This document shows positions 1 through 64,000 of a DNA stretch of 64,000 nt, piece after piece; the stretch's first letter is position 1; the number at the start of each line of letters is the position of its first letter. The translations under genes were made by a program, and so were the position numbers. Origin of the DNA: a virus (Duplodnaviria; Caudoviricetes); the IMG/VR virus record IMGVR_UViG_3300037041_001930; one strand, written 5' to 3'. The notes under the pieces are model-generated. The model did no database searches. It worked only from the letters and a program-made list of their open reading frames with translations, and was not told the origin of the DNA.

Positions 1-130
1 ACGACAAAACGGGGTTTTATTTAGGTAACCCCCTGGCGGGGGTCTATTTACGCTTACAAGCCTTATTTTAGACCCCATAAGGGCATGGACGTTAATCCGC
101 CTGGATTAACGTGATTCCAGACCCCCTGCA

Positions 131-194
131 GGGGTATTCACCTGGAGAAGTGAATACCCTGGGTGGGGTATTCACCTGGAGAAGTGAATACCCC
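131..194. repeat. Two direct copies of a 29-30 bp palindromic unit GGGGTATTCAC-CTGGAGAA-GTGAATACCC(C)
   Basis: Copies at 131-159 and 165-194; each is a 10-11 bp perfect inverted repeat around an 8 nt loop. Confidence 0.95.
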
Positions 195-215
195 TACCCC
201 CCCCCCCCCTCGGCA

Positions 216-346
216 GGGGTGCCCAGTTCTTATGGGATACTATTTCACATCCCATAAGGGGTGCCCAGTTCTTATGGGATACTATTTCACATCCCATAAG
301 GGGTACCCAGTTCTTATGGGATACTATTTCACATCCCATAAGGGGT
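216..346. repeat. Three tandem 42 bp repeats, each with a 10 bp perfect hairpin (CTTATGGGAT-N10-ATCCCATAAG)
   Basis: Units at 216-257, 258-299 and 300-341 plus a partial GGGGT at 342-346; one substitution between copies; abuts the stop codon of the primase-like gene. Confidence 0.95.
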
Positions 347-347
347 A

Positions 348-2771
348 TTAAGTTGTTTCAATGAATATCGAGGAATAGATATTCAGGGTGCGTTCCTCGA
401 TACCCCATTCCGTGGGGGTGTTCGAGACCAGGAGGTTGGCACGTACCAATAAGCGCTCAATAAACGCCATTTCCAGCCTGGGGAGCCCAGGGGTCATGAA
501 CAACCTGGAGACCTCGGTTCGGTTAAACAGGACAACCCCCTCTTTGGTCTCGACATGGAGGCTCCCAGCGTCGACCCCACTCCAGAGGTGGGCGAGTACC
601 AGCCCACCCGAGTTATCTGGGGTCGCAAAGGTTCTACCGAGATCGGCACCGGCTTGGAGCACCGCACTGGGGTCCACTTTACGTGCCCTCAGTGCATTGG
701 CGAGGTCTCCGGCGACCCGGCTATAGAACCCCACAGGATTCGTATCAAACCCAGACTTCGATTTCTTCATGATGTCGGGCAAAAGCAGGAATATCGTGTT
801 CAGGCTCTCCACACAGGGGACATCGAAGATGTCCAGGCACGCCCAGCCCGGGTGTAACCTGAGCAGCTTGTGCTGGAGGCGATCCGCGGAGACCAAGATG
901 TTCTTGGGGCCATGGGGGCGCAGTGCGGCCTCCATGATCTCCTGGGATCCCCAGGCCACTGGCATCACAACTGGGTTCTCGGCGTGTCTGGCGATGGCGC
1001 CGGCATCGGGATTGGTGACCACGGGGACCCCGAGGACCCCCGCAGTTTTCTCGACGACGTGCTGGGCACTGTGGACCACGATGCCGACCCCGGCGAGGCC
1101 CTCACGGGTCCTCATCAGGTTACCGGTGAGCGCGACTGCCATCGTGGCGAACTCGACGTAGTCCCAGGCCGCCCATTGCTTGGAGCCCAGGTTTATCGGA
1201 GCCTTGATCTGGGGTCCGGTGAGCCTGGACTCCGTCATGATGACTCCGGAGTCGAGTACGGAGAAGTGGGGCATGCAGAGTACCCCGGAATCCCGCTGCC
1301 ACCCATAACTCGTCGCCAGGGTGGAGCGTGTCGGGGCATTGAATGCCGCCGCGATCCTGAGGAGTTCCCGTGCCCACGCGGGTCTCATGAACGGGATGTC
1401 ATTCCCACTCCTGAGTAGGATGAAGTCCTCGATCCACTTGATCGGGTTCTTGCGGAGGGCGTCGTAATCGGCATCGAGGTTCCAGGTCTTTCCCTTGAAG
1501 GTCAGGGTTCCCGAGGCCACATGGGTCTTCTTCAGGGGATCCGTGGTGATCTCCTTGATGACCAGGATCACCGAGGAGACCAAGGTGTTTCCGTGGTACC
1601 AGCCATCACTGCGTTCCGTGATAATCTTACCATCGATATCAATGGATTTCGGGGCATCATCGGTGACAAACAAGGCCTTGAGATCCCTGAGATCCTCGCC
1701 TTCAAAGTAGGTCAGGATCTGGTTCCTATGTGCTGTGGTCAGCGAGTACGAGGCCACCATCTTCTGGGCCATCTTGGTGTCCTGGCCTAGGAGGAGCTTC
1801 CCCATGGCTTCATGGGGAGGTATCGAGGCCCGGATCATCGAGTTCACGAGGCATTGTGAGGTCATCCCGGGAAGCCCGAATCCCTTGTAGAAGTCGAAAC
1901 AGGGATTTCGCTCTTTATTACTCGCCGAGTACCAGAGACACCCGGCACCCAGGATGCCCAAGGCGGAATGGTAGACTTCGGCGCGTTCGGCGAGGAGTGT
2001 GGGCACGAAGACGGGCTGGGTACCCGTGACATGGAACAGCGAAGGCGTCTCCGTGGCGATGACGAAGGGGGCCTTGATGCCACCATCGGCCCACTGCCGC
2101 ATATTGAAGCGAAAGGCCACCGAGGGATCTCGGACCACGAATGAGGTCTCGTGGTCGTCACCGACGAGGTTGGCGTACCCGATCGCCTTCCCTGGGGTGA
2201 GTCCGAGGTACGCCCATGTCGCCAGGGTCTTATCGGTGTGATTGGCGCGCTTGGGGAGAATGAGCCAGAACCCCACGATACGCCACTCCGAGTACGCCGG
2301 GATCGCGATGGCGGCATATTTGCCCCAGGTCTGCATCGCGGGTTTCGCGGTCTTCGGGATCCGGACCCCGGCGTCCTCGAGCATCTGGGAGATCATGGCG
2401 ACGTGGTAGTTGGAGCCCGCGCGTCCCGCGGGCTCGCTGAACCAACAATCATAGTCCTCACAGATCTGTCGGATATTTCCTGGGAAATCTGAGTAGTAAC
2501 TGCGGCCGGCCTTGAGGAGCCCTCGGAGGACAGCCTGCTCCGCTGATGTCGCCAGATAATCGTAGACATCATTCTTGGATTCTGGAGTCACGGCCTCCGC
2601 GATCTCCAGGGTGGAAATCGCGTCGGCAAGGCAGAGTTTGCGGACCCCGGCGAAGTAGTGGATGGCGTCACCAACGAAGCCGCAATGACTGCAGGCCAAG
2701 TAGTGGGGTCCCCTGGTGGCGAGGCTGAGGTCGGTTTGACACATCAGACATCTCACCGAAGATGCAGCCAT
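348..2771 (-). CDS. Primase-like protein: N-terminal CHC2-type zinc finger, degenerate TOPRIM region, DUF927-like C-terminal half
   Basis: CLMC...CSHCGFVGDAIHYF...LADAISTL resembles the DnaG zinc-binding domain; TERSDGWY and SYGWQ resemble DUF927. The ORF extends to 2825, but ATG 2771 avoids overlapping the divergent gene. Confidence 0.6.
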   Translation of the reverse strand: MAASSVRCLMCQTDLSLATRGPHYLACSHCGFVGDAIHYFAGVRKLCLADAISTLEIAEAVTPESKNDVYDYLATSAEQAVLRGLLKAGRSYYSDFPGNIRQICEDYDCWFSEPAGRAGSNYHVAMISQMLEDAGVRIPKTAKPAMQTWGKYAAIAIPAYSEWRIVGFWLILPKRANHTDKTLATWAYLGLTPGKAIGYANLVGDDHETSFVVRDPSVAFRFNMRQWADGGIKAPFVIATETPSLFHVTGTQPVFVPTLLAERAEVYHSALGILGAGCLWYSASNKERNPCFDFYKGFGLPGMTSQCLVNSMIRASIPPHEAMGKLLLGQDTKMAQKMVASYSLTTAHRNQILTYFEGEDLRDLKALFVTDDAPKSIDIDGKIITERSDGWYHGNTLVSSVILVIKEITTDPLKKTHVASGTLTFKGKTWNLDADYDALRKNPIKWIEDFILLRSGNDIPFMRPAWARELLRIAAAFNAPTRSTLATSYGWQRDSGVLCMPHFSVLDSGVIMTESRLTGPQIKAPINLGSKQWAAWDYVEFATMAVALTGNLMRTREGLAGVGIVVHSAQHVVEKTAGVLGVPVVTNPDAGAIARHAENPVVMPVAWGSQEIMEAALRPHGPKNILVSADRLQHKLLRLHPGWACLDIFDVPCVESLNTIFLLLPDIMKKSKSGFDTNPVGFYSRVAGDLANALRARKVDPSAVLQAGADLGRTFATPDNSGGLVLAHLWSGVDAGSLHVETKEGVVLFNRTEVSRLFMTPGLPRLEMAFIERLLVRANLLVSNTPTEWGIEERTLNIYSSIFIETT

Positions 2772-2823
2772 ACCGACACCGTGGGTGCCGAGCTGATCCA
2801 GGGTAGCCGTCAAGGAGATTCGC

Positions 2824-4551
2824 ATGTCACTTACCGATCTGCACGTGTTGCTTGGTGTAACCGGGCGTCCAAGTTACGTGAAAGCCGCCTCTGAACAAGT
2901 CGCCGAGGATGCCCCCGTGCTTCCCCAGGCCTGCGCAGATGGCATTCACGGCAGGCTACCTTGCAACTCCAAGGAAGCCACGTTCCTGAGCGCTGCTAAA
3001 GTGGCCTCGGCACGCGCCGCCGGCAAACCATATAACACGGAAACCGAACAGGGCATCATGAAGTTTGCTCGGTTCTGGCAGATCACCGACGACGTCGTCG
3101 CCGCACAGCAAAAGATCGCGGCGGCCGCGGAACCCCGGACTCTGGGCTCCAGTGACTTCGCACTCAATGAAGTCAGCCAGGGCACCGTGTTGAAGAAGTA
3201 TGCGGCCTATGATGGCGACACCACGACTCGTGCGGCTTCCGCGTTCTATGAGAACCGCCACCGGTACCCGCTGCCCTGGCGTCAAAAGACTGCCAAAGAA
3301 CTCATCGCACGTGCAACCCGATTCGGCGTCATCGGCGAGATCCCTGGCAACGTGAGTACCTACCTGCACAAAGCCGCGGGTTACGCGTTTCCTTCACAGG
3401 AAGCCATCGCGAACAGTCTGGTGTGCCGCCTCAACCGCCTCCCGGGTTCCAAGAAAGTGGCCTCGGAGAAGTTGGCTGCAGCTCTGGGTGCCATCGCGGA
3501 TGCCCCCCATCTCCGTTACAACCACGAACTTGTCCAAGACGTCCTCACCCTCACGGATCGTTTTGATCGCGAGCTCAAGTTGGCGTCGCATTACAGCGAC
3601 GACGACGTCACGCTACCTGAAGAGATGTTGGACCTGACAACCCCGATGATCAAGCACGCCGGTGAAGTCCATCGTGGGGGTGAAGTCGACCTCCAAAATG
3701 GGAGCACTGTTAATGTCCACTTCCTGACCAAGGAAGCCCTGGAGATCGTGGATCCCGAACTCGCCAAGATGTCAAAGATTAAACTCGCGGGTGTGCTGCC
3801 CACGTTGCCCCGCCCCGATGCTGACTTGCTCTGCAAGGCCGCCGGAGTCCAGAAGAAAACTGCTGGACTCATGAGCTCGATTGCTCAACGTCTCAGTCTC
3901 ACGAAATCCAAGGATCCCGTGAGCCCTGGTGCCAGTAACATTGGCAAACCCCCGACGAACGCAGAACTCGCGAAAACCGCGGGACCCCTGGATACCCCAG
4001 GCCTCCCCGCTGGGGCCACCACGGCACCGCCTCCCCCGGGCCCCGAGGCTCAACAGCCCGGACAACCCGCACAGGCACCCATGGATCCCATGCAGGCCCA
4101 GCAGGCCGCGAATGCACCTGATGATGGGCGGCAACCCCAGTTTACACAATCCAGTGGCCAGGCCGCGACGCCCAGCCAACACCAGGGATCCCCGAGCTCC
4201 ACGGGTGGTGCCCCCTTGGGTGCCACTGGCGAGAACGCCATGGACCCCAATGCGATTCAGCTCCCCGGTGGTGGGCAGGGCCTGTTTGACTCCCCTATCG
4301 AAGATCCCAGCGCTGGCCACGGCAACATCCTCGAGGACCCCTCGATGGCAACTGCGAGCCCCAGTGAAACCACGACGAGCCCCGACGCCCTGCAAGCCGG
4401 TGGTGCCGACCCCGGTGCGGGATCCTCACTTGGTCAATCCGCTGGAGCCCCTGATGCCGCGGCTCATGCGGTCATGAAAGATCAGACATCTGGTATCCCG
4501 CTACCCAAGAATGGTGGCCCCGGGACATCTGCTTATGGCCTCGGAGTCTAA
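2824..4551 (+). CDS. Hypothetical protein, 575 aa, K-x-A-rich with a Pro/Gln/Gly low-complexity tail; probable head-internal protein
   Basis: Long ORF with Shine-Dalgarno AAGGAG 6 nt upstream; 17 K-x-A motifs. Confidence 0.75.
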   Translation: MSLTDLHVLLGVTGRPSYVKAASEQVAEDAPVLPQACADGIHGRLPCNSKEATFLSAAKVASARAAGKPYNTETEQGIMKFARFWQITDDVVAAQQKIAAAAEPRTLGSSDFALNEVSQGTVLKKYAAYDGDTTTRAASAFYENRHRYPLPWRQKTAKELIARATRFGVIGEIPGNVSTYLHKAAGYAFPSQEAIANSLVCRLNRLPGSKKVASEKLAAALGAIADAPHLRYNHELVQDVLTLTDRFDRELKLASHYSDDDVTLPEEMLDLTTPMIKHAGEVHRGGEVDLQNGSTVNVHFLTKEALEIVDPELAKMSKIKLAGVLPTLPRPDADLLCKAAGVQKKTAGLMSSIAQRLSLTKSKDPVSPGASNIGKPPTNAELAKTAGPLDTPGLPAGATTAPPPPGPEAQQPGQPAQAPMDPMQAQQAANAPDDGRQPQFTQSSGQAATPSQHQGSPSSTGGAPLGATGENAMDPNAIQLPGGGQGLFDSPIEDPSAGHGNILEDPSMATASPSETTTSPDALQAGGADPGAGSSLGQSAGAPDAAAHAVMKDQTSGIPLPKNGGPGTSAYGLGV

Positions 4552-4554
4552 TCG

Positions 4555-5208
4555 ATGTCTCAAGCCGGGTTAGATTGGCGCCGCAACGCCGCCGAGTTTC
4601 TCAGCGGCGCCAGACCTGCTTTCGCGTCCACCTTGGTTGCCATTGTCTTGAAGTCCTACGGCGCCGAGGCCATGAATTGGGATCCCCTGACCCGGAGAAC
4701 CCAGATTGCACAGGACTTCGGTGTGGACCTCGGAAGGCGTGAGTACGAGTCCCTCGAGGCCCTGATCAACGCGATGACCACGGATACCGTGTATAACTCT
4801 GTTATGGTTTTCCTGCGCACCGTGGCAGCTCTAAACCGGAAAGCGTTAGACCTCGATGACACTCCAGATGCCGATGATGTCGCCTGGGCGGTCACCGAGG
4901 TCGTCATCAATGACCCCGAACCTCCCCTGGCCGCACGTGCGAAATCCCCTTGGGGGCGTGATATCGCCAGGGTTGTCGGCTATGTCCTGGATTCCGAGGG
5001 AGTCCTCGGTGAACCCCAGTGCTTGCAATTCGCGGATCGCGAACACCAGCCTCTGGCGACGGATGCCAGCAATGATGTCGCCGCATTCGAGGGCGCCATG
5101 GCATCCTCGGCGGCACACGCCGATGAACTCAACGCCGATGTCGACCGCAAGATGGCGGCTCTGACTCAGCAACTCGAGATGTTGGGAATTGAGTCCCCTA
5201 AATCCTGA
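4555..5208 (+). CDS. Hypothetical protein, 217 aa
   Basis: Starts 3 nt after the upstream stop; globular composition. Confidence 0.75.
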   Translation: MSQAGLDWRRNAAEFLSGARPAFASTLVAIVLKSYGAEAMNWDPLTRRTQIAQDFGVDLGRREYESLEALINAMTTDTVYNSVMVFLRTVAALNRKALDLDDTPDADDVAWAVTEVVINDPEPPLAARAKSPWGRDIARVVGYVLDSEGVLGEPQCLQFADREHQPLATDASNDVAAFEGAMASSAAHADELNADVDRKMAALTQQLEMLGIESPKS

Positions 5209-5222
5209 CAACGCCGCACGGG

Positions 5223-5250
5223 TTGACTGTGCGTAAACTCATTCGATACT
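5223..5250 (+). promoter_or_regulatory. Host sigma70-like promoter (TTGACT-N16-GATACT)
   Basis: -35/-10-like hexamers in an intergenic gap, followed by a strong RBS (AGAGGAG) and ATG 5272. Confidence 0.5.
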
Positions 5251-5271
5251 CCGCGCAAGAGGAGATATCAA

Positions 5272-5664
5272 ATGGCTACGAAACGTAAGAAAAATAAGGC
5301 AGCAAAACTGCCGAAATCTGTTTCCCCACTTCGAGCTGCTCAGAAACTGGCGAGCCGGGAAGCCTGTGGTGTCGCCCGCGAGGTCATGAATGGTACCAAT
5401 ATCGCACGCCCGGTTTCCATAGATATGCCCCAGATCATCGAGGAGCTTTCCCTGTGTGCAGGAGACATCGCCGCCGAAGCCATCAGGCTGAAAGCCGAAG
5501 TCATCACACGGAATTCAAGACGCAGTAAACCGAGTAAGCAGTCTACAAACCGAGCGATATCACGTGGCTTCGTAATCCTTGGAAAGCAAATAAACGGGCT
5601 CAGCAACTTCTTCAAACGTATCGAGTTGCTCGAAGACTACCGCGACATCCTTGCTAAATCCTGA
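5272..5664 (+). CDS. Small basic hypothetical protein, 130 aa
   Basis: Strong RBS; Lys/Arg-rich N-terminus; 3' end overlaps the convergent gene by 11 bp. Confidence 0.7.
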   Translation: MATKRKKNKAAKLPKSVSPLRAAQKLASREACGVAREVMNGTNIARPVSIDMPQIIEELSLCAGDIAAEAIRLKAEVITRNSRRSKPSKQSTNRAISRGFVILGKQINGLSNFFKRIELLEDYRDILAKS

Positions 5665-5950
5665 CCTGCCCTGATGTATAGGGCAGGATGATCTCGGTGA
5701 CCCCTAGCTGTTGCTTTAACCGTGGGATCTCATTGGAATACGCGGCTTGTAGGGATGCCATGATGGCGTCTTGCTGACCGTCGGAGATCCCATGCCGACT
5801 CCTCGGAGGGCAGCTCGCGCAGCCCCTGCGGACATCACGAACCGTGCGCCCCCAACGACGAATCGGGGCCAGGAAATTGTAACTGTTAAACCCTGAGTTC
5901 TCGACGAGAACATACAGGGTCTCCTTGCTCAGAATGATGGATTCGGTCAC
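5654..5950 (-). CDS. Small CxSC-motif protein, 98 aa
   Basis: GTGA overlap with the upstream gene; RRGCASCPPRSRH motif; similar to 6351-6659. Confidence 0.65.
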   Translation of the reverse strand: MTESIILSKETLYVLVENSGFNSYNFLAPIRRWGRTVRDVRRGCASCPPRSRHGISDGQQDAIMASLQAAYSNEIPRLKQQLGVTEIILPYTSGQVRI

Positions 5951-6354
5951 GAGGACACCTCGATGGTCTGGGCGTCGCTAAGAGTGTTGTCCAGCCTGGC
6001 CATCTCCTCGCTCAGTATCCTGAGTTCCTCGAGGATCTCATCCCGGATCTCGTAGGCCAGGGTCTGCGAGGCAAAGACGAGATCAAGGAGGTTCCTGCGG
6101 AAGAAGCCATCTTTGGGGGATGGGTTCTGGGAGTAGTCAACAAGATCAGCGGGGCTGCAGACCCCGGTGAACAAGGCCTCCTCTGCATTGAGCTGTTGGT
6201 ACCTGAAGATGTTGGCATCGCGATACCCAAACTTCACCGAGGCCGTAATCGCGATGCGATACCCCTGGGTGCGTGCATCGACGACCACTGAGTTCTCGCG
6301 GTACTCGAGGTTGAGGGTGTAGACCACTGGTACGGGTACGACGGGATCGGTCAT
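5947..6354 (-). CDS. Hypothetical protein, 135 aa
   Basis: True start is the ATG at 6354 (MTDPVV), which forms an ATGA overlap; the longer 5947-6768 ORF is an upstream extension over other genes. Confidence 0.75.
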   Translation of the reverse strand: MTDPVVPVPVVYTLNLEYRENSVVVDARTQGYRIAITASVKFGYRDANIFRYQQLNAEEALFTGVCSPADLVDYSQNPSPKDGFFRRNLLDLVFASQTLAYEIRDEILEELRILSEEMARLDNTLSDAQTIEVSS

Positions 6355-6659
6355 GTTAGTGCTGCCTTGGGTTGCGCCGCCGCGGTCTGCAGGACCCCGA
6401 TGACGCGTTGGAGACTGGGATTCGAGGCCACCAGGGTTCTGAGTTCCACGGCGATGGCTAGAAGGGCACGGTGCGCGGAACGCTTGGCGCAGGATGAACA
6501 CCGCGCTGTATTGATACCCTCGGCAACCTTGGTGGCCTTCGCGCGCAGTGGCGTGAGTTCTGGGGCCAGACCATCGAGCTGGGGGGAATCCAGGACGACG
6601 AGGATGGCTAAGTTGGGGTCGATGGCCTGGGTAGGCGCTGGGGTGGTCTCGGGGCTCAT
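6351..6659 (-). CDS. Small CxSC-motif protein, 102 aa
   Basis: ATGA overlap; TARCSSCAKRSAH motif. Confidence 0.7.
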   Translation of the reverse strand: MSPETTPAPTQAIDPNLAILVVLDSPQLDGLAPELTPLRAKATKVAEGINTARCSSCAKRSAHRALLAIAVELRTLVASNPSLQRVIGVLQTAAAQPKAALT

Positions 6660-7516
6660 GGGGCCTCCACGTGGTATGTCGTGATCTGAGGGGCGGGCAA
6701 TGGTGTGGGTGGTACGATGACCTGGATACGGATGCGATCACCACCGTAGATGCGGTCATCCCCAACATTCACAAATGTCATCAGCGATGCGGGGCGTGAG
6801 GATCCTAACTCGGCTCCAATAGTTCCAAGGACCCCGAGGGTGTCGACCACCAAGGGGATGTCATCATCGGTCTCGAATGCACAGCCGTCGGCGCAGCACC
6901 CCGTGGTGTCCCAGTCCCACGCGGTTTCCGTGGCGCCGCCATCGGGGCACTTCACGGTGAGGAACCCCAGTGGTGCCGTAGTCTGTATGGTGCCTCCACC
7001 ACTGAGATCGGGGAGGTTTACATTCACCTTTACACCAATGTTGCACCCTGACCCCGTGACCACATGGGAAGTGGATCCGATGAGTCCAGCACCATCCATG
7101 TATACCCCACCATTCGTGAACGTCGGGAATATGCAGGGGATGTTGAGGACATCTTTGATATTTATGCAGCAGGGATCCGTGGGGTCACAGGGCTCCATGG
7201 TCCGGTTCCAACTCGGAGTCGCCCCTGGGATCATGGATACCGAGGCCTGTGTGGACTTCAGGGTACTGCAGTGAAGCCCGATACCCGGTGGGATCGGGAA
7301 CAGTGCCCGGATCCGCATCCAGGGGTACTTGAGGTGCCCCAGTGGGGTCGTCGGCAACGCATAAGGTCGTGCCCGGATGATGTGCTGAAGCCCGGGCGGC
7401 CAGCAGGGCCTCGCCGGGATGACGACATCAATACACGTGGGGGCATGATCAACGACGGGATACGCCGGCGACGTCAGATCAGGCAACGCGATGACATTGA
7501 GGTCAGGTAGCCGCAC
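6656..7516 (-). CDS. Cys-containing putative virion/baseplate-associated protein, 286 aa
   Basis: Coupled ORF in the tail operon; beta-rich, with CDPTDPCC and GCCADGC motifs. Confidence 0.6.
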   Translation of the reverse strand: MRLPDLNVIALPDLTSPAYPVVDHAPTCIDVVIPARPCWPPGLQHIIRARPYALPTTPLGHLKYPWMRIRALFPIPPGIGLHCSTLKSTQASVSMIPGATPSWNRTMEPCDPTDPCCINIKDVLNIPCIFPTFTNGGVYMDGAGLIGSTSHVVTGSGCNIGVKVNVNLPDLSGGGTIQTTAPLGFLTVKCPDGGATETAWDWDTTGCCADGCAFETDDDIPLVVDTLGVLGTIGAELGSSRPASLMTFVNVGDDRIYGGDRIRIQVIVPPTPLPAPQITTYHVEAP

Positions 7517-8582
7517 CCTTTAGCCTTTCCGCGTTGAAGACGAGATAGAGCCGGTGATCAAACTCTGACGCCAGGACTTCTACAGCGGTACCGGCAACAA
7601 GTGTTATACTTTCACCATGAACCCCGTTAATAGACTTTACAGTGTTCACTGCCTTGGTTCCAGGGCTGCACCCCGGGACGGCATCGCATGAGAACCCGGT
7701 GCCACCGCCGAGGCGGAACTTGATTACCAGCCCACTCGGGGATTCATAGCCGAGATCGATGTTGGCGCCCTCGGTGATCTCGGCGCCTCCGACGACGGCA
7801 TCCCCGGTGACCTCGGCGTCATAACCGGTGTCCACGGGGAGGGTGTCCGTGATCACGGCGTCATGAAGGCTGATCGTGGTCACGGCCCCCGCGGCGAGTT
7901 CTGTGGTCGCCACTGCCGGTGGTACAATGGGGATATCTGCGGTGGTGTGGCCCTGGGGATCCGGGGTCACCGCAACCTGGGGAATCGGGTTCCCGGCCTG
8001 GGGATCCCCAGGCGGGTACAACCCGATTTCGACACACCCCGGGATCGTGGTTGAGGTCACCCCGGTGTACGCGATGTCATGGGCGCCCCCAGGACCCTCA
8101 GTGAAATGGGAATCTCCGAGGCATGGTGTATTCGCAACCCACATGCGGAGCGCACGTGAACTCTCGAGGAGTCGGATCGTGGAGACCACGACCTCGATAC
8201 CTGGATTCGTGGTGACCCCTGGGAGCTCAGATGCGATTCCCACGATGACGTATCCATACCCCATCTCGGGGTGTGCAACCGCACTGGGATCCACGAGAGC
8301 CACACTAACCCTCTGGAGGTCGTCGAGCCCCTGGGGAGTCGATACGAAGGCCCAGCCGGCAAGGGGGCCACTGGGGATCTCGAAACGGAAGCTGATACCA
8401 GTGGAGACCACAATACTAGCGAGAACAAGTGGTATCGGCTGCGAGTAGATCTCGGCGTCCACGGTGATCACGAATGCGGCATCGGCGAGCCAGGCGCGTT
8501 CGGCGGCCGAACGTGTGGGCGCGATGACAAAGGGGTAGTCGCGTGTCGTATTCGCGGCAAGGAATTGATTGGCTCCGATCAT
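7503..8582 (-). CDS. Baseplate/fibre-associated paralogue 5 (YPF...SINGV family), 359 aa
   Basis: N-terminal NTTRDYPF, C-terminal VKSINGV. Confidence 0.65.
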   Translation of the reverse strand: MIGANQFLAANTTRDYPFVIAPTRSAAERAWLADAAFVITVDAEIYSQPIPLVLASIVVSTGISFRFEIPSGPLAGWAFVSTPQGLDDLQRVSVALVDPSAVAHPEMGYGYVIVGIASELPGVTTNPGIEVVVSTIRLLESSRALRMWVANTPCLGDSHFTEGPGGAHDIAYTGVTSTTIPGCVEIGLYPPGDPQAGNPIPQVAVTPDPQGHTTADIPIVPPAVATTELAAGAVTTISLHDAVITDTLPVDTGYDAEVTGDAVVGGAEITEGANIDLGYESPSGLVIKFRLGGGTGFSCDAVPGCSPGTKAVNTVKSINGVHGESITLVAGTAVEVLASEFDHRLYLVFNAERLKGAAT

Positions 8583-9286
8583 GTCGCCCCCTGGAGTTCG
8601 ACACGGACGCGACCACCCCCAAGTGGGTTCACGTTGACTCTGTGGGGGCCATCATGAGGTGACATCGCTATCAAGGAGATGTTCCCCATGCTATCGGGGA
8701 GGACCCCGTTGATGGTCTTAATGGCACGTTGGGCCTCGACTCTGCCGGCGTAGGGGTCGCCAACCCCGGAGACCGAGAACCCAGTCGGTGTTCTTTCTAA
8801 CTGGATACCATCGACACCGACGAGGTAGACGTCACCGGTAAGCGTGGTGCCATCGGGGAGCGTGACCCCGCGGCGCCACGCGGGATCCGAGACCACGACG
8901 ACATGGGGGACCAGGGGAGCCGAGAACACATAGGTCCTCGGGAACCAGGAACGCACGATCTCGGTGGCATCGGGATCCACGATGATGAACCCAGTCGTTA
9001 TACCCTGGGACACCACGGCGACGCGACCACCACCGGTGGCCGGGAACACTGCGGTACCCACGGGATCCCCTGCTGCATCGGTGAACACCGCGGTTATACC
9101 CCGTGATGGACTCACCGTGATTTCACCGAGGACCCCACGAGATGTCGTCGATCTCATGAATAAGGCGGCGTCGAGAATGAAGTCCACGGGGATCCGGTTG
9201 CCCTCGGATTCCGGGGGCTCCGAGGCCTGGAAGGGGTAACTGAGCCCCTTGAGACTGTCTTCCCATTGTTGTCCGTAGATGTTCAT
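8579..9286 (-). CDS. Baseplate/fibre-associated paralogue 4, 235 aa
   Basis: GLSYPF ... IKTINGVLPDSMGNISL; ATGA coupling. Confidence 0.65.
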   Translation of the reverse strand: MNIYGQQWEDSLKGLSYPFQASEPPESEGNRIPVDFILDAALFMRSTTSRGVLGEITVSPSRGITAVFTDAAGDPVGTAVFPATGGGRVAVVSQGITTGFIIVDPDATEIVRSWFPRTYVFSAPLVPHVVVVSDPAWRRGVTLPDGTTLTGDVYLVGVDGIQLERTPTGFSVSGVGDPYAGRVEAQRAIKTINGVLPDSMGNISLIAMSPHDGPHRVNVNPLGGGRVRVELQGAT

Positions 9287-10035
9287 GAGCAGGTGTCCCC
9301 TGGATCCGACAGGAATATCCTGCCGGGGACCCCGGAGTCGACAATGGAGACCACGGGCTCCCCCGGTGTTTTCATAATCGTAATCGCGACGACTTCGAGA
9401 TTACCGTTGAGATCTGGCAGGACTCCATTGATCTCACGAATAGGCGGGGTTCTCAAGGACTCGGCTTCCGCGGAGACCTCACAGGGGTTCAAGGCGAGGA
9501 GCCGGTTCGTCGCGAGGAGCCCGATCTTGGCGACCCTTGTCGTCACAATCGAGGAGTCCTGCAAGCGAACCCGCATGGTCTCCGCAGTGATCTCGACACC
9601 GGCACCGGCGACCAGGGAGACCCGCCCACCCAGGGGGATGCCATGCACGGTAGCCGTGGGATCACTGGATCCCAGCGGATAGACGACCACGCACTCGGGG
9701 AGCACGGCGAAGGTGCCATCAAGACGCAGACGTCGGCGTGAGATCCCGGATCCCAGTGTTATAGTACCGGAGACCCCTGACAACACTGGCTCGAGATCCA
9801 AGGGGGTATGGATGATGTCGGTTGTGTTCTCAACTGTGATATAAGCGATGACTTCGCTTCCCGCGGAGATCACAACACTGACGACCAGTGCGGTCACCGA
9901 GATCGAGGACACAACGACGTCCCCAAAACCCCCGGGGATGTGGAGTAAGAGGTCCACGATGACGTCGTGGTCGAGCCCGCTGGAATCATCGACCAGGGGA
10001 TACGAGATGAGTTCATTGTTATCAAACCAGGTCAT
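9283..10035 (-). CDS. Baseplate/fibre-associated paralogue 3, 250 aa
   Basis: WFDNNELISYPL ... IREINGVLPDLNGNLEV; ATGA coupling. Confidence 0.65.
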   Translation of the reverse strand: MTWFDNNELISYPLVDDSSGLDHDVIVDLLLHIPGGFGDVVVSSISVTALVVSVVISAGSEVIAYITVENTTDIIHTPLDLEPVLSGVSGTITLGSGISRRRLRLDGTFAVLPECVVVYPLGSSDPTATVHGIPLGGRVSLVAGAGVEITAETMRVRLQDSSIVTTRVAKIGLLATNRLLALNPCEVSAEAESLRTPPIREINGVLPDLNGNLEVVAITIMKTPGEPVVSIVDSGVPGRIFLSDPGDTCS

Positions 10036-11345
10036 GGGGTCACCGATGGGGAGCTCAAGAGATCAATAGCGGGGGTGAGATCTTTATCTACGGTTCCCGC
10101 GAGTTCCTGCACGATGGCCCCGTGCATGAAATGTATCTCGGCGTGGAGATGCCAGTGCCCTGTTGTCGGGGATCCGATGACCATGCGCTTGGCCTCCGAG
10201 TTGAGCCCCACACTATCCTGGGCCTCGACATCAACACTGGCGACTCCAGGGAACCCCGTGAAGGCATCAAAGGCGTCACCACCACTCAAGGTGTGCTGGA
10301 CCAGCCATGAGCTCTGCTGGGAGACCAACTGAGCCGCGAGCCCCGCCGGTGTAATCGTCACGGTGAGCTGGACCCTGATCTTGCGCTCCGAGTTATTTAC
10401 CACGGCGAGATAGAGCTGGGTGAAGTACGGCCGGTTTACCACACGCTCCACAATACTGATTGGCCCCGTGGCAGTCGAGATGTCGCCCCTCCCCTCGACC
10501 TCAGCGATTTTCTCATTTGCCTTGGCAACGGCGTGCTGGTATCTATTGAATTGGTTATGGTAGATGGCACCCAGGGACTGGTAGTACGTGGCCTGGTCCT
10601 CAAGTTTGTCTTGGACCACGGCGAGGTCCTCACACTTCACGCAGGGGTCACATGTGTTCTTGATGACCACCCGGTTCGGAAACAGGGGGTCCACGCTGGG
10701 CACGATTCTATAACATGGGCCGGCTTCGATGTGCAGGCTGCCCTGGGAATCCGCGATGGCCTGCCCCAGCGAATACGCGTGATCACATGGGGTCGCCGAG
10801 CAGTCCACGCGATCCTCGGGATCCGAGAATGCGACTTCCACGGAGTCACCTAGACTCTTGAGAGTCGAGTAGTCCTCTAGCCGTAGGACGACGTCACCGG
10901 TGAGACCATGAATCGAGGTGACCCCCTGGAGTCGGCGTGAGCACACCCGTGCCGAGAACTCCACTGGGGCCAATAGGGCTGCGAGCCCCACGACTCCGGA
11001 GGTGCTCACAATCATCCTGATCTGCCCACCGGTGCCCATGGCATCCAGGCTCATGAACCCACCACCGAGATCACTGGAGACCGCGGATAGCGTGTCGATG
11101 AAGACCCCCGATGCCCCGGAAACCCTAATCATGGCAAGACTCAGGGGATCCGGCAACAGGGGGTCATAATTCGGGTTGAAGACTTCGAGGACATAGGGGC
11201 CGTCTTGATCACCGACGACAAGGGCATCGGCGACAACTGAAGTAATCAGGACGTCACTGGGATCGGCGCCAACGCTGATGACCTCCGTGGAATCCACGAA
11301 GGGGTACGCGATGTCTAAATTTGATTCCAGGAATCCTGGGGTCAT
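10032..11345 (-). CDS. Baseplate/fibre-associated paralogue 2, ~437 aa, with a Cys cluster and coiled coil
   Basis: FLESNLDIAYPF ... VTSIHGL ... NTCDPCVKCEDL then a heptad-rich helix; start at the ATGA overlap 11345. Confidence 0.65.
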   Translation of the reverse strand: MTPGFLESNLDIAYPFVDSTEVISVGADPSDVLITSVVADALVVGDQDGPYVLEVFNPNYDPLLPDPLSLAMIRVSGASGVFIDTLSAVSSDLGGGFMSLDAMGTGGQIRMIVSTSGVVGLAALLAPVEFSARVCSRRLQGVTSIHGLTGDVVLRLEDYSTLKSLGDSVEVAFSDPEDRVDCSATPCDHAYSLGQAIADSQGSLHIEAGPCYRIVPSVDPLFPNRVVIKNTCDPCVKCEDLAVVQDKLEDQATYYQSLGAIYHNQFNRYQHAVAKANEKIAEVEGRGDISTATGPISIVERVVNRPYFTQLYLAVVNNSERKIRVQLTVTITPAGLAAQLVSQQSSWLVQHTLSGGDAFDAFTGFPGVASVDVEAQDSVGLNSEAKRMVIGSPTTGHWHLHAEIHFMHGAIVQELAGTVDKDLTPAIDLLSSPSVTP

Positions 11346-12220
11346 TGTTGCAACCACCCCTCGACACCACGCAGGGCGCTCTCGACTTGAGCTTCCTTAT
11401 TCGCGAGGTCGGCGAGGAGCCTGTCGAGGTCTCGGGTCGCCGTGGCCACCGCGGTGATCTCGGCGTCGCCACAGCAGGGTTCTGCGCAGCGATCCGTGAG
11501 TTTGAGCCCATTGGTAATCGTGGAGAGATCCGGGCAGCCCTCGGTAACCACTTCAAGGTTACCATTGATGTCGGGGGTTACCCCGTTGATGCTGCGGATC
11601 GCGGAACGGTTGAGACCACCGGGGTCCTCGCAACCACATGGGTTGATGACAACCCCTGATGTCATCCCGATCGCGATCTCTTGTCCGAGAACTGTCAACT
11701 CAGCATTGGTTCCCGGTGTTATAGTTACATCACCGACGAGACGAACGGTTCTCCCCAGGGCATCTATAACAGTCAGCGAGGTCACCCCGGTTTGCCCAGG
11801 GGCAATCAGGGTTGGGATGATTCGCGTCGCCGCGAGCGTGAACGTGTAATCCAGGATCCCCGCGGCGAGCACCGCTGAGGCCCCGCCGAGGACCACTGTA
11901 CCATTGACGGCATGCCCGACGAGTCCGGTGACAATATAGCTCTGGTATTCCTCTGTGGAAATCGAGGGCACCGCTGTGGTGGCGACATCGACACCATCAC
12001 ATGCAAAGGTGAGGAGTAATCCGGTACCAAAGGCTCGGATTCGAGACAGATAGAACTTCGTGGGATCCAGGGATGCCGCCGCTGACAACCTGAGATCCAC
12101 GATGAGGTCATCGGGGAGCACGAAGCCGCCTTCGACAGCAGCACGTGATGCCGAGTCCAGGAATGGAAAGGCGCGATCCGAGTTGAGATCATACCAGTTC
12201 GGATTCGTGATCGTGGTCAC
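11342..12220 (-). CDS. Baseplate/fibre-associated paralogue 1, 292 aa
   Basis: WYDLNSDRAFPF ... IRSINGVTPDINGNLEV ... CAEPCC then a coiled coil. Confidence 0.65.
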   Translation of the reverse strand: MTTITNPNWYDLNSDRAFPFLDSASRAAVEGGFVLPDDLIVDLRLSAAASLDPTKFYLSRIRAFGTGLLLTFACDGVDVATTAVPSISTEEYQSYIVTGLVGHAVNGTVVLGGASAVLAAGILDYTFTLAATRIIPTLIAPGQTGVTSLTVIDALGRTVRLVGDVTITPGTNAELTVLGQEIAIGMTSGVVINPCGCEDPGGLNRSAIRSINGVTPDINGNLEVVTEGCPDLSTITNGLKLTDRCAEPCCGDAEITAVATATRDLDRLLADLANKEAQVESALRGVEGWLQQ

Positions 12221-12257
12221 TGGGCCCCCAGTCTCGACGTGGAGACAATTTCAGAGA

Positions 12258-14039
12258 TCAGACGAGTTCGTACTCCACTCGGAGTACAGTGAGATTACCG
12301 GAGTAGCCATCGGCGGCATTGCGCGAGAGTCTGACGACAACAGTGGATCCCCCGGGGACCCCGGGAATCGTGAGAGCCTTGGTGACCTCATATTTGCCGA
12401 GTCGGGGTGCTGGGCCAAGATCCGTGTTGGCATCCGTGAATGCCGTTAAGTTGGTCCACCCCGGGATCACCGCGGGGACCGCTGTCGGCGGCACCACTTT
12501 GTAGTCGAGCTGGATCGGGACTCCCGTGGGCAGCGCGGCATCCGAGCTCACGAACACCCAGAACTTGAGGTTGAGCGTGGTCAACACCAGTCCAGGTGGG
12601 ACGAACAGGGTCCACGTCGGCGCTGCGGTGCGCTGGGCCACCAGGGTAACCCCCTGGAGCCCTGAGATGCTTTCGATCTTGGCGTTGTTGAGATCCGCGA
12701 TGTCAGCGTTGCCCTGCGTCAGAATTGTATTGCTCAGCGCAAGGGTGACGTCTCCATAGTACCCTTCGGCTGCGTTGCCTTGGGTTCCCGTGACCACGAT
12801 ACCAGGTGCACCCTTGATCTTGGCGATCACGGAGCCCCTGGTGAATTGTTTGCCCACAATGGTCTTCACGGCCAGTGCGGATGTCGGTATCGCGGGATCC
12901 GGAACCGGGAGGGCTTCTTTCAGAGATTTGATAGCGAGTTGGAGGGTGCCGTCTGTTGCCGGGTTTCCACTGAGGTCCAAGAAAGCCGCGTCGAGCTCAG
13001 ATGCCGGACTCATGCTCAGGGAACGCACGATGCCGCCATCAGTGGCCAACATGATTCTCGAGAACCAGAACTGGATATTCTCTTCGTTGGCGGGGTCGAC
13101 TTGAACATTCTCGGACCATGGAGCCGAGTTCGTGGAATCGTTCTTGTTCTGGGTCCACCAGATCCCGAACTCGTTGACCACGATGCGCCCAATGGGCTGG
13201 AGCTCGGTGCCCCTGACGACAACAAAGGAATCCACGGGGACCGGTGGGAACAGGGATCGCAAGGTAGCATCAGTGGGGTGATCCAGGTTATACCAGAACG
13301 AGGACGCCGCGGTGACCCCTGGGGGCACGTTCACTGCGGGTTGGGTCGTCGCGGGCAGCCAGCCGCGATACGCAGCATTCGGTACCGTGATAGCCCAGAC
13401 CCCCAGGGTTTCCGTGATGTCTGTGGCAACATTGGCAACTGCGGGCAATGGGCTCAACGTGAAATCGTGATGGGTGTGCGAGGCGTAATCTGGGTTGCCG
13501 GCGCGGACATCCATAGCACCCGACGCACTGAGCTGGCCGACGTAGACGCCGAGTCCGCTGGGGGTCAGGGTGAGGAACCCGGCCTGGGTCGATGACAGAT
13601 AGTAGTGCCCGGGTACCGCGAGACCCCCGACGAGATCCCTGGTCTCAATGTGGGCTGCCCATTGGGCTAAAGTGAGTCCGGTGAATCTCCCGGTGACCCC
13701 GATGACTCCATTGGTACCGGCTTCCTGAGCAATCAGGATTCCAGCGAAGAAGCTCTGGGGTAACGCAGGGTTCCCGTTTTCCTGGGAACGCGTCGCCGAG
13801 ATCGCGGGTCGATAAGTATTCGTGGCGCCATCGAGGTAGACTGGGGTACCCACTGTCATCCCGGTTTGCAGGATGGCATCGGGGATCTCGATCATCTGCG
13901 ACGCCGCCAGGGCATCCAGGATCTCCTTGAGATTCTGGGTACGCGAGGCGAGGTCCTGGGATGGCCGATTGGCCACCGCGGCGTTCACGGGCTCGCCGTC
14001 CATGATGAATCGGATGAGTCTGGTGTAAGGTGTCAGCAT
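12258..14039 (-). CDS. Baseplate peripheral / tail-fibre attachment protein, 593 aa
   Basis: N-terminal DGEPVNAAVANRPSQDLASRTQNLK resembles the conserved N-terminus of myophage fibre/baseplate proteins; lies downstream of the wedge genes. Confidence 0.55.
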   Translation of the reverse strand: MLTPYTRLIRFIMDGEPVNAAVANRPSQDLASRTQNLKEILDALAASQMIEIPDAILQTGMTVGTPVYLDGATNTYRPAISATRSQENGNPALPQSFFAGILIAQEAGTNGVIGVTGRFTGLTLAQWAAHIETRDLVGGLAVPGHYYLSSTQAGFLTLTPSGLGVYVGQLSASGAMDVRAGNPDYASHTHHDFTLSPLPAVANVATDITETLGVWAITVPNAAYRGWLPATTQPAVNVPPGVTAASSFWYNLDHPTDATLRSLFPPVPVDSFVVVRGTELQPIGRIVVNEFGIWWTQNKNDSTNSAPWSENVQVDPANEENIQFWFSRIMLATDGGIVRSLSMSPASELDAAFLDLSGNPATDGTLQLAIKSLKEALPVPDPAIPTSALAVKTIVGKQFTRGSVIAKIKGAPGIVVTGTQGNAAEGYYGDVTLALSNTILTQGNADIADLNNAKIESISGLQGVTLVAQRTAAPTWTLFVPPGLVLTTLNLKFWVFVSSDAALPTGVPIQLDYKVVPPTAVPAVIPGWTNLTAFTDANTDLGPAPRLGKYEVTKALTIPGVPGGSTVVVRLSRNAADGYSGNLTVLRVEYELV

Positions 14040-14040
14040 T

Positions 14041-14598
14041 TTATGTCGCCTCGGTCATCCAGGTTGCCGCGACTTGGCCGGAGCTGCCAACGTCGAGAGG
14101 TGTGGCCAGTTTGAATCTGGCATAGACGAGGTCGTCTGCGATTGTGGTCCCCGGACCAGGGGAGGCCACGAGACACAGGGCGAAGATGGTGGATCCCGCG
14201 GCAGCCGAGAAGGCAAGACCATTGATCTCGCCTACGCTGCCCTGGGAGAGCGCGTGGTAGGTGCCTCGGTTATTCGTGTACTTGAGGACGTCTGAGGGGG
14301 CCAGGATGGGCTGGGCGACCAGAGGGCCTCGGATGATGTCCCGGGTACCCACGGCGGCGGCGCGTACCGAGGCCGAGGTGTCACTGCGCGCCGGAGTCGG
14401 ACTCGCGGGGCCCGCGTTGTCGAACTCAAACCACATCCGGGATAGCCGGAAGTTGAAGTCGCCGGCGAGGAGGTGTGATACGACGTCAGCGCCTTGGTAG
14501 GTCACCAGATTCAAACCGATTACCCCGTTACCGGGGTCCTCAGGGCGCCACACCCTGACTTGGCTTCGGAAACCTGTGAGATCGAGAGATGACTTCAT
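14041..14598 (-). CDS. Baseplate-associated protein (tail-collar-like), ~185 aa
   Basis: ATGA-coupled start at 14598; lies between wedge and fibre genes. Confidence 0.45.
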   Translation of the reverse strand: MKSSLDLTGFRSQVRVWRPEDPGNGVIGLNLVTYQGADVVSHLLAGDFNFRLSRMWFEFDNAGPASPTPARSDTSASVRAAAVGTRDIIRGPLVAQPILAPSDVLKYTNNRGTYHALSQGSVGEINGLAFSAAAGSTIFALCLVASPGPGTTIADDLVYARFKLATPLDVGSSGQVAATWMTEAT

Positions 14599-16082
14599 GC
14601 GTTCCACACTTTCGGCTCATAGTCGGTGGTTGTAATTGAATCGTTGCCCACAGCCATCCCTGCAGTGATTCCAACGGAGTCCTGGGAACCCCCAGCACTC
14701 GCTGAAACCTGTTCAGGACTCCCGATTTCTGCCATGGAAAGGCTATCCTCAACGGGGTCCAGGGCAATCTGGGTGATAACCAGGACTCCCGCGGGGAGTA
14801 ATGATTTTATTCTACCCAGGAATCCGGTTTCACGAGTCAGGAAGTCCTGTGGTTTGACTTCAATGAAAATGAGACTGCTGCCCAGGATATTGGCGAGCAT
14901 GAACTCCAGGGGGTTCACGGCGACACTGGCGTCAACGAAATCCGCGAGGGGTTTACCGGTGTTGACTCCCCTGGCGTGGACGCGGTCCCAGAACTCGGAG
15001 ACATCACGATCACTGCCGAGGACCTCAAAGCGGACTTCGGGTTCACCATCGCGGATTCCAAGCACGCTCCAGGATCCCGTGCGATTCGGGATCACCACGG
15101 TTCCCGTGATATCTGCGAGTTCGGGGCTCAGGACAAGCCCATTGATATGGGAGATGTTATCCGGGCGGCCATCGCTGAAATCAGTGACCACCACGGTATC
15201 GAAAACAAAGTCACCTGGTTTCAAGTGGTCGCCAACACTGACCAGTGGGATCGCCTTGGCGTGACCACGATACACCGTCTTATCCGTGACGACGACGAGA
15301 CCGTCGATGTCGAGTTCGACGACTTCGACGGTCTCAGGGGACTCCACGTATTTGAGACCAGCTGAGGCTAGAAGCCCGCGTTCCAGGGCTTCAACACTGG
15401 GGCCCTGGAGAAGCATGGACCACGTGGCCTCCACGGTGTCGATGTAGGCCTGTGAGGAGTCTCCCCCGATGTTGACCACGGAGCCGTACCGCAGGAACGG
15501 GGTGCGCTCATCGATCTCGATGTCGCGCATCCAGAGCTTCAACCTGCGATCCTGACGGGTGGCCCCCTGGGTATCCGTGTAAGTCTTCGGGGTTCCATCT
15601 GCGTTGTACAGGAGTTCAGCGGTCACCACATTAAACGGGTTCTCTCGGAATCGAAGGACTCCGGCGCTGGCATCGAATACGAAGTTCGTGATATCCCAGA
15701 TGTAAGCAGGGGCCACGATACGATCCGTGATGATGCCAAGACTCCTGAGCTGAGATGGAGCCGGCCACGCAAAACTCGCGGTTTCGGTTTGACCATAGAC
15801 AAAGCTGCCATCAAACCTGCGGCCTTCGGCACCGAAGACGATGATGTTGGGTTCCACGGTGAGCCCGGACTCCAGGAGCTCGAGAAGCCCCCACTGCCGG
15901 GTCAGGAATGGCTGTATCGTGTGGATCGAGATCGCGGCGTTGAGATCCACGTTCCTCAGATTGACGTCTTCTTCGACCATGAGTTCCGCGAAGGTCTCCA
16001 GGGCGAGGAGATCGGCATCGCTGAGTTGGCGCTGCCAGAACTCACCCAAGGCATAGAACAATGCCTTGGAGTCCGTGGTCAT
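14595..16082 (-). CDS. Baseplate wedge protein (P2 gpI / T4 gp7-like position), ~495 aa
   Basis: Directly follows baseplate J; called mainly from synteny. Confidence 0.5.
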   Translation of the reverse strand: MTTDSKALFYALGEFWQRQLSDADLLALETFAELMVEEDVNLRNVDLNAAISIHTIQPFLTRQWGLLELLESGLTVEPNIIVFGAEGRRFDGSFVYGQTETASFAWPAPSQLRSLGIITDRIVAPAYIWDITNFVFDASAGVLRFRENPFNVVTAELLYNADGTPKTYTDTQGATRQDRRLKLWMRDIEIDERTPFLRYGSVVNIGGDSSQAYIDTVEATWSMLLQGPSVEALERGLLASAGLKYVESPETVEVVELDIDGLVVVTDKTVYRGHAKAIPLVSVGDHLKPGDFVFDTVVVTDFSDGRPDNISHINGLVLSPELADITGTVVIPNRTGSWSVLGIRDGEPEVRFEVLGSDRDVSEFWDRVHARGVNTGKPLADFVDASVAVNPLEFMLANILGSSLIFIEVKPQDFLTRETGFLGRIKSLLPAGVLVITQIALDPVEDSLSMAEIGSPEQVSASAGGSQDSVGITAGMAVGNDSITTTDYEPKVWNA

Positions 16083-16101
16083 CGTGGCTCGAAGACTGGG
16101 G

Positions 16102-17703
16102 CTATCGGGAAACAATGGTGACCCCCACGTTTGCCGGTGGGCACGTAAAGAAGGTGTTCAGGGGCGAGAACCCCTTGAGGTAGTCAGTGGGAATCGTGAT
16201 GAAGGAAGCATTGGCGAGGACCACATTGGTGAGGTCCGGGGCCAGGATGGTTGCATTGAGGACGACATCGGCGACTTCGCCCGAGGCGATCAACGGGGAC
16301 ACCGCGGTGTAAATCGTGTAGGGGCTGAGACGAGTGACCCCGAAGTTCAGGGCGTTGATCGCATTGGATACTGCGGTCTGGACCTCAGCGATGACGGGGT
16401 AGACACCGCCTGGCGGGATCTGGATTTCCAGGGAGACCCCGATCATGCAGGGGATTCCAGCACGCACGTAGACATCGGTTCCCGAGGGTCGCACACCAAG
16501 GGAGTACGCATAGTTTCCTACGGCATCAATCGACGGCATGTATAACACGTCGACGTCATACTCAGCCGAGGACCCCGCGGGGACATCAGTGTTCAACGTG
16601 GTATCCGTGAAGACAACTCGGAGATCAACGATGCCACTATAATTGAGATCTGATGTCTTCAGGGTTGTCGGTGTAAACAAGAGATCCTGGCGCTTCAGGG
16701 GAACCACGCTGACAGGAGCGTCGCCTTGGGCACCCGGGGTATTGATGGGTCGAATGAACTGGACCCGATAGATGCCCGCGGAATCCGGGTTCGAGATCGT
16801 GAAGGCGCGCTGACGCCCCGTGGTCGCCGCGGTTGCCGTGACCCTCAGAGTCTTCTGCACCGGGAACGCCGAGGTCTTGCACCAGATGTCTTCCTTGGCG
16901 CCCTGGGAGGTCCCGAAGACGTTGCCACGATCACGGGTCATCAGCCCACTGCCGATACCGATGACTGCGGTCTTGATACCGGCGAACTGGGCGTTCAGGG
17001 CGGCCTGGATGTGGTCGGGGCCTCCAAAGGTCTTCGCGGTGACACCGTCTTGGGCACGTGCCAGGAGTTCAGCAGTGGTCTCGGTGTCCTGGCCACCCGT
17101 GAAATCCGTGGCCGCCATCGCGGTTTCCATGCCATCAATGGGGGCAGTGATAGTCAACGCGGTGCCCGCACTGATGAGCCCCGCGCTACCCGAAGTCGTC
17201 GCGGTCACGGGAACCGTGAACTCGTATTTGCCATCGGCACGTGGGATCAGGATCTTCTGTGTCGAGGTCTCGGCGACCCCACTGCCGGCGCGGAGGACAC
17301 GGATGAAGTCAGCGGTCTGGTAGGTGACCCCGTTGGCCCCAAACATGTAACCCTGGGGGATCACATAAGTCGTGTTCAAGTTGACGACGATGCGCACGGG
17401 CCCCGACGCCGGCGAGGCCTGGCGTCGTGTGATGTAATAGTTTGAGATCAGGGAATCCACTTTGGTGTCGTCGACATCCACCAAGTTGTCGGCGATGGCC
17501 TGCAGGGAGAACGACTTGTTCAGGGCATCAAAGTTGGCGTCGTGGACCGCGGCCATCTGGGCCTCGTTCTCGACGACGAGACCGGAGATCGCGGACCCAT
17601 CAGCGAGATCCAGGGTGGGATCGCGTTCGATGAGAACCGCCTTCACGAACTCCTTGGCGGACTGATAGGTTTCAGCAGAGATTGGCGCGGTTAAAACGGT
17701 CAT
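16102..17703 (-). CDS. Baseplate J-like wedge protein (T4 gp6 / P2 gpJ family), 533 aa
   Basis: DPTLDLADGSAISGLVV and TDFTGGQDTETTAELLARA are typical baseplate-J motifs. Confidence 0.85.
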   Translation of the reverse strand: MTVLTAPISAETYQSAKEFVKAVLIERDPTLDLADGSAISGLVVENEAQMAAVHDANFDALNKSFSLQAIADNLVDVDDTKVDSLISNYYITRRQASPASGPVRIVVNLNTTYVIPQGYMFGANGVTYQTADFIRVLRAGSGVAETSTQKILIPRADGKYEFTVPVTATTSGSAGLISAGTALTITAPIDGMETAMAATDFTGGQDTETTAELLARAQDGVTAKTFGGPDHIQAALNAQFAGIKTAVIGIGSGLMTRDRGNVFGTSQGAKEDIWCKTSAFPVQKTLRVTATAATTGRQRAFTISNPDSAGIYRVQFIRPINTPGAQGDAPVSVVPLKRQDLLFTPTTLKTSDLNYSGIVDLRVVFTDTTLNTDVPAGSSAEYDVDVLYMPSIDAVGNYAYSLGVRPSGTDVYVRAGIPCMIGVSLEIQIPPGGVYPVIAEVQTAVSNAINALNFGVTRLSPYTIYTAVSPLIASGEVADVVLNATILAPDLTNVVLANASFITIPTDYLKGFSPLNTFFTCPPANVGVTIVSR

Positions 17704-18107
17704 GGGACCCTCTCCAACGGGAAGGAGATGATGACATCTCCATTTTGAGTCACGAGTCTGACAACCAGTTTCGTCGTGTAGTCTGGGTTTACGGTGGCTG
17801 AATCGAGGACGGCACGCACGATCTGCTCGGAGTCCGGGTACCCGGATTGGTCCCCGAGCTGCCTGACGACCTCGGATGCCGCCAGCGCGAATTGTTGACG
17901 TAGTTTAGCCGTGGTGAGAAGTCGGCCAGTGCGATACAGCCGCGGGAAATCGGTACCGCGATCCCGGGTGGCATTGAAGTCGGAGAAGAAGATGGATGCA
18001 AATCTCGTGATGAGTTTTGGGGAGTTCTCGAGAGCACGTCCCGGGGATGCCCAGGCCACCTGGGTAGCCGCGCCTTGCTCTCTGAAAATGGCGAGATCCG
18101 TGGTCAT
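17700..18107 (-). CDS. gp25/gpW-like baseplate wedge (sheath initiator), 135 aa
   Basis: Size, position just upstream of J, and a C-terminal beta pattern (LVVRLVTQNGDVIISF). Confidence 0.65.
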   Translation of the reverse strand: MTTDLAIFREQGAATQVAWASPGRALENSPKLITRFASIFFSDFNATRDRGTDFPRLYRTGRLLTTAKLRQQFALAASEVVRQLGDQSGYPDSEQIVRAVLDSATVNPDYTTKLVVRLVTQNGDVIISFPLERVP

Positions 18108-18517
18108 ACCGTGGCTTCTTCAGTGGTCTTCGGTGGGATGCCCTCGGGGACATCGTTGTTGAGGATGAGAGTCTCGAGTTGGAGGTCCCTGCGGGTGCCA
18201 TCTTCGAGCTCACCCCGGAGTCTCGCAAGGGCATCAGCCCTGGACACCCTGGCCACCGCAGATGTTCTCTTCGCCGCCTCGAGGAGGTAGAGCTGGGGGT
18301 ACGCCCCCAAGGGGTAGTCTACCTTGGTGCCCTGTCCGAGTACCGTGTAGGCCTCCCAGAGTTCGGCCTGGATCCCTGATGGATCCGGGTCCACACCTGG
18401 GGGCTCCACGAACTCCCCGGTTTCGAGACCCTGACGTATGGTTTCCAGAGAAGCCCGTCTTGCGGTCTTCCAGGCCTCGAAGTCTTTGTGGATCCCGCGA
18501 ATCTTGGGTTCAGCCAT
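18104..18517 (-). CDS. Hypothetical protein, 137 aa
   Basis: Start MAEPK at 18517 overlaps the sigma-factor stop; its own stop forms an ATGA overlap with the next gene. Confidence 0.65.
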   Translation of the reverse strand: MAEPKIRGIHKDFEAWKTARRASLETIRQGLETGEFVEPPGVDPDPSGIQAELWEAYTVLGQGTKVDYPLGAYPQLYLLEAAKRTSAVARVSRADALARLRGELEDGTRRDLQLETLILNNDVPEGIPPKTTEEATV

Positions 18518-19313
18518 GGAAGGCATCCAACCTTTCCTGGATCCTGGTGGCTCTCTGGGAGACCGCACCAGGGGTGAGCTTGAGACGCTTCGCGATGGCC
18601 CCATTGGTGAGCTTGGGGGCCCCACGATACCCGGTGCGATACGCCAGGATCACTTTATCGGTTTCATCGAGGTCGTGATACGTGGCGTCCACCCATTCGT
18701 CGTAGGGGTCCGTGGACGACGTCGCGATCTCTGGGGTATCATCGTCGTCATCCCCGAGGCCGTCTTCATAGGCCGAGGAGGACACCCCCTTGCGCATGAG
18801 GCCACGAACCTTGGTGATCCGTTTCACCGGGATCCCGGTGATCTCGGCGAGGCGCTCATCACTGACCTCGGTTCCCACGACATCACCGGCACGAGAGATC
18901 GCGTCGATGAGAGACCGGCTGTCCTTGCGCATGCGCTCCGGCATCGGCATGGGGTCCGTGATCTTGGGACCCTCGTGCTGCAGCCTCTGGAGCTGTCGGA
19001 ACACATGAGTCTTGAGATCAACGCCCACATTGGGGTTGAAGGACTTCACGGCCTCTGCGGCGATGAGCCTGGCCCTATGGGCGACCACAGGGGTCTGCAT
19101 GGGGGCAAAGCTCGTCAGCGCCTTCTGGATCGTGGGCTGTAGGGTGTTGACCACTGCTCTGAGATTCTCGGGTCTGGGGTCCCCCTGGTACGCAGTGAAG
19201 CTGTCATGCCAGGTTGTCTGGGGTGTTGTCTTGGGCGACTTCCACGCGTTCTGTGGTAACGATTGTTGCAGCCCCTGACCCCTTTGCGGATCCCTTGGGG
19301 GCTGTGCCGACAC
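18510..19313 (-). CDS. Phage-encoded RNA polymerase sigma factor (sigma70 family, FliA/SigF-like, regions 2-4)
   Basis: Region 2 AVKSFNPNVGVDLKTHV; region 3 TEVSDERLAEITGIPVKRI; region 4 HTH LTNGAIAKRLKLTPGAVSQ. Start codon uncertain (the ORF is open to 19577). Confidence 0.85.
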   Translation of the reverse strand: MSAQPPRDPQRGQGLQQSLPQNAWKSPKTTPQTTWHDSFTAYQGDPRPENLRAVVNTLQPTIQKALTSFAPMQTPVVAHRARLIAAEAVKSFNPNVGVDLKTHVFRQLQRLQHEGPKITDPMPMPERMRKDSRSLIDAISRAGDVVGTEVSDERLAEITGIPVKRITKVRGLMRKGVSSSAYEDGLGDDDDDTPEIATSSTDPYDEWVDATYHDLDETDKVILAYRTGYRGAPKLTNGAIAKRLKLTPGAVSQRATRIQERLDAFHG

Positions 19314-20985
19314 TGATGAAGTTTGAGCTGTATTTCGGCTTGGTTGGAGTTGATGCGATTGTGGTTGTTGGAGTGCTGGTTCCCCCGACGACGGGGTGCT
19401 CGTCGAGTCGTCGTCCTGCGTAGGCTTCGGCCCATAGCGGATGCTGAAAGGCGCCGCCTTTTTTTCCAGAAGCAAGTCGAGTAAATCGGGTTGCCTCGAC
19501 GTCTGCGGCTTGGTGCTGCTTTGACCTGACATACATGATCTCCAACTGGGTTCCTGCCTGTTTTGCAGCTGCATCAAGGATCAGCGTAATGCCTTCGACG
19601 GCTCCGTACATCGAGGTGGCCTCGTCGATCGGAGTCCCTGCGATGGCAGGGTACACCAACCGGACAGGGGTGCATAGACCGATGTCCATACGAAGTGGGC
19701 AATCCACGGCGAGGAGACGCCCAACATAGGTTTGCTTCAGGGCGAGTTCTCTGGCGTAGGGGTCCCCATAATACCTGAGATCTCCTTTGTTGATGCCACC
19801 AATATCGGCCTTCAACCATGCTGGTGCTGGAAGTGTTGTGAACAGCCCGACTGAGTTCCCATTTGGGTCTATGGTATTCTTGGCCTGGATTACTCCCTCT
19901 CTACGGAAACCTCCAAGAATTGTGGTCGATGGGTTGGTGTCCCCTGCGATACCGATGGGTCCATTTGGATTATCGATGAAGACGAGACCAGCGACCACTG
20001 CGGTACTCTGTGTAACCCAACTCGCGCGGATGAAGGTTGATGGCCAGATCGGCTTATGGAGGTCTGTTGGTGCAAATGGGGTGTACGGGACCACGCCGAT
20101 GCCATCCCCGTGTTCCACAACTGCGAAAAAGAAATCATCAGCCAAAGCCTGAATCTTAGATAGCATGCTCTGTTGCGCCAAGTCCTTGTGGAACTCGGCA
20201 CTCAGGTAACTCCAGACCACACGCGCCATGTCATCCTTGAAAATGCCACCATCGAGTTTCCCCTGGATGAGGGCGAGAGCATTAAGTGCGGCTATGGTTC
20301 CTGGTTTTGCGATAGTGCTGAGCACGGATTCAGCGGAGACACCGCCCTGTGCCAGAAACTGCACGAACTGATTCTGGATGCCATTGACATCTTTACTCTG
20401 GGCATGAAGAACTTTAACAAAGGCATCAGAGACGCCCTTCCAAAAGTCTTGCCTGAAAATTTCCAGGTTTATAGAACCTGCCCACCCATTATTTGTGATG
20501 TCCATGAGTTCGGTGGTACGCAGGTACGCCGCTGATGTATTTGAGAAATGTAGTGCACCTGTGGCCAGGTATAACAAGCGGGACACGATTACGACTCGCA
20601 GATTAAACTTTCCATTGGCGAGGTCACTGGGGCCCCCGTCATCCACTACCCCAGTGATGAGATCATGATCCCCTGCATTCAATAGCAGATCTGAGTCACC
20701 ACGTGGGCCTCGCAGCGAGTGGACGTCGGAATCCAGACGGATGACTACCGTGGCTGGGGTTCCCTTGACGAATACGAAATCTGATGGGATCGCCTTGGTC
20801 CCCTTGGGGTTCCTGGCATTGACACCTACTGCGAGATCCACAACCGCTTTGGTCTCGATACGCGAGTACCTCACCACGATTTTCACTGCGGCGTATGACT
20901 TACCATCAATGGTTACCCACGCCGAAAACGACGTGGGCACTGTTGGCAGGTTTCCCTGTCGCATGTATTGGGTGAGATCGGTCAC
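19204..20985 (-). CDS. Probable baseplate hub protein (T4 gp27 / P2 gpD-like), 593 aa
   Basis: Position after the tape-measure block; beta-rich; C-terminal PVRLVY...GAVEGITLILD pattern typical of hubs. Confidence 0.5.
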   Translation of the reverse strand: MTDLTQYMRQGNLPTVPTSFSAWVTIDGKSYAAVKIVVRYSRIETKAVVDLAVGVNARNPKGTKAIPSDFVFVKGTPATVVIRLDSDVHSLRGPRGDSDLLLNAGDHDLITGVVDDGGPSDLANGKFNLRVVIVSRLLYLATGALHFSNTSAAYLRTTELMDITNNGWAGSINLEIFRQDFWKGVSDAFVKVLHAQSKDVNGIQNQFVQFLAQGGVSAESVLSTIAKPGTIAALNALALIQGKLDGGIFKDDMARVVWSYLSAEFHKDLAQQSMLSKIQALADDFFFAVVEHGDGIGVVPYTPFAPTDLHKPIWPSTFIRASWVTQSTAVVAGLVFIDNPNGPIGIAGDTNPSTTILGGFRREGVIQAKNTIDPNGNSVGLFTTLPAPAWLKADIGGINKGDLRYYGDPYARELALKQTYVGRLLAVDCPLRMDIGLCTPVRLVYPAIAGTPIDEATSMYGAVEGITLILDAAAKQAGTQLEIMYVRSKQHQAADVEATRFTRLASGKKGGAFQHPLWAEAYAGRRLDEHPVVGGTSTPTTTIASTPTKPKYSSNFISVGTAPKGSAKGSGAATIVTTERVEVAQDNTPDNLA

Positions 20986-21710
20986 TCAGCACCCCCGAGG
21001 GTTGCTACTGCTGCTGCCAGCTTGTCGAGGCTCAACGGGGCAGCGCGATATATTTTCTCAATCCGAGGTGACATCAGCCCCAGTAATGAGGTCTCTGTAT
21101 CGCTAAGGCGTGATACCGCCTCTAGTAACCATGGAGTAACAACGGCCTGTCGGATCAGCGTCCAGGTGTCGTGAAGGTGGAACTGGGTTCCGTAGAAGGT
21201 GATGACCCCCTTGCGATCCGGGAGTTCGATGACCGGCGATCTATCCGTGTAGGAGAACGCGGATACCAACTGGCGACCTCTGTCGTCCGATATCCTGACC
21301 TCAGCGGTACCAGCCCCAACCGTGATTACCTCGATGAACCAAGATCCGACGTCGGGGGTCTGTGGGGATGTCCCGAAGATGAGAGTGGGTATCGGCGCAA
21401 TACCGCGTGCAGTAACAACCCCTGCGCTCACTGTGAATAATGAACGCATGGTTTCTGCGGTATAGGTTACTCTGGGGTCTCGTGCCGTGATTACTTCTGA
21501 CAGTGGAGAGTTCATGAGCCCATAAGTGAGCTGAACGCACCGCAGGAAATGCTCACGCCTGCCAAGCCCAGATCCAATGATAGCATTTCTGACCGCGACC
21601 TCATCTGAGCTAAGAACGCGTGGGGTAAATGTTGGCCATACGATGTCCCCAGGGGACCCCGTGATATTATCGAGTCTGGCCAGGAAATCGTTGATCATGC
21701 CATACTCCAC
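20982..21710 (-). CDS. Hypothetical baseplate-region protein, 242 aa
   Basis: Coupled ORF between the tube-initiator-like gene and the hub. Confidence 0.6.
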   Translation of the reverse strand: MEYGMINDFLARLDNITGSPGDIVWPTFTPRVLSSDEVAVRNAIIGSGLGRREHFLRCVQLTYGLMNSPLSEVITARDPRVTYTAETMRSLFTVSAGVVTARGIAPIPTLIFGTSPQTPDVGSWFIEVITVGAGTAEVRISDDRGRQLVSAFSYTDRSPVIELPDRKGVITFYGTQFHLHDTWTLIRQAVVTPWLLEAVSRLSDTETSLLGLMSPRIEKIYRAAPLSLDKLAAAVATLGGAE

Positions 21711-22186
21711 GCCGCGAATTGCAGCTGACTTCTTACCACGGTCCCTTCATGGGCCTGTGCGTTTAATGCGAACTCGAGAAGGTACCCAGCGTAGACGTTC
21801 TCGCCTATGGCGAGGGTCAGGGGGTTCAATCTCCCGTTCTGAAACTTGTTGGCACCATACCAGGCCTGGATTGCCTTGACGGTGTCAGTTGTCTCAGCGC
21901 CGTTGACACCACACACCTTTCCATGTACGAGACCAACACTCATCATGCCAACATCGTCCCCAAATGGGATAGCGAAAAGTGACTTGTCCAACGTGGTCTG
22001 AAACTGCGCCAGCACTTTTTCCCTGAGTTCAACGGTAGTCACGAAACCTGAGTTCTCGAACTTGCCGCCTGAACTCGCATCCCCCTGAATCTTGAGATTA
22101 AAGGTCTGTGCCTCGGCGTCGGCATCGATGGCTACGATGCGACCAGGCATAGATGAAAAGATAGCGGTACCGCTTGGCATGATCAC
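21695..22186 (-). CDS. Tube-fold tail tube initiator-like protein, 163 aa
   Basis: Immediately after the tape measure; size and beta pattern resemble the tube protein at 28256-28753. Confidence 0.45.
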   Translation of the reverse strand: MIMPSGTAIFSSMPGRIVAIDADAEAQTFNLKIQGDASSGGKFENSGFVTTVELREKVLAQFQTTLDKSLFAIPFGDDVGMMSVGLVHGKVCGVNGAETTDTVKAIQAWYGANKFQNGRLNPLTLAIGENVYAGYLLEFALNAQAHEGTVVRSQLQFAAWSMA

Positions 22187-24702
22187 TTCCTCGCAGTCGT
22201 CTCAATGCTACTATTCGAGATATTAAGTGTAACATTCTTATCACTGGCATTCTGTTGAGTAACATTTACACCGGGGGGCACCACGAGATTCAGCACAAGT
22301 GTTACTTCTTTTGAAGTCTTCCCAGGCCCGCCTTGGTTGGGGCTCTCACCGTCGTTCTTGGATGCGGTCGGTAAGTATGCTGCGAGCTGGGAAACTGCAC
22401 CAACTGGGTTCATCATACCGGCGCCCATGTACCCCAGTAGGTTATTAGACTTCACACCAAGTTCCGACAGGAATGTTCCGCCGGCCCCAGGTGTTTTTAT
22501 GCCAAGCTCAGACAATCTTGCTGACGCTGCAGCCCATTTGTTTCGCAATGCTGCGCGTTTTTTGGGGTCTGTATCCCCGGTGGACTTAGACCACTCGACT
22601 TGGCTATCATAATACTCGGTTAGCGCGGTACCCATTGTTCGCCGCTGATCATCGGACATACCCTCCAGTGAAAGTAAGGCATTTGTGCGATCACCGGGCA
22701 GCATGAGACCCGACATCTCAAGTATCTTCCCTATGCTGGCTACACTGAACAAATCTTGGTGCTGATCTCTTAGAGTATCGATGGCACGTCCTAGCCCCTG
22801 GGTATTCAGTGTTCCCGCGAGCATGGATGAAATTTTCTGATTCAGTGCTGACGTCCTTCTGTTTTGACCTGATCCCTTTTCCACGCGTCGACCACTATTA
22901 AACACACTCAGGGATTGCTCGAGCGCTGCGTTGTTGGCCACTAACGCGTTTTGGAGATCATAGAGCGGGGGTAGCCCGAGTTTTGTGGCGAGCGCGGTGT
23001 ATTTATCAATACCAGATTGCGTGCGCCTCGCGGGGTCCATCGCAATGGCAACGGCGAGTTCAGAGTCATCCACACTCGCAGCCGCCAACTTTTTATGTAA
23101 ATCTATTAAACTGATTCGGTTACCGTCCGCACCTGTGGTTGCCCCTGCAAGAGTTAGATTAGATAGTTGACCGGCCAGCTGACCCTCATTCAGGAATGTT
23201 TGGATGACATCGGATCCAAACCTCACTGGGGCTGCATCTAGCATGGACTGACGTTGAGCCCCGGTCGCGTTGTGAAACTGGCTTCTGAGCTGTCTCCCCT
23301 GTGGTGATTCCAAAATAGAGAATACAGCGGCACCATCCCCGGCAGCAAGTGCTTTATTCAGTTGAGGTCCCAAAGTGGGGTGATTGATCCCCCACATCGC
23401 GGCTCCAAGTAAATCAGATTGCTGGGCACGTAGCGCACCCTGCGCAGTACGACTCTTGGACTCATCCAGCACGCCTTGGAAACCAGTCAACCCCTCATCG
23501 TTCAGGGCCTGCCCTGTCAGTCGGCGTGCGGTCTGACTGAAGGCTGCTGTTGCTGTATTGATCAGTAAGCTGCCACCCATCTGACGTGTAATCGCAGTTC
23601 CGGCATCCAGCATCTGCTTAGATGTCATCCCAGCGGCTTCGCCTAGAGCTTTTAGATTCCGCAGGACATCCTGAATTGCACCGGCATCAGCGCTCCCACC
23701 AGGTACCAGCCCTAGTTGAGCCGCGAGATTTCCACGTTCGCCCACAGAGAGGCCTTCGCCTATTGTGGACCCAAGAGTTGATATAACTCTTGCCAAGTTA
23801 GCACCGCCCTGGACAGCCGCCCCTGAAAGCCGGATCCCCTTCATTTCCGCAGCCAACTGGTCTGGTGAGAACCCGGCGCCGACTCGTGCAGTAAGAGTTG
23901 CCCGTGCCTTTTTCTCGAGGTCACCCCCACGCAGGCTGCCCGAGTAGTCCAGCGCGTTGAGATCTACTGCCATCGCCATGACTTCGGAGAAGTCATCAAG
24001 GTTCATCCCAGATGTCAGCGTGTTATCGCGAAGCATGAAATCACTGGCGCTACCCCCTACGTCGCCATATCGCTGCCCCCTGGCATTCACCCTGGAGCGC
24101 TCCTGCAGCGTGTTCTTGAGGTGGCCTGCCATCGCGCTATCAAGTCTGTGCATGCCATCGAGGCCGCGTTGTGCCGAGATCAGCCCAGCACCACCTCTGC
24201 TCGTGATTAAATTAGGATCTACAAATCTAGCGACATCGGAGACGAGACCACCAGTCAGTTGGTCAATTATTGGGGCGCCTGTCATCAAAACATTAGATAA
24301 CATGCTTCCGGGTTGGAGGTGTAGAGCATTCGCCGCCGCCATCCCGAGGTCTTGGGTACCCAATGACCTCATGACCTGGCTGTACTGCCTGGCCTGAACC
24401 TCTCGGATGGGGTCGGCGACCCCACGAGCAAGATTGATTCGATTTACAATGTCCGACCAGTCGAGACCCCCACCTTGAGACTTAAAGAACATGGGGAGGA
24501 GCATATCCCCGACCATGCCGGCCATTCCGGCGCCCTCGCCAAACCTACCCAGTGTTTGGGCGAGACTGAAACCCTGAGACACCGAGATATCTGGAGCCGT
24601 GAATCTGGGACGATAGTTCCCCGAAGCAGACCCTGGGTTCTGCATCATCATGCTCTGGAGCCCCTGGAGCATCTCAGGGCTTAGTGGACCGGATAGTTCC
24701 AT
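22183..24702 (-). CDS. Tail tape-measure protein, 839 aa
   Basis: Ala/Gly/Leu-rich helical protein directly after two tail-chaperone-like ORFs. Confidence 0.7.
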   Translation of the reverse strand: MELSGPLSPEMLQGLQSMMMQNPGSASGNYRPRFTAPDISVSQGFSLAQTLGRFGEGAGMAGMVGDMLLPMFFKSQGGGLDWSDIVNRINLARGVADPIREVQARQYSQVMRSLGTQDLGMAAANALHLQPGSMLSNVLMTGAPIIDQLTGGLVSDVARFVDPNLITSRGGAGLISAQRGLDGMHRLDSAMAGHLKNTLQERSRVNARGQRYGDVGGSASDFMLRDNTLTSGMNLDDFSEVMAMAVDLNALDYSGSLRGGDLEKKARATLTARVGAGFSPDQLAAEMKGIRLSGAAVQGGANLARVISTLGSTIGEGLSVGERGNLAAQLGLVPGGSADAGAIQDVLRNLKALGEAAGMTSKQMLDAGTAITRQMGGSLLINTATAAFSQTARRLTGQALNDEGLTGFQGVLDESKSRTAQGALRAQQSDLLGAAMWGINHPTLGPQLNKALAAGDGAAVFSILESPQGRQLRSQFHNATGAQRQSMLDAAPVRFGSDVIQTFLNEGQLAGQLSNLTLAGATTGADGNRISLIDLHKKLAAASVDDSELAVAIAMDPARRTQSGIDKYTALATKLGLPPLYDLQNALVANNAALEQSLSVFNSGRRVEKGSGQNRRTSALNQKISSMLAGTLNTQGLGRAIDTLRDQHQDLFSVASIGKILEMSGLMLPGDRTNALLSLEGMSDDQRRTMGTALTEYYDSQVEWSKSTGDTDPKKRAALRNKWAAASARLSELGIKTPGAGGTFLSELGVKSNNLLGYMGAGMMNPVGAVSQLAAYLPTASKNDGESPNQGGPGKTSKEVTLVLNLVVPPGVNVTQQNASDKNVTLNISNSSIETTARK

Positions 24703-25069
24703 CTTTCAAGGCCTTCTCGATGAGGTCGGGTCGGAACGTGAGATACCAATCCACGATATCGTCGATTGGTTCATGCGCATTCTGCTGAGATCCCAGGCGA
24801 TACCAAGGCATCAGGGTTCCCCTGAACCCCTCGACCCCTTTGATCGCGTATTCTTGCAGGACTGCAGGGCCCTGATCGGTATTCAGCGCCATCGTGGCGA
24901 TCTGACGAATCGCATCGATCTCACCAACCTTATTGGTGAGCGTGCGCTCAAAGGCCTGGAGTCTGAATCGGAGACCCAGCCATTCCGTATGTGTACCCCG
25001 CCATGACTTGAAATCGACGAAGCCGGCCCCGCAGGCGTGAACCATTAGGTAGCGGAATCGGCTTTCCAA
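24674..25069 (-). CDS. Tail assembly chaperone C-terminal extension (gpT-like), 131 aa
   Basis: In the -1 frame relative to 25045-25866, overlapping its end at a GGATTTT heptamer; directly upstream of the tape measure. Confidence 0.55.
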   Translation of the reverse strand: MESRFRYLMVHACGAGFVDFKSWRGTHTEWLGLRFRLQAFERTLTNKVGEIDAIRQIATMALNTDQGPAVLQEYAIKGVEGFRGTLMPWYRLGSQQNAHEPIDDIVDWYLTFRPDLIEKALKDGTIRSTKP

Positions 25070-25866
25070 AAATCCGGGGATTCGGCCTGTGCGATGAGTC
25101 TGTAGACCAAATTCTCAAAGATGGAGTGCGAGGTCCTCAGCGCGGTCTTCAGGGGGTTCGAGAGTTCTTCGAGTAAGGAAAGGCGTGCGTACCGTAATGC
25201 GGTGTGCCCCAGGGTTCCCTTGAACTCCAGGGGGACCTGGGTCTGCATGGCGTTGAAGACACGAGGAGGCGACCCCTTGAGGTGGATGCTGCGCAGGGAG
25301 GCCACGAACTGGTAGTCATAGTAACGCTGGAGTCTCAAGTGATTCCGGAGTTCGGACCCCGTGGTTCCAAAGGAACCATCGATTTCTTCGTCATGGAAGG
25401 CCTGGCGGGAACATACCTCGTCTTCACCGGATGTCCGGGTCTGGAAGACAACGGTGAGGGTATCCCCGAAGAAAGTGTACGCCTTCTGGAAGCGTTCGGC
25501 TCCGAGGACATGGGCGAGGAATGCGGCACGATCAACCTTGTCGATCTTGGTTTCTACGGGTTCCGCAGGTTTCACTTCCTTGACTTCACCTTGTTTCAGA
25601 ATCGTTTTACCATCGGCATCCAGGGCTTCATAGCTCGACCCCTCGAGTTCCTGTGCAGCCTTAATGCGGGCTTCAGCACGCTTGACGACATCTGCGGTGG
25701 GCTCCGGGGCCGGGACGAGTTTCTTGGTGCCCCCGGGTACCGTTGATGCCACCTGAGGTGCTGCCTGGGGGACCGAGGCTCCACTTGCAGTCAGTTTTCC
25801 AGCGGCCTCGAGATCCGCGATTTCTTCAGGGGTCAACTGGTTCAATGGGATTTGGGTGGACATCAC
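25045..25866 (-). CDS. Tail assembly chaperone (gpG-like), 273 aa
   Basis: Acidic/helical; positioned upstream of the tape measure; GTGA coupling. Confidence 0.55.
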   Translation of the reverse strand: MMSTQIPLNQLTPEEIADLEAAGKLTASGASVPQAAPQVASTVPGGTKKLVPAPEPTADVVKRAEARIKAAQELEGSSYEALDADGKTILKQGEVKEVKPAEPVETKIDKVDRAAFLAHVLGAERFQKAYTFFGDTLTVVFQTRTSGEDEVCSRQAFHDEEIDGSFGTTGSELRNHLRLQRYYDYQFVASLRSIHLKGSPPRVFNAMQTQVPLEFKGTLGHTALRYARLSLLEELSNPLKTALRTSHSIFENLVYRLIAQAESPDFWKADSAT

Positions 25867-28169
25867 GGGCTCCTAACGAGTTTGCTGAGATTGGCGGCGG
25901 CTGCAGCGGGAACCACGGCACCGGGATCCGCTCCGGGTTGACTGAGAGTAGAGGTTGCCGTCTTGATGTCAAAGTAGAGGCCTTCGGGGGACACCTGGTA
26001 TTGACCGGAGTTGGTCCAGATCTCGTACCCCGGATATGCCGCCGTGGGGGTGCCACCCTTGGAGTCCACCTTGCGTTCCTCCCAAGGTGTCCTGGTGAGG
26101 CTGCGTTGTTGCCACCGCATCTCGGGAAGCGCGAAGTTGAAGTCCCCAGGTAACCCGTAATCGATGCTGCGAATAAATGAGAACCCGTAGGCATCGAGCT
26201 TCAGCGTGGTCATGGGGACATCGCGGTTGATGAACTCGGCGACCACCTTTCGGGAGGGCTTCGCTGAGGTCTCAAATGCGGCCACCGAGGCTTTGATTGC
26301 TGTGGTGTTCGCGGTGATCTGGGTTTCCAGGGAGCGTGCCGCCGCGGGGTCCTTGGAGACATCACTGATCCCATTGGCGACCACGGTCTTCCCCGTGGCG
26401 AGTTGCCCACCAATCACCGCATTGGAGTTGATCAGCATGCTCTTGAAGCCCACGAAGTCGCCTTGGGCTACGATGTCGCCGGAGACGCTGAGGACACTCT
26501 TGTCAGGGGAGACACCCAACTCGATGAGCGGGCGATCAGAATCCGCGAAGACTTGGAACTGACTGGTCACCTTGAAGGCCAAGGCGGGGGCATCGAGGAT
26601 GCAGGTGTCCAAGGCTCGAATGGCGACTCGGTTCTCGGAGAACACGCCGACATCGGCTTTAGCTGCGGCGTAGATCCCGGACTCACTGAGGATGACGACG
26701 CCGCCCACGGAGCCATCGAGGCCATCACCGGCGCGACACGTCGGCGACGTGCTCTTGGATTCGATGAGGACGCCCTCGGCACCCCTATCATTGCCGCCCA
26801 GGATGCTGAACTGGCGTTCTGCCTTGAGATCCATGCGACCCGTGTTCGCGACGACCTGGACGTGTTCGTAGCCCTGGATGACCACGTTCTTGGCGGCATA
26901 GGTGAGCTTGGAACCCCCGCAGAGCTCAATGATGTCACCGGGGGCACTGAGGACGAGATTGGGGCCCGCTGCCAGGATCTGGGCACCATGTGCGTTCTCA
27001 ATGATCACGTTGCCATCGGGGAGCAGGGCGATCACTGAACGCCCGACATAGAACTTCTTGGTTTTCTCGGGGCCCACGGGGATCTCGACTGTGGTTGGGA
27101 GATCCCCCCACATCTTTCCCGTGGGGACGACGAGTTGGGACTCCGGAGCCAACCTGTCCTGGGTCCAGCGTTGTTTCACGGTATCAACTGCATTCCTGGC
27201 ACGATACGTGGTCACGCTATCAATGATGTCGTAGACACTCTGTGCCGAGGTCACCGCGTTGATGACCCCAGCGAAACTCAGGGGGTCTCGTGGGGCGTTC
27301 AGAGATGCTGCGAGTTCCTTGGCGAGTTCTGTGTGGTCACTGGGTGTAATCTCCTCGGGGACATCGAGGTCGATCCTGCGTTCCAGGATGACGCCCCCGG
27401 CTGCCGAGATGACTCTGACACCGTTTTCATCGACGTGGTCTGACCACAGCGCACGACGTGGGGTTTCCCGTTGTCCTGGCCCGGCGCCATAGGCATGGGA
27501 GCCCAGGTGGCCTGGTCCGGCTTGTTCGATGAGTCTTGGCAACGCATCGGGATCCACGGCTTCCGCAGGGGTCCAGAATCGCTTCGAGGTCTTCTCAGCG
27601 AAGCCCCCTGTGTAAGTATCCGCGCTCTGCGACATCAGGGTGTCGTGTTCCCACTGCATGGCGCGGAGGCGACCGAGCTGGGTATCCGTGAAGAAGTCGA
27701 GGCCGGCCATGGGACCCGCACTCAGCCAGGCCCGGAAGTGTTCGACACCAACCCCGGCACCAAAGTATGACGACTTCGCCCATTCCCCGGGGACGAGGTC
27801 AATGATGCCATCGTTCCGGGATTCCCGGAGGCCCCTGAGAATCTTGCCCTGGAGGAGCTGCTTGGACAAGCTGCCCTCCCAGTACCCGGAAACCGGGGTC
27901 TCCAGGATGGATCTTGGCAGGTAGAGGTCCACGCTGGGATCCGTGTGGATCTGGTCAACACAGATGATGCGTGAGGGGTTGTCGCCGACTGCCAGGGCAA
28001 AGAGGACTAGGGTGCCCACGGCGAGGCCACCTGAGCCCCGGACCCCCGTGGTCCCCGAGCCATCCCCAAACCAGGTCGCCATTACGGTGCAGTAGGGGCC
28101 CGCGAGCCGGTAGTAGTTGGTGCCCGCGTAGGCCTCGATGACACGACCGGGGTAGACGTCAAATGGCAT
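25863..28169 (-). CDS. Central baseplate spike (T4 gp5 / VgrG-like), 768 aa
   Basis: N-terminal OB-fold-like start (PGRVIEAY...GTLVLFA) and beta-helix-like repeats (DGNVIIENAHGAQILAAGPNLVLSAPGDI). Confidence 0.75.
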   Translation of the reverse strand: MPFDVYPGRVIEAYAGTNYYRLAGPYCTVMATWFGDGSGTTGVRGSGGLAVGTLVLFALAVGDNPSRIICVDQIHTDPSVDLYLPRSILETPVSGYWEGSLSKQLLQGKILRGLRESRNDGIIDLVPGEWAKSSYFGAGVGVEHFRAWLSAGPMAGLDFFTDTQLGRLRAMQWEHDTLMSQSADTYTGGFAEKTSKRFWTPAEAVDPDALPRLIEQAGPGHLGSHAYGAGPGQRETPRRALWSDHVDENGVRVISAAGGVILERRIDLDVPEEITPSDHTELAKELAASLNAPRDPLSFAGVINAVTSAQSVYDIIDSVTTYRARNAVDTVKQRWTQDRLAPESQLVVPTGKMWGDLPTTVEIPVGPEKTKKFYVGRSVIALLPDGNVIIENAHGAQILAAGPNLVLSAPGDIIELCGGSKLTYAAKNVVIQGYEHVQVVANTGRMDLKAERQFSILGGNDRGAEGVLIESKSTSPTCRAGDGLDGSVGGVVILSESGIYAAAKADVGVFSENRVAIRALDTCILDAPALAFKVTSQFQVFADSDRPLIELGVSPDKSVLSVSGDIVAQGDFVGFKSMLINSNAVIGGQLATGKTVVANGISDVSKDPAAARSLETQITANTTAIKASVAAFETSAKPSRKVVAEFINRDVPMTTLKLDAYGFSFIRSIDYGLPGDFNFALPEMRWQQRSLTRTPWEERKVDSKGGTPTAAYPGYEIWTNSGQYQVSPEGLYFDIKTATSTLSQPGADPGAVVPAAAAANLSKLVRSP

Positions 28170-28193
28170 GGCTGGATCCTATCCGGGGTGTCA

Positions 28194-28232
28194 GACAAAC
28201 AACGACCCCGGCCTCGACGAGACCGGGGTCGT
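28194..28232 (-). terminator. Intrinsic terminator after the tail tube gene
   Basis: ACGACCCCGG...CCGGGGTCGT stem (28202-28232) followed on the minus strand by TGTTTGT. Confidence 0.7.
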
Positions 28233-28255
28233 AACAATCACACTCCCACAATGCC

Positions 28256-28753
28256 CTAGGACTTATTACGACGCAGAGAAGTGAACATCAAAGCCAGTGA
28301 GGAATTGATAACGAATTGCTGGGCATCGGCACCAAAACTGATACCAGTGGAGATTGCACCCCATAGACTAAGTGAGATCTTGGGGTTATTGGCAGTATTC
28401 CCGATCCAGGCACAGCCATCCGGACTATTAGCGGTCAGGGTGACCCCGCGGTTGTTCAGGGTGCAGAGATTGGAGAGGACTTCGACGAGTTCGTCGACGA
28501 GGCCCTGGGGGCCCACGATTCGAGCCAGGGTGCCCTGGCCTTCAGTGCGGCCTTCGATGTAATACTGCTTCTGAGTCCCCAGCGCCCAGAATCTCGTGAT
28601 CTGGCGCTGATAGTTGAGTTGCAGGTTTTGGACCAGGGCGCCCTCGAAGTCGACTTCAGTACCGGCGCCGTTCTGGCCAGAGATGGCCATGGTGAACTTG
28701 TTGCCTTTGAAGACTCCACCGAGACCACTATCGATTCCAAAGATGTCGGCCAT
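28256..28753 (-). CDS. Tail tube protein, 165 aa
   Basis: Follows the sheath gene; LVQNLQLNYQRQITRFWALG...YYIEGRTEGQGTL tube-like motif; RBS AAAGGA. Confidence 0.8.
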   Translation of the reverse strand: MADIFGIDSGLGGVFKGNKFTMAISGQNGAGTEVDFEGALVQNLQLNYQRQITRFWALGTQKQYYIEGRTEGQGTLARIVGPQGLVDELVEVLSNLCTLNNRGVTLTANSPDGCAWIGNTANNPKISLSLWGAISTGISFGADAQQFVINSSLALMFTSLRRNKS

Positions 28754-28782
28754 GATTGATTCCTTTTAGGGTTAGACTGGGT

Positions 28783-31473
28783 TCAGACCACGAGATCCAT
28801 CTCACCATTGTTGAGCGGGATCGGGATCGTGGCATTGATACGAACAACCACGCGATCAAGCAAGACAGCGTGCGGACGAATGTATTGGATTTCGGCATCA
28901 GTGAGCTGGCCACCGAGTTCCTCGGTTACGGTATCCGTGACGAGGTGCTCGATGCCACGGTTCAGCGAGGTCTCGATGAGCTTGAGAGCGCTGGGGACCA
29001 CGTTGGCACGACCAATGAAGTTGCCAAGCAGACTCAGGAAGTAGTACGAGATCGAGTCCACGTTCACGGTTGCAGAGTCTTCGGCCTTCTTGGTATCCGA
29101 GAGATCCGTGGTGAGCTGCTTGCGGATGTAGACGACACCACTGGGGCTCTGGGTGACAATGTAGACCCCGTAGTTGGCGATGCGGTCGAGCTGATTCGCA
29201 AAGGTGACAGTGGATTCACTCATGTCGTCCCAATCCGCGACCTCAGCGTTGGTGAGGCCTTGATGGGGCAGCGAGGCACCACGATAGGCCGCCAGGGTAT
29301 CGGCGAGGAAGTAGTTGGGGACCTTGACGCCACCGCGTCCGGGGTTCGGAGGGAACACAACAGTGATGCGGCGGTTGGCGTGACGGGCGGCGCGACGACC
29401 GTAATCATCGGCTTGTTCGTCAAGAGTCAGGGGATGCCAGATCTCGTAGAGTGCGGGGACACCCGAGGGGGTCGTCGCGGATTCCACGAGGTTGATGTCT
29501 TCTTCGGAGACCACGGTGTCCACGGTGAACGTGGTGTACGTGGTGCCACCGAAACCATCGCTGGTGTACTTGGCACGGACGAGGTCACCGGGGGCGACGC
29601 CTTTGGTGATGAACTGCCCGTCGACGGCATGCAACCGGTTATAGACGGTGCCGCCTAGGGGATCCGTGATCGTGGCGAAACTTTGAGTCGTGTCAGGACC
29701 ACCAATAAGTGGCTTCTCAGTCACCAAGGCTTTACCAAACATCGCGGTGGCCCAGCGTCCCGCGGTGGCCGTACTGCGACGGTTGATCTCGGCGACCACG
29801 GCGTCATGAACACTTTCGTCGTGGGTCTGGGGAACAATGCGGTAGAAGTCATCACGATCCTTGAGGGTGGCCAAGGCGGCCTGGTATCCCGCGAGGTCGT
29901 CGGATGCGATGGGGAGAACTTTGACAACCATCCCGGATGCCATGGCGAGACCACGACGGACACCATAACCAAGAACACTGTCGAGGACATCGGGACCCAG
30001 CAAACCATTCGCAGTGGTTTCATCGGCGACGTCATGTGTCTTGTTCGCGATTGCGGTGTTCAAGGCGCGGGTGTTGATCACGGTGTCACCGGCGACGACC
30101 GCCAGGGCCAGGGCACCACCGCGCTGATGCGTGGTCGTGATACCGGGCTGGAGGGTCAACGCGGTCGCCGAGGTCACCCAGTTCTTGTTCGGGGGGCTCG
30201 AGAGACGGTTCGCGGGGATCGCGAGGTCACCAATGATGGCGAGTTCGACTTGGAGGTCGACGCCACGGAAGGCAGTAGGAAGTGTGTTCGCCAGGATGAG
30301 TTCGTTGACATCCCCGATGGCGACAGCGGTGGCATCCAGAGTCCACTGGTCACCAGCGACCAGGATGGCGTTACCTGCACTGAAGGTGAAGCTGACACCT
30401 TTGGTACCAATGGGTACCGCGGTGGCCCCGACGACAACGGGAACCCCGGCATCGGTGGCATCAGTGGTGGTCACCGTGATCTCGGGACGGTTGGCGGCCG
30501 CGGGATCCGTCCACTTGCCACCACGGGTGACCGTGACGACGTAAGTGGTATCGGTGGCGCCCGAGTAGGAGCCAGCAGGTGTGATCGTGGGTGATGTATA
30601 AGCCTGGGTGATCGCCCAGCTCCACGAGTTGCCAGTTTTGAAGTCATCGGTGAAATCACCAGGAGTGGAACCATCTGCGGTGAACACAATGGATGCACCA
30701 CGGGAACCAATCGGGGTCGAGACCCCGTAGGTGATACCGGAAATGATTTGTTCGGGGTCCGTGCCACTCAAGGAGGTTACCCGGAGACGGACATTGGCGA
30801 GCATGTTACTCTCGGAGCCCACGAGGACTTCGACGAGGTATGTTTCGTGCATGGCACGCTCGCCCTGGCCGGCATAGTTGGTAGCCGAGGGGGTCACGAC
30901 GACAAGTGAAGTATTAGCGGCATGAGGGGTAAGCGTGGACGCTGCACCTTGGGTGGCCACATTGGAGCCCCCTACAGCGACGATGCCAGGACCACCGACA
31001 CCTGGGATTGGAGTCCCGGGATCCACGGCGCCGTCGAAACCTACAATCGAGGTCACGAAGTCAGCGGAACCATTGTTGACCCGAACCCAGTCACCAATGA
31101 CGGGGTCAAAGGGGATCCCGGCGGCGCGGGGGAACAAACCGTTGGCGATCCAGTTGAAGGTACCAACACTGGCTTTCAAGCGATTCGCTTTACCAGCTAC
31201 GGTGCCAATGTTCTCCGAGGTCGGGATCAAGCTATAACGCTGAGCCGCATTTCGGAGTTCAACACTGGTGTAGGCTTGGTCGACGACATCACCGGCCTGC
31301 TTGTTCGGCCAAGGAAACGCTGCCAGACTTCCAGCATAGGCACCCAGGGCGACGGCGAATTGAACGCGATACGCGGGGCCAAGCGCCAAGAGGCGGAGTT
31401 GGCGAGTCGTCGCGGAGGCAGATGCCGTGAAGAGCTGATTGATCTTCCACTGAGGCAAGATTTGTTCGACCAT
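28783..31473 (-). CDS. Contractile tail sheath protein, 896 aa
   Basis: Conserved sheath C-terminus (YIRKQLTTD...NVDSISY...DRVVVRINATIPIPLNNGEMDLVV); RBS AAGGAG. Confidence 0.9.
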   Translation of the reverse strand: MVEQILPQWKINQLFTASASATTRQLRLLALGPAYRVQFAVALGAYAGSLAAFPWPNKQAGDVVDQAYTSVELRNAAQRYSLIPTSENIGTVAGKANRLKASVGTFNWIANGLFPRAAGIPFDPVIGDWVRVNNGSADFVTSIVGFDGAVDPGTPIPGVGGPGIVAVGGSNVATQGAASTLTPHAANTSLVVVTPSATNYAGQGERAMHETYLVEVLVGSESNMLANVRLRVTSLSGTDPEQIISGITYGVSTPIGSRGASIVFTADGSTPGDFTDDFKTGNSWSWAITQAYTSPTITPAGSYSGATDTTYVVTVTRGGKWTDPAAANRPEITVTTTDATDAGVPVVVGATAVPIGTKGVSFTFSAGNAILVAGDQWTLDATAVAIGDVNELILANTLPTAFRGVDLQVELAIIGDLAIPANRLSSPPNKNWVTSATALTLQPGITTTHQRGGALALAVVAGDTVINTRALNTAIANKTHDVADETTANGLLGPDVLDSVLGYGVRRGLAMASGMVVKVLPIASDDLAGYQAALATLKDRDDFYRIVPQTHDESVHDAVVAEINRRSTATAGRWATAMFGKALVTEKPLIGGPDTTQSFATITDPLGGTVYNRLHAVDGQFITKGVAPGDLVRAKYTSDGFGGTTYTTFTVDTVVSEEDINLVESATTPSGVPALYEIWHPLTLDEQADDYGRRAARHANRRITVVFPPNPGRGGVKVPNYFLADTLAAYRGASLPHQGLTNAEVADWDDMSESTVTFANQLDRIANYGVYIVTQSPSGVVYIRKQLTTDLSDTKKAEDSATVNVDSISYYFLSLLGNFIGRANVVPSALKLIETSLNRGIEHLVTDTVTEELGGQLTDAEIQYIRPHAVLLDRVVVRINATIPIPLNNGEMDLVV

Positions 31474-32252
31474 TACTGGACTCCTTGTGGTGATGCGTTT
31501 AGGGTAAAGGCTTTGAGCCGGGGCGCTAGAGCCTGGAGGGTCCAGGCATATTCGTAGACATATTTGATATCAACTACGATGCCGACCTGTGCGGCCGTGT
31601 CGTTTAGGGTACCTTCTTCCCCCATCCCGGTGACCGCGAAGTCATGGAATGGCAGGCGTTCTCGAATCGCAGGGGACATAAACGATAGGAAATCGAAGAC
31701 TTCTTGAGCGAGATCCTCGGCTTCACCGCCGACATCAGCGATGCAGAAGATGCGATGGGCCCCCGTGATGAATCTGCTGTGCTGCGAGATCCCCTGCATT
31801 TGCTCAGTGGAGTAGTCGAGACTTCGGCTCTGCGCACGGTCGTCCATGCTGTGCCGATCCGACTTGAGCTCGAGACGCTTGACAACCAGGGCTGGGTACT
31901 GACCGGATCCCGAGGGATCAAAGATCACTGATTTCACAATACGAATCTTGGATTCCGCGACCTTCTCGGAATACACGAATTGCCGAAGATTTGGGGTCAG
32001 AATCAAACTGGCATCCGAGAAGTGATCCTTGAGGAACCGCATGATCAGACCGGTCATCGTGCGTGGGGTCATCCCCACTGAGCACAGGTTCCGGACTCTG
32101 TCGAGGTTGTGCCGCCAGATCCAGCCGCCATCAGGATTATCTGGTACCGTGCCGGCTTCGATAGCACTGGAAGGCGTATCGATTTGCTCACCAAACCCCG
32201 TCATCGGGGATAGGCAGCTCTCATTGCCGGTTTGTGCGTTACTGGCGGTCAT
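31473..32252 (-). CDS. Tail terminator / sheath-stabilising protein, 259 aa
   Basis: Between neck and sheath genes; QYPALVVKR motif typical of tail-completion proteins. Confidence 0.6.
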   Translation of the reverse strand: MTASNAQTGNESCLSPMTGFGEQIDTPSSAIEAGTVPDNPDGGWIWRHNLDRVRNLCSVGMTPRTMTGLIMRFLKDHFSDASLILTPNLRQFVYSEKVAESKIRIVKSVIFDPSGSGQYPALVVKRLELKSDRHSMDDRAQSRSLDYSTEQMQGISQHSRFITGAHRIFCIADVGGEAEDLAQEVFDFLSFMSPAIRERLPFHDFAVTGMGEEGTLNDTAAQVGIVVDIKYVYEYAWTLQALAPRLKAFTLNASPQGVQ

Positions 32253-32408
32253 GTGAGTTTGAGCACCGATCGAATCGGGAGACGTGACATCGTGGCCGTG
32301 CAGATCTTCTCGACCCCTCGGGATTCAGCAACACCCCTGGAGTCTCCAGGCTGGAGACTATTGAGGTCGAGGGTCTTCGGCGCCGGGATCGCGGCGAGCC
32401 CACGCGCT

Positions 32409-33350
32409 TTACGAATTATTGGCTTGGGGGTCATACGTGCTCTGGTTTGGCAATGGGATCTTGTAGGCGACATGGGTTGTCGGGAGTTCGAGTAACCGGA
32501 GACCCAGGATGACATCGACGCCGCGATGTCTGGCCAGTTTCTCGATGTCGCCTTGAATCTGGTATCTGGTGTCCCCAACCGTGCTCGCCCAGATGTCGGC
32601 GGCTTCTGGAGCCGGGTGGGCCAGGCAGCGCACGGACTCGATGACCACGGTACGGGTTTCACCGGTTTCCGCGATCTTGACGGCACGGAGTCCGGGTTGC
32701 TGGATCACCCAATACTCCAGGGGATCATAGAACCCCTTGGTGACCCCGGTACCCAAACAGATCGGGCAGTTGGAATCCGTGGCCGTCGCCGAGTTCTTGT
32801 CGAGACAACGTGGGCAGGGATCCCCGAATTGCCGCGCCTTGATGAGCCAGCCCTTGGTTCCCGCTCCTCGTGCTCTGGCCTGTCCATTGCGGACCCCCTG
32901 GATCAGGAGCTCCTTGCGGACGATCTCGCGGACGAGACGCCAGTCATTGTGGTTCCAGATGACATCGAAGCTGACGGGGTGACCCCAGTAGACGACACCA
33001 TTGCCATCCGTGATCTTGAGACGGTAGTACATGCTGCGTTCATGGGGCCTCAGCAGGGGGCGGTTGTCGTACAACCAGGGCCGATCCACGACTTCCGAGA
33101 TCTTCTCCCAGGCGTCGTCGTTGATGGCACGCCCGCGATACAGCTCGAACTTGTATGGCCCGGGTTCCACGAACTCGGGTACCATAGCCCAGGACACCTT
33201 GATGGACTTACTCACGGCGAGGTGATAGCACCCCTCGACCACCATGCGTTTAATGGGGTCAAACAATGAATTAGTGTGCTTTGGTGGCAGCGCCCCAAAG
33301 GAGACCCCGGATCCCGGGAAGTTGACGACATCAGGTGTTGAGTTTGCCAT
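32409..33350 (-). CDS. Head-closure (neck) protein with Zn-finger insertion, ~313 aa
   Basis: GDPCPRCLD...CPICLGTGVTKGF motif; start MANST at 33350, right after the adaptor stop. Confidence 0.65.
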   Translation of the reverse strand: MANSTPDVVNFPGSGVSFGALPPKHTNSLFDPIKRMVVEGCYHLAVSKSIKVSWAMVPEFVEPGPYKFELYRGRAINDDAWEKISEVVDRPWLYDNRPLLRPHERSMYYRLKITDGNGVVYWGHPVSFDVIWNHNDWRLVREIVRKELLIQGVRNGQARARGAGTKGWLIKARQFGDPCPRCLDKNSATATDSNCPICLGTGVTKGFYDPLEYWVIQQPGLRAVKIAETGETRTVVIESVRCLAHPAPEAADIWASTVGDTRYQIQGDIEKLARHRGVDVILGLRLLELPTTHVAYKIPLPNQSTYDPQANNS

Positions 33351-33351
33351 A

Positions 33352-34239
33352 TCAGAGATAGTAGTTTGTGGACCACGCCCGGTCCATGTTTTGACGCCGC
33401 TTCTCCATCTTGAACCATTCGTCGAACTCTTGGAACTCACGCGCCGCGATCTGTTCGTATTCCGCGGACTTGTTCTGATCGTCGATTGTTATACCCCCGG
33501 CTTGGTAGGCGAGTCGGTTTCGGGCATAACGCTTCGCCGCCATGCGCATGAGCTCGATGCAGGTACCCTTGAGCCACCAGTACCGGAATGGGAAGTTGAA
33601 ATAGGAATAGGTGTTCACGGGTGGGGGTGTATTGTTCCAACGGTCGACGACCCAGCGAATCGCCATGGCGATCTCGGTGTCATCGAACTCAAAGGAGTCG
33701 AGAAGGTTGACTTCGCCTTGGGTGGAGTCCCCTAGGGCAGCCCGGATTTCAGGCAGGGTGATCATACCCCTGGCCTGGAACTGACTCAGGAGATTGGGCT
33801 CAATGGCGAGGTAGGCGGGGTACGCGTCGACTTGGTAGCCACCATGAACAAAGCGGGAGATCTGGGCCTTGTAGATCCCGGGGCAGAAGTCTTGGCCGGC
33901 TTCCAGCTTGAACTCGACGACCCCCTTGCAGTCCAGGCATTCCTTGCTGTCCGGGATGAGTTCACCGAGGACATCGAGGAGGAGTCGGTTGCTTTGCTCA
34001 CCGGGGACCTCGTCGAGGACGAGGAGCCGAATCGCCACGGTTCCCGCGGCTACCTCGGTCTGGTATCCAAACCGGGGTTTCTCCGCTGGGATGTTCTCGG
34101 GTTCCTTGGCGAGGTCGACAGGTCTGCCTTCCTCGTCAACGATGCGGACGACGACCTGCTTGCGGCTCCCGTTCAACCACCGAATGGTCTTCCAGGTCTC
34201 CGCTTTGGAGGATGGCCGGATCTCGACTGGGTCGATCAT
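33352..34239 (-). CDS. Head-tail adaptor (neck protein 1) with an N-terminal Ig/BppU-like domain, 295 aa
   Basis: C-terminal half EIRAAL...NLLD..EFDDTEI...RNRLAYQAGGITIDDQNK is adaptor-like. Confidence 0.7.
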   Translation of the reverse strand: MIDPVEIRPSSKAETWKTIRWLNGSRKQVVVRIVDEEGRPVDLAKEPENIPAEKPRFGYQTEVAAGTVAIRLLVLDEVPGEQSNRLLLDVLGELIPDSKECLDCKGVVEFKLEAGQDFCPGIYKAQISRFVHGGYQVDAYPAYLAIEPNLLSQFQARGMITLPEIRAALGDSTQGEVNLLDSFEFDDTEIAMAIRWVVDRWNNTPPPVNTYSYFNFPFRYWWLKGTCIELMRMAAKRYARNRLAYQAGGITIDDQNKSAEYEQIAAREFQEFDEWFKMEKRRQNMDRAWSTNYYL

Positions 34240-34242
34240 GGT

Positions 34243-35772
34243 TCAGACCTGACGGGCCGTGCGTTGGCCGAGGACGACGTGACGATCTTGGGTGCGCAAG
34301 ATGCCCAGGGCGAGGCCGACGCGTTGAGTGACGACTTCCAACCATTCCGAGGCGGCTACCGCGGCCTGATCGGGATGCCCGGGGACCAGAAACTCTTTTT
34401 CGACGAGCATCCCGGTGACCAGGCTTCTGATGTCCTGGTACAGGAAGACGCCTTGAATGTTCTCTGGAGTCGCCCCAAAGGTACCACCGAAGTCGACATT
34501 GGCGGGGCCATAGCGATCGACGAGGAGACGATCAATGAAGTTGAGGTCGATGCCAACCCGTGCCCACACCGAACCCTTCTTGGGTTCCAGGGGTTCGCGG
34601 ACCACAGATGATAGTGGGTAGTCTGAGTTCGGGGTCCCTATCTTGGAGGCATTGATGACCTCGAGATCGCGGATCGATTTCAGGGGGTACCCACTCGAGG
34701 TCCAATCGCCAACACTGGCGTCATAGGTGAGCAAGACGACATCACTGTACTGGAACGAGTTCGCAAAGGTGACGATGAGGTCACGGGGGTCCTGTCCCGA
34801 GACTACCCCTGTGGGGGCAACAATCAAACCATTGACGGTGAAGCCAAGTCCGAGGAGGTAGTCCGTGGAGACCACGGGGGTCGAAAACGACAAGGTCAGG
34901 ACTTCGGGATCGATTTGATTGAAAGCGATTACAGCGGCCTGCAGAGTGGCGTGGTTCGAGATATTGGTGGCCACGTAATCCGTGAAGGTCACCAGGGGGA
35001 AAGAACCCGTGGCGTTGGTGAGGTCACCCTTGGTGTCATCATAATTCGCCTTGACGGTGTCGCGATCACTGATGACCCCAGCCATGGTGAGCCTGAGCAG
35101 GGAGTCCGTGATGAACACGGCATCATCGGGATACGCGGCGACTCCATTGACAGTGATCCGGAACCCCTCGCCATCACGTCCCGTCGGGGATCGGATGGGC
35201 TGGTCAAAGGTGATGTCGATCTCGGTTTCCCGCGCCGTGACATCAACGACCACTGGGGATGCGGCGACACGGTGGACCACCTGAGTCGCCGTGGCCACAG
35301 AGGCGCCCTCATCATTCCAGACCACGACGGCGTAGTAATGGGTTTCCGGAGTCAGCGGGATCGGGGCACCCACGACATGAACGAAGTAGATGTCTTCAGC
35401 GAGGTTGTTGCGGCTGAACCGGGTCGTGCCCACAGGGGGCAGCCCATAAACGGACTCACCCACGGGGATCCATGGTGCGTCCTCATCGATGATGACATTG
35501 GTATTCGAGGGTACGCCCCCATAGTTCACTGGGGGCACCATCGGGGTCAGCACGGGGTCCACTGGCGGCGGCTGCATAGTTTTTGCAGCGAGATGCGCGG
35601 CGATATCGGCGTTGGCCTGGGCAAGGGCATCGGCCAGACTAACCACGCTATGGAAGTATTTGTATCCCAGGATCTCCGGGAATACCCCTTGTGGCTCATC
35701 ATGGCGCAACGTGATCGCGGAGACCATGTCGGAGATAGCTGCGAGACGAGAGATGGCATTTGGAATCGGCAT
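34243..35772 (-). CDS. Virion protein with an FN3-like and two SwmB/Ig-like domains, 509 aa
   Basis: LTPETHYYAVVVWN (FN3-like); two repeats of [I/L]T[F/L]...F.[I/F]TVNG...V...YD (SwmB-like). Confidence 0.6.
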   Translation of the reverse strand: MPIPNAISRLAAISDMVSAITLRHDEPQGVFPEILGYKYFHSVVSLADALAQANADIAAHLAAKTMQPPPVDPVLTPMVPPVNYGGVPSNTNVIIDEDAPWIPVGESVYGLPPVGTTRFSRNNLAEDIYFVHVVGAPIPLTPETHYYAVVVWNDEGASVATATQVVHRVAASPVVVDVTARETEIDITFDQPIRSPTGRDGEGFRITVNGVAAYPDDAVFITDSLLRLTMAGVISDRDTVKANYDDTKGDLTNATGSFPLVTFTDYVATNISNHATLQAAVIAFNQIDPEVLTLSFSTPVVSTDYLLGLGFTVNGLIVAPTGVVSGQDPRDLIVTFANSFQYSDVVLLTYDASVGDWTSSGYPLKSIRDLEVINASKIGTPNSDYPLSSVVREPLEPKKGSVWARVGIDLNFIDRLLVDRYGPANVDFGGTFGATPENIQGVFLYQDIRSLVTGMLVEKEFLVPGHPDQAAVAASEWLEVVTQRVGLALGILRTQDRHVVLGQRTARQV

Positions 35773-35835
35773 CGTGAACCCCTGTGCTGTAAGTGTGGTG
35801 ACTGTAGTGGCCTGGCAACCCCATCTATTATTCGA

Positions 35836-38820
35836 CTACCCAACGGTCCATGTATCCGTGAGTCTATTGATGTTAATGCTGCAAAGTTTTCCAACGTATC
35901 GATTAGCCCACATCGTGCGTGGTATGTCAAATCTAGCACGTGAGACCCATACCCCATCAGCGACCTCACCTATGTAAACATAACCCCCGAGATCTGTTAT
36001 TGGCCCTGGGCCATCTGTGTCTTGATTTGAGTAATTTATGTATAAGTCTGCCGTTAGTGTCGTTTGCCCCTCGGGTGTCACATAGCGATTTCTCCAACCA
36101 ATACCACCACCATGAAAACCACCACTATTTTCATAGGGGCATGTAATCGATACATCTGTCCAGACTAAGCCAGTTGGCTGCCCTGGGTTTGGTTTATACC
36201 CGCAACTAATCGCTACTTCGACTGCAATTGCAGATACGCAACCAGTGGGCACCTGGCTTGGTGTACGTGGGGCCAACGCGGTACACACCAGCTTTGCGCT
36301 TCCAGGAATCACTGAACATGAAACCAGGTCAACTATTTTAGTCAGCGGCTGTACTAATTGAATGTCAGTGACGTAGCATCTGTCACTAGTATCCCATTCT
36401 ACACTGGATACGGGTTCCAACCCAGGCAACAAAGAACCAGGTTGGCAGGAGCACGGTCTGGTTTCAAGCGCGGGTTCACAACTATAGAAATCACTTTTAC
36501 AACAGAAAATGTTGATGGCTTTAGAATTATCACCATGGTACGCCGCAGGGCGATGTCCTGCATAATAAGTGTTCGCTAGCTCCTCGCTAGCTGCGAATAA
36601 AAACTCAGTTTTAGTAAGAACCCAATGATATAAATCATAATTCCAGACATCAACTTGCAGAACAGCTACTCTAAAATCACAGCAATCGCAATCGCAGGAA
36701 GCTATGGGTTCTGTTGCTCCGAGGCATGCTTCACCCCGTACAAATAGCTTAACGGTAGCCGATGCACCGTCGGAGCACACCTCAACTTGCTCCGGTACAT
36801 ATTCATAGCCACCAACGCAAAGCCTTGATATCAAGGCTTCTTCGGCATCAGTGCACGCTGTCTCAATAAACACATCAGCCTTGAGATCTGTGGGTGTGAT
36901 GTCGACTCCATCATGAGTATGTGTTTCGCAATCCGAGCACGTATCCGGTGGGGGCGTGCACGCAGGGCCAGTGGGGCCACTCGGGCCAGTCGCCCCGGTG
37001 TCTGAGTCTGCGCCCCGGGGTCCAAGCCTCCCTTTTTCACCATGTGGCCCTGGATCTCCCGGATACACGTTGCCATCAAAGCCTGTGGGGCCCCTTGGTC
37101 CCCGTTTTCCGTAGTCCCCACGTGGACCCTGACGTCCTGGGTCACCATCTGGACCCCTTGGACCAGTTGGTCCCATGGGTCCATTCACGTTACCACCTCC
37201 GGGTCCCATGGGTCCCGCGGGGCCACGGGGACCCGTGGGACCCGGAGGCCCATCTTCACCGATTTCACCTGTGCTACCGTCTGGACCCTGAACCCCGGTG
37301 GGCCCCGGTGGCCCAAGTGGGCCAACATCGCCTTTAGGACCGACTCCACCGGCAACCCCTGCGGGTCCCTTGTCACCGGGGGGGCCTTCTACACCAGGGA
37401 TACCACGTGGACCCTTGTTGCCATCCAGGCCTGGGAGACCAGGTTTACCTGCGATTCCGGGGTCACCTTTGATACCACGAACACCAGGTGGCCCCTCAGG
37501 CCCCATATCACCTTGTGGGCCTACTATTCCCTGAACCCCCTGTGGACCCGTGACAGATAAACCAGTGGGGCCCTCCTCACCTTGAGGGCCCTGAACACCT
37601 TGTAGCCGCCTCTGTGGACCCTGTGCACCAGTTATACCTGGTAACCCAATGATGCCCTGCAGCCCCGTAAACCCACGTGGACCCGTGACCCCCGTAGACC
37701 CAGCGATGCCATGTAACCCCATCTGCCCCTGTGGACCCCGAGGTGCCCATGCCTGAGAATCCCATGTTGATGCCTCCGTACGTGTGTAAACAACGGCGAA
37801 ATCAACGGCGAGATAGGTATAGCCAGTGGGAACACTGATCGCCTGTGGTCGGTCTGCTAGGGTCCCTACTCCGTTCAAAGACTTAGTGCTATCGACACCC
37901 CGCGGCCCCATGACACCAGTTGGACCAGCTGCACCCACACCAGGAGGGCCCTGGATACCACGTGATCCCGGGACCCCCACTGTGCCTTGAACCCCTGTGG
38001 GGCCCACTATTCCAGTGTCCCCGTCTACTCCCTGTTGCCCCTGTGGACCCTGGAGCCCTTGGGGACCCTCGACGCCCTGGGGACCCGTGTACCCTTGTAA
38101 GCCCTGTAAACCCACTGGGCCAGTGGGGCCTAGAAGCCCAGGCCCCGTGATTCCTTGGGGGCCTCGAGGTCCGCTCGCACCTTGGGGTCCCGTGGCACCT
38201 ACTCCGACCTCAGTCCAATCTGCAATAGTGTTTGTTCGTGTGTTAGCTGTACATAACCACAGCGAGAAGTTTCCAGCGTCTTCGATCCAACGATCACCCT
38301 GTGAATACTCTCTGGTGAGAACCCACCCACGTGTTCCCCGCCATTCCTTGAACGGAGACGACAGTGACAGTGAGCTCGGGTAAATCTTAGCAGCGATTAC
38401 CCATGCTCGGATGAACCAAATGTAGAGTTCGTTGCGGTCTGTATCAAACCATCGAAACCCAGTATCAGCACGACTCAACGAAGTCGCGACACGCTGAGCA
38501 GTGGATCCGAATTGAACCTGGAGCTCGGCGATGTGCTCCGATGTACTTACGAGACCAACGAGTTCCTGTGCGGCGTGTCGGATGGCTGTGGTGCCTTGGA
38601 GACCACGAGAGAGCCCCATCAAGTATCTACCAGAAATCGAGGTATATCTGATGACTTCACTGGGGGTACCCACTAATCCCGTGCCCACTACGACGACCCC
38701 ACCCTGAGGTGGCAGCTTCGCGGCATCCACGACTTCAACAAAAGAGCCAGGCCCCTCGGTATCAGCGAGAAGTGCCGTGGCCAGGCGAGTTAGTGTGTCG
38801 TTTTGAATTGGCAGTGCCAT
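35836..38820 (-). CDS. Collagen-like fibre protein A (994 aa): anchor, collagen, Cys-rich tip
   Basis: Long Gly-X-Y runs (~36950-38200); shares its N-terminus with 39886-44214 and 44237-48148. Confidence 0.85.
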
Positions 38821-39855
38821 TTAGTACCCCAGGATCGTCTTGATTTCGCCACAAGTCTCGACTACGATAGGTTTCGCGGTTTTCCCCGCAACAATGAGAG
38901 ACCGCGCACGTAGAGTAATCGTGTCAAGAATTGGTGTAGTCACTGCCACCGCTTTGGTTCGTGCTGGAAACAGAGTGTCTCCGGCATGGTCGTGATTGCA
39001 GGGGGGCTGTGGTGGCCACTCTGTGAGATCACATGGTCCGATTTCCCCTGTGGGGCCCCTGGGTCCCGTGAGAACCCTCCCCTGGGGTCCCTGATCACCT
39101 GTATGACCAGTATCCCCCTGCGGCCCCATCGGTCCGAATCCACCATCCTTACCTGGTACCCCCTGGGTACCGCGTCCTCCCGGTGGCCCCTGGAGTCCCC
39201 GCTCACCCAGGGGTCCCTTGTTTCCCTGGGGGCCCTGGGGGCCCTGGGGGCCCGTTGATGACTTGCCGTCTGGACCTCGAGGTCCCGTGATTCCCTGGGG
39301 GCCTTGTGGACCCACACCAGTGGATCCCCGTGGCCCCTGGATCCCCCTGATCCCCTTGATACCGGGATCCCCCTGGTGTCCGCGTGGACCCTGGTCACCT
39401 TGGAGACCTGGGATTCCATCTGGACCCGGGTCTCCAGGAGGCCCCCAGGGACCCTGGGGGCCCTGGGGGCCAATATCCCCTGGTGGACCCATTTGACCAT
39501 CGCGCCCAGGATTCCCATTCTTTCCAGCATCGCCGGCATCCCCAGGAAGCCCTTTAGGTCCCTGCCGGAGTGGACCAACTGGACCCGGGTCCCCCTGGGG
39601 TCCACGGGGACCCGTGATGCCATCAAACCCAGGTATACCTGTTACCCCTGGCATACCAGTGATCCCCTGAGGGCCGGTACCCCCGGTGGCTCCTTGTGGA
39701 CCCTGAGGCCCCTGGATACCCCGTGGACCCCTAGGGCCAGATAACCCTTGTGGACCCTGAGCACCCACAGGACCACGTGGCCCCGTAGGACCCCGCGGTC
39801 CTGTTGCTCCCACTGCTCCCTTTCCAGGTAAAGGACCTAACCAGAGATCAGCCAT
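38821..39855 (-). CDS. Short collagen-like protein (344 aa) lacking the anchor domain
   Basis: Gly-X-Y from residue ~9 to ~280, then an HxH-containing C-terminal module. Confidence 0.85.
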
Positions 39856-39885
39856 GGCATCACCTTGATTTCGAGATTACAGAGT

Positions 39886-42800
39886 TCATGCGATGAGATC
39901 CCACTCTACCAACGTGGTCTCCCAGTTAGTATTATCACCTGTACCTCTTGCAGATCCATCTGCTCTCAAACATAGGTAGTGGTCTGAGCCCACCCCCAGT
40001 TTCACGGCTGGAGCAAGTGCGGCAACAGGAACCGCTGCAGTGGACACCACTGTTCCGTCTGCTTTACGCCCAAAGGTTGTGATCACGTTACACGCGATCT
40101 CCACGATCCCGGTCCACGCCCCGATATTACATTGCCCGTTGGTGTTTGACCCCGTGGCGACCAGGGTGCCGTCGGCCTTCAATCCCACTGAATGCTGGGA
40201 CCCCGCTGCGATCGCGATGATACCTGTCCACCCCGAGACATTGCACTGCCCCGCGGAGTTCTGCCCCGTGGCCACAACTGTGTTGTTTGCCTTGAGGCCC
40301 AGTGTGAAATACCCTTGGTAACCCGCAGCAATAGATATCAGAGTTGTCCAGGCCCCCACGTTGATCTGCCCGTTTACGTTGGATCCCACTCCCACCGCGG
40401 TACCATTGGCTTTCCTACCCACTGAGAAGTTGGGGCCACTGGATACCTGGGCGATGTCGGTCCAGGCACCGACATTGCATTGCCCATAATCGTTCAACCC
40501 TGTGGCCACAACTCCACCAGAAGACAACAGCCCCAGCGTGGTCTTCGCACCACACGCGATCTGAGTTACCCCAACCCATGCCCCCACGTTACATTGGCCG
40601 ACATCGTTGTTACCCTTGGCAAAAACAACTCCATCCGCACGGAGGACAACTGTGTTTCTGCTGCCACCAGCGATTCCAATTAGGTTATGCCACCCACTAT
40701 TGAACTCGAGTTCGCCATAATAAGTGTAACCAATAGGATGGGTAGTGGACACCAGGGTTCCATCTGCTTTAACACCGACGACGGAGTATTTCCCCACAGA
40801 AATCGAGACAATGTCTGTCCACCCAGAAACATTCAGCATCCCCTTGCTATTATCCCCAACGGCGACCACTGTACCATCACTCTTTAACCCAACAGTGATG
40901 CTCTGCCCACATTTTACGGATACAAGTCCAGTCCATGTCGAGACGTTCATTTCACCATAATTGGATAAACCAGTTGCTCTTGCAGTGCCATCGGCTAGGA
41001 CGGCAACGAGATGGTGCTCCGCGATATCAAAATCAACAACATTCACGAAGCTGGCGAGGTCCAGCAGGCCACCGGGCTGGTAGTAACTGTAATCCCCACC
41101 AGTTGTCGCCAGCAGAGTCCCATTCGATTTCAAGGCGACTACACAGCCATAATGTGTACGAACCTTCGTGATTCCAGAGAACGGGAATATAGAGATCTGA
41201 CCGTCGGCATTGTTACCAGTGGCGACCACAGTGCCATCCGGCTTTAGCCCGATGGTATGTGTAGGCCCGCATGCGATCGCCGAAATCCCAGACCACGTGG
41301 TCACGTTAGTCTGGCCATCAGTGTTCTGCCCAGTGGCTACTACGGTACCGTCTGTACGCAGGCCAACCGAGTGATTCCGCCCACAGGCCACCGAGGCTAC
41401 TCCTGTCCAAGGGGTAAACCCACGAAGACCGATGTCGTTGGTACTCACCCCAACCACGGAGCCGTCTGCACGACGCCCGACGAGATGGCGAGGTCCCGCG
41501 TAGATCTCCACGATCCCGGTCCATGAGTTTGCGGCGTAGAGCGGATTCTCGGGGTTTGACGTTGAAACGACTACAGTCCCATCTGCATGCAAACCTGCCG
41601 CGAAGATATAGCCGGCAGCAATGGCCACGATCCCCGACCACATCGACACTGCATCGTAGACTTCTGAGTACCCGGTGTTCCCTGCGTACTGGACGTACCC
41701 CGAGGAGTCCAGCGCTAATGAGAAATCCTCCCCAGCTGCAATCGCGACGATACCATAGAACCAAGAAAAGTTTAACTGTCCAGAGTAGTTGCTGCCCACC
41801 CCACGAACAAATCCGCCGGAATCCAACGCTAGGGTGTGGTATGGCCCCATGGCAATCGAAACTAATCCATACCATGGGTACTGGTACCCATAGATATCGT
41901 CATATAAATTCAATTGACCGTAGTCATTCTTACCCACTGCGATCGCGTTTCCGTACTCCTCATAAATCGCAATAGTGGCGTATTCCGCGCAGTAAATCTT
42001 CTGGACACCGGACCACCCGGATACCGCGCACTGCCCATAGTTATTCAGCCCCGCAGAGAGCACGTTCCCGGCGAGTACCCCGACGGCATGCCCATTTCCA
42101 ACTGCAATGGGCCACACCCCAGGCCCCCATGTTGGAATCGCGCTGAGTTGCCCATAGGCATTACTCCCCAAGGTGAGGTACGCACCAGCGTTGTTCGTGG
42201 CAACCACGTTTTCATACCCACATGCGATATGAAACTGTGCAATAGATGACCACCCCGCGGTGTTCGTTTGCCCATAAGTGTTGTCACCTGCACCAGTCAC
42301 GGTACCGTCCGTTTTGACCCCTAAACTGTGGTTATCCCCACATGCGATATCAGTGATACCTGCCCAGCCGGATACCGCGATTTGGTTATTCGCGTTGTTC
42401 CCTGCACCCACAACAGTACCGTCAGATAGCAACCCAAGGGAGTGCGCGCCACCCCCACTAACCTTGGCAACCCCTGCCCAAGCCGAGACGTTGAGCTGGC
42501 CAGACGTGTTTAACCCAGTGGCAACAACAGTCTGATCTGCGCGGAGGCCTAGTGTGTGGTTGTACCCGCACGCCACCTGGGTAAGCGCTGCCCAGGTGGT
42601 CACATCACATTCGCCGTTCACGTTGTACCCGGTGCCCACTGCCGCGCCGTCTGCCGTCATCCCTATCGTGAACTCGAACCCGCACGCGAGCTGGGCGATA
42701 TTGGACCACCCCGATGTATTAAGCTGCCCATTGACGTTTCTACCCTTGGTTGCCACAGTCCCATCGTTTTTGATGCCAACTGTGCTCTGGTTACCAGCGG

Positions 42801-44214
42801 CGACTTGACTCACGAGGAGCCAGCCCGCCAGGTTACGCCGCCCTCCATAGTTATTACCAGCACTCAGCAGTGTACCGTCTGCACGAAGCCCGACAGACAG
42901 ACCAGTCGCCGCTGAAATAGCGATGACTTCAGACCACCCGGATACGTTACACTCCCCAGAATAATTGTAGCCAACCGCAATCGCGGTTCCGTCGGTTTTC
43001 AGACCAAGGATATGATTTCCGTTGGAGGCCACCCCTTTGATCCCAGTCCAGGCTGCACAGCCGGATTCTCCATAATAACTGTAACCCGCGAAGTAGACTC
43101 CCCCACTTGGTTTAACCGCAGCAGTGTTCTGTGTGTACCCATTCGCTGAGATTCTTTCATCGTAACTGACAGTTCCAGATGACCGAAACCAGACTTGGTC
43201 CACCGCGATATCCCACCACATGAACCCTCCTGGCTGGGAGTCATAATTCGAGCGAGGACCATCTAGCGAGGTCGCGCTTGCGACAGTACCCCCACGAGGT
43301 CCCGCTGGACCCTGGCCTCCCTGTGGACCCGTGGGACCCGTTGCACCAGGGGGTCCTTGTGGTCCTGGTGTAGTCCCCTGGGGTCCCTGGTCTCCACGTG
43401 TCCCTTGGTCTCCGCGTTGACCCCGTGGCCCCTGGGGCCCTGTTTCTCCCTGCGGACCCGTGATTCCCTTGGGGCCTACGGCACCTTGCACACCGCGAAT
43501 ACCTATAGGCCCTTTGGGGCCCAGTGGTCCCTGGATACCATCTAACGGTGGTATACCAGGGATCCCACGTGGACCGGGTTCTCCAGTGGGACCGCGAGAT
43601 CCGGGGGCGCCTGAGACAGGTATCCAGTCAGAAAGTGTGCGAGTCCTGGGGGATACCACACATCTCAGGAGTTCATTGGTGTCCGTGTTGATCCAGCGAT
43701 CTCCACCATTGTAATCCGCGTTGGCCAGGATCTCAGTGGTGCCCCCGATGAACTCTCGAACCGCGATCCCAGTACCCGCGACGCGGTCTAATAGGGGTAC
43801 AACCCAATCAGATCCCGTCCACTCGTAGAACTCATTATCGTCTGTATCAAACCATGTCTTACCGACATCCTGCGCAGTAAGGGTCATCTCACCAAGGAGT
43901 AGGCGCTCAATGGTGTCGCCCTCGCCGACCTGGAGTTCCGTGATATGCGCCGCTAATATGCTAAGCCCGCAGTAGGCCCCTGCGGGATGGCTGCTACGCG
44001 GTGTACCCATCATAGCACGTTCGGACAACATCAGGGCATGGTCAGTCTTCGAGCTATATCTAACTATCTCAGTGATCCCCGGATTCACCGTCGCGATGAC
44101 AACCACGCCCTGTGCAGGAAACAGTTCTGTATCTGCGACATGAGCTATGGTGCCCTCAGCGTCTAACACGGAGGTCAACTTGGTCAAAGCGTTGTTGGAT
44201 ACTGGTAATGGCAT
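39886..44214 (-). CDS. Collagen-like fibre protein B (1442 aa) ending in 28 RCC1/BLIP-II repeats
   Basis: Short collagen segment, then repeats of H[ST][LV]GL..DGTVVA.G.N..GQ.NV..W.GI..IA.G. Confidence 0.9.
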
Positions 44215-44236
44215 GGTTCTGTCCGGGGTGTGTTAG

Positions 44237-47200
44237 TTAATTCTCGATGACTTCTGAACCAATCAATGGGTTACCTGGCAGACCGCTTCCTGGTGTCTTC
44301 GTGTGGAATTTGCAGTCCGGGAGATGTCGCTCGAGGACCCATGTCGTGGTCTTCCCGCGAATCACGATGACGAGTGTGGCTAAACAATCATTTTTTTCAT
44401 CGAATGTTAGATGGGCATTGAGAACTGTACTGCCACCCGGTAAGCCTTCACAAGTCAGATCGAAAGACCCCACGTCGAGTACCCATTTCCTGGGAAATGA
44501 CTGTCTCAACCTCAGGTTGAGATTGCAGTCTCCAATTGATGGAATTTCAATGATACTGAAGTTAAAGTCAAACTCTGTCGGAGGCATACTGCACCCGCAC
44601 TCTTCGTAAGGGGTGCTTGACCCGCTTGAGTGATGGGATCCACTGGAGACATGGGACCCACTTGAGTGATGGGATCCACTGGAGACATGGGACCTACTTG
44701 AGTGATGGGATCCACTGGAGACATGGGACCCACTAGAATGGTGAGACCCACTGGAGGCATGCGCCACACTGCGCGACTTACCACTAGAAACCGATCGGCT
44801 GGATCCGTGTCCTGATGGTTGGCTATGTGGCTGACTATGTGGCTGACTATGTGGCTGACTATGTGGCTGACTATATGGCTGACTGTATGGCTGACTCAGG
44901 CAGCAGCCACTTCTCACAGGTCCCTTCCAACCTGTTGGTGGGTTTGTATTGGGGTCTGGTGGATTACCGGCTTCAGGTGACACCTCTCGCATCACATATC
45001 TCGTACAGTCAAACTGCGTGCAGGGATCCACTATCACAGATTTCATATACACGAATCGGCAAGGATCTGGATCTGCGACAGGGTCCAGCGTTATGTCGGC
45101 GACACTGACCCCTTCTCCACCGTCGTGTGTGCAGACCACACATGTACCCACACATTTGATTCTATCTCCGGTATCCGTGAACCGCATTGTGCCAACTACT
45201 TGAACCTCGGCACCTGGATACCAACCATCGGGGACGTCTCTGAACGGCCCAGCCCAGACTACCCTATCTGTGAGTTCCCATAACATAGTATCACAGTTAA
45301 ACGTGTACTCACTGATCACGAGTTCCTTCATGAGATCGCAGTTGCATTCGCATGGGTGGCTATATGGCTGACTGTGCGAATGACTCGAATGACGTGATGA
45401 CCCAGAGTGTTTACCACTGGGGGTGTGCGATGACCCAGAATGTAGATGTGATGACCCAGAGTGTTTACCACTGGGGGTGTGCGATGACCCAGAATGTAGA
45501 TGTGATGACCCAGAGTGTTTACCACTGGGTAAGTGGGATGACCCACTGGGTAAGTGGGATGACCCACTGGGTAAGTGGGATGACCCACTGGGTAAGTGGG
45601 ATGACCCACTGGGTAAGTGGGATGACCCACTGGGTAAGTGGGATGACCCACTGGGTAAGTGGGATGATCCACTGGGTAAGTGGGATGACCCACTGGGTAA
45701 GTGGGATGACCCACTGGGTAAGTGGGATGACCCACTGGGTAAGTGGGATGATCCACTGGGTAAGTGGGATGATCCACTGGGTAAGTGGGATGACCCACTG
45801 GGTAAGTGGGATGATCCAGATGGTTGCTGGGATGACCCAGATGGTTGCTGGGATGACCCACTGACAAGTCCCGATCCCGATCCCGATCCTGATCCTGATC
45901 CCGATCCCGATCCCGATCCTGATCCTGATCCCGATCCCGATCCTGATCCTGATCCCGATCCCGATCCTGATCCTGATCCTGATCCCGATCCCGATCCCGA
46001 TCCCGATCCTGATCCCGATCCCGATCCCGATCCCGATCCCGATCCCGATCCCGATCCACTTTGAGTAGGACACTCAGTTACATCACAGTCACATTCGGGG
46101 CCAGCTCCGCATGGAACAAGAACACCGATGCACTTGAACCCAGTTGATACGCATGCTTTGATTACGTCTGGGCACCAACCCACCCCATCAACAGTGAGTG
46201 TGTTCGTCAAACCTAGAGTGGCGTCTAGTGTGGTCGTGCAGAGATTCTCGGTGATTACTGCCTCCGGTGCTAAACTATCCCCTCCATCCTTTGGATCCCC
46301 TGTACCAAGGATTCCATCACATATGCAATCACTCTTGCAGTGTTGATGTGGTGCGCACTCTGGTTTGCCTACGGCGTCCCCGAGATCGCCACGTGGACCC
46401 GTGGGTCCAGTGATGCCATCAGGGCCTACTAATTCGGCTGCAGCTGGACCAACGGGTCCAGTGGGTCCCGTGTCGCCAGCGGGGCCCATTAATCCAGGGA
46501 CACCATCGAAACCCTGTATGCCGCGTGGTCCTGTTTGGGTCCCGTCAGGACCAGTGAGTCCACGTGGGCCCACGTCTCCGACTTCCCCTTTTGGACCCGG
46601 GATTCCCTGTGGACCCGTGCTACCGTCTGGGGGGCCATCATAATCGTTACCACGTGGGCCAATTGGACCCGTGATACCACGTGGGCCAGTCACTGAAACC
46701 CCTACGTCTCCCCTCTCACCCCTATCACCTTGTTCACCGGTGGCACCGGGTGGGCCTGTTGGTCCAGGTAACCCCCTCGGTCCTTTTATTACTTTTCCCA
46801 TGGGTCCGCGGGCTCCACGTGGACCCTGAATACCGGCGGGCCCCTGGGGTCCCTGGGGGCCCGGACCACCGGGGTTTCCTGGTGCCCCATCTGCACCAGG
46901 GGCACCCTGTGGACCCTTATCGCCCTGAGGTCCTTGTGGACCCGGGTTTACCTGTGGAGGCCCCTTGAGGCCTTGTAAACCCTGGGGCCCAGTGGGACCG
47001 ACACCAGTTATACCTTGCGGTCCCTGGGGTCCCTGCTGCCCTGGGGGCCCCTGCGGACCCACTGGACCCTCGAGTCCAGTGTTTCCTGGAACACCCTGCT
47101 CGCCCTGGGGCCCCACGGCGCCGTCGATGCCACGCGGGCCCGTGTAACCCTGTGCCCCCTGGAGACCCTGGGGCCCCTGGGGGCCTTGGTCGCCTTGTCG

Positions 47201-48148
47201 TGCAGTCAGACCTGAACCAGTGGGCCCCTGCGGTCCCGTGATACCCTGGGGTCCCCGGGGTCCCGTGGCACCGGCAACACCAGTCAAACCCTGTGGCCCC
47301 GTGAGTCCCTGGGGCCCAGTGGGACCCTGTAAACCCTGATAACCCATGGGACCCTTGGGACCCAGGGGTCCCATGATCGGCGATGTGTCTCCAATAGGCC
47401 CCTGGACCCCCTCAGGGCCTACTTCACCGATGTCACCTCGTGGTCCCTGTGGCCCCGTGGACCCCGGCGTTCCTGGTCCGGTGTCACCACGGGGCCCCGT
47501 GGGACCAAGAGGTCCCTGTGGCCCCGTGGCGCCAACAAGAATCGGAGACCAGTCCGATAACTGTCCCGTTGGGGTCACCGTACAAATATGTAGAGTGTTG
47601 TCGTCTACCCTTAACCAGCGATCTCCAAAAGAATATGGAAGATCCACAATATCTTCAGCCGGTGCTATGAAATCCTTTATACTCCGGCTTGGCCCAGTTT
47701 TCCCACTACCATGTGTTAGCACGGCAGCATTAAACTTGCTGCCATCCCACCTCGTAAATATATCCCCTGGGGTGTCTAGGTAGATGTATCCACGTTCACG
47801 TAACCCCAGGGTCAACTCGGCACGCTGCTCCGGAGTCATTTCATGAATCCGGAGTTCCTGGATGTGTTCAGCTGTAATCGTGGACCACAGCTTGGTACCG
47901 ATGTCCCATGCCCTCGGCGTCGTGCCCCCGAACCCACGACCATTCTGCGGCAGGAGTTCAACGAAGAGGAGCCCTGCACCAACGTTCTTGTTTGACAGCC
48001 GGATGAGTTCGACCCCGGTGGAACGTGACCCCAGGGCAACAATAATTGGTGTCGCTATCTTGGAGGCGTCGCTGACTTCGATCACGGTTCCCGAGACCCC
48101 CAGCGGGGCCGTAAGCGTGACAACGGCGTTGTTCTGGATCGGTAGCAC
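44237..48148 (-). CDS. Collagen-like fibre protein C (1303 aa) with Ser/Gly/His tandem repeats and Cys-rich modules
   Basis: Anchor, collagen (~46380-47540), then (SG)n, (SGSSHLP)n, (SQPH)n and (SGSHxS)n. Confidence 0.85.
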   Translation of the reverse strand: MLPIQNNAVVTLTAPLGVSGTVIEVSDASKIATPIIVALGSRSTGVELIRLSNKNVGAGLLFVELLPQNGRGFGGTTPRAWDIGTKLWSTITAEHIQELRIHEMTPEQRAELTLGLRERGYIYLDTPGDIFTRWDGSKFNAAVLTHGSGKTGPSRSIKDFIAPAEDIVDLPYSFGDRWLRVDDNTLHICTVTPTGQLSDWSPILVGATGPQGPLGPTGPRGDTGPGTPGSTGPQGPRGDIGEVGPEGVQGPIGDTSPIMGPLGPKGPMGYQGLQGPTGPQGLTGPQGLTGVAGATGPRGPQGITGPQGPTGSGLTARQGDQGPQGPQGLQGAQGYTGPRGIDGAVGPQGEQGVPGNTGLEGPVGPQGPPGQQGPQGPQGITGVGPTGPQGLQGLKGPPQVNPGPQGPQGDKGPQGAPGADGAPGNPGGPGPQGPQGPAGIQGPRGARGPMGKVIKGPRGLPGPTGPPGATGEQGDRGERGDVGVSVTGPRGITGPIGPRGNDYDGPPDGSTGPQGIPGPKGEVGDVGPRGLTGPDGTQTGPRGIQGFDGVPGLMGPAGDTGPTGPVGPAAAELVGPDGITGPTGPRGDLGDAVGKPECAPHQHCKSDCICDGILGTGDPKDGGDSLAPEAVITENLCTTTLDATLGLTNTLTVDGVGWCPDVIKACVSTGFKCIGVLVPCGAGPECDCDVTECPTQSGSGSGSGSGSGSGSGSGSGSGSGSGSGSGSGSGSGSGSGSGSGSGSGSGSGSGSGSGSGSGSGLVSGSSQQPSGSSQQPSGSSHLPSGSSHLPSGSSHLPSGSSHLPSGSSHLPSGSSHLPSGSSHLPSGSSHLPSGSSHLPSGSSHLPSGSSHLPSGSSHLPSGSSHLPSGSSHLPSGKHSGSSHLHSGSSHTPSGKHSGSSHLHSGSSHTPSGKHSGSSRHSSHSHSQPYSHPCECNCDLMKELVISEYTFNCDTMLWELTDRVVWAGPFRDVPDGWYPGAEVQVVGTMRFTDTGDRIKCVGTCVVCTHDGGEGVSVADITLDPVADPDPCRFVYMKSVIVDPCTQFDCTRYVMREVSPEAGNPPDPNTNPPTGWKGPVRSGCCLSQPYSQPYSQPHSQPHSQPHSQPHSQPSGHGSSRSVSSGKSRSVAHASSGSHHSSGSHVSSGSHHSSRSHVSSGSHHSSGSHVSSGSHHSSGSSTPYEECGCSMPPTEFDFNFSIIEIPSIGDCNLNLRLRQSFPRKWVLDVGSFDLTCEGLPGGSTVLNAHLTFDEKNDCLATLVIVIRGKTTTWVLERHLPDCKFHTKTPGSGLPGNPLIGSEVIEN
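44625..44757. repeat. 36 bp (2 x 18 bp) tandem repeat encoding SGSHVS/SGSHHS
   Basis: Three near-identical 36 bp units from 44625 plus a degenerate unit. Confidence 0.9.
44821..44896. repeat. 12 bp tandem repeat encoding SQPH/SQPY
   Basis: GGCTGACTATGT, about 6 copies. Confidence 0.9.
45394..45521. repeat. 54 bp tandem repeat encoding SGSSHTPSGKHSGSSHLH
   Basis: Two full units (45394-45501) and a partial third. Confidence 0.9.
45522..45857. repeat. 21 bp tandem repeat: 14 x SGSSHLP plus 2 x SGSSQQP
   Basis: CCACTGGGTAAGTGGGATGA(C/T) x14 over 45522-45815, then two variant units. Confidence 0.95.
45871..46058. repeat. 6 bp tandem repeat GATCC(C/T) x ~31 encoding (Ser-Gly)n
   Basis: Uninterrupted hexamer array with synonymous C/T variants. 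Confidence 0.95.
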
Positions 48149-48159
48149 TGGAGCCCCTG

Positions 48160-48480
48160 TTAGATCGTAGTGGCCACGAGAGCCTTGGTCTTCCTGACTT
48201 CATCGACATATCCGCGTAACACGACTTTATTGCGGTAGACATCCCCCGTGGACAGGACTCGGAATCTCACGATGGCCTGGGTGAACCCGATGATGGGGTC
48301 GACCACATTGGCCAAGGAGAACGTGTAGAGCCCGGGGTCCAGCAGACACTCCTGCGCCATGTTATCGGAGAGCGCAAGGAGTGTCATGGTTTCCATATTC
48401 AGGATCTGGACCTCGACGGCACCGAGCCCCGGCTGGAACTCGGCACCAACAATCACAGTCTCATGGCCGTCATATCTCAT
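48160..48480 (-). CDS. Small Ig-like hypothetical protein, 106 aa
   Basis: RBS AAGGA; beta-rich (PGLYTFSL). Confidence 0.65.
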   Translation of the reverse strand: MRYDGHETVIVGAEFQPGLGAVEVQILNMETMTLLALSDNMAQECLLDPGLYTFSLANVVDPIIGFTQAIVRFRVLSTGDVYRNKVVLRGYVDEVRKTKALVATTI

Positions 48481-48489
48481 AGTGTTTCC

Positions 48490-51201
48490 TTAGTCCCATT
48501 CGAGGCGACGTGCGCCCAGAGTTGATAAACCACCGCCACTGACGTTGACGACAAGGGCGAGGCGAGACGTCGCCTGAGCCGGAGCGTTGCCTCCAGGAGA
48601 GGTGTCCACGTCGACCACGGTCAGGGCGACCACGGCGTTGCGCCCATTGTCGGCCTGGGGGTATGTATGCGAGAACGTGGGTCCAGTTCCCGAGTTATCA
48701 AATCTGGCCAGATTCCACCACGTCGGGAACGCGGGGTCATTGACACCTAGAGGTGGCAGTGCTGTCATCGATGACCGGATCTCCCAGGCATACGATGCAA
48801 TCGCGGCAGGGGTACCCCCCGATTCGATTTCGTAGTCGTTGGCGGTACGGAAGTGCTGAACCCCGGCACCATAGGTGATATTGGCACCGATAACTGAGGT
48901 ATCCAACCAGACCTTGGTGGGGTTCGTGGTATCGATGTCCACGATGGGGATGACTTTGGTGATCGCCCCGGCGAGATCAGTGAGGACGAGAACCGCGTGC
49001 CCCCCGGTGCGGAGACCACCATTGATGAGGTTGGGATCCGTGAATGCGATTGAGGGGTGCCCGGCCAAAATTGTGCCCGCTGCGGCGAGGACTGGATCGG
49101 TGCCCAGGGGATCCCCTTGCACCCAGACGACATCGGTGCCGTAGGAACGTCGACCATCGAAGACGTATGTTTTCGCGCTGCCAGGTACGGATGCAGGTGA
49201 GGGAATGATTGCTGCGGGGTTCAGGTTGTCCACCGCGCCGGTCTGCGAGTAGACCACTGGAGTAGCCCCAAACAGTTTCCAGGGCTGGCCAATCGTATTT
49301 GACCACCCCGTGGTGGACTTCACGGTAGCCCTGACATCCAGGGAGTCGTTGACCCGTTGTGGCAGCTTCAGAGGTTTTGATGGGAACCCGATAGCGATGG
49401 TGTCCGAGGGCTGGACAAGGCCAGGCAGCGGGGAACCCACAACTAAAACAATCTGGTCATCACTAGGCACACTTGCGATGGGGTACCATCCGCGCATGCC
49501 ACCGTTGACGACGACGAAGAAAGATCCCGGCCAGGCGTGTAAACCGATACCAGGGGAATTGATGGTGATCCCGGGGCCAACTGCGCTACCCCCGAGCTGA
49601 GTGTAATCCAGTCCCACACCTTCCCAGCCAAAACCACCCGCATTGATCTCCCACTCCCAGCTCGTGTGGTTGCCACCCCCGGGTTCGTTGGAGATAAAGA
49701 ACCAGTCGGCTGACGTGTAGACCTGGGTTGAACCCGTCACCGCGATAACAATGGAATCCACTGACGCCGAGGCCACAATGGGGTAACTGTGAAGAATTGG
49801 AGCCGCGAGACCGCCACCAGCAGGGGTCTGCGTGACCACGTTGAGGAACCCTCTGATCTCCCCTGCGGCGAGATCTCCGGCCTGGATACCGCGACCAATG
49901 TTGGTCACGTTAATCGTGAGGTTTCCGCCTATGGCGGCGTTGAGATCCACGTTACCCGTGAATCTCGAGTAGATCTGCCCAGACGACCAGGGGTCATTGC
50001 GTACCGCGACTCTACCAGTGCCGTTAAGGGCGACCACGGAGCCCGCGGGGGCGTCCTGATAGCGTGCGGCGACGACAAGAGTGTTGTCGGCACCGGAGAG
50101 CACAGGGGACACCATGGCGACGTCACGAATCGTGTTGGGGGCTGAGGACGAGAACACTGGGGAACCCGAACTCGCGACGAGATCGTTCCAGGAAGCCCAC
50201 TCACGTGCAGCGAAACTGAAACCAGGGGCTCGATAGGTAGTCCGGAGATAGAACGTCGCCGTGGCCGTTCTTGCCGGGTTGAGTTCACCAAGCGCACCGA
50301 CACCGGCGTCATCCTTGGATGTCAGCTGCACCGGCCAGATGTCGATATGATTCCAGGTATGCGTCTGACTCGGGAAACCAGGTCCGGGGTAAACGACTTC
50401 GGTGCCCCCGACAAGGGTTCCACCTGCACCGGGAACTAGGGTTCCAAAAGCGTTGCCGTAGCGCGATCCAATCGAGAACGCGAAACGGGTGCCGTCTACA
50501 GGGGAGCCGTCTGAATTCTGGACCCCACCACTGGGGCGGTGAGCCCCGCTGATTTGCTCGAAGAGGACCTGAGCAAACTCGGAGTAGAACTGCCCCGTGG
50601 TCCGCCCACCCGCGGTGACTCGATTCTCGTTGTCACTTGAGCTGTTTCCAAGGATCCTGGCGACTGCACGAGAGATATCAGTGGGGTTCACGGGATCGAG
50701 GCTGACCCCGGTGATGACTGCACTGGGTCCCTGGTTGAGTTGGAGATCAATGTTTCCGTTGATGTCGCCGACACCACCGCCGTCTGGGGTAGCGTTCCAG
50801 GCATCTCCAGTCAGCGTGAATAGAACACTGGCGAACTGGTCAGCGGTGGCATAGTTGGCTATCGCTGACGCCCCATTGTCATATTTGAAGCCGAGGAGAT
50901 GGTCGCCACCGCTGCCGTCTGTCGGCGACTGGTTCTCGTATGCAGAACCCGGGGGATCCACCGGGGTGACATCGCTCTTTCTCCAGAAGAGCACCACGAG
51001 TTTATCACCGTTCTGGCAAACCCAGTTGGTGCCCATGAAATTGTCTTCACTGATCGCGACTTGATAGATGCCTGCGTTATCGGTGAGGCGGACCACACGC
51101 CGCCACCGTGTTACAGTACCTGGGCGCGAGTAAATCGCGGTGTAGTAAACACCAGGAGTGTTGACCCCTGCAACCTTGACGAAACCTTGGGCGGTGGACA
51201 T
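48490..51201 (-). CDS. Large virion surface protein with PKD/Ig-like domains, 903 aa
   Basis: PKD hallmarks YVFDGRRS, IASYAWE, GPTFSHTY...VALTVVD; RBS AGGAG. Confidence 0.65.
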   Translation of the reverse strand: MSTAQGFVKVAGVNTPGVYYTAIYSRPGTVTRWRRVVRLTDNAGIYQVAISEDNFMGTNWVCQNGDKLVVLFWRKSDVTPVDPPGSAYENQSPTDGSGGDHLLGFKYDNGASAIANYATADQFASVLFTLTGDAWNATPDGGGVGDINGNIDLQLNQGPSAVITGVSLDPVNPTDISRAVARILGNSSSDNENRVTAGGRTTGQFYSEFAQVLFEQISGAHRPSGGVQNSDGSPVDGTRFAFSIGSRYGNAFGTLVPGAGGTLVGGTEVVYPGPGFPSQTHTWNHIDIWPVQLTSKDDAGVGALGELNPARTATATFYLRTTYRAPGFSFAAREWASWNDLVASSGSPVFSSSAPNTIRDVAMVSPVLSGADNTLVVAARYQDAPAGSVVALNGTGRVAVRNDPWSSGQIYSRFTGNVDLNAAIGGNLTINVTNIGRGIQAGDLAAGEIRGFLNVVTQTPAGGGLAAPILHSYPIVASASVDSIVIAVTGSTQVYTSADWFFISNEPGGGNHTSWEWEINAGGFGWEGVGLDYTQLGGSAVGPGITINSPGIGLHAWPGSFFVVVNGGMRGWYPIASVPSDDQIVLVVGSPLPGLVQPSDTIAIGFPSKPLKLPQRVNDSLDVRATVKSTTGWSNTIGQPWKLFGATPVVYSQTGAVDNLNPAAIIPSPASVPGSAKTYVFDGRRSYGTDVVWVQGDPLGTDPVLAAAGTILAGHPSIAFTDPNLINGGLRTGGHAVLVLTDLAGAITKVIPIVDIDTTNPTKVWLDTSVIGANITYGAGVQHFRTANDYEIESGGTPAAIASYAWEIRSSMTALPPLGVNDPAFPTWWNLARFDNSGTGPTFSHTYPQADNGRNAVVALTVVDVDTSPGGNAPAQATSRLALVVNVSGGGLSTLGARRLEWD

Positions 51202-51260
51202 TCGTGATCTCCTGTAGTCTGGATACTAAGCCAGTGTCTGTCGGGGAGAAGCCTGTGCTC

Positions 51261-52298
51261 TCACGCCGCATTGGGACCGGGGAGGTCGTCAGCATTCTGC
51301 CGATTCGTGCGTTTCGTGGCCTTCGAGCCCTCGTCATGGTAGATACCGTTGGTTCGATTCTTGGTCTCATTCAGCCCAGTGTTTAGGCAGTTCTCGACAC
51401 GAATCTTAGTGGAGGCCACACGTCGCCCCACGGCTTCATCGGTGTGATCCGTGCTCTCGGAAGCCGACACTAACATTTCGCGGATGAGTGCCCAGATGAG
51501 ATCAACTGTTAGGTAGGATCCATCGGGATGACTCGGAAAAAATAGCTTGTGGTCAATGGAGAGCTGGTAATTCGCGAGGCCGCGTTCGGCGTGGAAGAAT
51601 ATCGCATTGAGATCCCTGCAGACACGATCCGTGATGAACGGTGCCTCGCGCTTCCAGTTGTTCTTCTGAATCGAGGTTGTGACTACATCGAAGACTTGGG
51701 GCTTCACGGAGCGCTCAAAGCACTCCTCGATGATGCGTATGGAGTCAGCGATGTTAATGACCCCCTTCTGGCGATCCAGGAGTTCACGTAACACGGATTG
51801 CAGACTGATGAAGGTTTGGTCTAGCCTGCGCTCCCTGGTGTTCTCGCGCTCCGTACTCGTGCGATCGTGGGCTGACAGGGCACTCGCAAAGGACTCGGCC
51901 TGGGAGGTCGTCAATGTCTCGAGTCTGGAGCCATGATCAACCATGTCCTTGCGGAGCCCGTGGATCTCTTTACCCAGCCCTTCAATGCAGGCCCCGTGGC
52001 GTTGGAGCCCACGCATTACGAGCTCATTGGAGTCCGTTATCGCCTTGGCGATGCTCTCGTTGGATGCCGCGATGAGTTCTGCTCTACGGGTTTTCCCGTC
52101 CTGCTCGATCTCGAGCTTCTTGTTCTCAGCTGTCTTCGCATCTTTCTTGGAGCGCAGCCATAACCAGAACGCGATGACACCCAAGACCAGGACGATGATC
52201 AGGAACACGATCCCACCTGTCTCCAAGCGGTTAGCTGCGTTCATGATACGTTCAGATGCCGCCGCGGCGTCTGCTGGATTCGTGGGTAGATCGGCCAT
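51261..52298 (-). CDS. Single-pass membrane protein with coiled coil, ~345 aa (holin/anchor-like, function unknown)
   Basis: Hydrophobic GGIVFLIIVLVLGVIAFWLWL followed by RSKK and a long helical region; start MADLP at 52298. Confidence 0.6.
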   Translation of the reverse strand: MADLPTNPADAAAASERIMNAANRLETGGIVFLIIVLVLGVIAFWLWLRSKKDAKTAENKKLEIEQDGKTRRAELIAASNESIAKAITDSNELVMRGLQRHGACIEGLGKEIHGLRKDMVDHGSRLETLTTSQAESFASALSAHDRTSTERENTRERRLDQTFISLQSVLRELLDRQKGVINIADSIRIIEECFERSVKPQVFDVVTTSIQKNNWKREAPFITDRVCRDLNAIFFHAERGLANYQLSIDHKLFFPSHPDGSYLTVDLIWALIREMLVSASESTDHTDEAVGRRVASTKIRVENCLNTGLNETKNRTNGIYHDEGSKATKRTNRQNADDLPGPNAA

Positions 52299-52359
52299 GT
52301 TGTTTCCGTGCTGGTGGTGTCGCCACAGAATACCGGAGATCCGCGTTACGCCAATGGGC

Positions 52360-52965
52360 TCACCAAGGCGCCGGGGCCTCATCGAGACCGAGATTATTCA
52401 ACCGAACCAGAATGCGCGCCCCATCGACGAGGGCCAACGGGGTATGCGCAGTCCCCAGGGTGATTCGTACCCCACGTGGCTCCCATTTGTAGTCACCGTC
52501 GTCATCCCAGAACAGGGGGAAGTTGGCTTGAGAGTTCAGAGGAGTCGCCCCGGGGAAGAAGTCCCAAACCGTGGCAGCCTTCTGGTCGATCATGGAGCAT
52601 CGGGTCACGATGTCGCCGGAGACCACTGCACCTAGGCCCTGGCGTTGGTTGATCTGGATAATCAGGCTGTGCACCGTGGTGACCAGACCCCAGAAGGGGT
52701 GTGGCGCCATCCGGGTCATCCAGCCACCGGGATGCCCAGATGCCGCGAGGACAACATCGGGATCCCATTCCATCTCTGCAGTGCTGAAGTCCCCATCGGT
52801 GAGGTATGGTAGCGTGACTTCAGATGTCCTGGTGACACCACCGGGTTCAATGGGAAGCCAGAGCACGTTGTCTTGACCGTCGCCACCGGGGCCAGCATCA
52901 GGGATCTGGTTTTTAGCTGCCAGCGAATGGATGAATGGACCCATGAGGCCTTGAAGAGTTGGCAT
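52360..52965 (-). CDS. Hypothetical virion protein, 201 aa, paralogous to 54021-54947
   Basis: Shared W.[FY]FPGATP.N...N[FW]....DD..D..E.RG motif. Confidence 0.65.
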   Translation of the reverse strand: MPTLQGLMGPFIHSLAAKNQIPDAGPGGDGQDNVLWLPIEPGGVTRTSEVTLPYLTDGDFSTAEMEWDPDVVLAASGHPGGWMTRMAPHPFWGLVTTVHSLIIQINQRQGLGAVVSGDIVTRCSMIDQKAATVWDFFPGATPLNSQANFPLFWDDDGDYKWEPRGVRITLGTAHTPLALVDGARILVRLNNLGLDEAPAPW

Positions 52966-52974
52966 CGTGACCTC

Positions 52975-53970
52975 TCAGACGTCGTTTTCTCGGAACAGGA
53001 ATTGGTGGATGCTCAGGTAACTCGAACCCTTCCAGGTAATCGAAACCTTGACGGTGTAGTTGGTCTCGAAGATGAGATCACTGGCACCTGTCTTCACTAC
53101 TTTGAAGATGCCACGGGAATCCGCACCAGAGATCCAGACTTCAGCACCTGCGCTGTGGTAGGCGCGTGTGGTCCCCAGGGAGGCCCGGGTGACGGTTACC
53201 AGGGTTGGGGCGTCCACGGTGACCACTGTCATGAGTTCATTGTCGCATGCCAGGATTCTTCCAGCGGTGAGCCCTGCGGTCGAGGGTACCGTGAGCTGAA
53301 CGGCACCCGCACTGCTGCCAAGGGGGACACTGAGGAGCTGGGAGTACACTGGGGTATCGGTGCCCACGAAGATTGGGGAGACCCCATCGACTTCGTAGAG
53401 TTCCACTGTGGCGTGGTGCAGGAACTTGTCGGTGATCGCGGCCCCATTGACCTGGAGCGAGGGGTAGAACCCGATGAGATCGTTGGCGGGGACCCCGGTA
53501 TCCGTGTACTCGAACCCCAGGAGGCACATGGACACCGTACTCGAGCCCAGACGGTTGTAGATCGAGGTGAGGTCGCGGTGGTCGTCGCCAGTGATCGCGT
53601 CGATTTGATCTTCCCCACCACCAAAGACGAGTTTGTTGATGTCCCGATTATCCGCATTGGCGTCATCATAGATCTCGATGAGCAAGGCGTGTTCTTCGTA
53701 GGGCGGGAACTTGGTGGCGAAGGTGCCGGCACCATTGGCTTGCTCGTAGGCATACCCGATGTCGATGCTATAGCACCGCAAGAGGGGCTGCGGGGTGCAG
53801 GTCTCATACCCCGTGATGTCCAGGGCTTCACCGGTGAGCCCACTGGCGAGCAACTTGAGCACGCGAGCTCTCACGGTTCCCGTGGGGGCCACGGGGAGGA
53901 CGCCGACGGCGATGTGTCCGGCGTTCACGGTACCTGGGGTCGCATTGGTCACGAATGATGGATATTTCAC
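52975..53970 (-). CDS. Hypothetical virion protein, 331 aa, containing the fibre-anchor-like module
   Basis: ELMTVVTV...VTVTRASLGTTRAYHSAGAEV matches the fibre N-termini. Confidence 0.65.
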   Translation of the reverse strand: MKYPSFVTNATPGTVNAGHIAVGVLPVAPTGTVRARVLKLLASGLTGEALDITGYETCTPQPLLRCYSIDIGYAYEQANGAGTFATKFPPYEEHALLIEIYDDANADNRDINKLVFGGGEDQIDAITGDDHRDLTSIYNRLGSSTVSMCLLGFEYTDTGVPANDLIGFYPSLQVNGAAITDKFLHHATVELYEVDGVSPIFVGTDTPVYSQLLSVPLGSSAGAVQLTVPSTAGLTAGRILACDNELMTVVTVDAPTLVTVTRASLGTTRAYHSAGAEVWISGADSRGIFKVVKTGASDLIFETNYTVKVSITWKGSSYLSIHQFLFRENDV

Positions 53971-54020
53971 AGGTCTCTCCGATACAGGAAATCTTGGTGT
54001 TGGTCGTGAGCTGACAATGC

Positions 54021-54947
54021 CTACCAGGCCCAGAGCGAGGTCAGCGGGGTGAGATGAATGATGACTTCGCCGGCATCACGCAAAGCGCTGGGATTGGCTT
54101 CCCTGGTGAGTTCTATAATGAACCCCCTGGACTCCTTGTCGCCGTCTTCGTCGTCAACAATGGGAGTCCAGTTCGGGATCGCATTGATTGGAGTGGCCCC
54201 AGGGAAGTAGGTCCACCTGGATTTCTCGTAGACGCTACCACGGGGGCCGCCAACACTATCAACCCGAGTCGTCGTATAGGGGTGATAGGGGTTACAGTAG
54301 GCATCGTAGATCATAGGGGTCCCCGCGGGATGGTACCCCGCGGAGGTCCCCAGTCTGCCACGCACGACTTGGACTTGATAGCCGGATACCGCGGTGACCC
54401 GCATGGCTTCGTAGCCGATGACGGCGTAGTGCCCCTGGATAAACAGCCCACTCACAGGGGTCGTGAGATTGAACACAGTAGTCGATGGCAATATAGTTTC
54501 TGCGAGGATGCGATTCCCGACGGCACCGGCGCTGAGGACCCCGAGGGCGCGATGATTGGGTTCGTCCCCGGGGCGCCGGTAGTGAATGTTGAGTTGGCGG
54601 ACGATATCAGAGATCCGAGTCGGTAGCCTGGGCCATGTGCCCACGGGGTACGCGGGGTCACCACCGGTATTGATGTCAGAGTAACCCCAGGATCTCGAGT
54701 CGTCATCCCACTTCATCATGGCCAGGGATAGTGTCTCGGCTCCCAGGGGCTGCGGGAAGCATGCCGCGGGGATCGAGATGTCATGCGACAGGTTTACGTT
54801 GGCGCCCACGGCATCACGGAAGCCCTCGGGGAGCACGATATCAAGGGTTCCGCAATACTGCACTTCAGTGGGCTCCGTGAGGGGAAGGCCAGCAAACGTG
54901 GCGTTATCGGTAAGAGGCAGGGCACCGGGTATAATGTTCATGGCCAT
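54021..54947 (-). CDS. Hypothetical virion protein, ~308 aa, with the fibre-anchor-like module
   Basis: EAMRVTAV...VQVVRGRLGTSAGYHPAGTPM; start ATG 54947, just after the upstream stop. Confidence 0.65.
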   Translation of the reverse strand: MAMNIIPGALPLTDNATFAGLPLTEPTEVQYCGTLDIVLPEGFRDAVGANVNLSHDISIPAACFPQPLGAETLSLAMMKWDDDSRSWGYSDINTGGDPAYPVGTWPRLPTRISDIVRQLNIHYRRPGDEPNHRALGVLSAGAVGNRILAETILPSTTVFNLTTPVSGLFIQGHYAVIGYEAMRVTAVSGYQVQVVRGRLGTSAGYHPAGTPMIYDAYCNPYHPYTTTRVDSVGGPRGSVYEKSRWTYFPGATPINAIPNWTPIVDDEDGDKESRGFIIELTREANPSALRDAGEVIIHLTPLTSLWAW

Positions 54948-54949
54948 GG

Positions 54950-55711
54950 TTATGGCCCCATGTTCAGCACGCGGGTCACCGACGTCAAGGTTTCTGAAAG
55001 GGGAGTCGAGTCCTGGGGTGCCCATGCAAACGTGAGCGTGAGCACGGCACCATCACGAATTCGTGTGATCCTCTTGATATGGAGGAGTCCATTGGGGTGC
55101 CAGGTATAGGAGACCACAAATAACACTGCTGTCTTCGTGGCATCCGAGTAATGCGTTTTAGTCGTGAGATCCCCGGTTACCGGGCTCCACGCGTACTCGG
55201 TGTAATAAGCCTGGTTGTCGAGCTCGAACTCGATGTCGAGGCCAATCTGGTCACAGCAGTCACCACTCGGAGTCGGCCCGGGTTCCCCTGAAGTCGCCCC
55301 GGGGGCGTACGTCAGGATACCCTTAACCGCCGTGATCTCGCGTGGAGTCTGGGAGTCGAAGACGCCGATGAGACGCCACTCGAGGTCAATGGGGTTCAGG
55401 GTGTCGAGAACATTGAAGGCGGGGCTGCCACCATGGATCTGGTACGGGATGCGACCTGCGTTGGGGTTCTCGAGATCCCAGGTCGCTGCCCCGGGGACAT
55501 AATTCACGCTCAGGATCAGAGCACCCTTCTCGGTGAAGACACCGAGACGGGGATACGGGGCCTTGAGGACCAAGGGTTCAGAATCGTATTCGAGGACAAG
55601 ACGTACGCTGAGATCATCTGCGGAATCCAGAACCAAGGGGGTCTGGGGACGCAGGGGGACCAGCGTGGTCAGCGCGGACTTCAAATCGAGGCGGAGCTCA
55701 GCGATTCGCAT
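54950..55711 (-). CDS. Hypothetical virion protein, 253 aa (BppU/Ig-like N-terminus)
   Basis: RBS GGAG; beta-sandwich-like pattern. Confidence 0.6.
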   Translation of the reverse strand: MRIAELRLDLKSALTTLVPLRPQTPLVLDSADDLSVRLVLEYDSEPLVLKAPYPRLGVFTEKGALILSVNYVPGAATWDLENPNAGRIPYQIHGGSPAFNVLDTLNPIDLEWRLIGVFDSQTPREITAVKGILTYAPGATSGEPGPTPSGDCCDQIGLDIEFELDNQAYYTEYAWSPVTGDLTTKTHYSDATKTAVLFVVSYTWHPNGLLHIKRITRIRDGAVLTLTFAWAPQDSTPLSETLTSVTRVLNMGP

Positions 55712-55740
55712 GAATAGTCTCCAGCCCCGAGACAGTTGAA

Positions 55741-56214
55741 TCAGGGGGCCTGAATCAGGGCTTCCTGGGGTTCCCTGGCATCTTCAGTGGTTTCGACATC
55801 TGCGCTAGAGGCTGGATCCACCGCGGAGATGTCACCCTGTGAAGTCAGGGCGAGCTCGATGCCCTGGATGCGTGCCAGGTTGGCGTAGAAGTTGAGATTG
55901 ACTTGGAGAGGCCCGATAACACCGGGTTCCGGGATCCTGCCGTTCTTCTCGGCCCGGATCACGGAATCCCGGATATCGGCCTGACAGCGTCGGAGATGGC
56001 GGAGTAGGAACTCCTTGGTGTCCCCGACCTCAAAGAAGAGGTCGATGGCACCGCGTTGGATGTCCTGGCGCTGTGACATCGTCCTGATATTGCCCCGGTG
56101 GTCACCAACGAAGTGGTAGACCCCGGGTCCCAGAGTCCGGTTCGGCTTAATCCAGGTGAGTATAACTCTTGGATATTTAACTACAACAATGGTGTGTGCT
56201 ATTGACGTATTCAT
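55741..56214 (-). CDS. Hypothetical protein, 157 aa
   Basis: ATGA coupling to the upstream gene. Confidence 0.6.
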   Translation of the reverse strand: MNTSIAHTIVVVKYPRVILTWIKPNRTLGPGVYHFVGDHRGNIRTMSQRQDIQRGAIDLFFEVGDTKEFLLRHLRRCQADIRDSVIRAEKNGRIPEPGVIGPLQVNLNFYANLARIQGIELALTSQGDISAVDPASSADVETTEDAREPQEALIQAP

Positions 56215-56540
56215 TTTGCAGACTTCTTTGCAGCCTTGTGACGACTCGCCAACTTGGTCAACGCGATGTCGCCATCGAGGCGTCCTGGGCGAGGTGCCGC
56301 TGCCTTGAACTGGGCTGCTTGTTTTTCCAGGAATTTGTTTACAATTCCCGCCTTCTTCTCATTCTTAGCCTTCTTCGGACTCCCCATCGCAGGGGTGATG
56401 TTACCCTTGGCGTTGGTACTCGGCTGAGTAGGCTGCTCGGGTGGCGGCGGCGCATTGGTTCCACTCCGCGGTTTAACAGGGGTGGAAGTGTGGGCTGCAA
56501 TCTTCTGTGCAGCCCGGAAGAGTAATTCACGGGGTTTCAT
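56211..56540 (-). CDS. Small basic K-x-A-rich protein, ~109 aa
   Basis: RBS GGAG before ATG 56540; KIAA, KQAA and KLAS motifs. Confidence 0.6.
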   Translation of the reverse strand: MKPRELLFRAAQKIAAHTSTPVKPRSGTNAPPPPEQPTQPSTNAKGNITPAMGSPKKAKNEKKAGIVNKFLEKQAAQFKAAAPRPGRLDGDIALTKLASRHKAAKKSAK

Positions 56541-56605
56541 GGGTGCTCCGATGCGATAGGATAGTCTTGGAAATCCCTCGAACAAGTCGGGGTAGGCAGG
56601 CTGCC

Positions 56606-56642
56606 AAAGAAGGACGCCACCCGGTTTCCCAGGTGGCGTCCT
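56606..56642 (-). terminator. Intrinsic terminator after the major capsid gene
   Basis: AGGACGCCACC...GGTGGCGTCCT 11 bp stem (extendable around a GAAA loop), followed by TCTTT on the minus strand. Confidence 0.75.
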
Positions 56643-56670
56643 ATTACAATCTCAAATCCAACCTATCAGC

Positions 56671-57609
56671 TCAATTCTGCGAGATGGTCACCAGGGCGAC
56701 CGCAGCGGGGTTGGCGATGGTGGCGCCGCGTTCAGCGTACGCGAAGAATTCCAGGTTGTATGCGCGCTTGTCGACATACATCGTGGTGTCTTCGAGGACG
56801 TAGGACTTGCCCAGGAACTCCGGGGAAGCGAACACCCAGAAGCTGGATTCGGCGACGAGCTCGGTCTTGTTGGTAACGACCCAGTTGCAGCCGATCAGTT
56901 TCTTCTGTTGGAAGCCGTCGACCAACATGTCTTGCGACAAGTCGCCACCGGCTTCGTCACGGGTGAACTTACTGACGTCATGGATGGTGATGTTGTTGAC
57001 CAGGATGGTCACGCCGTCCAAGTGGGCGAAAGTACGTGGCAGGATCTTTTTGATCTCGAACAACGAGTTACGGGTGATGCCCGCGGGATCAACGAACTTG
57101 ACGTTTTGGACGATGCCGGTTTCAGGAACGATACCGCCCTGAGGTCCCACGATGGCTTGGCAAGCCGACAGCATCTTGCGGTCGAACTCGAAATCCATGT
57201 CGAGGATGGCGTTGTCCGAGATGACCTGGCGGATGTCCATACCGTAGGTACGGAGTTCCGAGGTATCCTTCGTGAACTTATGGGTCACGATACGATCGAA
57301 GTAGACCGGGTAACGGTCACCACGGAAGTAGTATTGGATGGGCTGCTGACCCAGGGGGATCGTGATAGCAGCGGGTGAGTTGGGTTCGCGTTCAACCAGC
57401 TTGACGTTCTTGTCATTGCTGAGTTGTGGGGTGAGTTCGTCATCCCCAATCTTGATCGCTGGCAGAATCTTCTCGAAGAACGAGGATTCACGGATGCGAA
57501 CGCGGGTGAAATCGGTCACCATGTCCGCTGCGGCTTTGATATGACCCTTTTCGAGCATACCGAAGAATGCAGCATTGGACTGGGCCGCGGACAGCTTTTT
57601 CTGACTCAT
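56671..57609 (-). CDS. Major capsid protein (HK97 fold), 312 aa
   Basis: Size; position after protease/scaffold/decoration genes; strong RBS and following terminator; C-terminal FFAYAERGATIANPAAVALV typical of HK97-fold MCPs. Confidence 0.85.
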   Translation of the reverse strand: MSQKKLSAAQSNAAFFGMLEKGHIKAAADMVTDFTRVRIRESSFFEKILPAIKIGDDELTPQLSNDKNVKLVEREPNSPAAITIPLGQQPIQYYFRGDRYPVYFDRIVTHKFTKDTSELRTYGMDIRQVISDNAILDMDFEFDRKMLSACQAIVGPQGGIVPETGIVQNVKFVDPAGITRNSLFEIKKILPRTFAHLDGVTILVNNITIHDVSKFTRDEAGGDLSQDMLVDGFQQKKLIGCNWVVTNKTELVAESSFWVFASPEFLGKSYVLEDTTMYVDKRAYNLEFFAYAERGATIANPAAVALVTISQN

Positions 57610-57651
57610 GGTCTCAATTCCTTGTTGGTTTGTGGTTGGAGGCTACCGAGC

Positions 57652-58263
57652 TCACAGGCTGGCAGGCAGGGTGTTTCCGGCGCGGAGGAGTTCCAGGCCG
57701 GGATAGAACGCCAGGGTGGCGTAGCCATCGGGTCCAGTGAACTTGCCGGCGGGGGCGACGCGACCGATGATGATATCGGTAGCAGGGGTCGCGAGGTCGC
57801 GGATAACACCAGCGTTGGCGTTACCAGTAGCCACGCAGGTCAGGGGCTGACCGGGGACATAGGTCTTCGAGGCATCGAATGCAGTGGTACTGAGTTCGAC
57901 AGCCGATTTACCCGTGATGGTGCCGAAGCGGGCTTCACCGGCGTAGGGCATGGCGTAGCCATTGCCGCCAGTGGAGTTCGAGCGGGTTTGGGCATTCAGG
58001 GCGCCACTGAGCAGGCCGTCGCGGACGACGTCTGGAGCATTGTTGGCGTCGGTGCCAGACACGGCGAACAGCGGGAGCTGGTTCAGGGCATCAGCTGCGT
58101 CGAGGCCAGCGCGGAGCTTGCCGGTGAGGGGAGAGATGGAGCAGACAGAACCTGCGTCGATGAGGACGCCGGGGCCGAGTTGACCAGTAAAGTCGACCAG
58201 GGTATTACGGTCGCCTTTACGGACTTCGAGCTTCTTGCCACCCATACTGGTTGGGATACTCAT
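57652..58263 (-). CDS. Head decoration / cement protein, 203 aa
   Basis: Immediately upstream of the MCP; beta-tulip-like pattern (YVPGQPLT...GRV). Confidence 0.65.
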   Translation of the reverse strand: MSIPTSMGGKKLEVRKGDRNTLVDFTGQLGPGVLIDAGSVCSISPLTGKLRAGLDAADALNQLPLFAVSGTDANNAPDVVRDGLLSGALNAQTRSNSTGGNGYAMPYAGEARFGTITGKSAVELSTTAFDASKTYVPGQPLTCVATGNANAGVIRDLATPATDIIIGRVAPAGKFTGPDGYATLAFYPGLELLRAGNTLPASL

Positions 58264-58324
58264 GTTAATCTTCCTTTGGTGAAGACATGTGAAGGGGACA
58301 TATGCCCCGGTTAATCAGGTAGGT

Positions 58325-58762
58325 TCAGTTACCCGAAGGGATGTGCTGACGAGCATGACGATCCCAAACCGCATCTGAACACTCGGCTTGGGCTTCAGGA
58401 TCCTCGACAACGCTGGCCACTTTGGTGGCCCGGCTTGCGACTTCAGCAAACTTGTGCAGTGCCGTGACAGCCTTGGAGTGATCCATGACTTCGTTGGCAA
58501 AGGCTTCTGCGCGTTCGGGACTCGAGATCATGCCGGATTGCAACAGGGTTGCAGCGGCGCGCTTGGCGAGTCCACGCAGATTTGCCACCTTGGCCTGGTC
58601 GGCTTCGCTGGCGGTCTTTTGCGTTTTCTGCGCTGCGGCGAGTTCGGCCTTGAGGGCTGTATTCTCCGCGGCTTGTTTTTGGATGATACCCTGGGCTTGT
58701 TCCAGGGTGGAGGCGAGACCATCAATAGTGCTCGCAACTTTCTTGAGCTCGTTGCCAGTCAT
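58325..58762 (-). CDS. Coiled-coil K-x-A-rich head assembly protein, 145 aa
   Basis: Heptad-rich; 7 of 11 lysines lie in K-x-A. Confidence 0.65.
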   Translation of the reverse strand: MTGNELKKVASTIDGLASTLEQAQGIIQKQAAENTALKAELAAAQKTQKTASEADQAKVANLRGLAKRAAATLLQSGMISSPERAEAFANEVMDHSKAVTALHKFAEVASRATKVASVVEDPEAQAECSDAVWDRHARQHIPSGN

Positions 58763-58766
58763 GGGA

Positions 58767-60302
58767 TCAGGCTTTCTTGTTGGTGGAGGTTTGCGCGATT
58801 TGGAGAGCAGCTGCCTTCTTGAAGATCGCTGCGCTGACACGAGCCTTGTAACTCGCGACTTTGTCCATCGCGGGCACCGGGGCTGCGCGGAGGTTGGCGA
58901 GTTCCTGGGGATCGATGCCCATTTCCTGGAGAACTTGCATCAGAGCTGCTTGTTCCTCAGGAGTCTTGGCTTCGAGGCCAGCCAGGGGGTCACCGTTAAT
59001 CGGGGAGCCCGTGGGGGCTGCACCAGGGATACCAGCGGCGGGATCACCACCGGGGATACCTGCGGCAGCGGCGGCGGGATCACCACCGGGGATACCGGCT
59101 TCTTCACCACCAGGGAGATGTTCGGCGTTTTCTTGGGCAGGGGATTCGCCTTGCTCGTGCGCAGCAGAGTCGCCTTCCTTCTTGCCTTCTTCAGCCTTCG
59201 CGCCTTCGGAGCCCTCGTGGCCTTCGCCTTCACCGGCTTCATGCCGTGCGGCTTCTTCGAGTTCTTGAGCAGTCTTGATAGCCAAATTGAAACCAAAAGT
59301 GTGCGCGGCTTTGTGGAGCGTGCGCAGCTTCTGGGGGTAATCGGGATGACCGGGGCCGACATCCAATGCAGCCACTTTCATGGCCTGGAGGTCTTCAGGA
59401 GGCAGTTCACCGCCGGCGTCGCCGCCAGGGGGAAGTGCACCAGCGGGACCAGCGCCACCCATGGCATCAGCAGGGGGAGCCCCGGCGTCGCCACCAGGAG
59501 GAGCTCCAGCAGCGGCGGGATCACCACCAGCACCGGCGGCTCCACCCATCTGTTCACTCAAGGCTTGGAGTTCTTGGAGGTCCTCAGGGGACAATGCACC
59601 GCTACGGGCGGCTTCCTGAAGGATCTGTGCGGCTTGCTCGTCGTCGATCTCACCGTTCTGCAGGGCTTGCATGAGCTCTTGAGCCCCGGCTTGCGCTGCG
59701 CCTTGTTCGCCACCAGGGATGGCTTCGCCGCCTGCGGCTTCCATCGCCTTTTTGGCGATGTATGCGCTCATGCCGGTCAGGGGCTTGGCGGCTTCAGGCT
59801 GACCGTTGGATTTTCCCAGGATACTGGCGACTTTCTGTTGGGCCGCAGCTGCGTTGGCATCAACCGGTGCTTTTTCAGCAGCCGATTTCAGATACGCGGA
59901 AATCTTGCGTCCAGTCGAGATGAGTTCAGCAGCGGACTTCGAGAGTTCACTTTGGGGTACGGGACCATTGTCGGCTTCACCTTTGACTTCGAGATCGGCA
60001 CCCTTGCCGCCCTCTTGGCCATCAGTGGACACCGCGGTGGCACCCTCTGTGGAGGCTTCCACGCTTGCGCCGGGCTTGTTGGCTTCGGCGCCGCCGTCGA
60101 CTTTGGCTGCGGTATGCTTACCGGCCTCCTCGACGTTCTTGTTGTAGTGTTCACCTTTTTTAACGGCTTCAGTGCCGTTATCGCTGTCCAGGGGATCAGC
60201 GGGGCTCGCGGCTTTGCGGAGACCTTCGGTGGGAACTTCGGAGGCGCGTTTGATCATGAGGTCGAGATCCTCCATGATCGTGCGCTGTGTCTTTTGAGTC
60301 AT
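58767..60302 (-). CDS. Capsid scaffolding / internal core protein, 511 aa
   Basis: Between protease and MCP; acidic, Ala/Gly/Pro-rich, low complexity; many K-x-A motifs. Confidence 0.65.
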   Translation of the reverse strand: MTQKTQRTIMEDLDLMIKRASEVPTEGLRKAASPADPLDSDNGTEAVKKGEHYNKNVEEAGKHTAAKVDGGAEANKPGASVEASTEGATAVSTDGQEGGKGADLEVKGEADNGPVPQSELSKSAAELISTGRKISAYLKSAAEKAPVDANAAAAQQKVASILGKSNGQPEAAKPLTGMSAYIAKKAMEAAGGEAIPGGEQGAAQAGAQELMQALQNGEIDDEQAAQILQEAARSGALSPEDLQELQALSEQMGGAAGAGGDPAAAGAPPGGDAGAPPADAMGGAGPAGALPPGGDAGGELPPEDLQAMKVAALDVGPGHPDYPQKLRTLHKAAHTFGFNLAIKTAQELEEAARHEAGEGEGHEGSEGAKAEEGKKEGDSAAHEQGESPAQENAEHLPGGEEAGIPGGDPAAAAAGIPGGDPAAGIPGAAPTGSPINGDPLAGLEAKTPEEQAALMQVLQEMGIDPQELANLRAAPVPAMDKVASYKARVSAAIFKKAAALQIAQTSTNKKA

Positions 60303-60304
60303 AG

Positions 60305-61705
60305 CTACTTCCTTGGTGACAAGGGTGATGGTAACGGGGTTGCGCGCCTCGACAAGGCCATGCCCTGAACGAGGGCTCCGAGCGTGGCTTCATCTGCGTT
60401 GTTATTGGGATGCACGGCGAAAGCTACTTTGTAGTGGAGATAGAGGTCGGCAAGACCCCTACTCGCCGTGACATCAGGAGCACGACCAGCACCGGCCAAC
60501 TTCACATTCGGCTGACCGGAGATTGTGGCGTGGAGAACCCGACGACTCGGGTGGTCTCCGCGCATCGATGTCGCGTAATCCAGGGAGCCCACGACCTCGT
60601 CCTCGAGACGAATTGGGGTCGTGGATTCAGCGCCATCTAAAGAGTTGATTTCGATAGCAGATTTCAAGAGGCCATGAAAGCCTTGTTTAACAGCGAGATC
60701 ATGTGCCAGGTGAACATCTGGAGAGATCGATGCCATCGGGATCTCGACGACAAAGTCTGCGAAGTCCCGGATACTGAGGACACACCCACGCTTGTGGAGC
60801 CAGTTCAGCATCGAGGGGGCACCATGGGCCTCAAACGCCTTCTTGATCTCCTTGCGGGTCTCGAGATCGAGATCCTTGGGTTCTGGACCAATATCGGCGA
60901 GCTGGGCGAGACCGCCGATTCGCTTCTCGATGGTGGCCAGCCGCATCATCATCGCATACTTCGATGAGTTCAGTTTCCGCATCGAGGTCTGCAGGGCAGC
61001 CTCGAAACCAGGGACTCCTGGTCGCTCTAGTGCCACCTTCCGCAGAGTATAACCAATGCGGTCAGCGGGTTTCCATACCGTGGACTGGTCCATGTAGTAC
61101 GGATTCGGATTCTGCATGTAAACTTTTTGCCCATCCTTGGTGACTTCACCAAGCATGTGCTTGACGTGTTCGCAGTGATCCTTGGCCTCAGGTGCCTTGT
61201 GGCCACACACTGAACAGACGTCATAGGCCTGCATGGATCCCATGGATACCGGGACATCCTTGCCTTCTTCGAGAGCCTGGACCTCGTCAGCATTCTTTTC
61301 ATTGTCGAGTGCTGAGAGAAGCTCGATTCTCGACATGGGTCCGTTGTGACCCGTGAACAGGATGTCGCCCGTCTTCTTATCGGGGTCATCGTTGTCATGG
61401 TTCTTGAAGACATGACCATGAGTCTTAAATCTGGTATGACAAGTCTTGTTGTCTTTCTCGCTGAAGCCATCGTTGTTACGATTATCCCCGTAGCGTTCCT
61501 CGTCACCCACTGCGATGGTATGGATGATGGTCTTCCCTGGGATCGGCTTCATCTCGGCGAGTTCCTTCTGGAACAGGAGACCGCCGGCCTCCTTCGCCGT
61601 CTTCATGAACAGCTCTTTGTCGAACCCATGACTCGAGAATCTCACCAGGGTTACCTCAGGGGCCTGGAAGTCGTAGGTGTGCGGAGAAAGAATCTTGGCA
61701 ATCAT
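60305..61705 (-). CDS. Prohead maturation protease (herpes-assemblin/HK97-type fold) with a Zn ribbon, ~466 aa
   Basis: FKNHDN (putative His), VSMGS (putative nucleophilic Ser), CSVC...HCEH zinc motif; start MIAK at 61705. Confidence 0.75.
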   Translation of the reverse strand: MIAKILSPHTYDFQAPEVTLVRFSSHGFDKELFMKTAKEAGGLLFQKELAEMKPIPGKTIIHTIAVGDEERYGDNRNNDGFSEKDNKTCHTRFKTHGHVFKNHDNDDPDKKTGDILFTGHNGPMSRIELLSALDNEKNADEVQALEEGKDVPVSMGSMQAYDVCSVCGHKAPEAKDHCEHVKHMLGEVTKDGQKVYMQNPNPYYMDQSTVWKPADRIGYTLRKVALERPGVPGFEAALQTSMRKLNSSKYAMMMRLATIEKRIGGLAQLADIGPEPKDLDLETRKEIKKAFEAHGAPSMLNWLHKRGCVLSIRDFADFVVEIPMASISPDVHLAHDLAVKQGFHGLLKSAIEINSLDGAESTTPIRLEDEVVGSLDYATSMRGDHPSRRVLHATISGQPNVKLAGAGRAPDVTASRGLADLYLHYKVAFAVHPNNNADEATLGALVQGMALSRRATPLPSPLSPRK

Positions 61706-61709
61706 TTTA

Positions 61710-62954
61710 TTACTTGCCCCATATCTTCTCACCCAGCATGGATGCCCCGGATCCCATGAAGCCATACCCGAGTGCGCGTGCTGCGACTCCACCAAGTGTT
61801 GGCTTGGTACTAATGCGTTGAGCACCCGCGATACCATGGGGGACCCCAACGATGTTGACTACCCTGGACCCCAGACCAGACGTAAACCCCTCACGGAGTC
61901 TATGAGCCGCTTGCTCCTGCGCGGAGAGTGCCTGGTGCTTTGTGATATCCGGCGTGTTCGCATTGAAGTCAAGTTTACGTTGACCTGAATCCGCGAAGCC
62001 CACCAGTTTCTCCGCATTGGCTTGTTGAATCGCCAAGTTGGGATCACTGTTGTTACCGAAGACTCGTTTGAGGATTGACTGCTTACTGGGGTCCGGAGTC
62101 ATCGGGCCCTTCGCGGTGCCCTGATTCACGGCGTTGACCAATTCTTTGTTATCAAACAAGTCTTTGTTGTTCAGGATTGCCAGGGGGTGACTGGGATTGA
62201 CCATAGAACCCGCGGCGAACGTGTGTACCGCATTTCCGGCTTCAAGGGGAGCACGTGGCCCCTTGTCACCCTCGAGTCCTGCTGCGGTGCCCATAGCACG
62301 CAGATGGGGCTCTGCGGCTTCACCGCCCTGATTGAGTTTGTTGATGAGACCGCCAGTGGTCTGGATACCATGATCGGGGCCACCCGGCAGTTTCTTCAGC
62401 GCAGGTACAGTGCCATGGAGGACCCCAAGACCAGCACCTAAACCAAAAGCACCAGTTCCAGTGGGGGTGTTGTCCTGCAACCACGCACTCATCTTCTCAC
62501 GGGAGTCCCCGAAGATGCGACCACCAAGAGCCTTGTCGATTTCTTTGCGGTACACGTAGGCGGCGCCAAGACCAGCGGCGAGACCACCACTGGCCAAGGC
62601 CAGGGTCAACCATTCCTTGGCACCCCAGCCCTTGTCGTCCTCCTCGTCCTCGGAGTCATCCGAGACGGGATACACGGCTTCAGCGGCACACTTGATAGCT
62701 ATGTCTGCAACGTTGTACGCTGTCCTCCCCGCTGACGCATAGTCATCTGCACGCCAGTCCTTCATGTCACGTGTTTTCCAGAAATCGGGGTCGGTTACCT
62801 TACCCATAACATTGGAAACCATACCCTTACTGCTACGCCTTTTTTTGGGACTAGCGTGATTCGTTTTACTACGTGTACAGTCACCGTCTGAATCGGGGTA
62901 AACCTCTTCAGCGGCCTGCTTTGCAAAGGCGTCGTGGTCAGCATGGGTTACCAT
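61710..62954 (-). CDS. Putative head-internal protein with glycine-zipper hydrophobic segments, 414 aa
   Basis: KQAA and KCAA motifs; LALASGGLAAGLGAAYVY and GAFGLGAGLGVL segments. Confidence 0.55.
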   Translation of the reverse strand: MVTHADHDAFAKQAAEEVYPDSDGDCTRSKTNHASPKKRRSSKGMVSNVMGKVTDPDFWKTRDMKDWRADDYASAGRTAYNVADIAIKCAAEAVYPVSDDSEDEEDDKGWGAKEWLTLALASGGLAAGLGAAYVYRKEIDKALGGRIFGDSREKMSAWLQDNTPTGTGAFGLGAGLGVLHGTVPALKKLPGGPDHGIQTTGGLINKLNQGGEAAEPHLRAMGTAAGLEGDKGPRAPLEAGNAVHTFAAGSMVNPSHPLAILNNKDLFDNKELVNAVNQGTAKGPMTPDPSKQSILKRVFGNNSDPNLAIQQANAEKLVGFADSGQRKLDFNANTPDITKHQALSAQEQAAHRLREGFTSGLGSRVVNIVGVPHGIAGAQRISTKPTLGGVAARALGYGFMGSGASMLGEKIWGK

Positions 62955-62956
62955 GT

Positions 62957-64000
62957 TCAGCCCTTCGCGTGATGTTTCTGGAGTTTCAAGAGGACATCGG
63001 TGTCGAGGTCACCGCCACTGGCGAGCTGATCCTTGACGAGTCGGCGGATCATGGAGGCATCGGCATCGGGATTCGCGGCCATGACAGCATTGAAGGCTTT
63101 AACAGTTTCTGGGATCGGGCGCTGGGCGATATAGGGGTCATCCATGAGCCCGGCCAGGGAAACCGCAGCACCCGTGTTCTTGACCCGCTGTTGACCTCCG
63201 GAACCCAGAGGAGACTTGGGGGTCACCCCGTAATCCGGGGATTCGCCGCTACCACGGCTACCCATGGCACCACCAATGACATCTTCGATGGCTTCGCCAC
63301 CCATGGCAGCCTGGGGCAGCGTTGCCGCGGTATCCGAGAGATCCTTGACGTAGCCGCCGGCATCACCGGCGATCTTGGCAATCCAGGGGCCGGCTTCGGC
63401 GAGCCTGCGGTCGACTTCATTCTTGGCGGCCAAACAGTGCGAGGCGTGTTTCCACAAAGTCTCCAGCGTCGAGACTGAGTCGACGACTGCTTTCTCTTGT
63501 GGGGTGCATGTCGCGATGACGTCGCCAGCGATCTTCATCGCCGGGGTCGCCCTGTGGTGCCCACGGTTCTCGAGACCACCGGTGACCCAGATGACATCCA
63601 GGGTTGCGGGGTCGACACCAGCACGTTTCGCCAGGGTCTCCACACGGGAGAACGCTGGGGAATCAATGCGGGCAAAGGACTCCACGATTCGAGCCAGTTT
63701 AACGAAGGCGGCGTCGCGGTGTTCAGAGAACTTGGTTCTCGCGGCTTCCGCGGCAGCCTTCATGTTCTGAAGTTTGATAAAGGGGTTGTCGGCGAGGCGG
63801 GAGCAGTCGATGCCATGAAGCCCGGAGTCCAGGGCTTCCCGGATCCGTGCGGCTTCCATACCGAAATCAGCGCTGACCCCGACTCCATTGATATCGCATG
63901 CAATCTTGGTGCGACCACGGCGAAGTGCCATGGGGTCGCTGCCAAAGACTTCACGCGCAGTCTTGAAGAGTTCGGCGTCTTCGGCCTCGGCTTCGTCATC
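62957..64000 (-). CDS. K-x-A-rich putative head-internal protein (5' end beyond the window)
   Basis: The 324 aa ORF stays in frame and open to the window edge (DDEAEAEDAELFKTAREVFGSDPMALRR...). Confidence 0.6.
   Translation of the reverse strand, partial: DDEAEAEDAELFKTAREVFGSDPMALRRGRTKIACDINGVGVSADFGMEAARIREALDSGLHGIDCSRLADNPFIKLQNMKAAAEAARTKFSEHRDAAFVKLARIVESFARIDSPAFSRVETLAKRAGVDPATLDVIWVTGGLENRGHHRATPAMKIAGDVIATCTPQEKAVVDSVSTLETLWKHASHCLAAKNEVDRRLAEAGPWIAKIAGDAGGYVKDLSDTAATLPQAAMGGEAIEDVIGGAMGSRGSGESPDYGVTPKSPLGSGGQQRVKNTGAAVSLAGLMDDPYIAQRPIPETVKAFNAVMAANPDADASMIRRLVKDQLASGGDLDTDVLLKLQKHHAKG

Follow-up and report, generated by a model that had tools for sequence, protein, structure and literature searches.

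Receptor-binding fibres set phage host range, and the locus described here raises the question of why a contractile-tailed jumbo phage (~216 kb) encodes three long collagen fibres between its capsid and neck genes, and where on the particle such fibres would be mounted. We followed up this locus within a 64,000-nucleotide stretch of viral DNA (IMG/VR record IMGVR_UViG_3300037041_001930, hereafter the window). The reading that we prefer, at a probability of roughly 40%, is that the genes form an accessory cassette for extra virion fibres together with their docking platform, with a collar around the portal adaptor as the most likely site of attachment.

The open reading frame map bears out the first-pass annotation in placing twelve co-oriented genes, all on the minus strand (34243-55711) and separated by small gaps, between the capsid block and a neck adaptor (Table 1). 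The capsid protein in the upstream flank matched the PDB profile of 6wkk (Gp27 MCP, E 0.0039) and the major capsid protein gp226 of Salmonella phage Arash (27% identity, E 2.5e-22); a protease (phrog_18299) lies in the same flank, and the 157-aa protein matched L009:16642-16965 by BLASTP (E 1e-6). Beyond the adaptor gene downstream are homologues of the Arash sheath region, and most flanking tail genes were without a match in Pfam and PHROGs. The baseplate genes are indeed far from the island: the Baseplate_J gene (PF04865, E 1.9e-18; phrog_6, E 1.4e-24) lies 16.5 kb away, slightly closer than the ~18 kb first estimated. Scans for promoters and terminators found neither enrichment nor an intergenic signal; the genes are tightly packed in a late head-to-tail operon. 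The island as first described does, however, need trimming at one end: all twelve reading frames are present, but g509 is conserved across the clade and is therefore placed outside the variable cassette.

Table 1. Features of the cassette, its flanks and the tail-gene context in the window.
Feature	Coordinates	Strand	Remarks
Major capsid protein, 312 aa	56671..57609	-	Upstream flank, conserved core; PDB and Arash matches
157-aa protein, role not assigned	55741..56214	-	Core gene outside cassette; same locus in fibre-less relatives
g253, candidate platform protein	54950..55711	-	First cassette gene; restricted to fibre-bearing lineages
g334 (probably 308 aa, internal start)	54021..54947	-	Anchor domain 1; C-terminal domain common with g201
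g331	52975..53970	-	Anchor domain 1 within a non-collagen protein
g201	52360..52965	-	Paralogue of g334 C-terminal domain, without anchor module
g373 (probably 345 aa)	51261..52298	-	Single-pass membrane protein by hydropathy
g903, largest platform candidate	48490..51201	-	No known domain
g106, small protein	48160..48480	-	Directly upstream of an anchor gene
Fibre C, 1303 aa	44237..48148	-	Anchor, collagen, Cys knot, Ser/Gly/His tandem arrays, Cys-rich modules
Fibre B, 1442 aa	39886..44214	-	Anchor, collagen, 28 RCC1 blades
Anchorless collagen (col344), 344 aa	38821..39855	-	Collagen, Cys-containing C-terminal domain
Fibre A, 994 aa	35836..38820	-	Anchor, collagen, Cys knot, Cys-rich tip
g509	34243..35772	-	Clade-conserved core gene; repeated beta-rich segments, conserved C-terminal domain
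Portal adaptor, 295 aa, with N-terminal beta-sandwich	33352..34239	-	Downstream flank; structure model
Baseplate J/gp6-like wedge protein	16102..17703	-	Context; PF04865, phrog_6
Baseplate-proximal fibre candidate, 593 aa	12258..14039	-	Context; conserved core fibre

The domain content of the collagen proteins is directly observed. The Pfam collagen family (PF01391) was recovered above its gathering threshold in fibre A (E 3.9e-43), col344 (E 5.2e-35), fibre B (E 7.9e-13) and fibre C (E 1.4e-30), which hold 107, 81, 35 and 114 uninterrupted Gly-X-Y triplets, respectively. Pfam, BLASTP, the triplet counts and the content of the tips thus agree with the original description of three long fibres sharing one anchor but ending in three different tips, accompanied by a short collagen that is devoid of the ~200-aa N-terminal region. 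The Cys-rich tip was present in fibre A and the Ser/His/Gly repeats plus Cys modules in fibre C, where the repeats are encoded by in-frame tandem arrays of 6, 12, 18/36, 21 and 54 bp; fibre B carries RCC1 repeats (PF13540, RCC1_2, E 5.2e-123; PF25390, E 5.3e-67), of which a self-built HMM counted exactly the 28 tandem blades expected, each ~38 aa long. Cys clusters directly follow the last Gly-X-Y triplets in fibres A, C and col344, and the Cys-containing C-terminal domain of col344 resembles what follows the collagen in fibres A and C. Because of the Gly-X-Y repeat and these Cys clusters, trimeric triple helices are the expected architecture, and each of fibres A, B and C is most likely a homotrimer.

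What would attach these fibres is their common N-terminal region of ~200-220 aa, which consists of two domains and is 31-34% identical among the three. An HMM of domain 1 found the module, besides the fibres, nowhere else in the window than in the 331-aa (E 1e-4) and 334-aa (E 1e-3) proteins, the two additional carriers that had been proposed, and an HMM scan of the window recovered neither domain 1 nor domain 2 from any baseplate or tail gene. The structure model of the anchor (pLDDT 89.6) was best matched by the N-terminus of the 'putative tail fiber protein' of the Ralstonia podophage GP4 (8JOV chain 1; Foldseek TM 0.64, rmsd 2.2, probability 1.00; VIA Z 10.6, rmsd 4.7, 110 of 116 residues aligned), and a sequence profile detected the same region (E 5.8e-5), covering domain 1 and reaching into domain 2. 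The N-terminal domain of this fibre is a homologue of domain 1, and at the level of sequence nothing else matched the anchor as a whole. Foldseek also matched the model to the N-terminal domains of the tailspikes AP22 gp54, LKA1 gp49 and phi297 gp61. The domain-1 beta-barrel recurs in the tail-tip J proteins of JBD30 and Chi, in a baseplate/tip protein of R4C and in the Mystique tail-tube protein, and giant proteins carry as many as 19 copies of the module; the idea that it acts as a specific 'socket key' was rejected, domain 1 being a widespread mobile module. As a mobile module also present in tail-tip, tube and capsid proteins, its fold alone does not name the docking site. A word-indexed homologue search returned only close relatives for the anchor and g903, and patterns from the anchor alignment, scanned against IMG/VR, turned up no contigs beyond the set compared here.

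The capsid resemblance of domain 1 bears on one alternative, in which the shell or a decoration protein receives the anchors and the phage has a hairy head. Domain 1 is similar to capsid insertion domains (VP1 MCP 9in6_M, Z 9.3; P22 I-domain, Z 6.1), the head operon places the cassette after the capsid and 203-aa genes, and Ig-domain proteins come after the capsid gene in Arash (gp227, Big_2). We nevertheless consider capsid-surface fibres quite improbable: the only whole-anchor sequence match is a tail fibre, and the capsid protein, which is 99% identical between the window and its relative G001 and 71-83% identical in fibre-less relatives, shows no insertion or change in length that tracks the cassette. 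In addition, three fibres on a single type of anchor would suit a few symmetric sites better than a whole shell.

The remaining cassette proteins are candidates for a platform that receives these anchors. Neither Pfam nor PHROGs matched g253, and Pfam, PHROG and PDB profiles as well as the ESM Atlas gave no match for g903; the PKD, FN3/SwmB and Ig domains that had been assigned to the 509-, 903- and 253-aa proteins gained no support from Pfam, in which no family was found even at E 10. No Pfam, PHROG or PDB-profile match to g331, g334, g201 or g903 names T4 gp9-gp12. For g509 there were weak language-model leads to Big_5/fn3/SWM_repeat (ESM Atlas, Ig-like, 0.77-0.85), and its C-terminal 230-340 aa are kept near the adaptor in L007-L011; it is possibly a Hoc-like decoration or neck protein. 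The C-terminal 60 aa of g334 are 42% identical to g201 (BLASTP E 1.8e-8), and the g334 homologues in G001 and L026 are 308 aa long, from an internal start. The small g106 is 43% identical (E 1e-25) to L006:12341-12652, a copy lying right before a stand-alone anchor, and is directly upstream of an anchor gene also in G001, L024 and L026. The membrane protein listed in the first-pass annotation corresponds to g373, with one strong hydrophobic helix (hydropathy peaking at 3.11 near residues 49-79 of the 373-aa reading frame); its homologues in relatives are called from an internal start and are 345 aa long.

Comparison with related metagenomic phages showed that the ~20 kb block from 35836 to 55711 is a lineage-specific, optional cassette. 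Anchor and collagen were absent throughout four relatives (G003, G004, G006 and G007; 180-191 kb, 95-100% complete), as was g903, homologues of which occurred only in island-bearing contigs. Synteny was confirmed in G001, which has the cassette at the same locus and all of its collagen confined to it, and the set or parts of it were found in L006 and L024-L026. The combination of g253, the g903 C-terminal domain, g106 and an anchor is shared by the window, G001 and L006 (the most reduced, with the C-terminal ~105 aa of g903 as a small separate ORF), most of it is found in L024 and L026, and L025 has g331, g201, g903 and an anchor. Identity of g253 falls from 85-87% in L005/L012 to ~52% in L024 and 35-37% in L006, all of them fibre-bearing lineages, and g201 is conserved in L024 and L025. 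The genes flanking the cassette are 90-99% identical to those of G001 vs 76% for fibre B, and fibre A of G001 (1198 aa) has had its tip replaced; along with the anchor alignments and the differing tips, this upholds the proposal of a modular multi-fibre system with exchangeable heads. Other relatives have OGT-like glycosyltransferases and HNH/EndoVII genes at the same locus. Among GenBank phages, DNA and protein searches gave no match for the island, a scaffold-like 511-aa protein, the anchor, g903 or g331, and no isolate with the cassette.

That the cassette is dispensable, includes a membrane protein and occupies a locus that holds non-structural cargo in relatives would also fit moron-like collagen proteins exported to, or displayed on, the infected cell with the help of that membrane protein. 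Such non-virion products are very improbable: the anchor shares homology with a fibre domain that docks on the virion, none of fibres A, B and C was seen to start with a strongly hydrophobic segment of the signal-peptide type, and their genes are packed in a late operon in which promoter- and terminator-like sites are not in excess. We therefore return to extra virion fibres, and to the part of the particle that would hold them.

The 295-aa protein encoded downstream of the cassette is predicted to combine a portal adaptor with a BppU-N/collar-like beta-sandwich. In its moderately confident AF2 model (pLDDT 70), residues 154-295 matched the adaptors of Pa223 (9nwi_A, Z 9.8) and T4 gp13/gp14 (9lu4_D, Z 9.6) as well as 7z47_A (Z 8.1), values that fall within what the comparison tool regards as the middling range for helical folds (Z 7-10); 9k09_d, 8zkk_B, 8q01_b, 7qog_B, 8jov_G and 8vb4_M were also matched, and the phages represented include SU10, A4, VP1, phage 812, crAss001 and GP4. 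Residues 1-150 matched the N-domain of TP901-1 BppU (3uh8, Z 10.1) and the Sf14 neck (9c39_I, Z 9.3), with a further resemblance to the Bas63 connector chains 9mt4_G/H. The C-terminal half matches Arash gp233, and in the window as in Arash the gene lies between head genes and sheath/tube genes. Among PDB sequences, neither single-sequence nor profile searches returned a match to the adaptor, the sheath or g903, and the leads from the ESM Atlas to the adaptor all stayed below threshold (Phage_connect_1, HCP, Mu gp36; 0.81-0.89). The beta-sandwich is also present in relatives that have no fibres. Complex prediction for the adaptor and g253 with the anchor as partner gave no answer (score 0.00), a run without controls that counts neither for nor against binding.

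In T4, the baseplate genes gp9-gp12 and fibritin (wac) are encoded directly upstream of neck genes 13-15, and we rejected the premise that gene order alone fixes a position in the virion. The T4 arrangement, with the likeness of our adaptor to T4 gp13/gp14, makes it conceivable that the collagen fibres and their platform are ordinary tail fibres of the baseplate periphery or distal tail whose genes have been placed elsewhere. The PHROG families of the fibres, of g331 (phrog_1101, E 1.5e-7; phrog_9851 'tail fiber', E 1.5e-5) and of g334 (phrog_1101 'tail protein', E 9e-5) carry tail-fibre or tail-protein annotations, the anchor homologue bears the name tail fibre, and domain 1 appears in baseplate/tip proteins of other phages. 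However, the PHROG matches of the fibres fall almost wholly in the collagen repeats, and domains 1 and 2 are both missing from the baseplate and tail genes of the window. The clade, moreover, already has a baseplate-proximal fibre that is retained without the cassette: the 593-aa protein was found in 5/5 relatives searched, including cassette-less ones, its N-terminal ~330 aa conserved and its C-terminal half diverging in distant relatives, in keeping with the suggestion that the island is distinct from the baseplate machinery. Finally, the GP4 homologue was resolved in a portal-tail complex, directly under the portal of a podophage. On balance, ordinary tail fibres are a serious but doubtful alternative.

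The head-tail junction, with a collar around the adaptor, is in our judgement the most likely mounting site, and a plausible one. We lean toward the neck because the adaptor gene begins 3 nt after g509, the adaptor carries a BppU-N/Sf14-neck-like sandwich, domain 1 is absent from the tail and baseplate genes of the window, and there are precedents in GP4, DEV, Bas63, Sf14 and XM1 for Ig-like collars that surround adaptors and hold fibres (PMC12609058, PMC11445570, PMC13730344); the homology of the anchor to a fibre domain resolved in the GP4 portal-tail complex lends indirect support.

In the cassette reading, the two-domain anchors of fibres A, B and C would dock on the particle, through a platform that the co-inherited g253, g334, g331, g201, g903 and g106 may form or assemble, with g331 and g334 possibly being short appendages that use the same module. 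From the anchors, triple-helical stalks of about 93, 30 and 99 nm would project, stapled in fibres A and C by the Cys knot, to present the Cys-rich tip, the 28 RCC1 blades, and the Ser/Gly/His arrays with Cys modules, respectively. The products are probably extra host-binding fibres that would act as auxiliary first-contact adhesins or receptor binders besides the conserved baseplate fibre and diversify through tip exchange and repeat slippage; nothing observed pointed to the ligands first suggested for them (matrix, mineral or eukaryotic surfaces). A bolder version, which we hold to be rather unlikely, is a new class of neck apparatus in contractile-tailed jumbo phages, a second, head-proximal host-recognition organ, in which a dedicated platform of these family-less proteins around the collar-bearing adaptor would display three different ~30-100-nm collagen fibres per type of site, one with a putative four-propeller RCC1 head of 28 blades, that act before the baseplate engages. 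Self-contained within its 20 kb, the cassette illustrates how large phages can gain additional adhesins, in this case three long collagen fibres with tips open to exchange, on a virion that is otherwise conserved. Its plan of shared anchor, collagen stalk and interchangeable head is a natural scaffold, and its platform proteins, being without known relatives, are good structural targets.

An accessory multi-fibre receptor-binding module is a variation on an already known principle. Phages such as CBA120 (TSP1-4) and K64-1 carry several receptor-binding proteins per virion that have conserved N-terminal anchors and exchanged distal domains, as branched tailspike complexes on the baseplate built with T4 gp10-like modules; the cassette instead has collagen stalks and platform proteins of no known family. 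The GP4 fibre (439 aa) likewise begins with a virion-docking domain, homologous to our anchor, but belongs to a short-tailed phage and has no collagen stalk. The EPclA-D proteins of E. coli O157:H7 prophages, domains of which are shuffled between genomes, similarly combine a proposed N-terminal attachment domain, a collagen helix and a C-terminal trimerising/binding domain (PMC3368898), but they start with PfN and a coiled coil, have 111 collagen residues vs 105-342 here, and are single fibre genes adjoining the tail genes of lambdoid prophages. Arash (OQ632216; PMC10585845), the nearest isolated relative and a distant one, matches the capsid protein, the C-half of the adaptor, a 343-aa protein and the sheath, and has the same layout of capsid gene, a 12.7-kb stretch of large proteins (gp227-gp232; gp229, 2548 aa), adaptor and sheath. 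These large proteins were detected in virion preparations, in a proteome list that also holds many enzymes (PMC10585845); the interval itself is without homologues of the collagen, anchor or platform proteins. Closest in the proposed location are the collars and whiskers of myophages (T4 fibritin wac, XM1 gp40, Bas63/Sf14; PMC12609058), extra fibres on an Ig-like ring at the level of the adaptor or head-completion protein. The N-domain of the adaptor in the window resembles the Sf14 neck and Bas63 connector chains, and the cassette proteins showed no sequence relation to wac or to the whisker of Bas63. The whiskers described so far are short coiled coils or small dimers, whereas the fibres here would be ~100 nm long with large tips. 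If neck-mounted, they would link the adaptor-mounted fibres of podophages to myophage necks and widen the collar/whisker concept, so far one of short stabilising whiskers, to include true long-range receptor-binding organs.

The genes of the region are all on the window's minus strand, and reading them in order bore out the first-pass annotation's placement of twelve co-oriented genes between the capsid block and a neck adaptor. The 312-aa protein is identified as the major capsid protein because the profile of its clade homologues matches PDB entry 6wkk ("Gp27 major capsid protein"; E = 0.0039), it resembles the annotated major capsid protein of Salmonella phage Arash (27% identity, E = 2.5e-22), and it is strongly conserved among relatives. 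The starts of the longest ORFs of 334 aa (54021-55025) and 373 aa (51261-52382) are probably over-called: relatives' calls are 308 and 345 aa, with which the apparent overlap with upstream genes disappears.

Gene layout around the cassette, in order of transcription
Feature	Position	Strand	Remark
Prohead protease	60305-61849	minus	phrog_18299
Two scaffold-like proteins and a 203-aa protein	between protease and capsid genes	minus	
Major capsid protein, 312 aa	56671-57609	minus	
Small 124-aa and 157-aa genes	between capsid gene and twelve-gene block	minus	
Twelve genes of the first-pass annotation	55711 down to 34243	minus	
295-aa protein	33352-34239	minus	followed by 343-aa and 259-aa proteins
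896-aa sheath candidate, then 165-aa tube candidate	after 259-aa protein	minus	
Putative tape measure, hub and baseplate genes	after tube candidate	minus	Baseplate_J at 16102-17703
Fibre-like gene set	7503-14039	minus	

Distal to the baseplate lie five tandem genes (7503-12220; 292, 441, 250, 235 and 359 aa). By eye, an INGVxPDxxGN-type motif is visible near the C-terminus of four of them (all except the 441-aa protein) and an N-terminal "YPF" segment is common to several. None of the five matched Pfam or PHROG, and the 441-aa gene is present in only two of the five relatives searched.

Four cassette proteins match Pfam Collagen, with 107 (fibre A, 994 aa), 81 (the 344-aa collagen), 35 (fibre B, 1442 aa) and 114 (fibre C, 1303 aa) uninterrupted Gly-X-Y triplets in sum, which at the collagen rise of 0.29 nm per residue (PMC3368898) predict stalks of ~93, ~70, ~30 and ~99 nm, respectively. 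Most of the features initially read from the sequence held up: alignments show an anchor shared by the three long fibres over their first 200-220 residues (31-34% identity), the short collagen is anchorless, with triplets beginning at residue 13, fibre B carries exactly 28 RCC1 blades by a self-trained HMM as well as a Pfam RCC1_2/RCC1-like match, the repeats of fibre C form in-frame arrays of 6, 12, 18/36, 21 and 54 bp (Tandem Repeats Finder), and the supposed membrane protein (373 aa) has a single strong hydrophobic helix. Cys clusters directly follow the last triplets of fibre A, fibre C and the 344-aa protein. Separate HMMs for each half of the anchor, run on the window's proteins, confined domain 2 to the three fibres and domain 1 to the fibres plus g331 (E = 1e-4) and g334 (E = 1e-3; proteins named by length in aa), the two further anchor-module proteins that had been proposed; neither domain was found in the window's tail and baseplate genes. 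The C-terminal domain of g334 recurs in g201. The labels PKD, FN3 and Ig gained no support: g509, g903 and g253 have no Pfam match even at E = 10, and for g509 the ESM Atlas offered Ig-like leads, all of them below threshold.

The AlphaFold2 model of the anchor, built from a 53-row alignment, is confident (pLDDT 89.6), and three methods found the same best match, the N-terminal end of GP4's "putative tail fiber protein" in portal-tail complex 8JOV: Foldseek (TM 0.64, rmsd 2.2), VIA (Z 10.6, 110 of 116 residues aligned) and an HMM search of PDB sequences (E = 5.8e-5). Weaker matches are of two kinds: the N-terminal domains of three tailspikes (AP22 gp54, LKA1 gp49 and phi297 gp61), and inserted beta-barrels, namely those of the tip proteins of JBD30 and Chi, the tube protein of Mystique and the capsid protein of VP1, and the P22 I-domain. 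Among 1.84 billion representative proteins, the anchor profile gave 3024 matches with E no higher than 0.001; few of them have both anchor domains, and many proteins, from small to large, begin with domain 1, which reaches up to 19 copies inside giant proteins. Given this spread over fibres, tips, tube, capsid and giant proteins, domain 1 is a mobile beta-barrel, which at the N-terminus of a fibre is the virion-binding end.

No GenBank phage matches the island, and relatives were found in IMG/VR and other assemblies. G001 (IMGVR_UViG_3300032236_001859; 216,043 bp, direct terminal repeats, rated 100% complete) is collinear with the window, with core-gene identities of 90-99%. Its fibre B is 76% and its 344-aa collagen about 66-75% identical to the window's; its fibre A (1198 aa) is 71% identical in the N-terminal part and 51% in the middle, and ends in an unrelated, longer tip. 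A search of the whole record placed all of its collagen matches inside the island. The island is also borne by L024 (209.6 kb; proteins 40-60% identical; an assembly with frameshifts), L026 (from a 200.6-kb contig), L027 (from a 61-kb contig) and the short contig L025. Fibre lengths from metagenomic contigs call for caution: IMGVR_UViG_3300045131_002121 stops at 72854, within its fibre C homologue, and the fibre genes of L024, a pilon-polished assembly, are split over several frames.

Whole-record searches found no anchor, collagen or g903 in G003, G004, G006 and G007 (95-100% complete, 179-191 kb). Where capsid identity is 71-77%, the capsid-adaptor interval spans only 4-10 kb and its cargo is quite unlike the window's: genes for TPR/OGT-like glycosyltransferases, HNH/EndoVII-like genes, and genes for Ig-like proteins rich in Ala/Thr, a membrane protein with several passes and long proteins rich in Pro/Ala/Lys. 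The window's interval has nothing in common with it but the 157-aa gene and the C-terminal portion of g509, which makes both core genes; the proposed island of twelve therefore stands without g509. All five relatives searched have the 593-aa protein encoded near the baseplate genes, and in distant ones its N-terminal ~330 aa are conserved and its C-terminal half varies, as is usual for receptor-binding fibres. Because complete or near-complete relatives lack the cassette and this protein is kept in all, the cassette is an accessory addition to a virion already having its own baseplate fibre.

In translations of this interval inspected by eye, fibre-less relatives have TPR plus OGT-like glycosyltransferase genes (L007:11048-12952, L008:14175-17865, L009:14061-15974 and L011:11732-13246) beside Ala/Thr-rich Ig-like proteins, a hint that the virion may be glycosylated. 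Several relatives have insertions immediately after the capsid gene: HNH/EndoVII-like genes (L010:5085-5837, L009:11166-12185, L008:12564-13343), an opposite-strand Endonuclease_7 gene (L026:2770-3525) and, in G001, two additional genes (279 and 337 aa; 127169-129018). The site resembles an insertion hotspot of the homing-endonuclease type. In some relatives, the g509 homologue and the adaptor gene are separated by genes for long, basic proteins of low complexity, rich in Pro/Ala (321-949 aa; L007:15882-18731, L009:18679-19644, L011:15041-16324); the window has none there.

A reduced cassette occurs in L006, whose capsid protein is 83% identical to the window's: a g253 homologue, a small ORF that aligns with just the final ~105 residues of g903 (E = 1.3e-18), a g106 homologue (43% identity, E = 1e-25), the anchor as a stand-alone 200-aa protein (L006:12685-13287) and non-collagen fibre-like ORFs. 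L025 likewise has a stand-alone anchor (L025:3773-4399), after g331, g201, g903 and a 110-aa ORF. As the run of g903 C-terminal domain, small ~100-aa ORF (g106 where shown) and anchor is kept in lineages where it is readable, we infer that the three may cooperate physically, and the stand-alone anchors suggest that the two-domain anchor can be a distinct adaptor that joins a fibre to the virion.

The AlphaFold2 model of the 295-aa protein (mean pLDDT 70) combines an N-terminal beta-sandwich (residues 1-150) with a C-terminal bundle containing two long helices. In exhaustive structural alignment, the helical part matches portal adaptors (Pa223 9nwi_A, Z 9.8; T4 gp13/gp14 entry 9lu4_D, Z 9.6; SU10 7z47_A, Z 8.1; also those of cyanophage A4, VP1, phage 812, crAss001, GP4 and PhiM1), and the beta-sandwich matches the TP901-1 BppU N-domain (3uh8, Z 10.1), Sf14 neck chain 9c39_I (Z 9.3) and 80alpha and NF5 baseplate proteins; Bas63 connector chains are among the Foldseek matches. 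These Z values are moderate but consistent among adaptors, and tblastn of the C-terminal half found Arash gp233 and three Vibrio phages; on this basis we accept the neck-adaptor flank, and the protein as a predicted portal adaptor with an extra collar/BppU-N-like domain.

We tentatively favor mounting of the fibres at the neck, with a probability of roughly 0.4. The GP4 homologue of the anchor is resolved directly under the portal of a podophage portal-tail complex, an adaptor with a collar-like domain adjoins the cassette, fibres are known to dock on the adaptors and Ig-like collars of podophages (PMC13730344, PMC11445570), and the myophages T4, XM1, Bas63 and Sf14 have collars with whiskers (PMC12609058). 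Tip and baseplate proteins, too, carry domain 1, and fibre-less relatives have the adaptor beta-sandwich, both of which make the tail or baseplate a serious second candidate. In T4, gp9-gp12 and wac are encoded immediately before neck genes 13-15, an order that again speaks for the tail or baseplate and because of which gene position proves little about virion location. Fibres on the capsid seem unlikely, and products that are not part of the virion very improbable; a small share of the probability is assigned to none of these sites.

Arash, the nearest isolated relative, resembles the window in having a large interval between its capsid and adaptor genes, where 12.7 kb encode proteins that were found in virion preparations, and it packages RNA polymerase subunits (PMC10585845). 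It (OQ632216, 148319-180708) also matches the capsid, 343-aa and sheath proteins; the only other isolates with detectable similarity are the 187-kb Vibrio phages D69, D181 and D148, in which it is limited to the adaptor's C-terminal half. Shared anchors with different tips are familiar from multi-tailspike phages. An anchor-stalk-tip design with a collagen stalk is already known from the EPclA-D prophage fibres (PMC3368898). New are the scale, with three fibres including a 28-blade RCC1 head, the co-inherited set of six or seven proteins without known family, the accessory, cassette-like nature that comparison with complete relatives shows, and the link of a myophage cassette to a podophage fibre anchor.

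Follow-up and report, generated by a model that had tools for sequence, protein, structure and literature searches.

RCC1-like proteins are common in large phages, where annotations describe them as factors for chromosome or DNA condensation (category in PHROGs, names in BFVD, PMC7247149). The 64,000-nucleotide stretch of phage DNA analysed here (the window; IMG/VR record IMGVR_UViG_3300037041_001930, Caudoviricetes) encodes a protein of this kind, P0001, in which the repeats follow a collagen-like segment. The question then is whether such a protein handles DNA or is an outward-facing part of the particle and, if the latter, how its repeats are organised, where it is attached and what it binds. 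We conclude that this large uncultured phage probably encodes P0001 as a virion fibre with a propeller head for host binding. A role as fibre head is suggested by the architecture of the protein, the structural genes in its neighbourhood, the mosaic of anchor and head among its relatives, and loop positions that change faster than the scaffold. The reading as a whole, a trimeric collagen-stalk virion fibre in which each chain carries four seven-bladed propellers of BLIP-II type as a host-binding head, has in our judgment a probability of roughly 0.6.

Domain architecture of P0001

The protein consists of an N-terminal anchor of about 200 residues, a collagen-like stalk, a short neck and an unbroken array of 28 blades, aa 351–1442 (Table 1). 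Pfam recognises RCC1_2 in 16 stretches (398.7 bits, cut-off 22), WD40_RLD (227 bits, cut-off 150) and Collagen (48.4 bits, cut-off 27.2), the first two placing it in the RCC1_2/RCC1-like superfamily (PF13540, PF25390). The original prediction had placed RCC1/BLIP-II blades behind a collagen stalk; the stalk is borne out by the G-X-Y triplets and the Pfam match, and the kind of blade by the RCC1_2 score and by BLIP-II as best structural match.

Table 1. Fibre gene P0001, its parts and the neighbouring features (positions in the window)
Feature	Position	Strand	Remarks
Whole fibre gene P0001, 1442 aa	39886..44214	(-)	Stop codon 39886-39888 included; from ORF list and translation
N-terminal anchor, aa 1-200	43615..44214	(-)	Common to two neighbouring long fibres; fibre alignment
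Collagen-like stalk, aa 201-310	43285..43614	(-)	35 G-X-Y triplets, split 7, 19 and 9 by two short breaks; Pfam Collagen
Neck, aa 311-350	43165..43284	(-)	G-x-x-W-x-D...W motif, read by eye from translation
Blades u0-u6, aa 351-616, proposed propeller 1	42367..43164	(-)	HMM hits 0-6
Blades u7-u13, aa 617-897, proposed propeller 2	41524..42366	(-)	HMM hits 7-13
Blades u14-u20, aa 898-1174, proposed propeller 3	40693..41523	(-)	HMM hits 14-20
Blades u21-u27, aa 1175-1442, propeller 4, distal	39889..40692	(-)	Best modelled, pLDDT 82-98; fastest-changing loops
Upstream sister fibre, 1303 aa	44237..48148	(-)	Same anchor, collagen, Cys-rich modules, long Ser/Gly/His repeats
Collagen-only protein, 344 aa, no anchor	38821..39855	(-)	Same place in L002
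Downstream sister fibre, 994 aa	35836..38820	(-)	Same anchor, collagen, different tip
Prohead-protease-like gene	60305-61849		Flanks fibre region
gp6-like baseplate wedge gene	16102-17703		Flanks fibre region on the other side

The G-X-Y runs are long enough for a triple helix of the kind found in collagen-like phage fibres. With the textbook rise of 0.286 nm per residue, the stalk would be about 31 nm long. Collagen-type helices are made of three chains, so reading aa 201–310 as such a helix implies three chains per fibre, which would join through the stalk into one structure. The neck, whose motif resembles two motifs of the anchor (aa 117–138 and aa 170–189), is 93% identical to that of the orthologue P0122 and 62% identical to that of the orthologue P0007; it may be the clamp of the trimer.

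The blade array

With the conserved Trp setting the phase, a repeat HMM built from P0001 itself detects 28 units of about 38 aa, of which u1–u27 score 22–64 bits and u0 (aa 360–383) is weak at 14.3 bits. None of 200 shuffles of aa 350–1442 was matched at E<1e-4. The same HMM finds 28 units in P0122, which is 78% identical, and 27 plus a sub-threshold u0 in the orthologue from L006. The predicted number of 28 repeats of about 38 aa thus stands, for units phased on the Trp; with units started at G-x-N-x-x-G-Q instead, 26 of them are whole and one is partial, and end pieces are left over. Neighbouring blades are 38 aa apart in 17 of the 26 intervals. The span that had been proposed, 39889–43140 (aa 359–1442), is correct at its end and not at its start, since blade 0 begins about nine residues earlier. 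Its first residues are ERISANG (aa 352–358), and in P0122 the HMM match begins at KISANG, aa 353. The ten-residue sequence that had been named as the start of the array begins at aa 360.

No DNA tandem repeat of blade length (114 bp) was found in the fibre gene, which indicates that the blades are old and diverged. Duplication of whole propellers as a seven-blade super-repeat was considered and rejected, as there is no periodicity at lag 7 and mean blade identity is flat (0.33–0.40) at all lags.

How large are the arrays of related proteins? Among the best 120 homologues, isolated arrays have 7–8 HMM hits (140 arrays) and contiguous arrays 14–16, which makes seven the rule of the family. The largest contiguous arrays in this set have 21–23 blades and none has 28; collagen occurs in it only in the phage orthologue P0007. 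Isolated propellers in the same set start at strand 1 and end just past the 'GQCNVxxW' loop, and P0001 ends likewise, with a C-terminal ...EWDLIA that is kept in all four orthologues. Two closure schemes were set aside on these grounds. One is a strand-level 'velcro' in which a strand of the next blade closes the ring, since isolated propellers of the family consist of whole contiguous blades; the other is pairing of the EWDLIA strand with blade 0, since such an ending is an ordinary propeller end in the family.

Fold of the blades and their assignment to rings

In the AlphaFold2 models DSSP assigns three strands to each blade. This is the short blade of BLIP-II type, and the BLIP-II structure paper is said to describe three-stranded blades. 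The two confident terminal rings of model 1 contain seven strand triplets each and have the seven-bladed, BLIP-II-like fold. BLIP-II (1jtd_B) superposes on aa 1164–1418 with Z 33.9, rmsd 1.7 Å over 247 residues and 28% identity (VIA), is the best Foldseek match (TM 0.82–0.86), and UVR8 superposes with Z about 31. The first ring of model 1 is closed from u1–u7 (strand triplets at aa 392–643, pLDDT 76–98), and RCC1 chains superpose on aa 380–637 with Z about 25. Blade u0 is unplaced in this model, with pLDDT below 45, and for blades 8–13 (pLDDT 25–50) no fold was obtained.

No part of the array is more irregular or less well modelled than u7–u13, which has degenerate loops and a u10–u11 spacing of 46–47 aa; u10–u12 are not recognised by the repeat HMM in P0007. 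A second AlphaFold2 model, of aa 640–1176, aimed at dividing the 13 middle blades into rings, and its construct cut blade 7 in half. It has 13 blades at pLDDT 79, with pLDDT 74–93 in proposed propeller 2, which lacks a clean seven-blade closure. Seven-bladed templates fit 258–345 of its residues at rmsd 3.8–5.5 Å and, because the ranges vary and the rmsd is high, ring boundaries are not settled by this model. Proposed propeller 3 is a ring of moderate confidence: pLDDT climbs at u14 and falls at aa 1159–1174, longer, degenerate loops lie at both of its boundaries, and two-propeller PDB chains superpose on aa 858–1428. Counting by sevens from the C-terminus puts boundaries at aa 1174/1175 and 897/898, both of which coincide with lengthened degenerate loops and steps in pLDDT. 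The last two rings (blades 14–20 and 21–27) are reasonably delimited.

Four seven-bladed propellers are the most parsimonious reading of the 28 blades. It is a matter of parsimony only because model 1 left blade 0 unplaced and failed to fold blades 8–13. Of the four propellers in the original prediction, the models close seven-blade rings with confidence at either end and with moderate confidence for blades 14–20, and they leave the split of the first 14 blades unconfirmed. AlphaFold, the check proposed at the time, yielded seven-bladed rings of three-stranded blades and not four clean rings.

Could the same protein, in the same role, arrange its 28 blades otherwise than as four rings of seven in sequence? 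Blades u1–u7 might form a ring, with blade 0 joining blades 8–13, which would make an inserted propeller; blade 0 might be an extension outside the propellers, which would leave 7+6+7+7; or there might be an eight-bladed ring. The closure of blades 1–7 in model 1 and the RCC1 superposition on the same region agree with such arrangements, and neither the u6/u7 nor the u7/u8 junction has a lengthened linker to mark a boundary. However, an orphan blade or a six-bladed ring would break the 7/14/21 rule of the family, and the six-blade ring (8–13) would be the very part that model 1 failed to fold. The alignment also has very little depth at blade 0, so that the model is biased against this blade, and all four orthologues retain it as a blade. 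We consider these arrangements unlikely, though they deserve some weight. In the four-ring reading, each chain would carry 28 three-stranded RCC1_2 blades of BLIP-II kind, most likely as four consecutive seven-bladed propellers, and three such chains would bring twelve propellers to one fibre.

Relatives and sequence variation

Orthologues of 1438, 1441 and 1443 aa are present in L002/L007, L001 and L006, with the same gene order. Scans of viral contigs gave only two close orthologues, in IMGVR_UViG_3300032236_001859 and IMGVR_UViG_3300045131_002907. A scan of metagenome contigs with aa 640–1176 gave no relative, and megablast of the 10 kb around the fibre gene against 50,697 phage records gave no match.

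The anchor of P0001 is 95.5% identical to that of P0007 and the head 41.6%; for P0122 the values are 86.5% and 78%. A conserved attachment end together with a divergent distal end among related phages is the pattern expected of receptor-binding proteins. Within the blades, variation is concentrated in two loops. Between close orthologues, loop positions 11, 12, 28, 30 and 31, which were picked post hoc after inspection of the data, are 56% identical versus 81% for the rest (Fisher p 6e-17). The contrast is strongest in the distal ring, with 44% at the loop positions versus 85% in the scaffold. Binding would use the face that bears the strand1–strand2 and strand3–strand4 loops; the distal propeller would be the main determinant of specificity, and the number of propellers would supply avidity.

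Probable location in the particle

Three neighbouring fibre genes, P0001 and its two sisters, have the anchor in common and also collagen, and the gene order around P0001 is conserved in a 216-kb IMG/VR contig. Outside these fibres the anchor has weak matches, to a 'tail protein' of Staphylococcus phage SAP3 (E 2e-4) and to virion and tail PHROGs (E 1e-4 to 1e-2). The 'tail fibre' PHROG matches of P0001 come nearly all from its collagen part, and the anchor without collagen gives marginal ones. Atlas clusters nearest to the anchor are all viral, which is a lead and no more. Judging from the shared anchor, the flanking structural genes and the weak similarity to the Staphylococcus phage tail protein, P0001 would be a component of the virion attached by its N-terminal domain. 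The anchor would dock the fibre to the particle through the module that it has in common with the two sister fibres.

To which part of the particle would it be attached? Ten large neighbouring ORFs have no matches in Pfam and PHROGs, so the attachment site is not to be inferred from the neighbours, and the position of the fibre genes between head and tail genes makes attachment at the neck or head possible. P0001 might then be a neck, whisker or capsid fibre for loose multivalent adhesion to surfaces or cells and not a tail receptor-binding fibre that triggers infection. The three fibre genes do follow immediately on the head module and precede the gp6-like baseplate gene by a wide margin, and the anchor matches no known baseplate-attached fibre significantly. 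Gene position is, however, a weak guide in jumbo phages, and host-range determinants usually show just this combination of a constant anchor, a divergent head and variation focused on loops. There is also a precedent in phiKZ, where a paralogous fibre family tipped with propellers is found on the baseplate. An adhesion fibre of this sort seems to us rather improbable, and a host-binding fibre remains the preferred reading.

Comparison with other propeller proteins and the question of the ligand

The phiKZ fibres gp131–gp135 are jumbo-phage paralogues whose baseplate location was shown (PMC13250141; PDB 4gbf). [quoted passage not shown] In contrast to P0001, the single propeller of gp131 belongs to an unrelated sequence family (Z 15, 10% identity), and the stem is a helical bundle instead of collagen. 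Gp45 of Staphylococcus phage phi11 resembles the proposed fibre in being a homotrimer with a triple-stranded stem and a separate propeller on each chain; these propellers have few mutual contacts and carry a putative sugar site (PMC4901313). It differs in having one five-bladed, four-stranded propeller per chain, a coiled-coil stem and then a tower domain (PMC4901313).

By analogy, collagen-like phage tail fibres and the collectin/C1q 'bouquet' lectins also use a G-X-Y triple helix to space globular binding heads. The heads on collagen stalks are usually compact trimeric domains, whereas each chain of P0001 carries about 1090 aa of monomeric propellers.

RCC1-type propellers are encoded by other phages too, among them phAPEC6 and relatives (PMC7247149), Clostridioides phage LIBA2945 (gp38) and uncultured Caudovirales with 'RCC1' entries in BFVD. 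Some of these proteins have several propellers per chain, and the gene of LIBA2945 gp38 (1627 aa) is flanked by genes with tail-fibre annotations. Unlike P0001, they have neither a collagen stalk nor its anchor, and their annotation is that of proteins for chromosome or DNA condensation. No study of phage fibre tips made of RCC1-type propellers turned up in our literature search, in which two seeming matches proved to be locus tags or strain names.

Outside phages, BLIP-II of Streptomyces exfoliatus (PDB 1jtd, 3qhy, 3qi0) is likewise seven-bladed, with blades of about 38–40 aa and three antiparallel strands, but it is a single, free, secreted propeller and not one of several on a phage collagen fibre with 28 blades per chain. 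Bacterial multi-propeller surface or sensor proteins with RCC1_2 (PF13540) are 35–47% identical to P0001 over arrays of 14–21 blades and have the same motif and array ends. Their partners are Peptidase_M23, SH3_3, PKD, fn3, InlB B-repeats, kinases or TIR, where P0001 has collagen. Eukaryotic RCC1 has seven four-stranded blades of about 51–68 aa and binds chromatin and Ran. P0001, with three-stranded blades of 38 aa in the context of a collagen fibre, is not of the kind of this Ran guanine-nucleotide exchange factor.

What the head binds is a separate question. The original prediction had expected a protein receptor and possible binding to beta-lactamases or PBPs. Neither proposal gained support from the analysis, since no ligand can be predicted from a common fold, and P0001 resembles BLIP-II in its fold, with 26–29% identity that comes from scaffold residues. 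A phmmer search of the PDB with P0001 found HERC and UVR8 repeats weakly and not BLIP-II. Periplasmic beta-lactamases and PBPs are, moreover, poorly accessible to a phage fibre.

It is highly improbable that P0001 inhibits or binds beta-lactamase/PBP-fold proteins in the manner of BLIP-II, or organises DNA or chromatin inside the capsid in that of RCC1: its best structural match is BLIP-II, PHROGs lists RCC1 families under nucleotide metabolism and a DNA-ordering role has been speculated for phage RCC1-like proteins (PMC7247149; coliphage phAPEC6), but BLIP-II escapes the sequence search, the blades are unlike those of eukaryotic RCC1, a DNA-binding role inside the particle is very unlikely for a protein with a collagen stalk and an anchor that two other fibres have as well, and the nearest cellular homologues pair their arrays with Peptidase_M23 and SH3_3, PKD, InlB B-repeats, Ser/Thr kinases or TIR, which fits a general binding or sensor module. 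An RCC1-type fold at the end of a collagen fibre that has the anchor of two other fibres is strong architectural evidence for an external binding head.

Implications

A practical limit is that the phage is known from metagenomes alone. Nevertheless, the head of P0001 or its single propellers are a natural, self-contained construct for binding studies, and, as a natural scaffold for binders, the small three-stranded blade with its two variable loops is attractive. Four tandem propellers, if true, would make an unusually large and multivalent fibre head. We suggest, tentatively, that these may be the first RCC1/BLIP-II propellers on an unmistakable virion-fibre scaffold, that the 'chromosome condensation regulator' genes of phages may be widespread, loop-diversified host-binding heads, and that P0001 may be assembled as a bouquet, like that of collectins, in which the twelve propellers of a fibre bind by avidity and the rings possibly differ in their ligands.

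Organization of the fibre protein

The fibre protein P0001 combines an N-terminal anchor, a collagen stalk, a neck and an array of blades (see table). The Pfam families RCC1_2 (398.7 bits, 16 stretches), WD40_RLD, an RCC1-like domain (227 bits), and Collagen (48.4 bits) were all found above their curated cut-offs. Inspection by eye also showed a motif, G-x-x-W-x-D-x-x-x-N/D-x-hydrophobic..W, with two copies in the anchor and one in the neck; it therefore flanks the collagen helix on both sides, and may be a trimer-registering clamp.

Features of the fibre protein P0001, its gene neighbourhood and related loci
Feature	Position	Strand	Remarks
P0001, fibre ORF	39886-44214	minus	1442 aa; ORF translation
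N-terminal domain (anchor)	about 200 aa		first element of the chain
Collagen stalk	aa 201-310		35 G-X-Y triplets, in three runs (7, 19, 9)
Neck	40 aa		between collagen stalk and blade array
Blade array	after the neck		uninterrupted, up to the final residue
G-x-x-W-x-D-type motif	aa 117-138, 170-189, 328-347; window 43615-44214 and 43165-43284	minus	
Ring 1	aa 351-616		u0-u6; proposed grouping
Ring 2	aa 617-897		u7-u13; proposed grouping
Ring 3	aa 898-1174		u14-u20; proposed grouping
Ring 4	aa 1175-1442		u21-u27; proposed grouping
Upstream sister fibre	44237-48148	minus	1303 aa
Collagen protein, 344 aa	38821-39855	minus	almost all collagen triplets, no N-terminal anchor
Prohead-protease-like gene	60305-61849		one side of the fibre genes
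gp6-like baseplate wedge gene	16102-17703		opposite side of the fibre genes
P0007, orthologue	L001 1351-5676		compared with P0001
P0122, orthologue	L002 6001-10317		compared with P0001
14+7+7-blade ORF	L016 3190-13833		IMGVR_UViG_3300034082_004705

Number and fold of the blades

The original prediction placed exactly 28 RCC1/BLIP-II blades at 39889-43140, which is aa 359-1442 of P0001, starting from a ten-residue motif that begins at aa 360. A profile made from the protein's own repeats was run in two phases. The phase set on the G-x-N-x-x-G-Q loop yielded 26 complete units and one partial unit, plus fragments on either side; the phase set on the conserved Trp, in which each unit reads strand 1, strand 2, strand 3, loop, yielded 28 units, u0 to u27 from the N- to the C-terminus. 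The first, at aa 360-383, is weak (14 bits) and the others score 22-64 bits. The 78% identical orthologue P0122 likewise has 28 units, its u0 match taking in strand 1 (KISANG), and 200 shuffles of the P0001 blade region gave no match. The count was thus borne out; the exact start was not, as blade 0 opens about nine residues earlier than proposed.

A further orthologue of 1443 aa (L006) has 27 units and a sub-threshold u0. In the distant orthologue P0007 (42% identical), the length is kept at 1441 aa and u10-u12 are unrecognisable. The equivalent segment, aa 735-876, has no recognisable RCC1_2 repeats in a protein whose total length is within one residue of that of P0001; it is either a decayed piece of ring 2 or was swapped for another structure. 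Blade spacing in P0001 is exactly 38 aa in 17 of the 26 intervals. Blade-to-blade identity is 33-40% at all lags and no DNA tandem repeat was found in the array, which is therefore old and not recently amplified.

The region aa 350-1442 was modeled by AlphaFold2 from a 50-sequence alignment (mean pLDDT 71.6). Seven strand triplets were obtained at aa 392-643 (pLDDT 76-98) and again at aa 1178-1426 (pLDDT 82-98), with moderate confidence at aa 898-1159 and poor confidence at aa 645-860; DSSP assigned three strands per blade. BLIP-II, missed by phmmer with the P0001 sequence, took the top rank in Foldseek (TM 0.82-0.86 on the target, rmsd 2.0-2.5 Å), and VIA-align superposed 1jtd_B on aa 1164-1418 with Z 33.9 and rmsd 1.7 Å over 247 residues. 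UVR8 and HERC2 follow (Z 29-32), and RCC1 matched aa 380-637 at Z about 25. These searches therefore confirm the proposed blade type at the fold level, and BLIP-II is, on the predicted model, the nearest solved structure.

Arrangement of the rings

Four successive rings of seven, as originally proposed, are the most parsimonious reading of the 28 blades, with a probability of about 0.6-0.65. Isolated arrays have 7 or 8 HMM matches (140 arrays), and contiguous ones 14-16, among the 120 best homologues, which are nearly all from cellular organisms; isolated propellers start at strand 1 and finish just past the final GQCNVxxW loop. The last 12 residues of P0001 form the same ending, kept in all four orthologues. 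When ring boundaries were set by counting back in sevens from the C-terminus, the 3/4 and 2/3 boundaries matched longer, degenerate loops (20 and 16 residues), and pLDDT steps occur at both. The model has seven-blade rings at both ends of the array, and the first ring boundary is less certain. There AlphaFold2 built a closed ring of u1-u7, gave u0 a pLDDT below 45 and failed to fold the remaining six blades, as would suit the main rivals, a nested arrangement in which u0 completes a ring with u8-u13, or some ring that is not seven-bladed. The alignment has very little depth over u0, a possible reason for this closure. A second fold of aa 640-1176, a construct that cut blade 7, reached pLDDT 79 without clean seven-blade closures. 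The family rule, the C-terminal ending and the boundary loops, weighed against the first boundary as modeled, thus lead us to prefer four rings of seven.

Gene neighbourhood and attachment

The P0001 gene is the second in a run of four consecutive collagen genes. The neighbouring 1303-aa and 994-aa fibres have the same N-terminal domain of about 200 aa and different tips. Between its Cys-rich modules, at about aa 590-1000, the 1303-aa fibre has low-complexity stretches that are in frame and very long (an SG run, SGSSHLP in about 14 copies, SQPH/SQPY repeats and SGSHHS repeats); none occurs in the other fibres. The 344-aa collagen-only protein sits between fibre genes, has the same length and position in a 216-kb relative (L002 10351-11385), and may be a partner or spacer of the anchored fibres. 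Most of the remaining neighbour genes gave no match. Gene order is shared with the 216-kb IMG/VR contig and a 45-kb contig of assembly GCA_037963435.1.

It is chiefly the collagen part that accounts for the matches of P0001 to "tail fibre" PHROGs. On its own, the anchor gave only marginal matches to a Staphylococcus phage SAP3 tail protein (E 2e-4) and to virion or tail PHROGs (E 1e-4 to 1e-2); the Atlas clusters closest to it are viral throughout, which is a lead only. The fibre context and these marginal matches thus make virion association well motivated, and we infer that P0001 belongs to the virion. It may be attached at the neck or head instead of at the baseplate.

Variation and possible function

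The anchor of P0001 is 95.5% identical to that of P0007 and 86.5% to that of P0122, and the propeller part 41.6% and 77.7% identical, respectively. The anchor is thus closest in P0007, yet the P0007 head is by far the most distant. Anchor and head therefore differ in history, as in host-range determinants, and the discordance implies putative recombination near the collagen region. Between close orthologues (overall about 78% identical) the most variable blade positions are 11-12 in the strand1-strand2 loop (46-52% identical) and 28-31 in the strand3-loop (56-66%). Pooled, these positions, chosen post hoc, are 56% identical versus 81% elsewhere (Fisher p 6e-17), and in the distal ring 44% versus 85%; as they were chosen after the data were seen, confirmation in more sequences is required. 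By beta-meander topology both loops share one face. Mosaicism and loop-focused variation point to a putative binding head.

The nearest cellular homologues are 14-blade arrays joined to Peptidase_M23 + SH3_3 + PKD, fn3, InlB B-repeats, Ser/Thr kinases or TIR. Such partners fit a module for general binding or sensing outside the cell, and M23/SH3 hint at the cell wall as a putative ligand site. The proposed multivalent head is reasonable, and a putative trimer with twelve propellers follows from what is established for collagen. A protein receptor and a link to beta-lactamases/PBPs had been drawn from the shared fold, and no tool result favoured either. Periplasmic targets such as these enzymes are poorly accessible to a phage fibre.

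Comparison with other phage propellers

Few phage receptor-binding proteins are known to carry propellers. One is found in P2 of PRD1. Gp45 of phi11 is trimeric; each chain contributes one five-bladed propeller, the stem is triple-helical, and there is little contact among the propellers (PMC4901313). The phiKZ gp131 protein, which belongs to a set of several paralogous fibres sharing their N-terminus, carries a distal seven-bladed propeller (PMC13250141); it superposes on the P0001 propellers at only Z 15 with 10% identity. Coliphage phAPEC6 has eleven RCC1-type proteins, for which its authors considered a possible role in DNA ordering (PMC7247149).

In Clostridioides phage LIBA2945 (MF547663.1), a 1627-aa RCC1 protein (L004 5761-10644) is encoded between two genes annotated as tail fibre and matches aa 424-1368 of P0001 at 23% identity; the endolysin gene follows this "RCC1 domain-containing protein" a few genes downstream. 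BFVD likewise includes multi-propeller "RCC1" proteins from uncultured Caudovirales. A scan of IMG/VR gave 93 stretches. Most are single seven-blade propellers and some contain 14 blades; one collagen-free ORF, at least 3548 aa long, carries 28 RCC1_2 blades as 14+7+7 separated by long spacers. At two further loci, L067 and L081, ORFs of 2199 and 4059 aa contain 23-25 blades at scattered positions. The P0001 head is matched at E <= 1e-5 by only 11 of the 50,697 deposited phage records, and among the relatives found only its own orthologues have collagen and propellers in one protein.

PHROGs places the phage RCC1-type propellers phrog_16766 and phrog_7220 under "DNA, RNA and nucleotide metabolism", and BFVD names others chromosome or DNA condensation proteins. 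The condensation-type names appear to have been taken over from eukaryotic RCC1 and are probably misleading. The value of P0001 is that RCC1/BLIP-II propellers are here covalently tied to a fibre scaffold.
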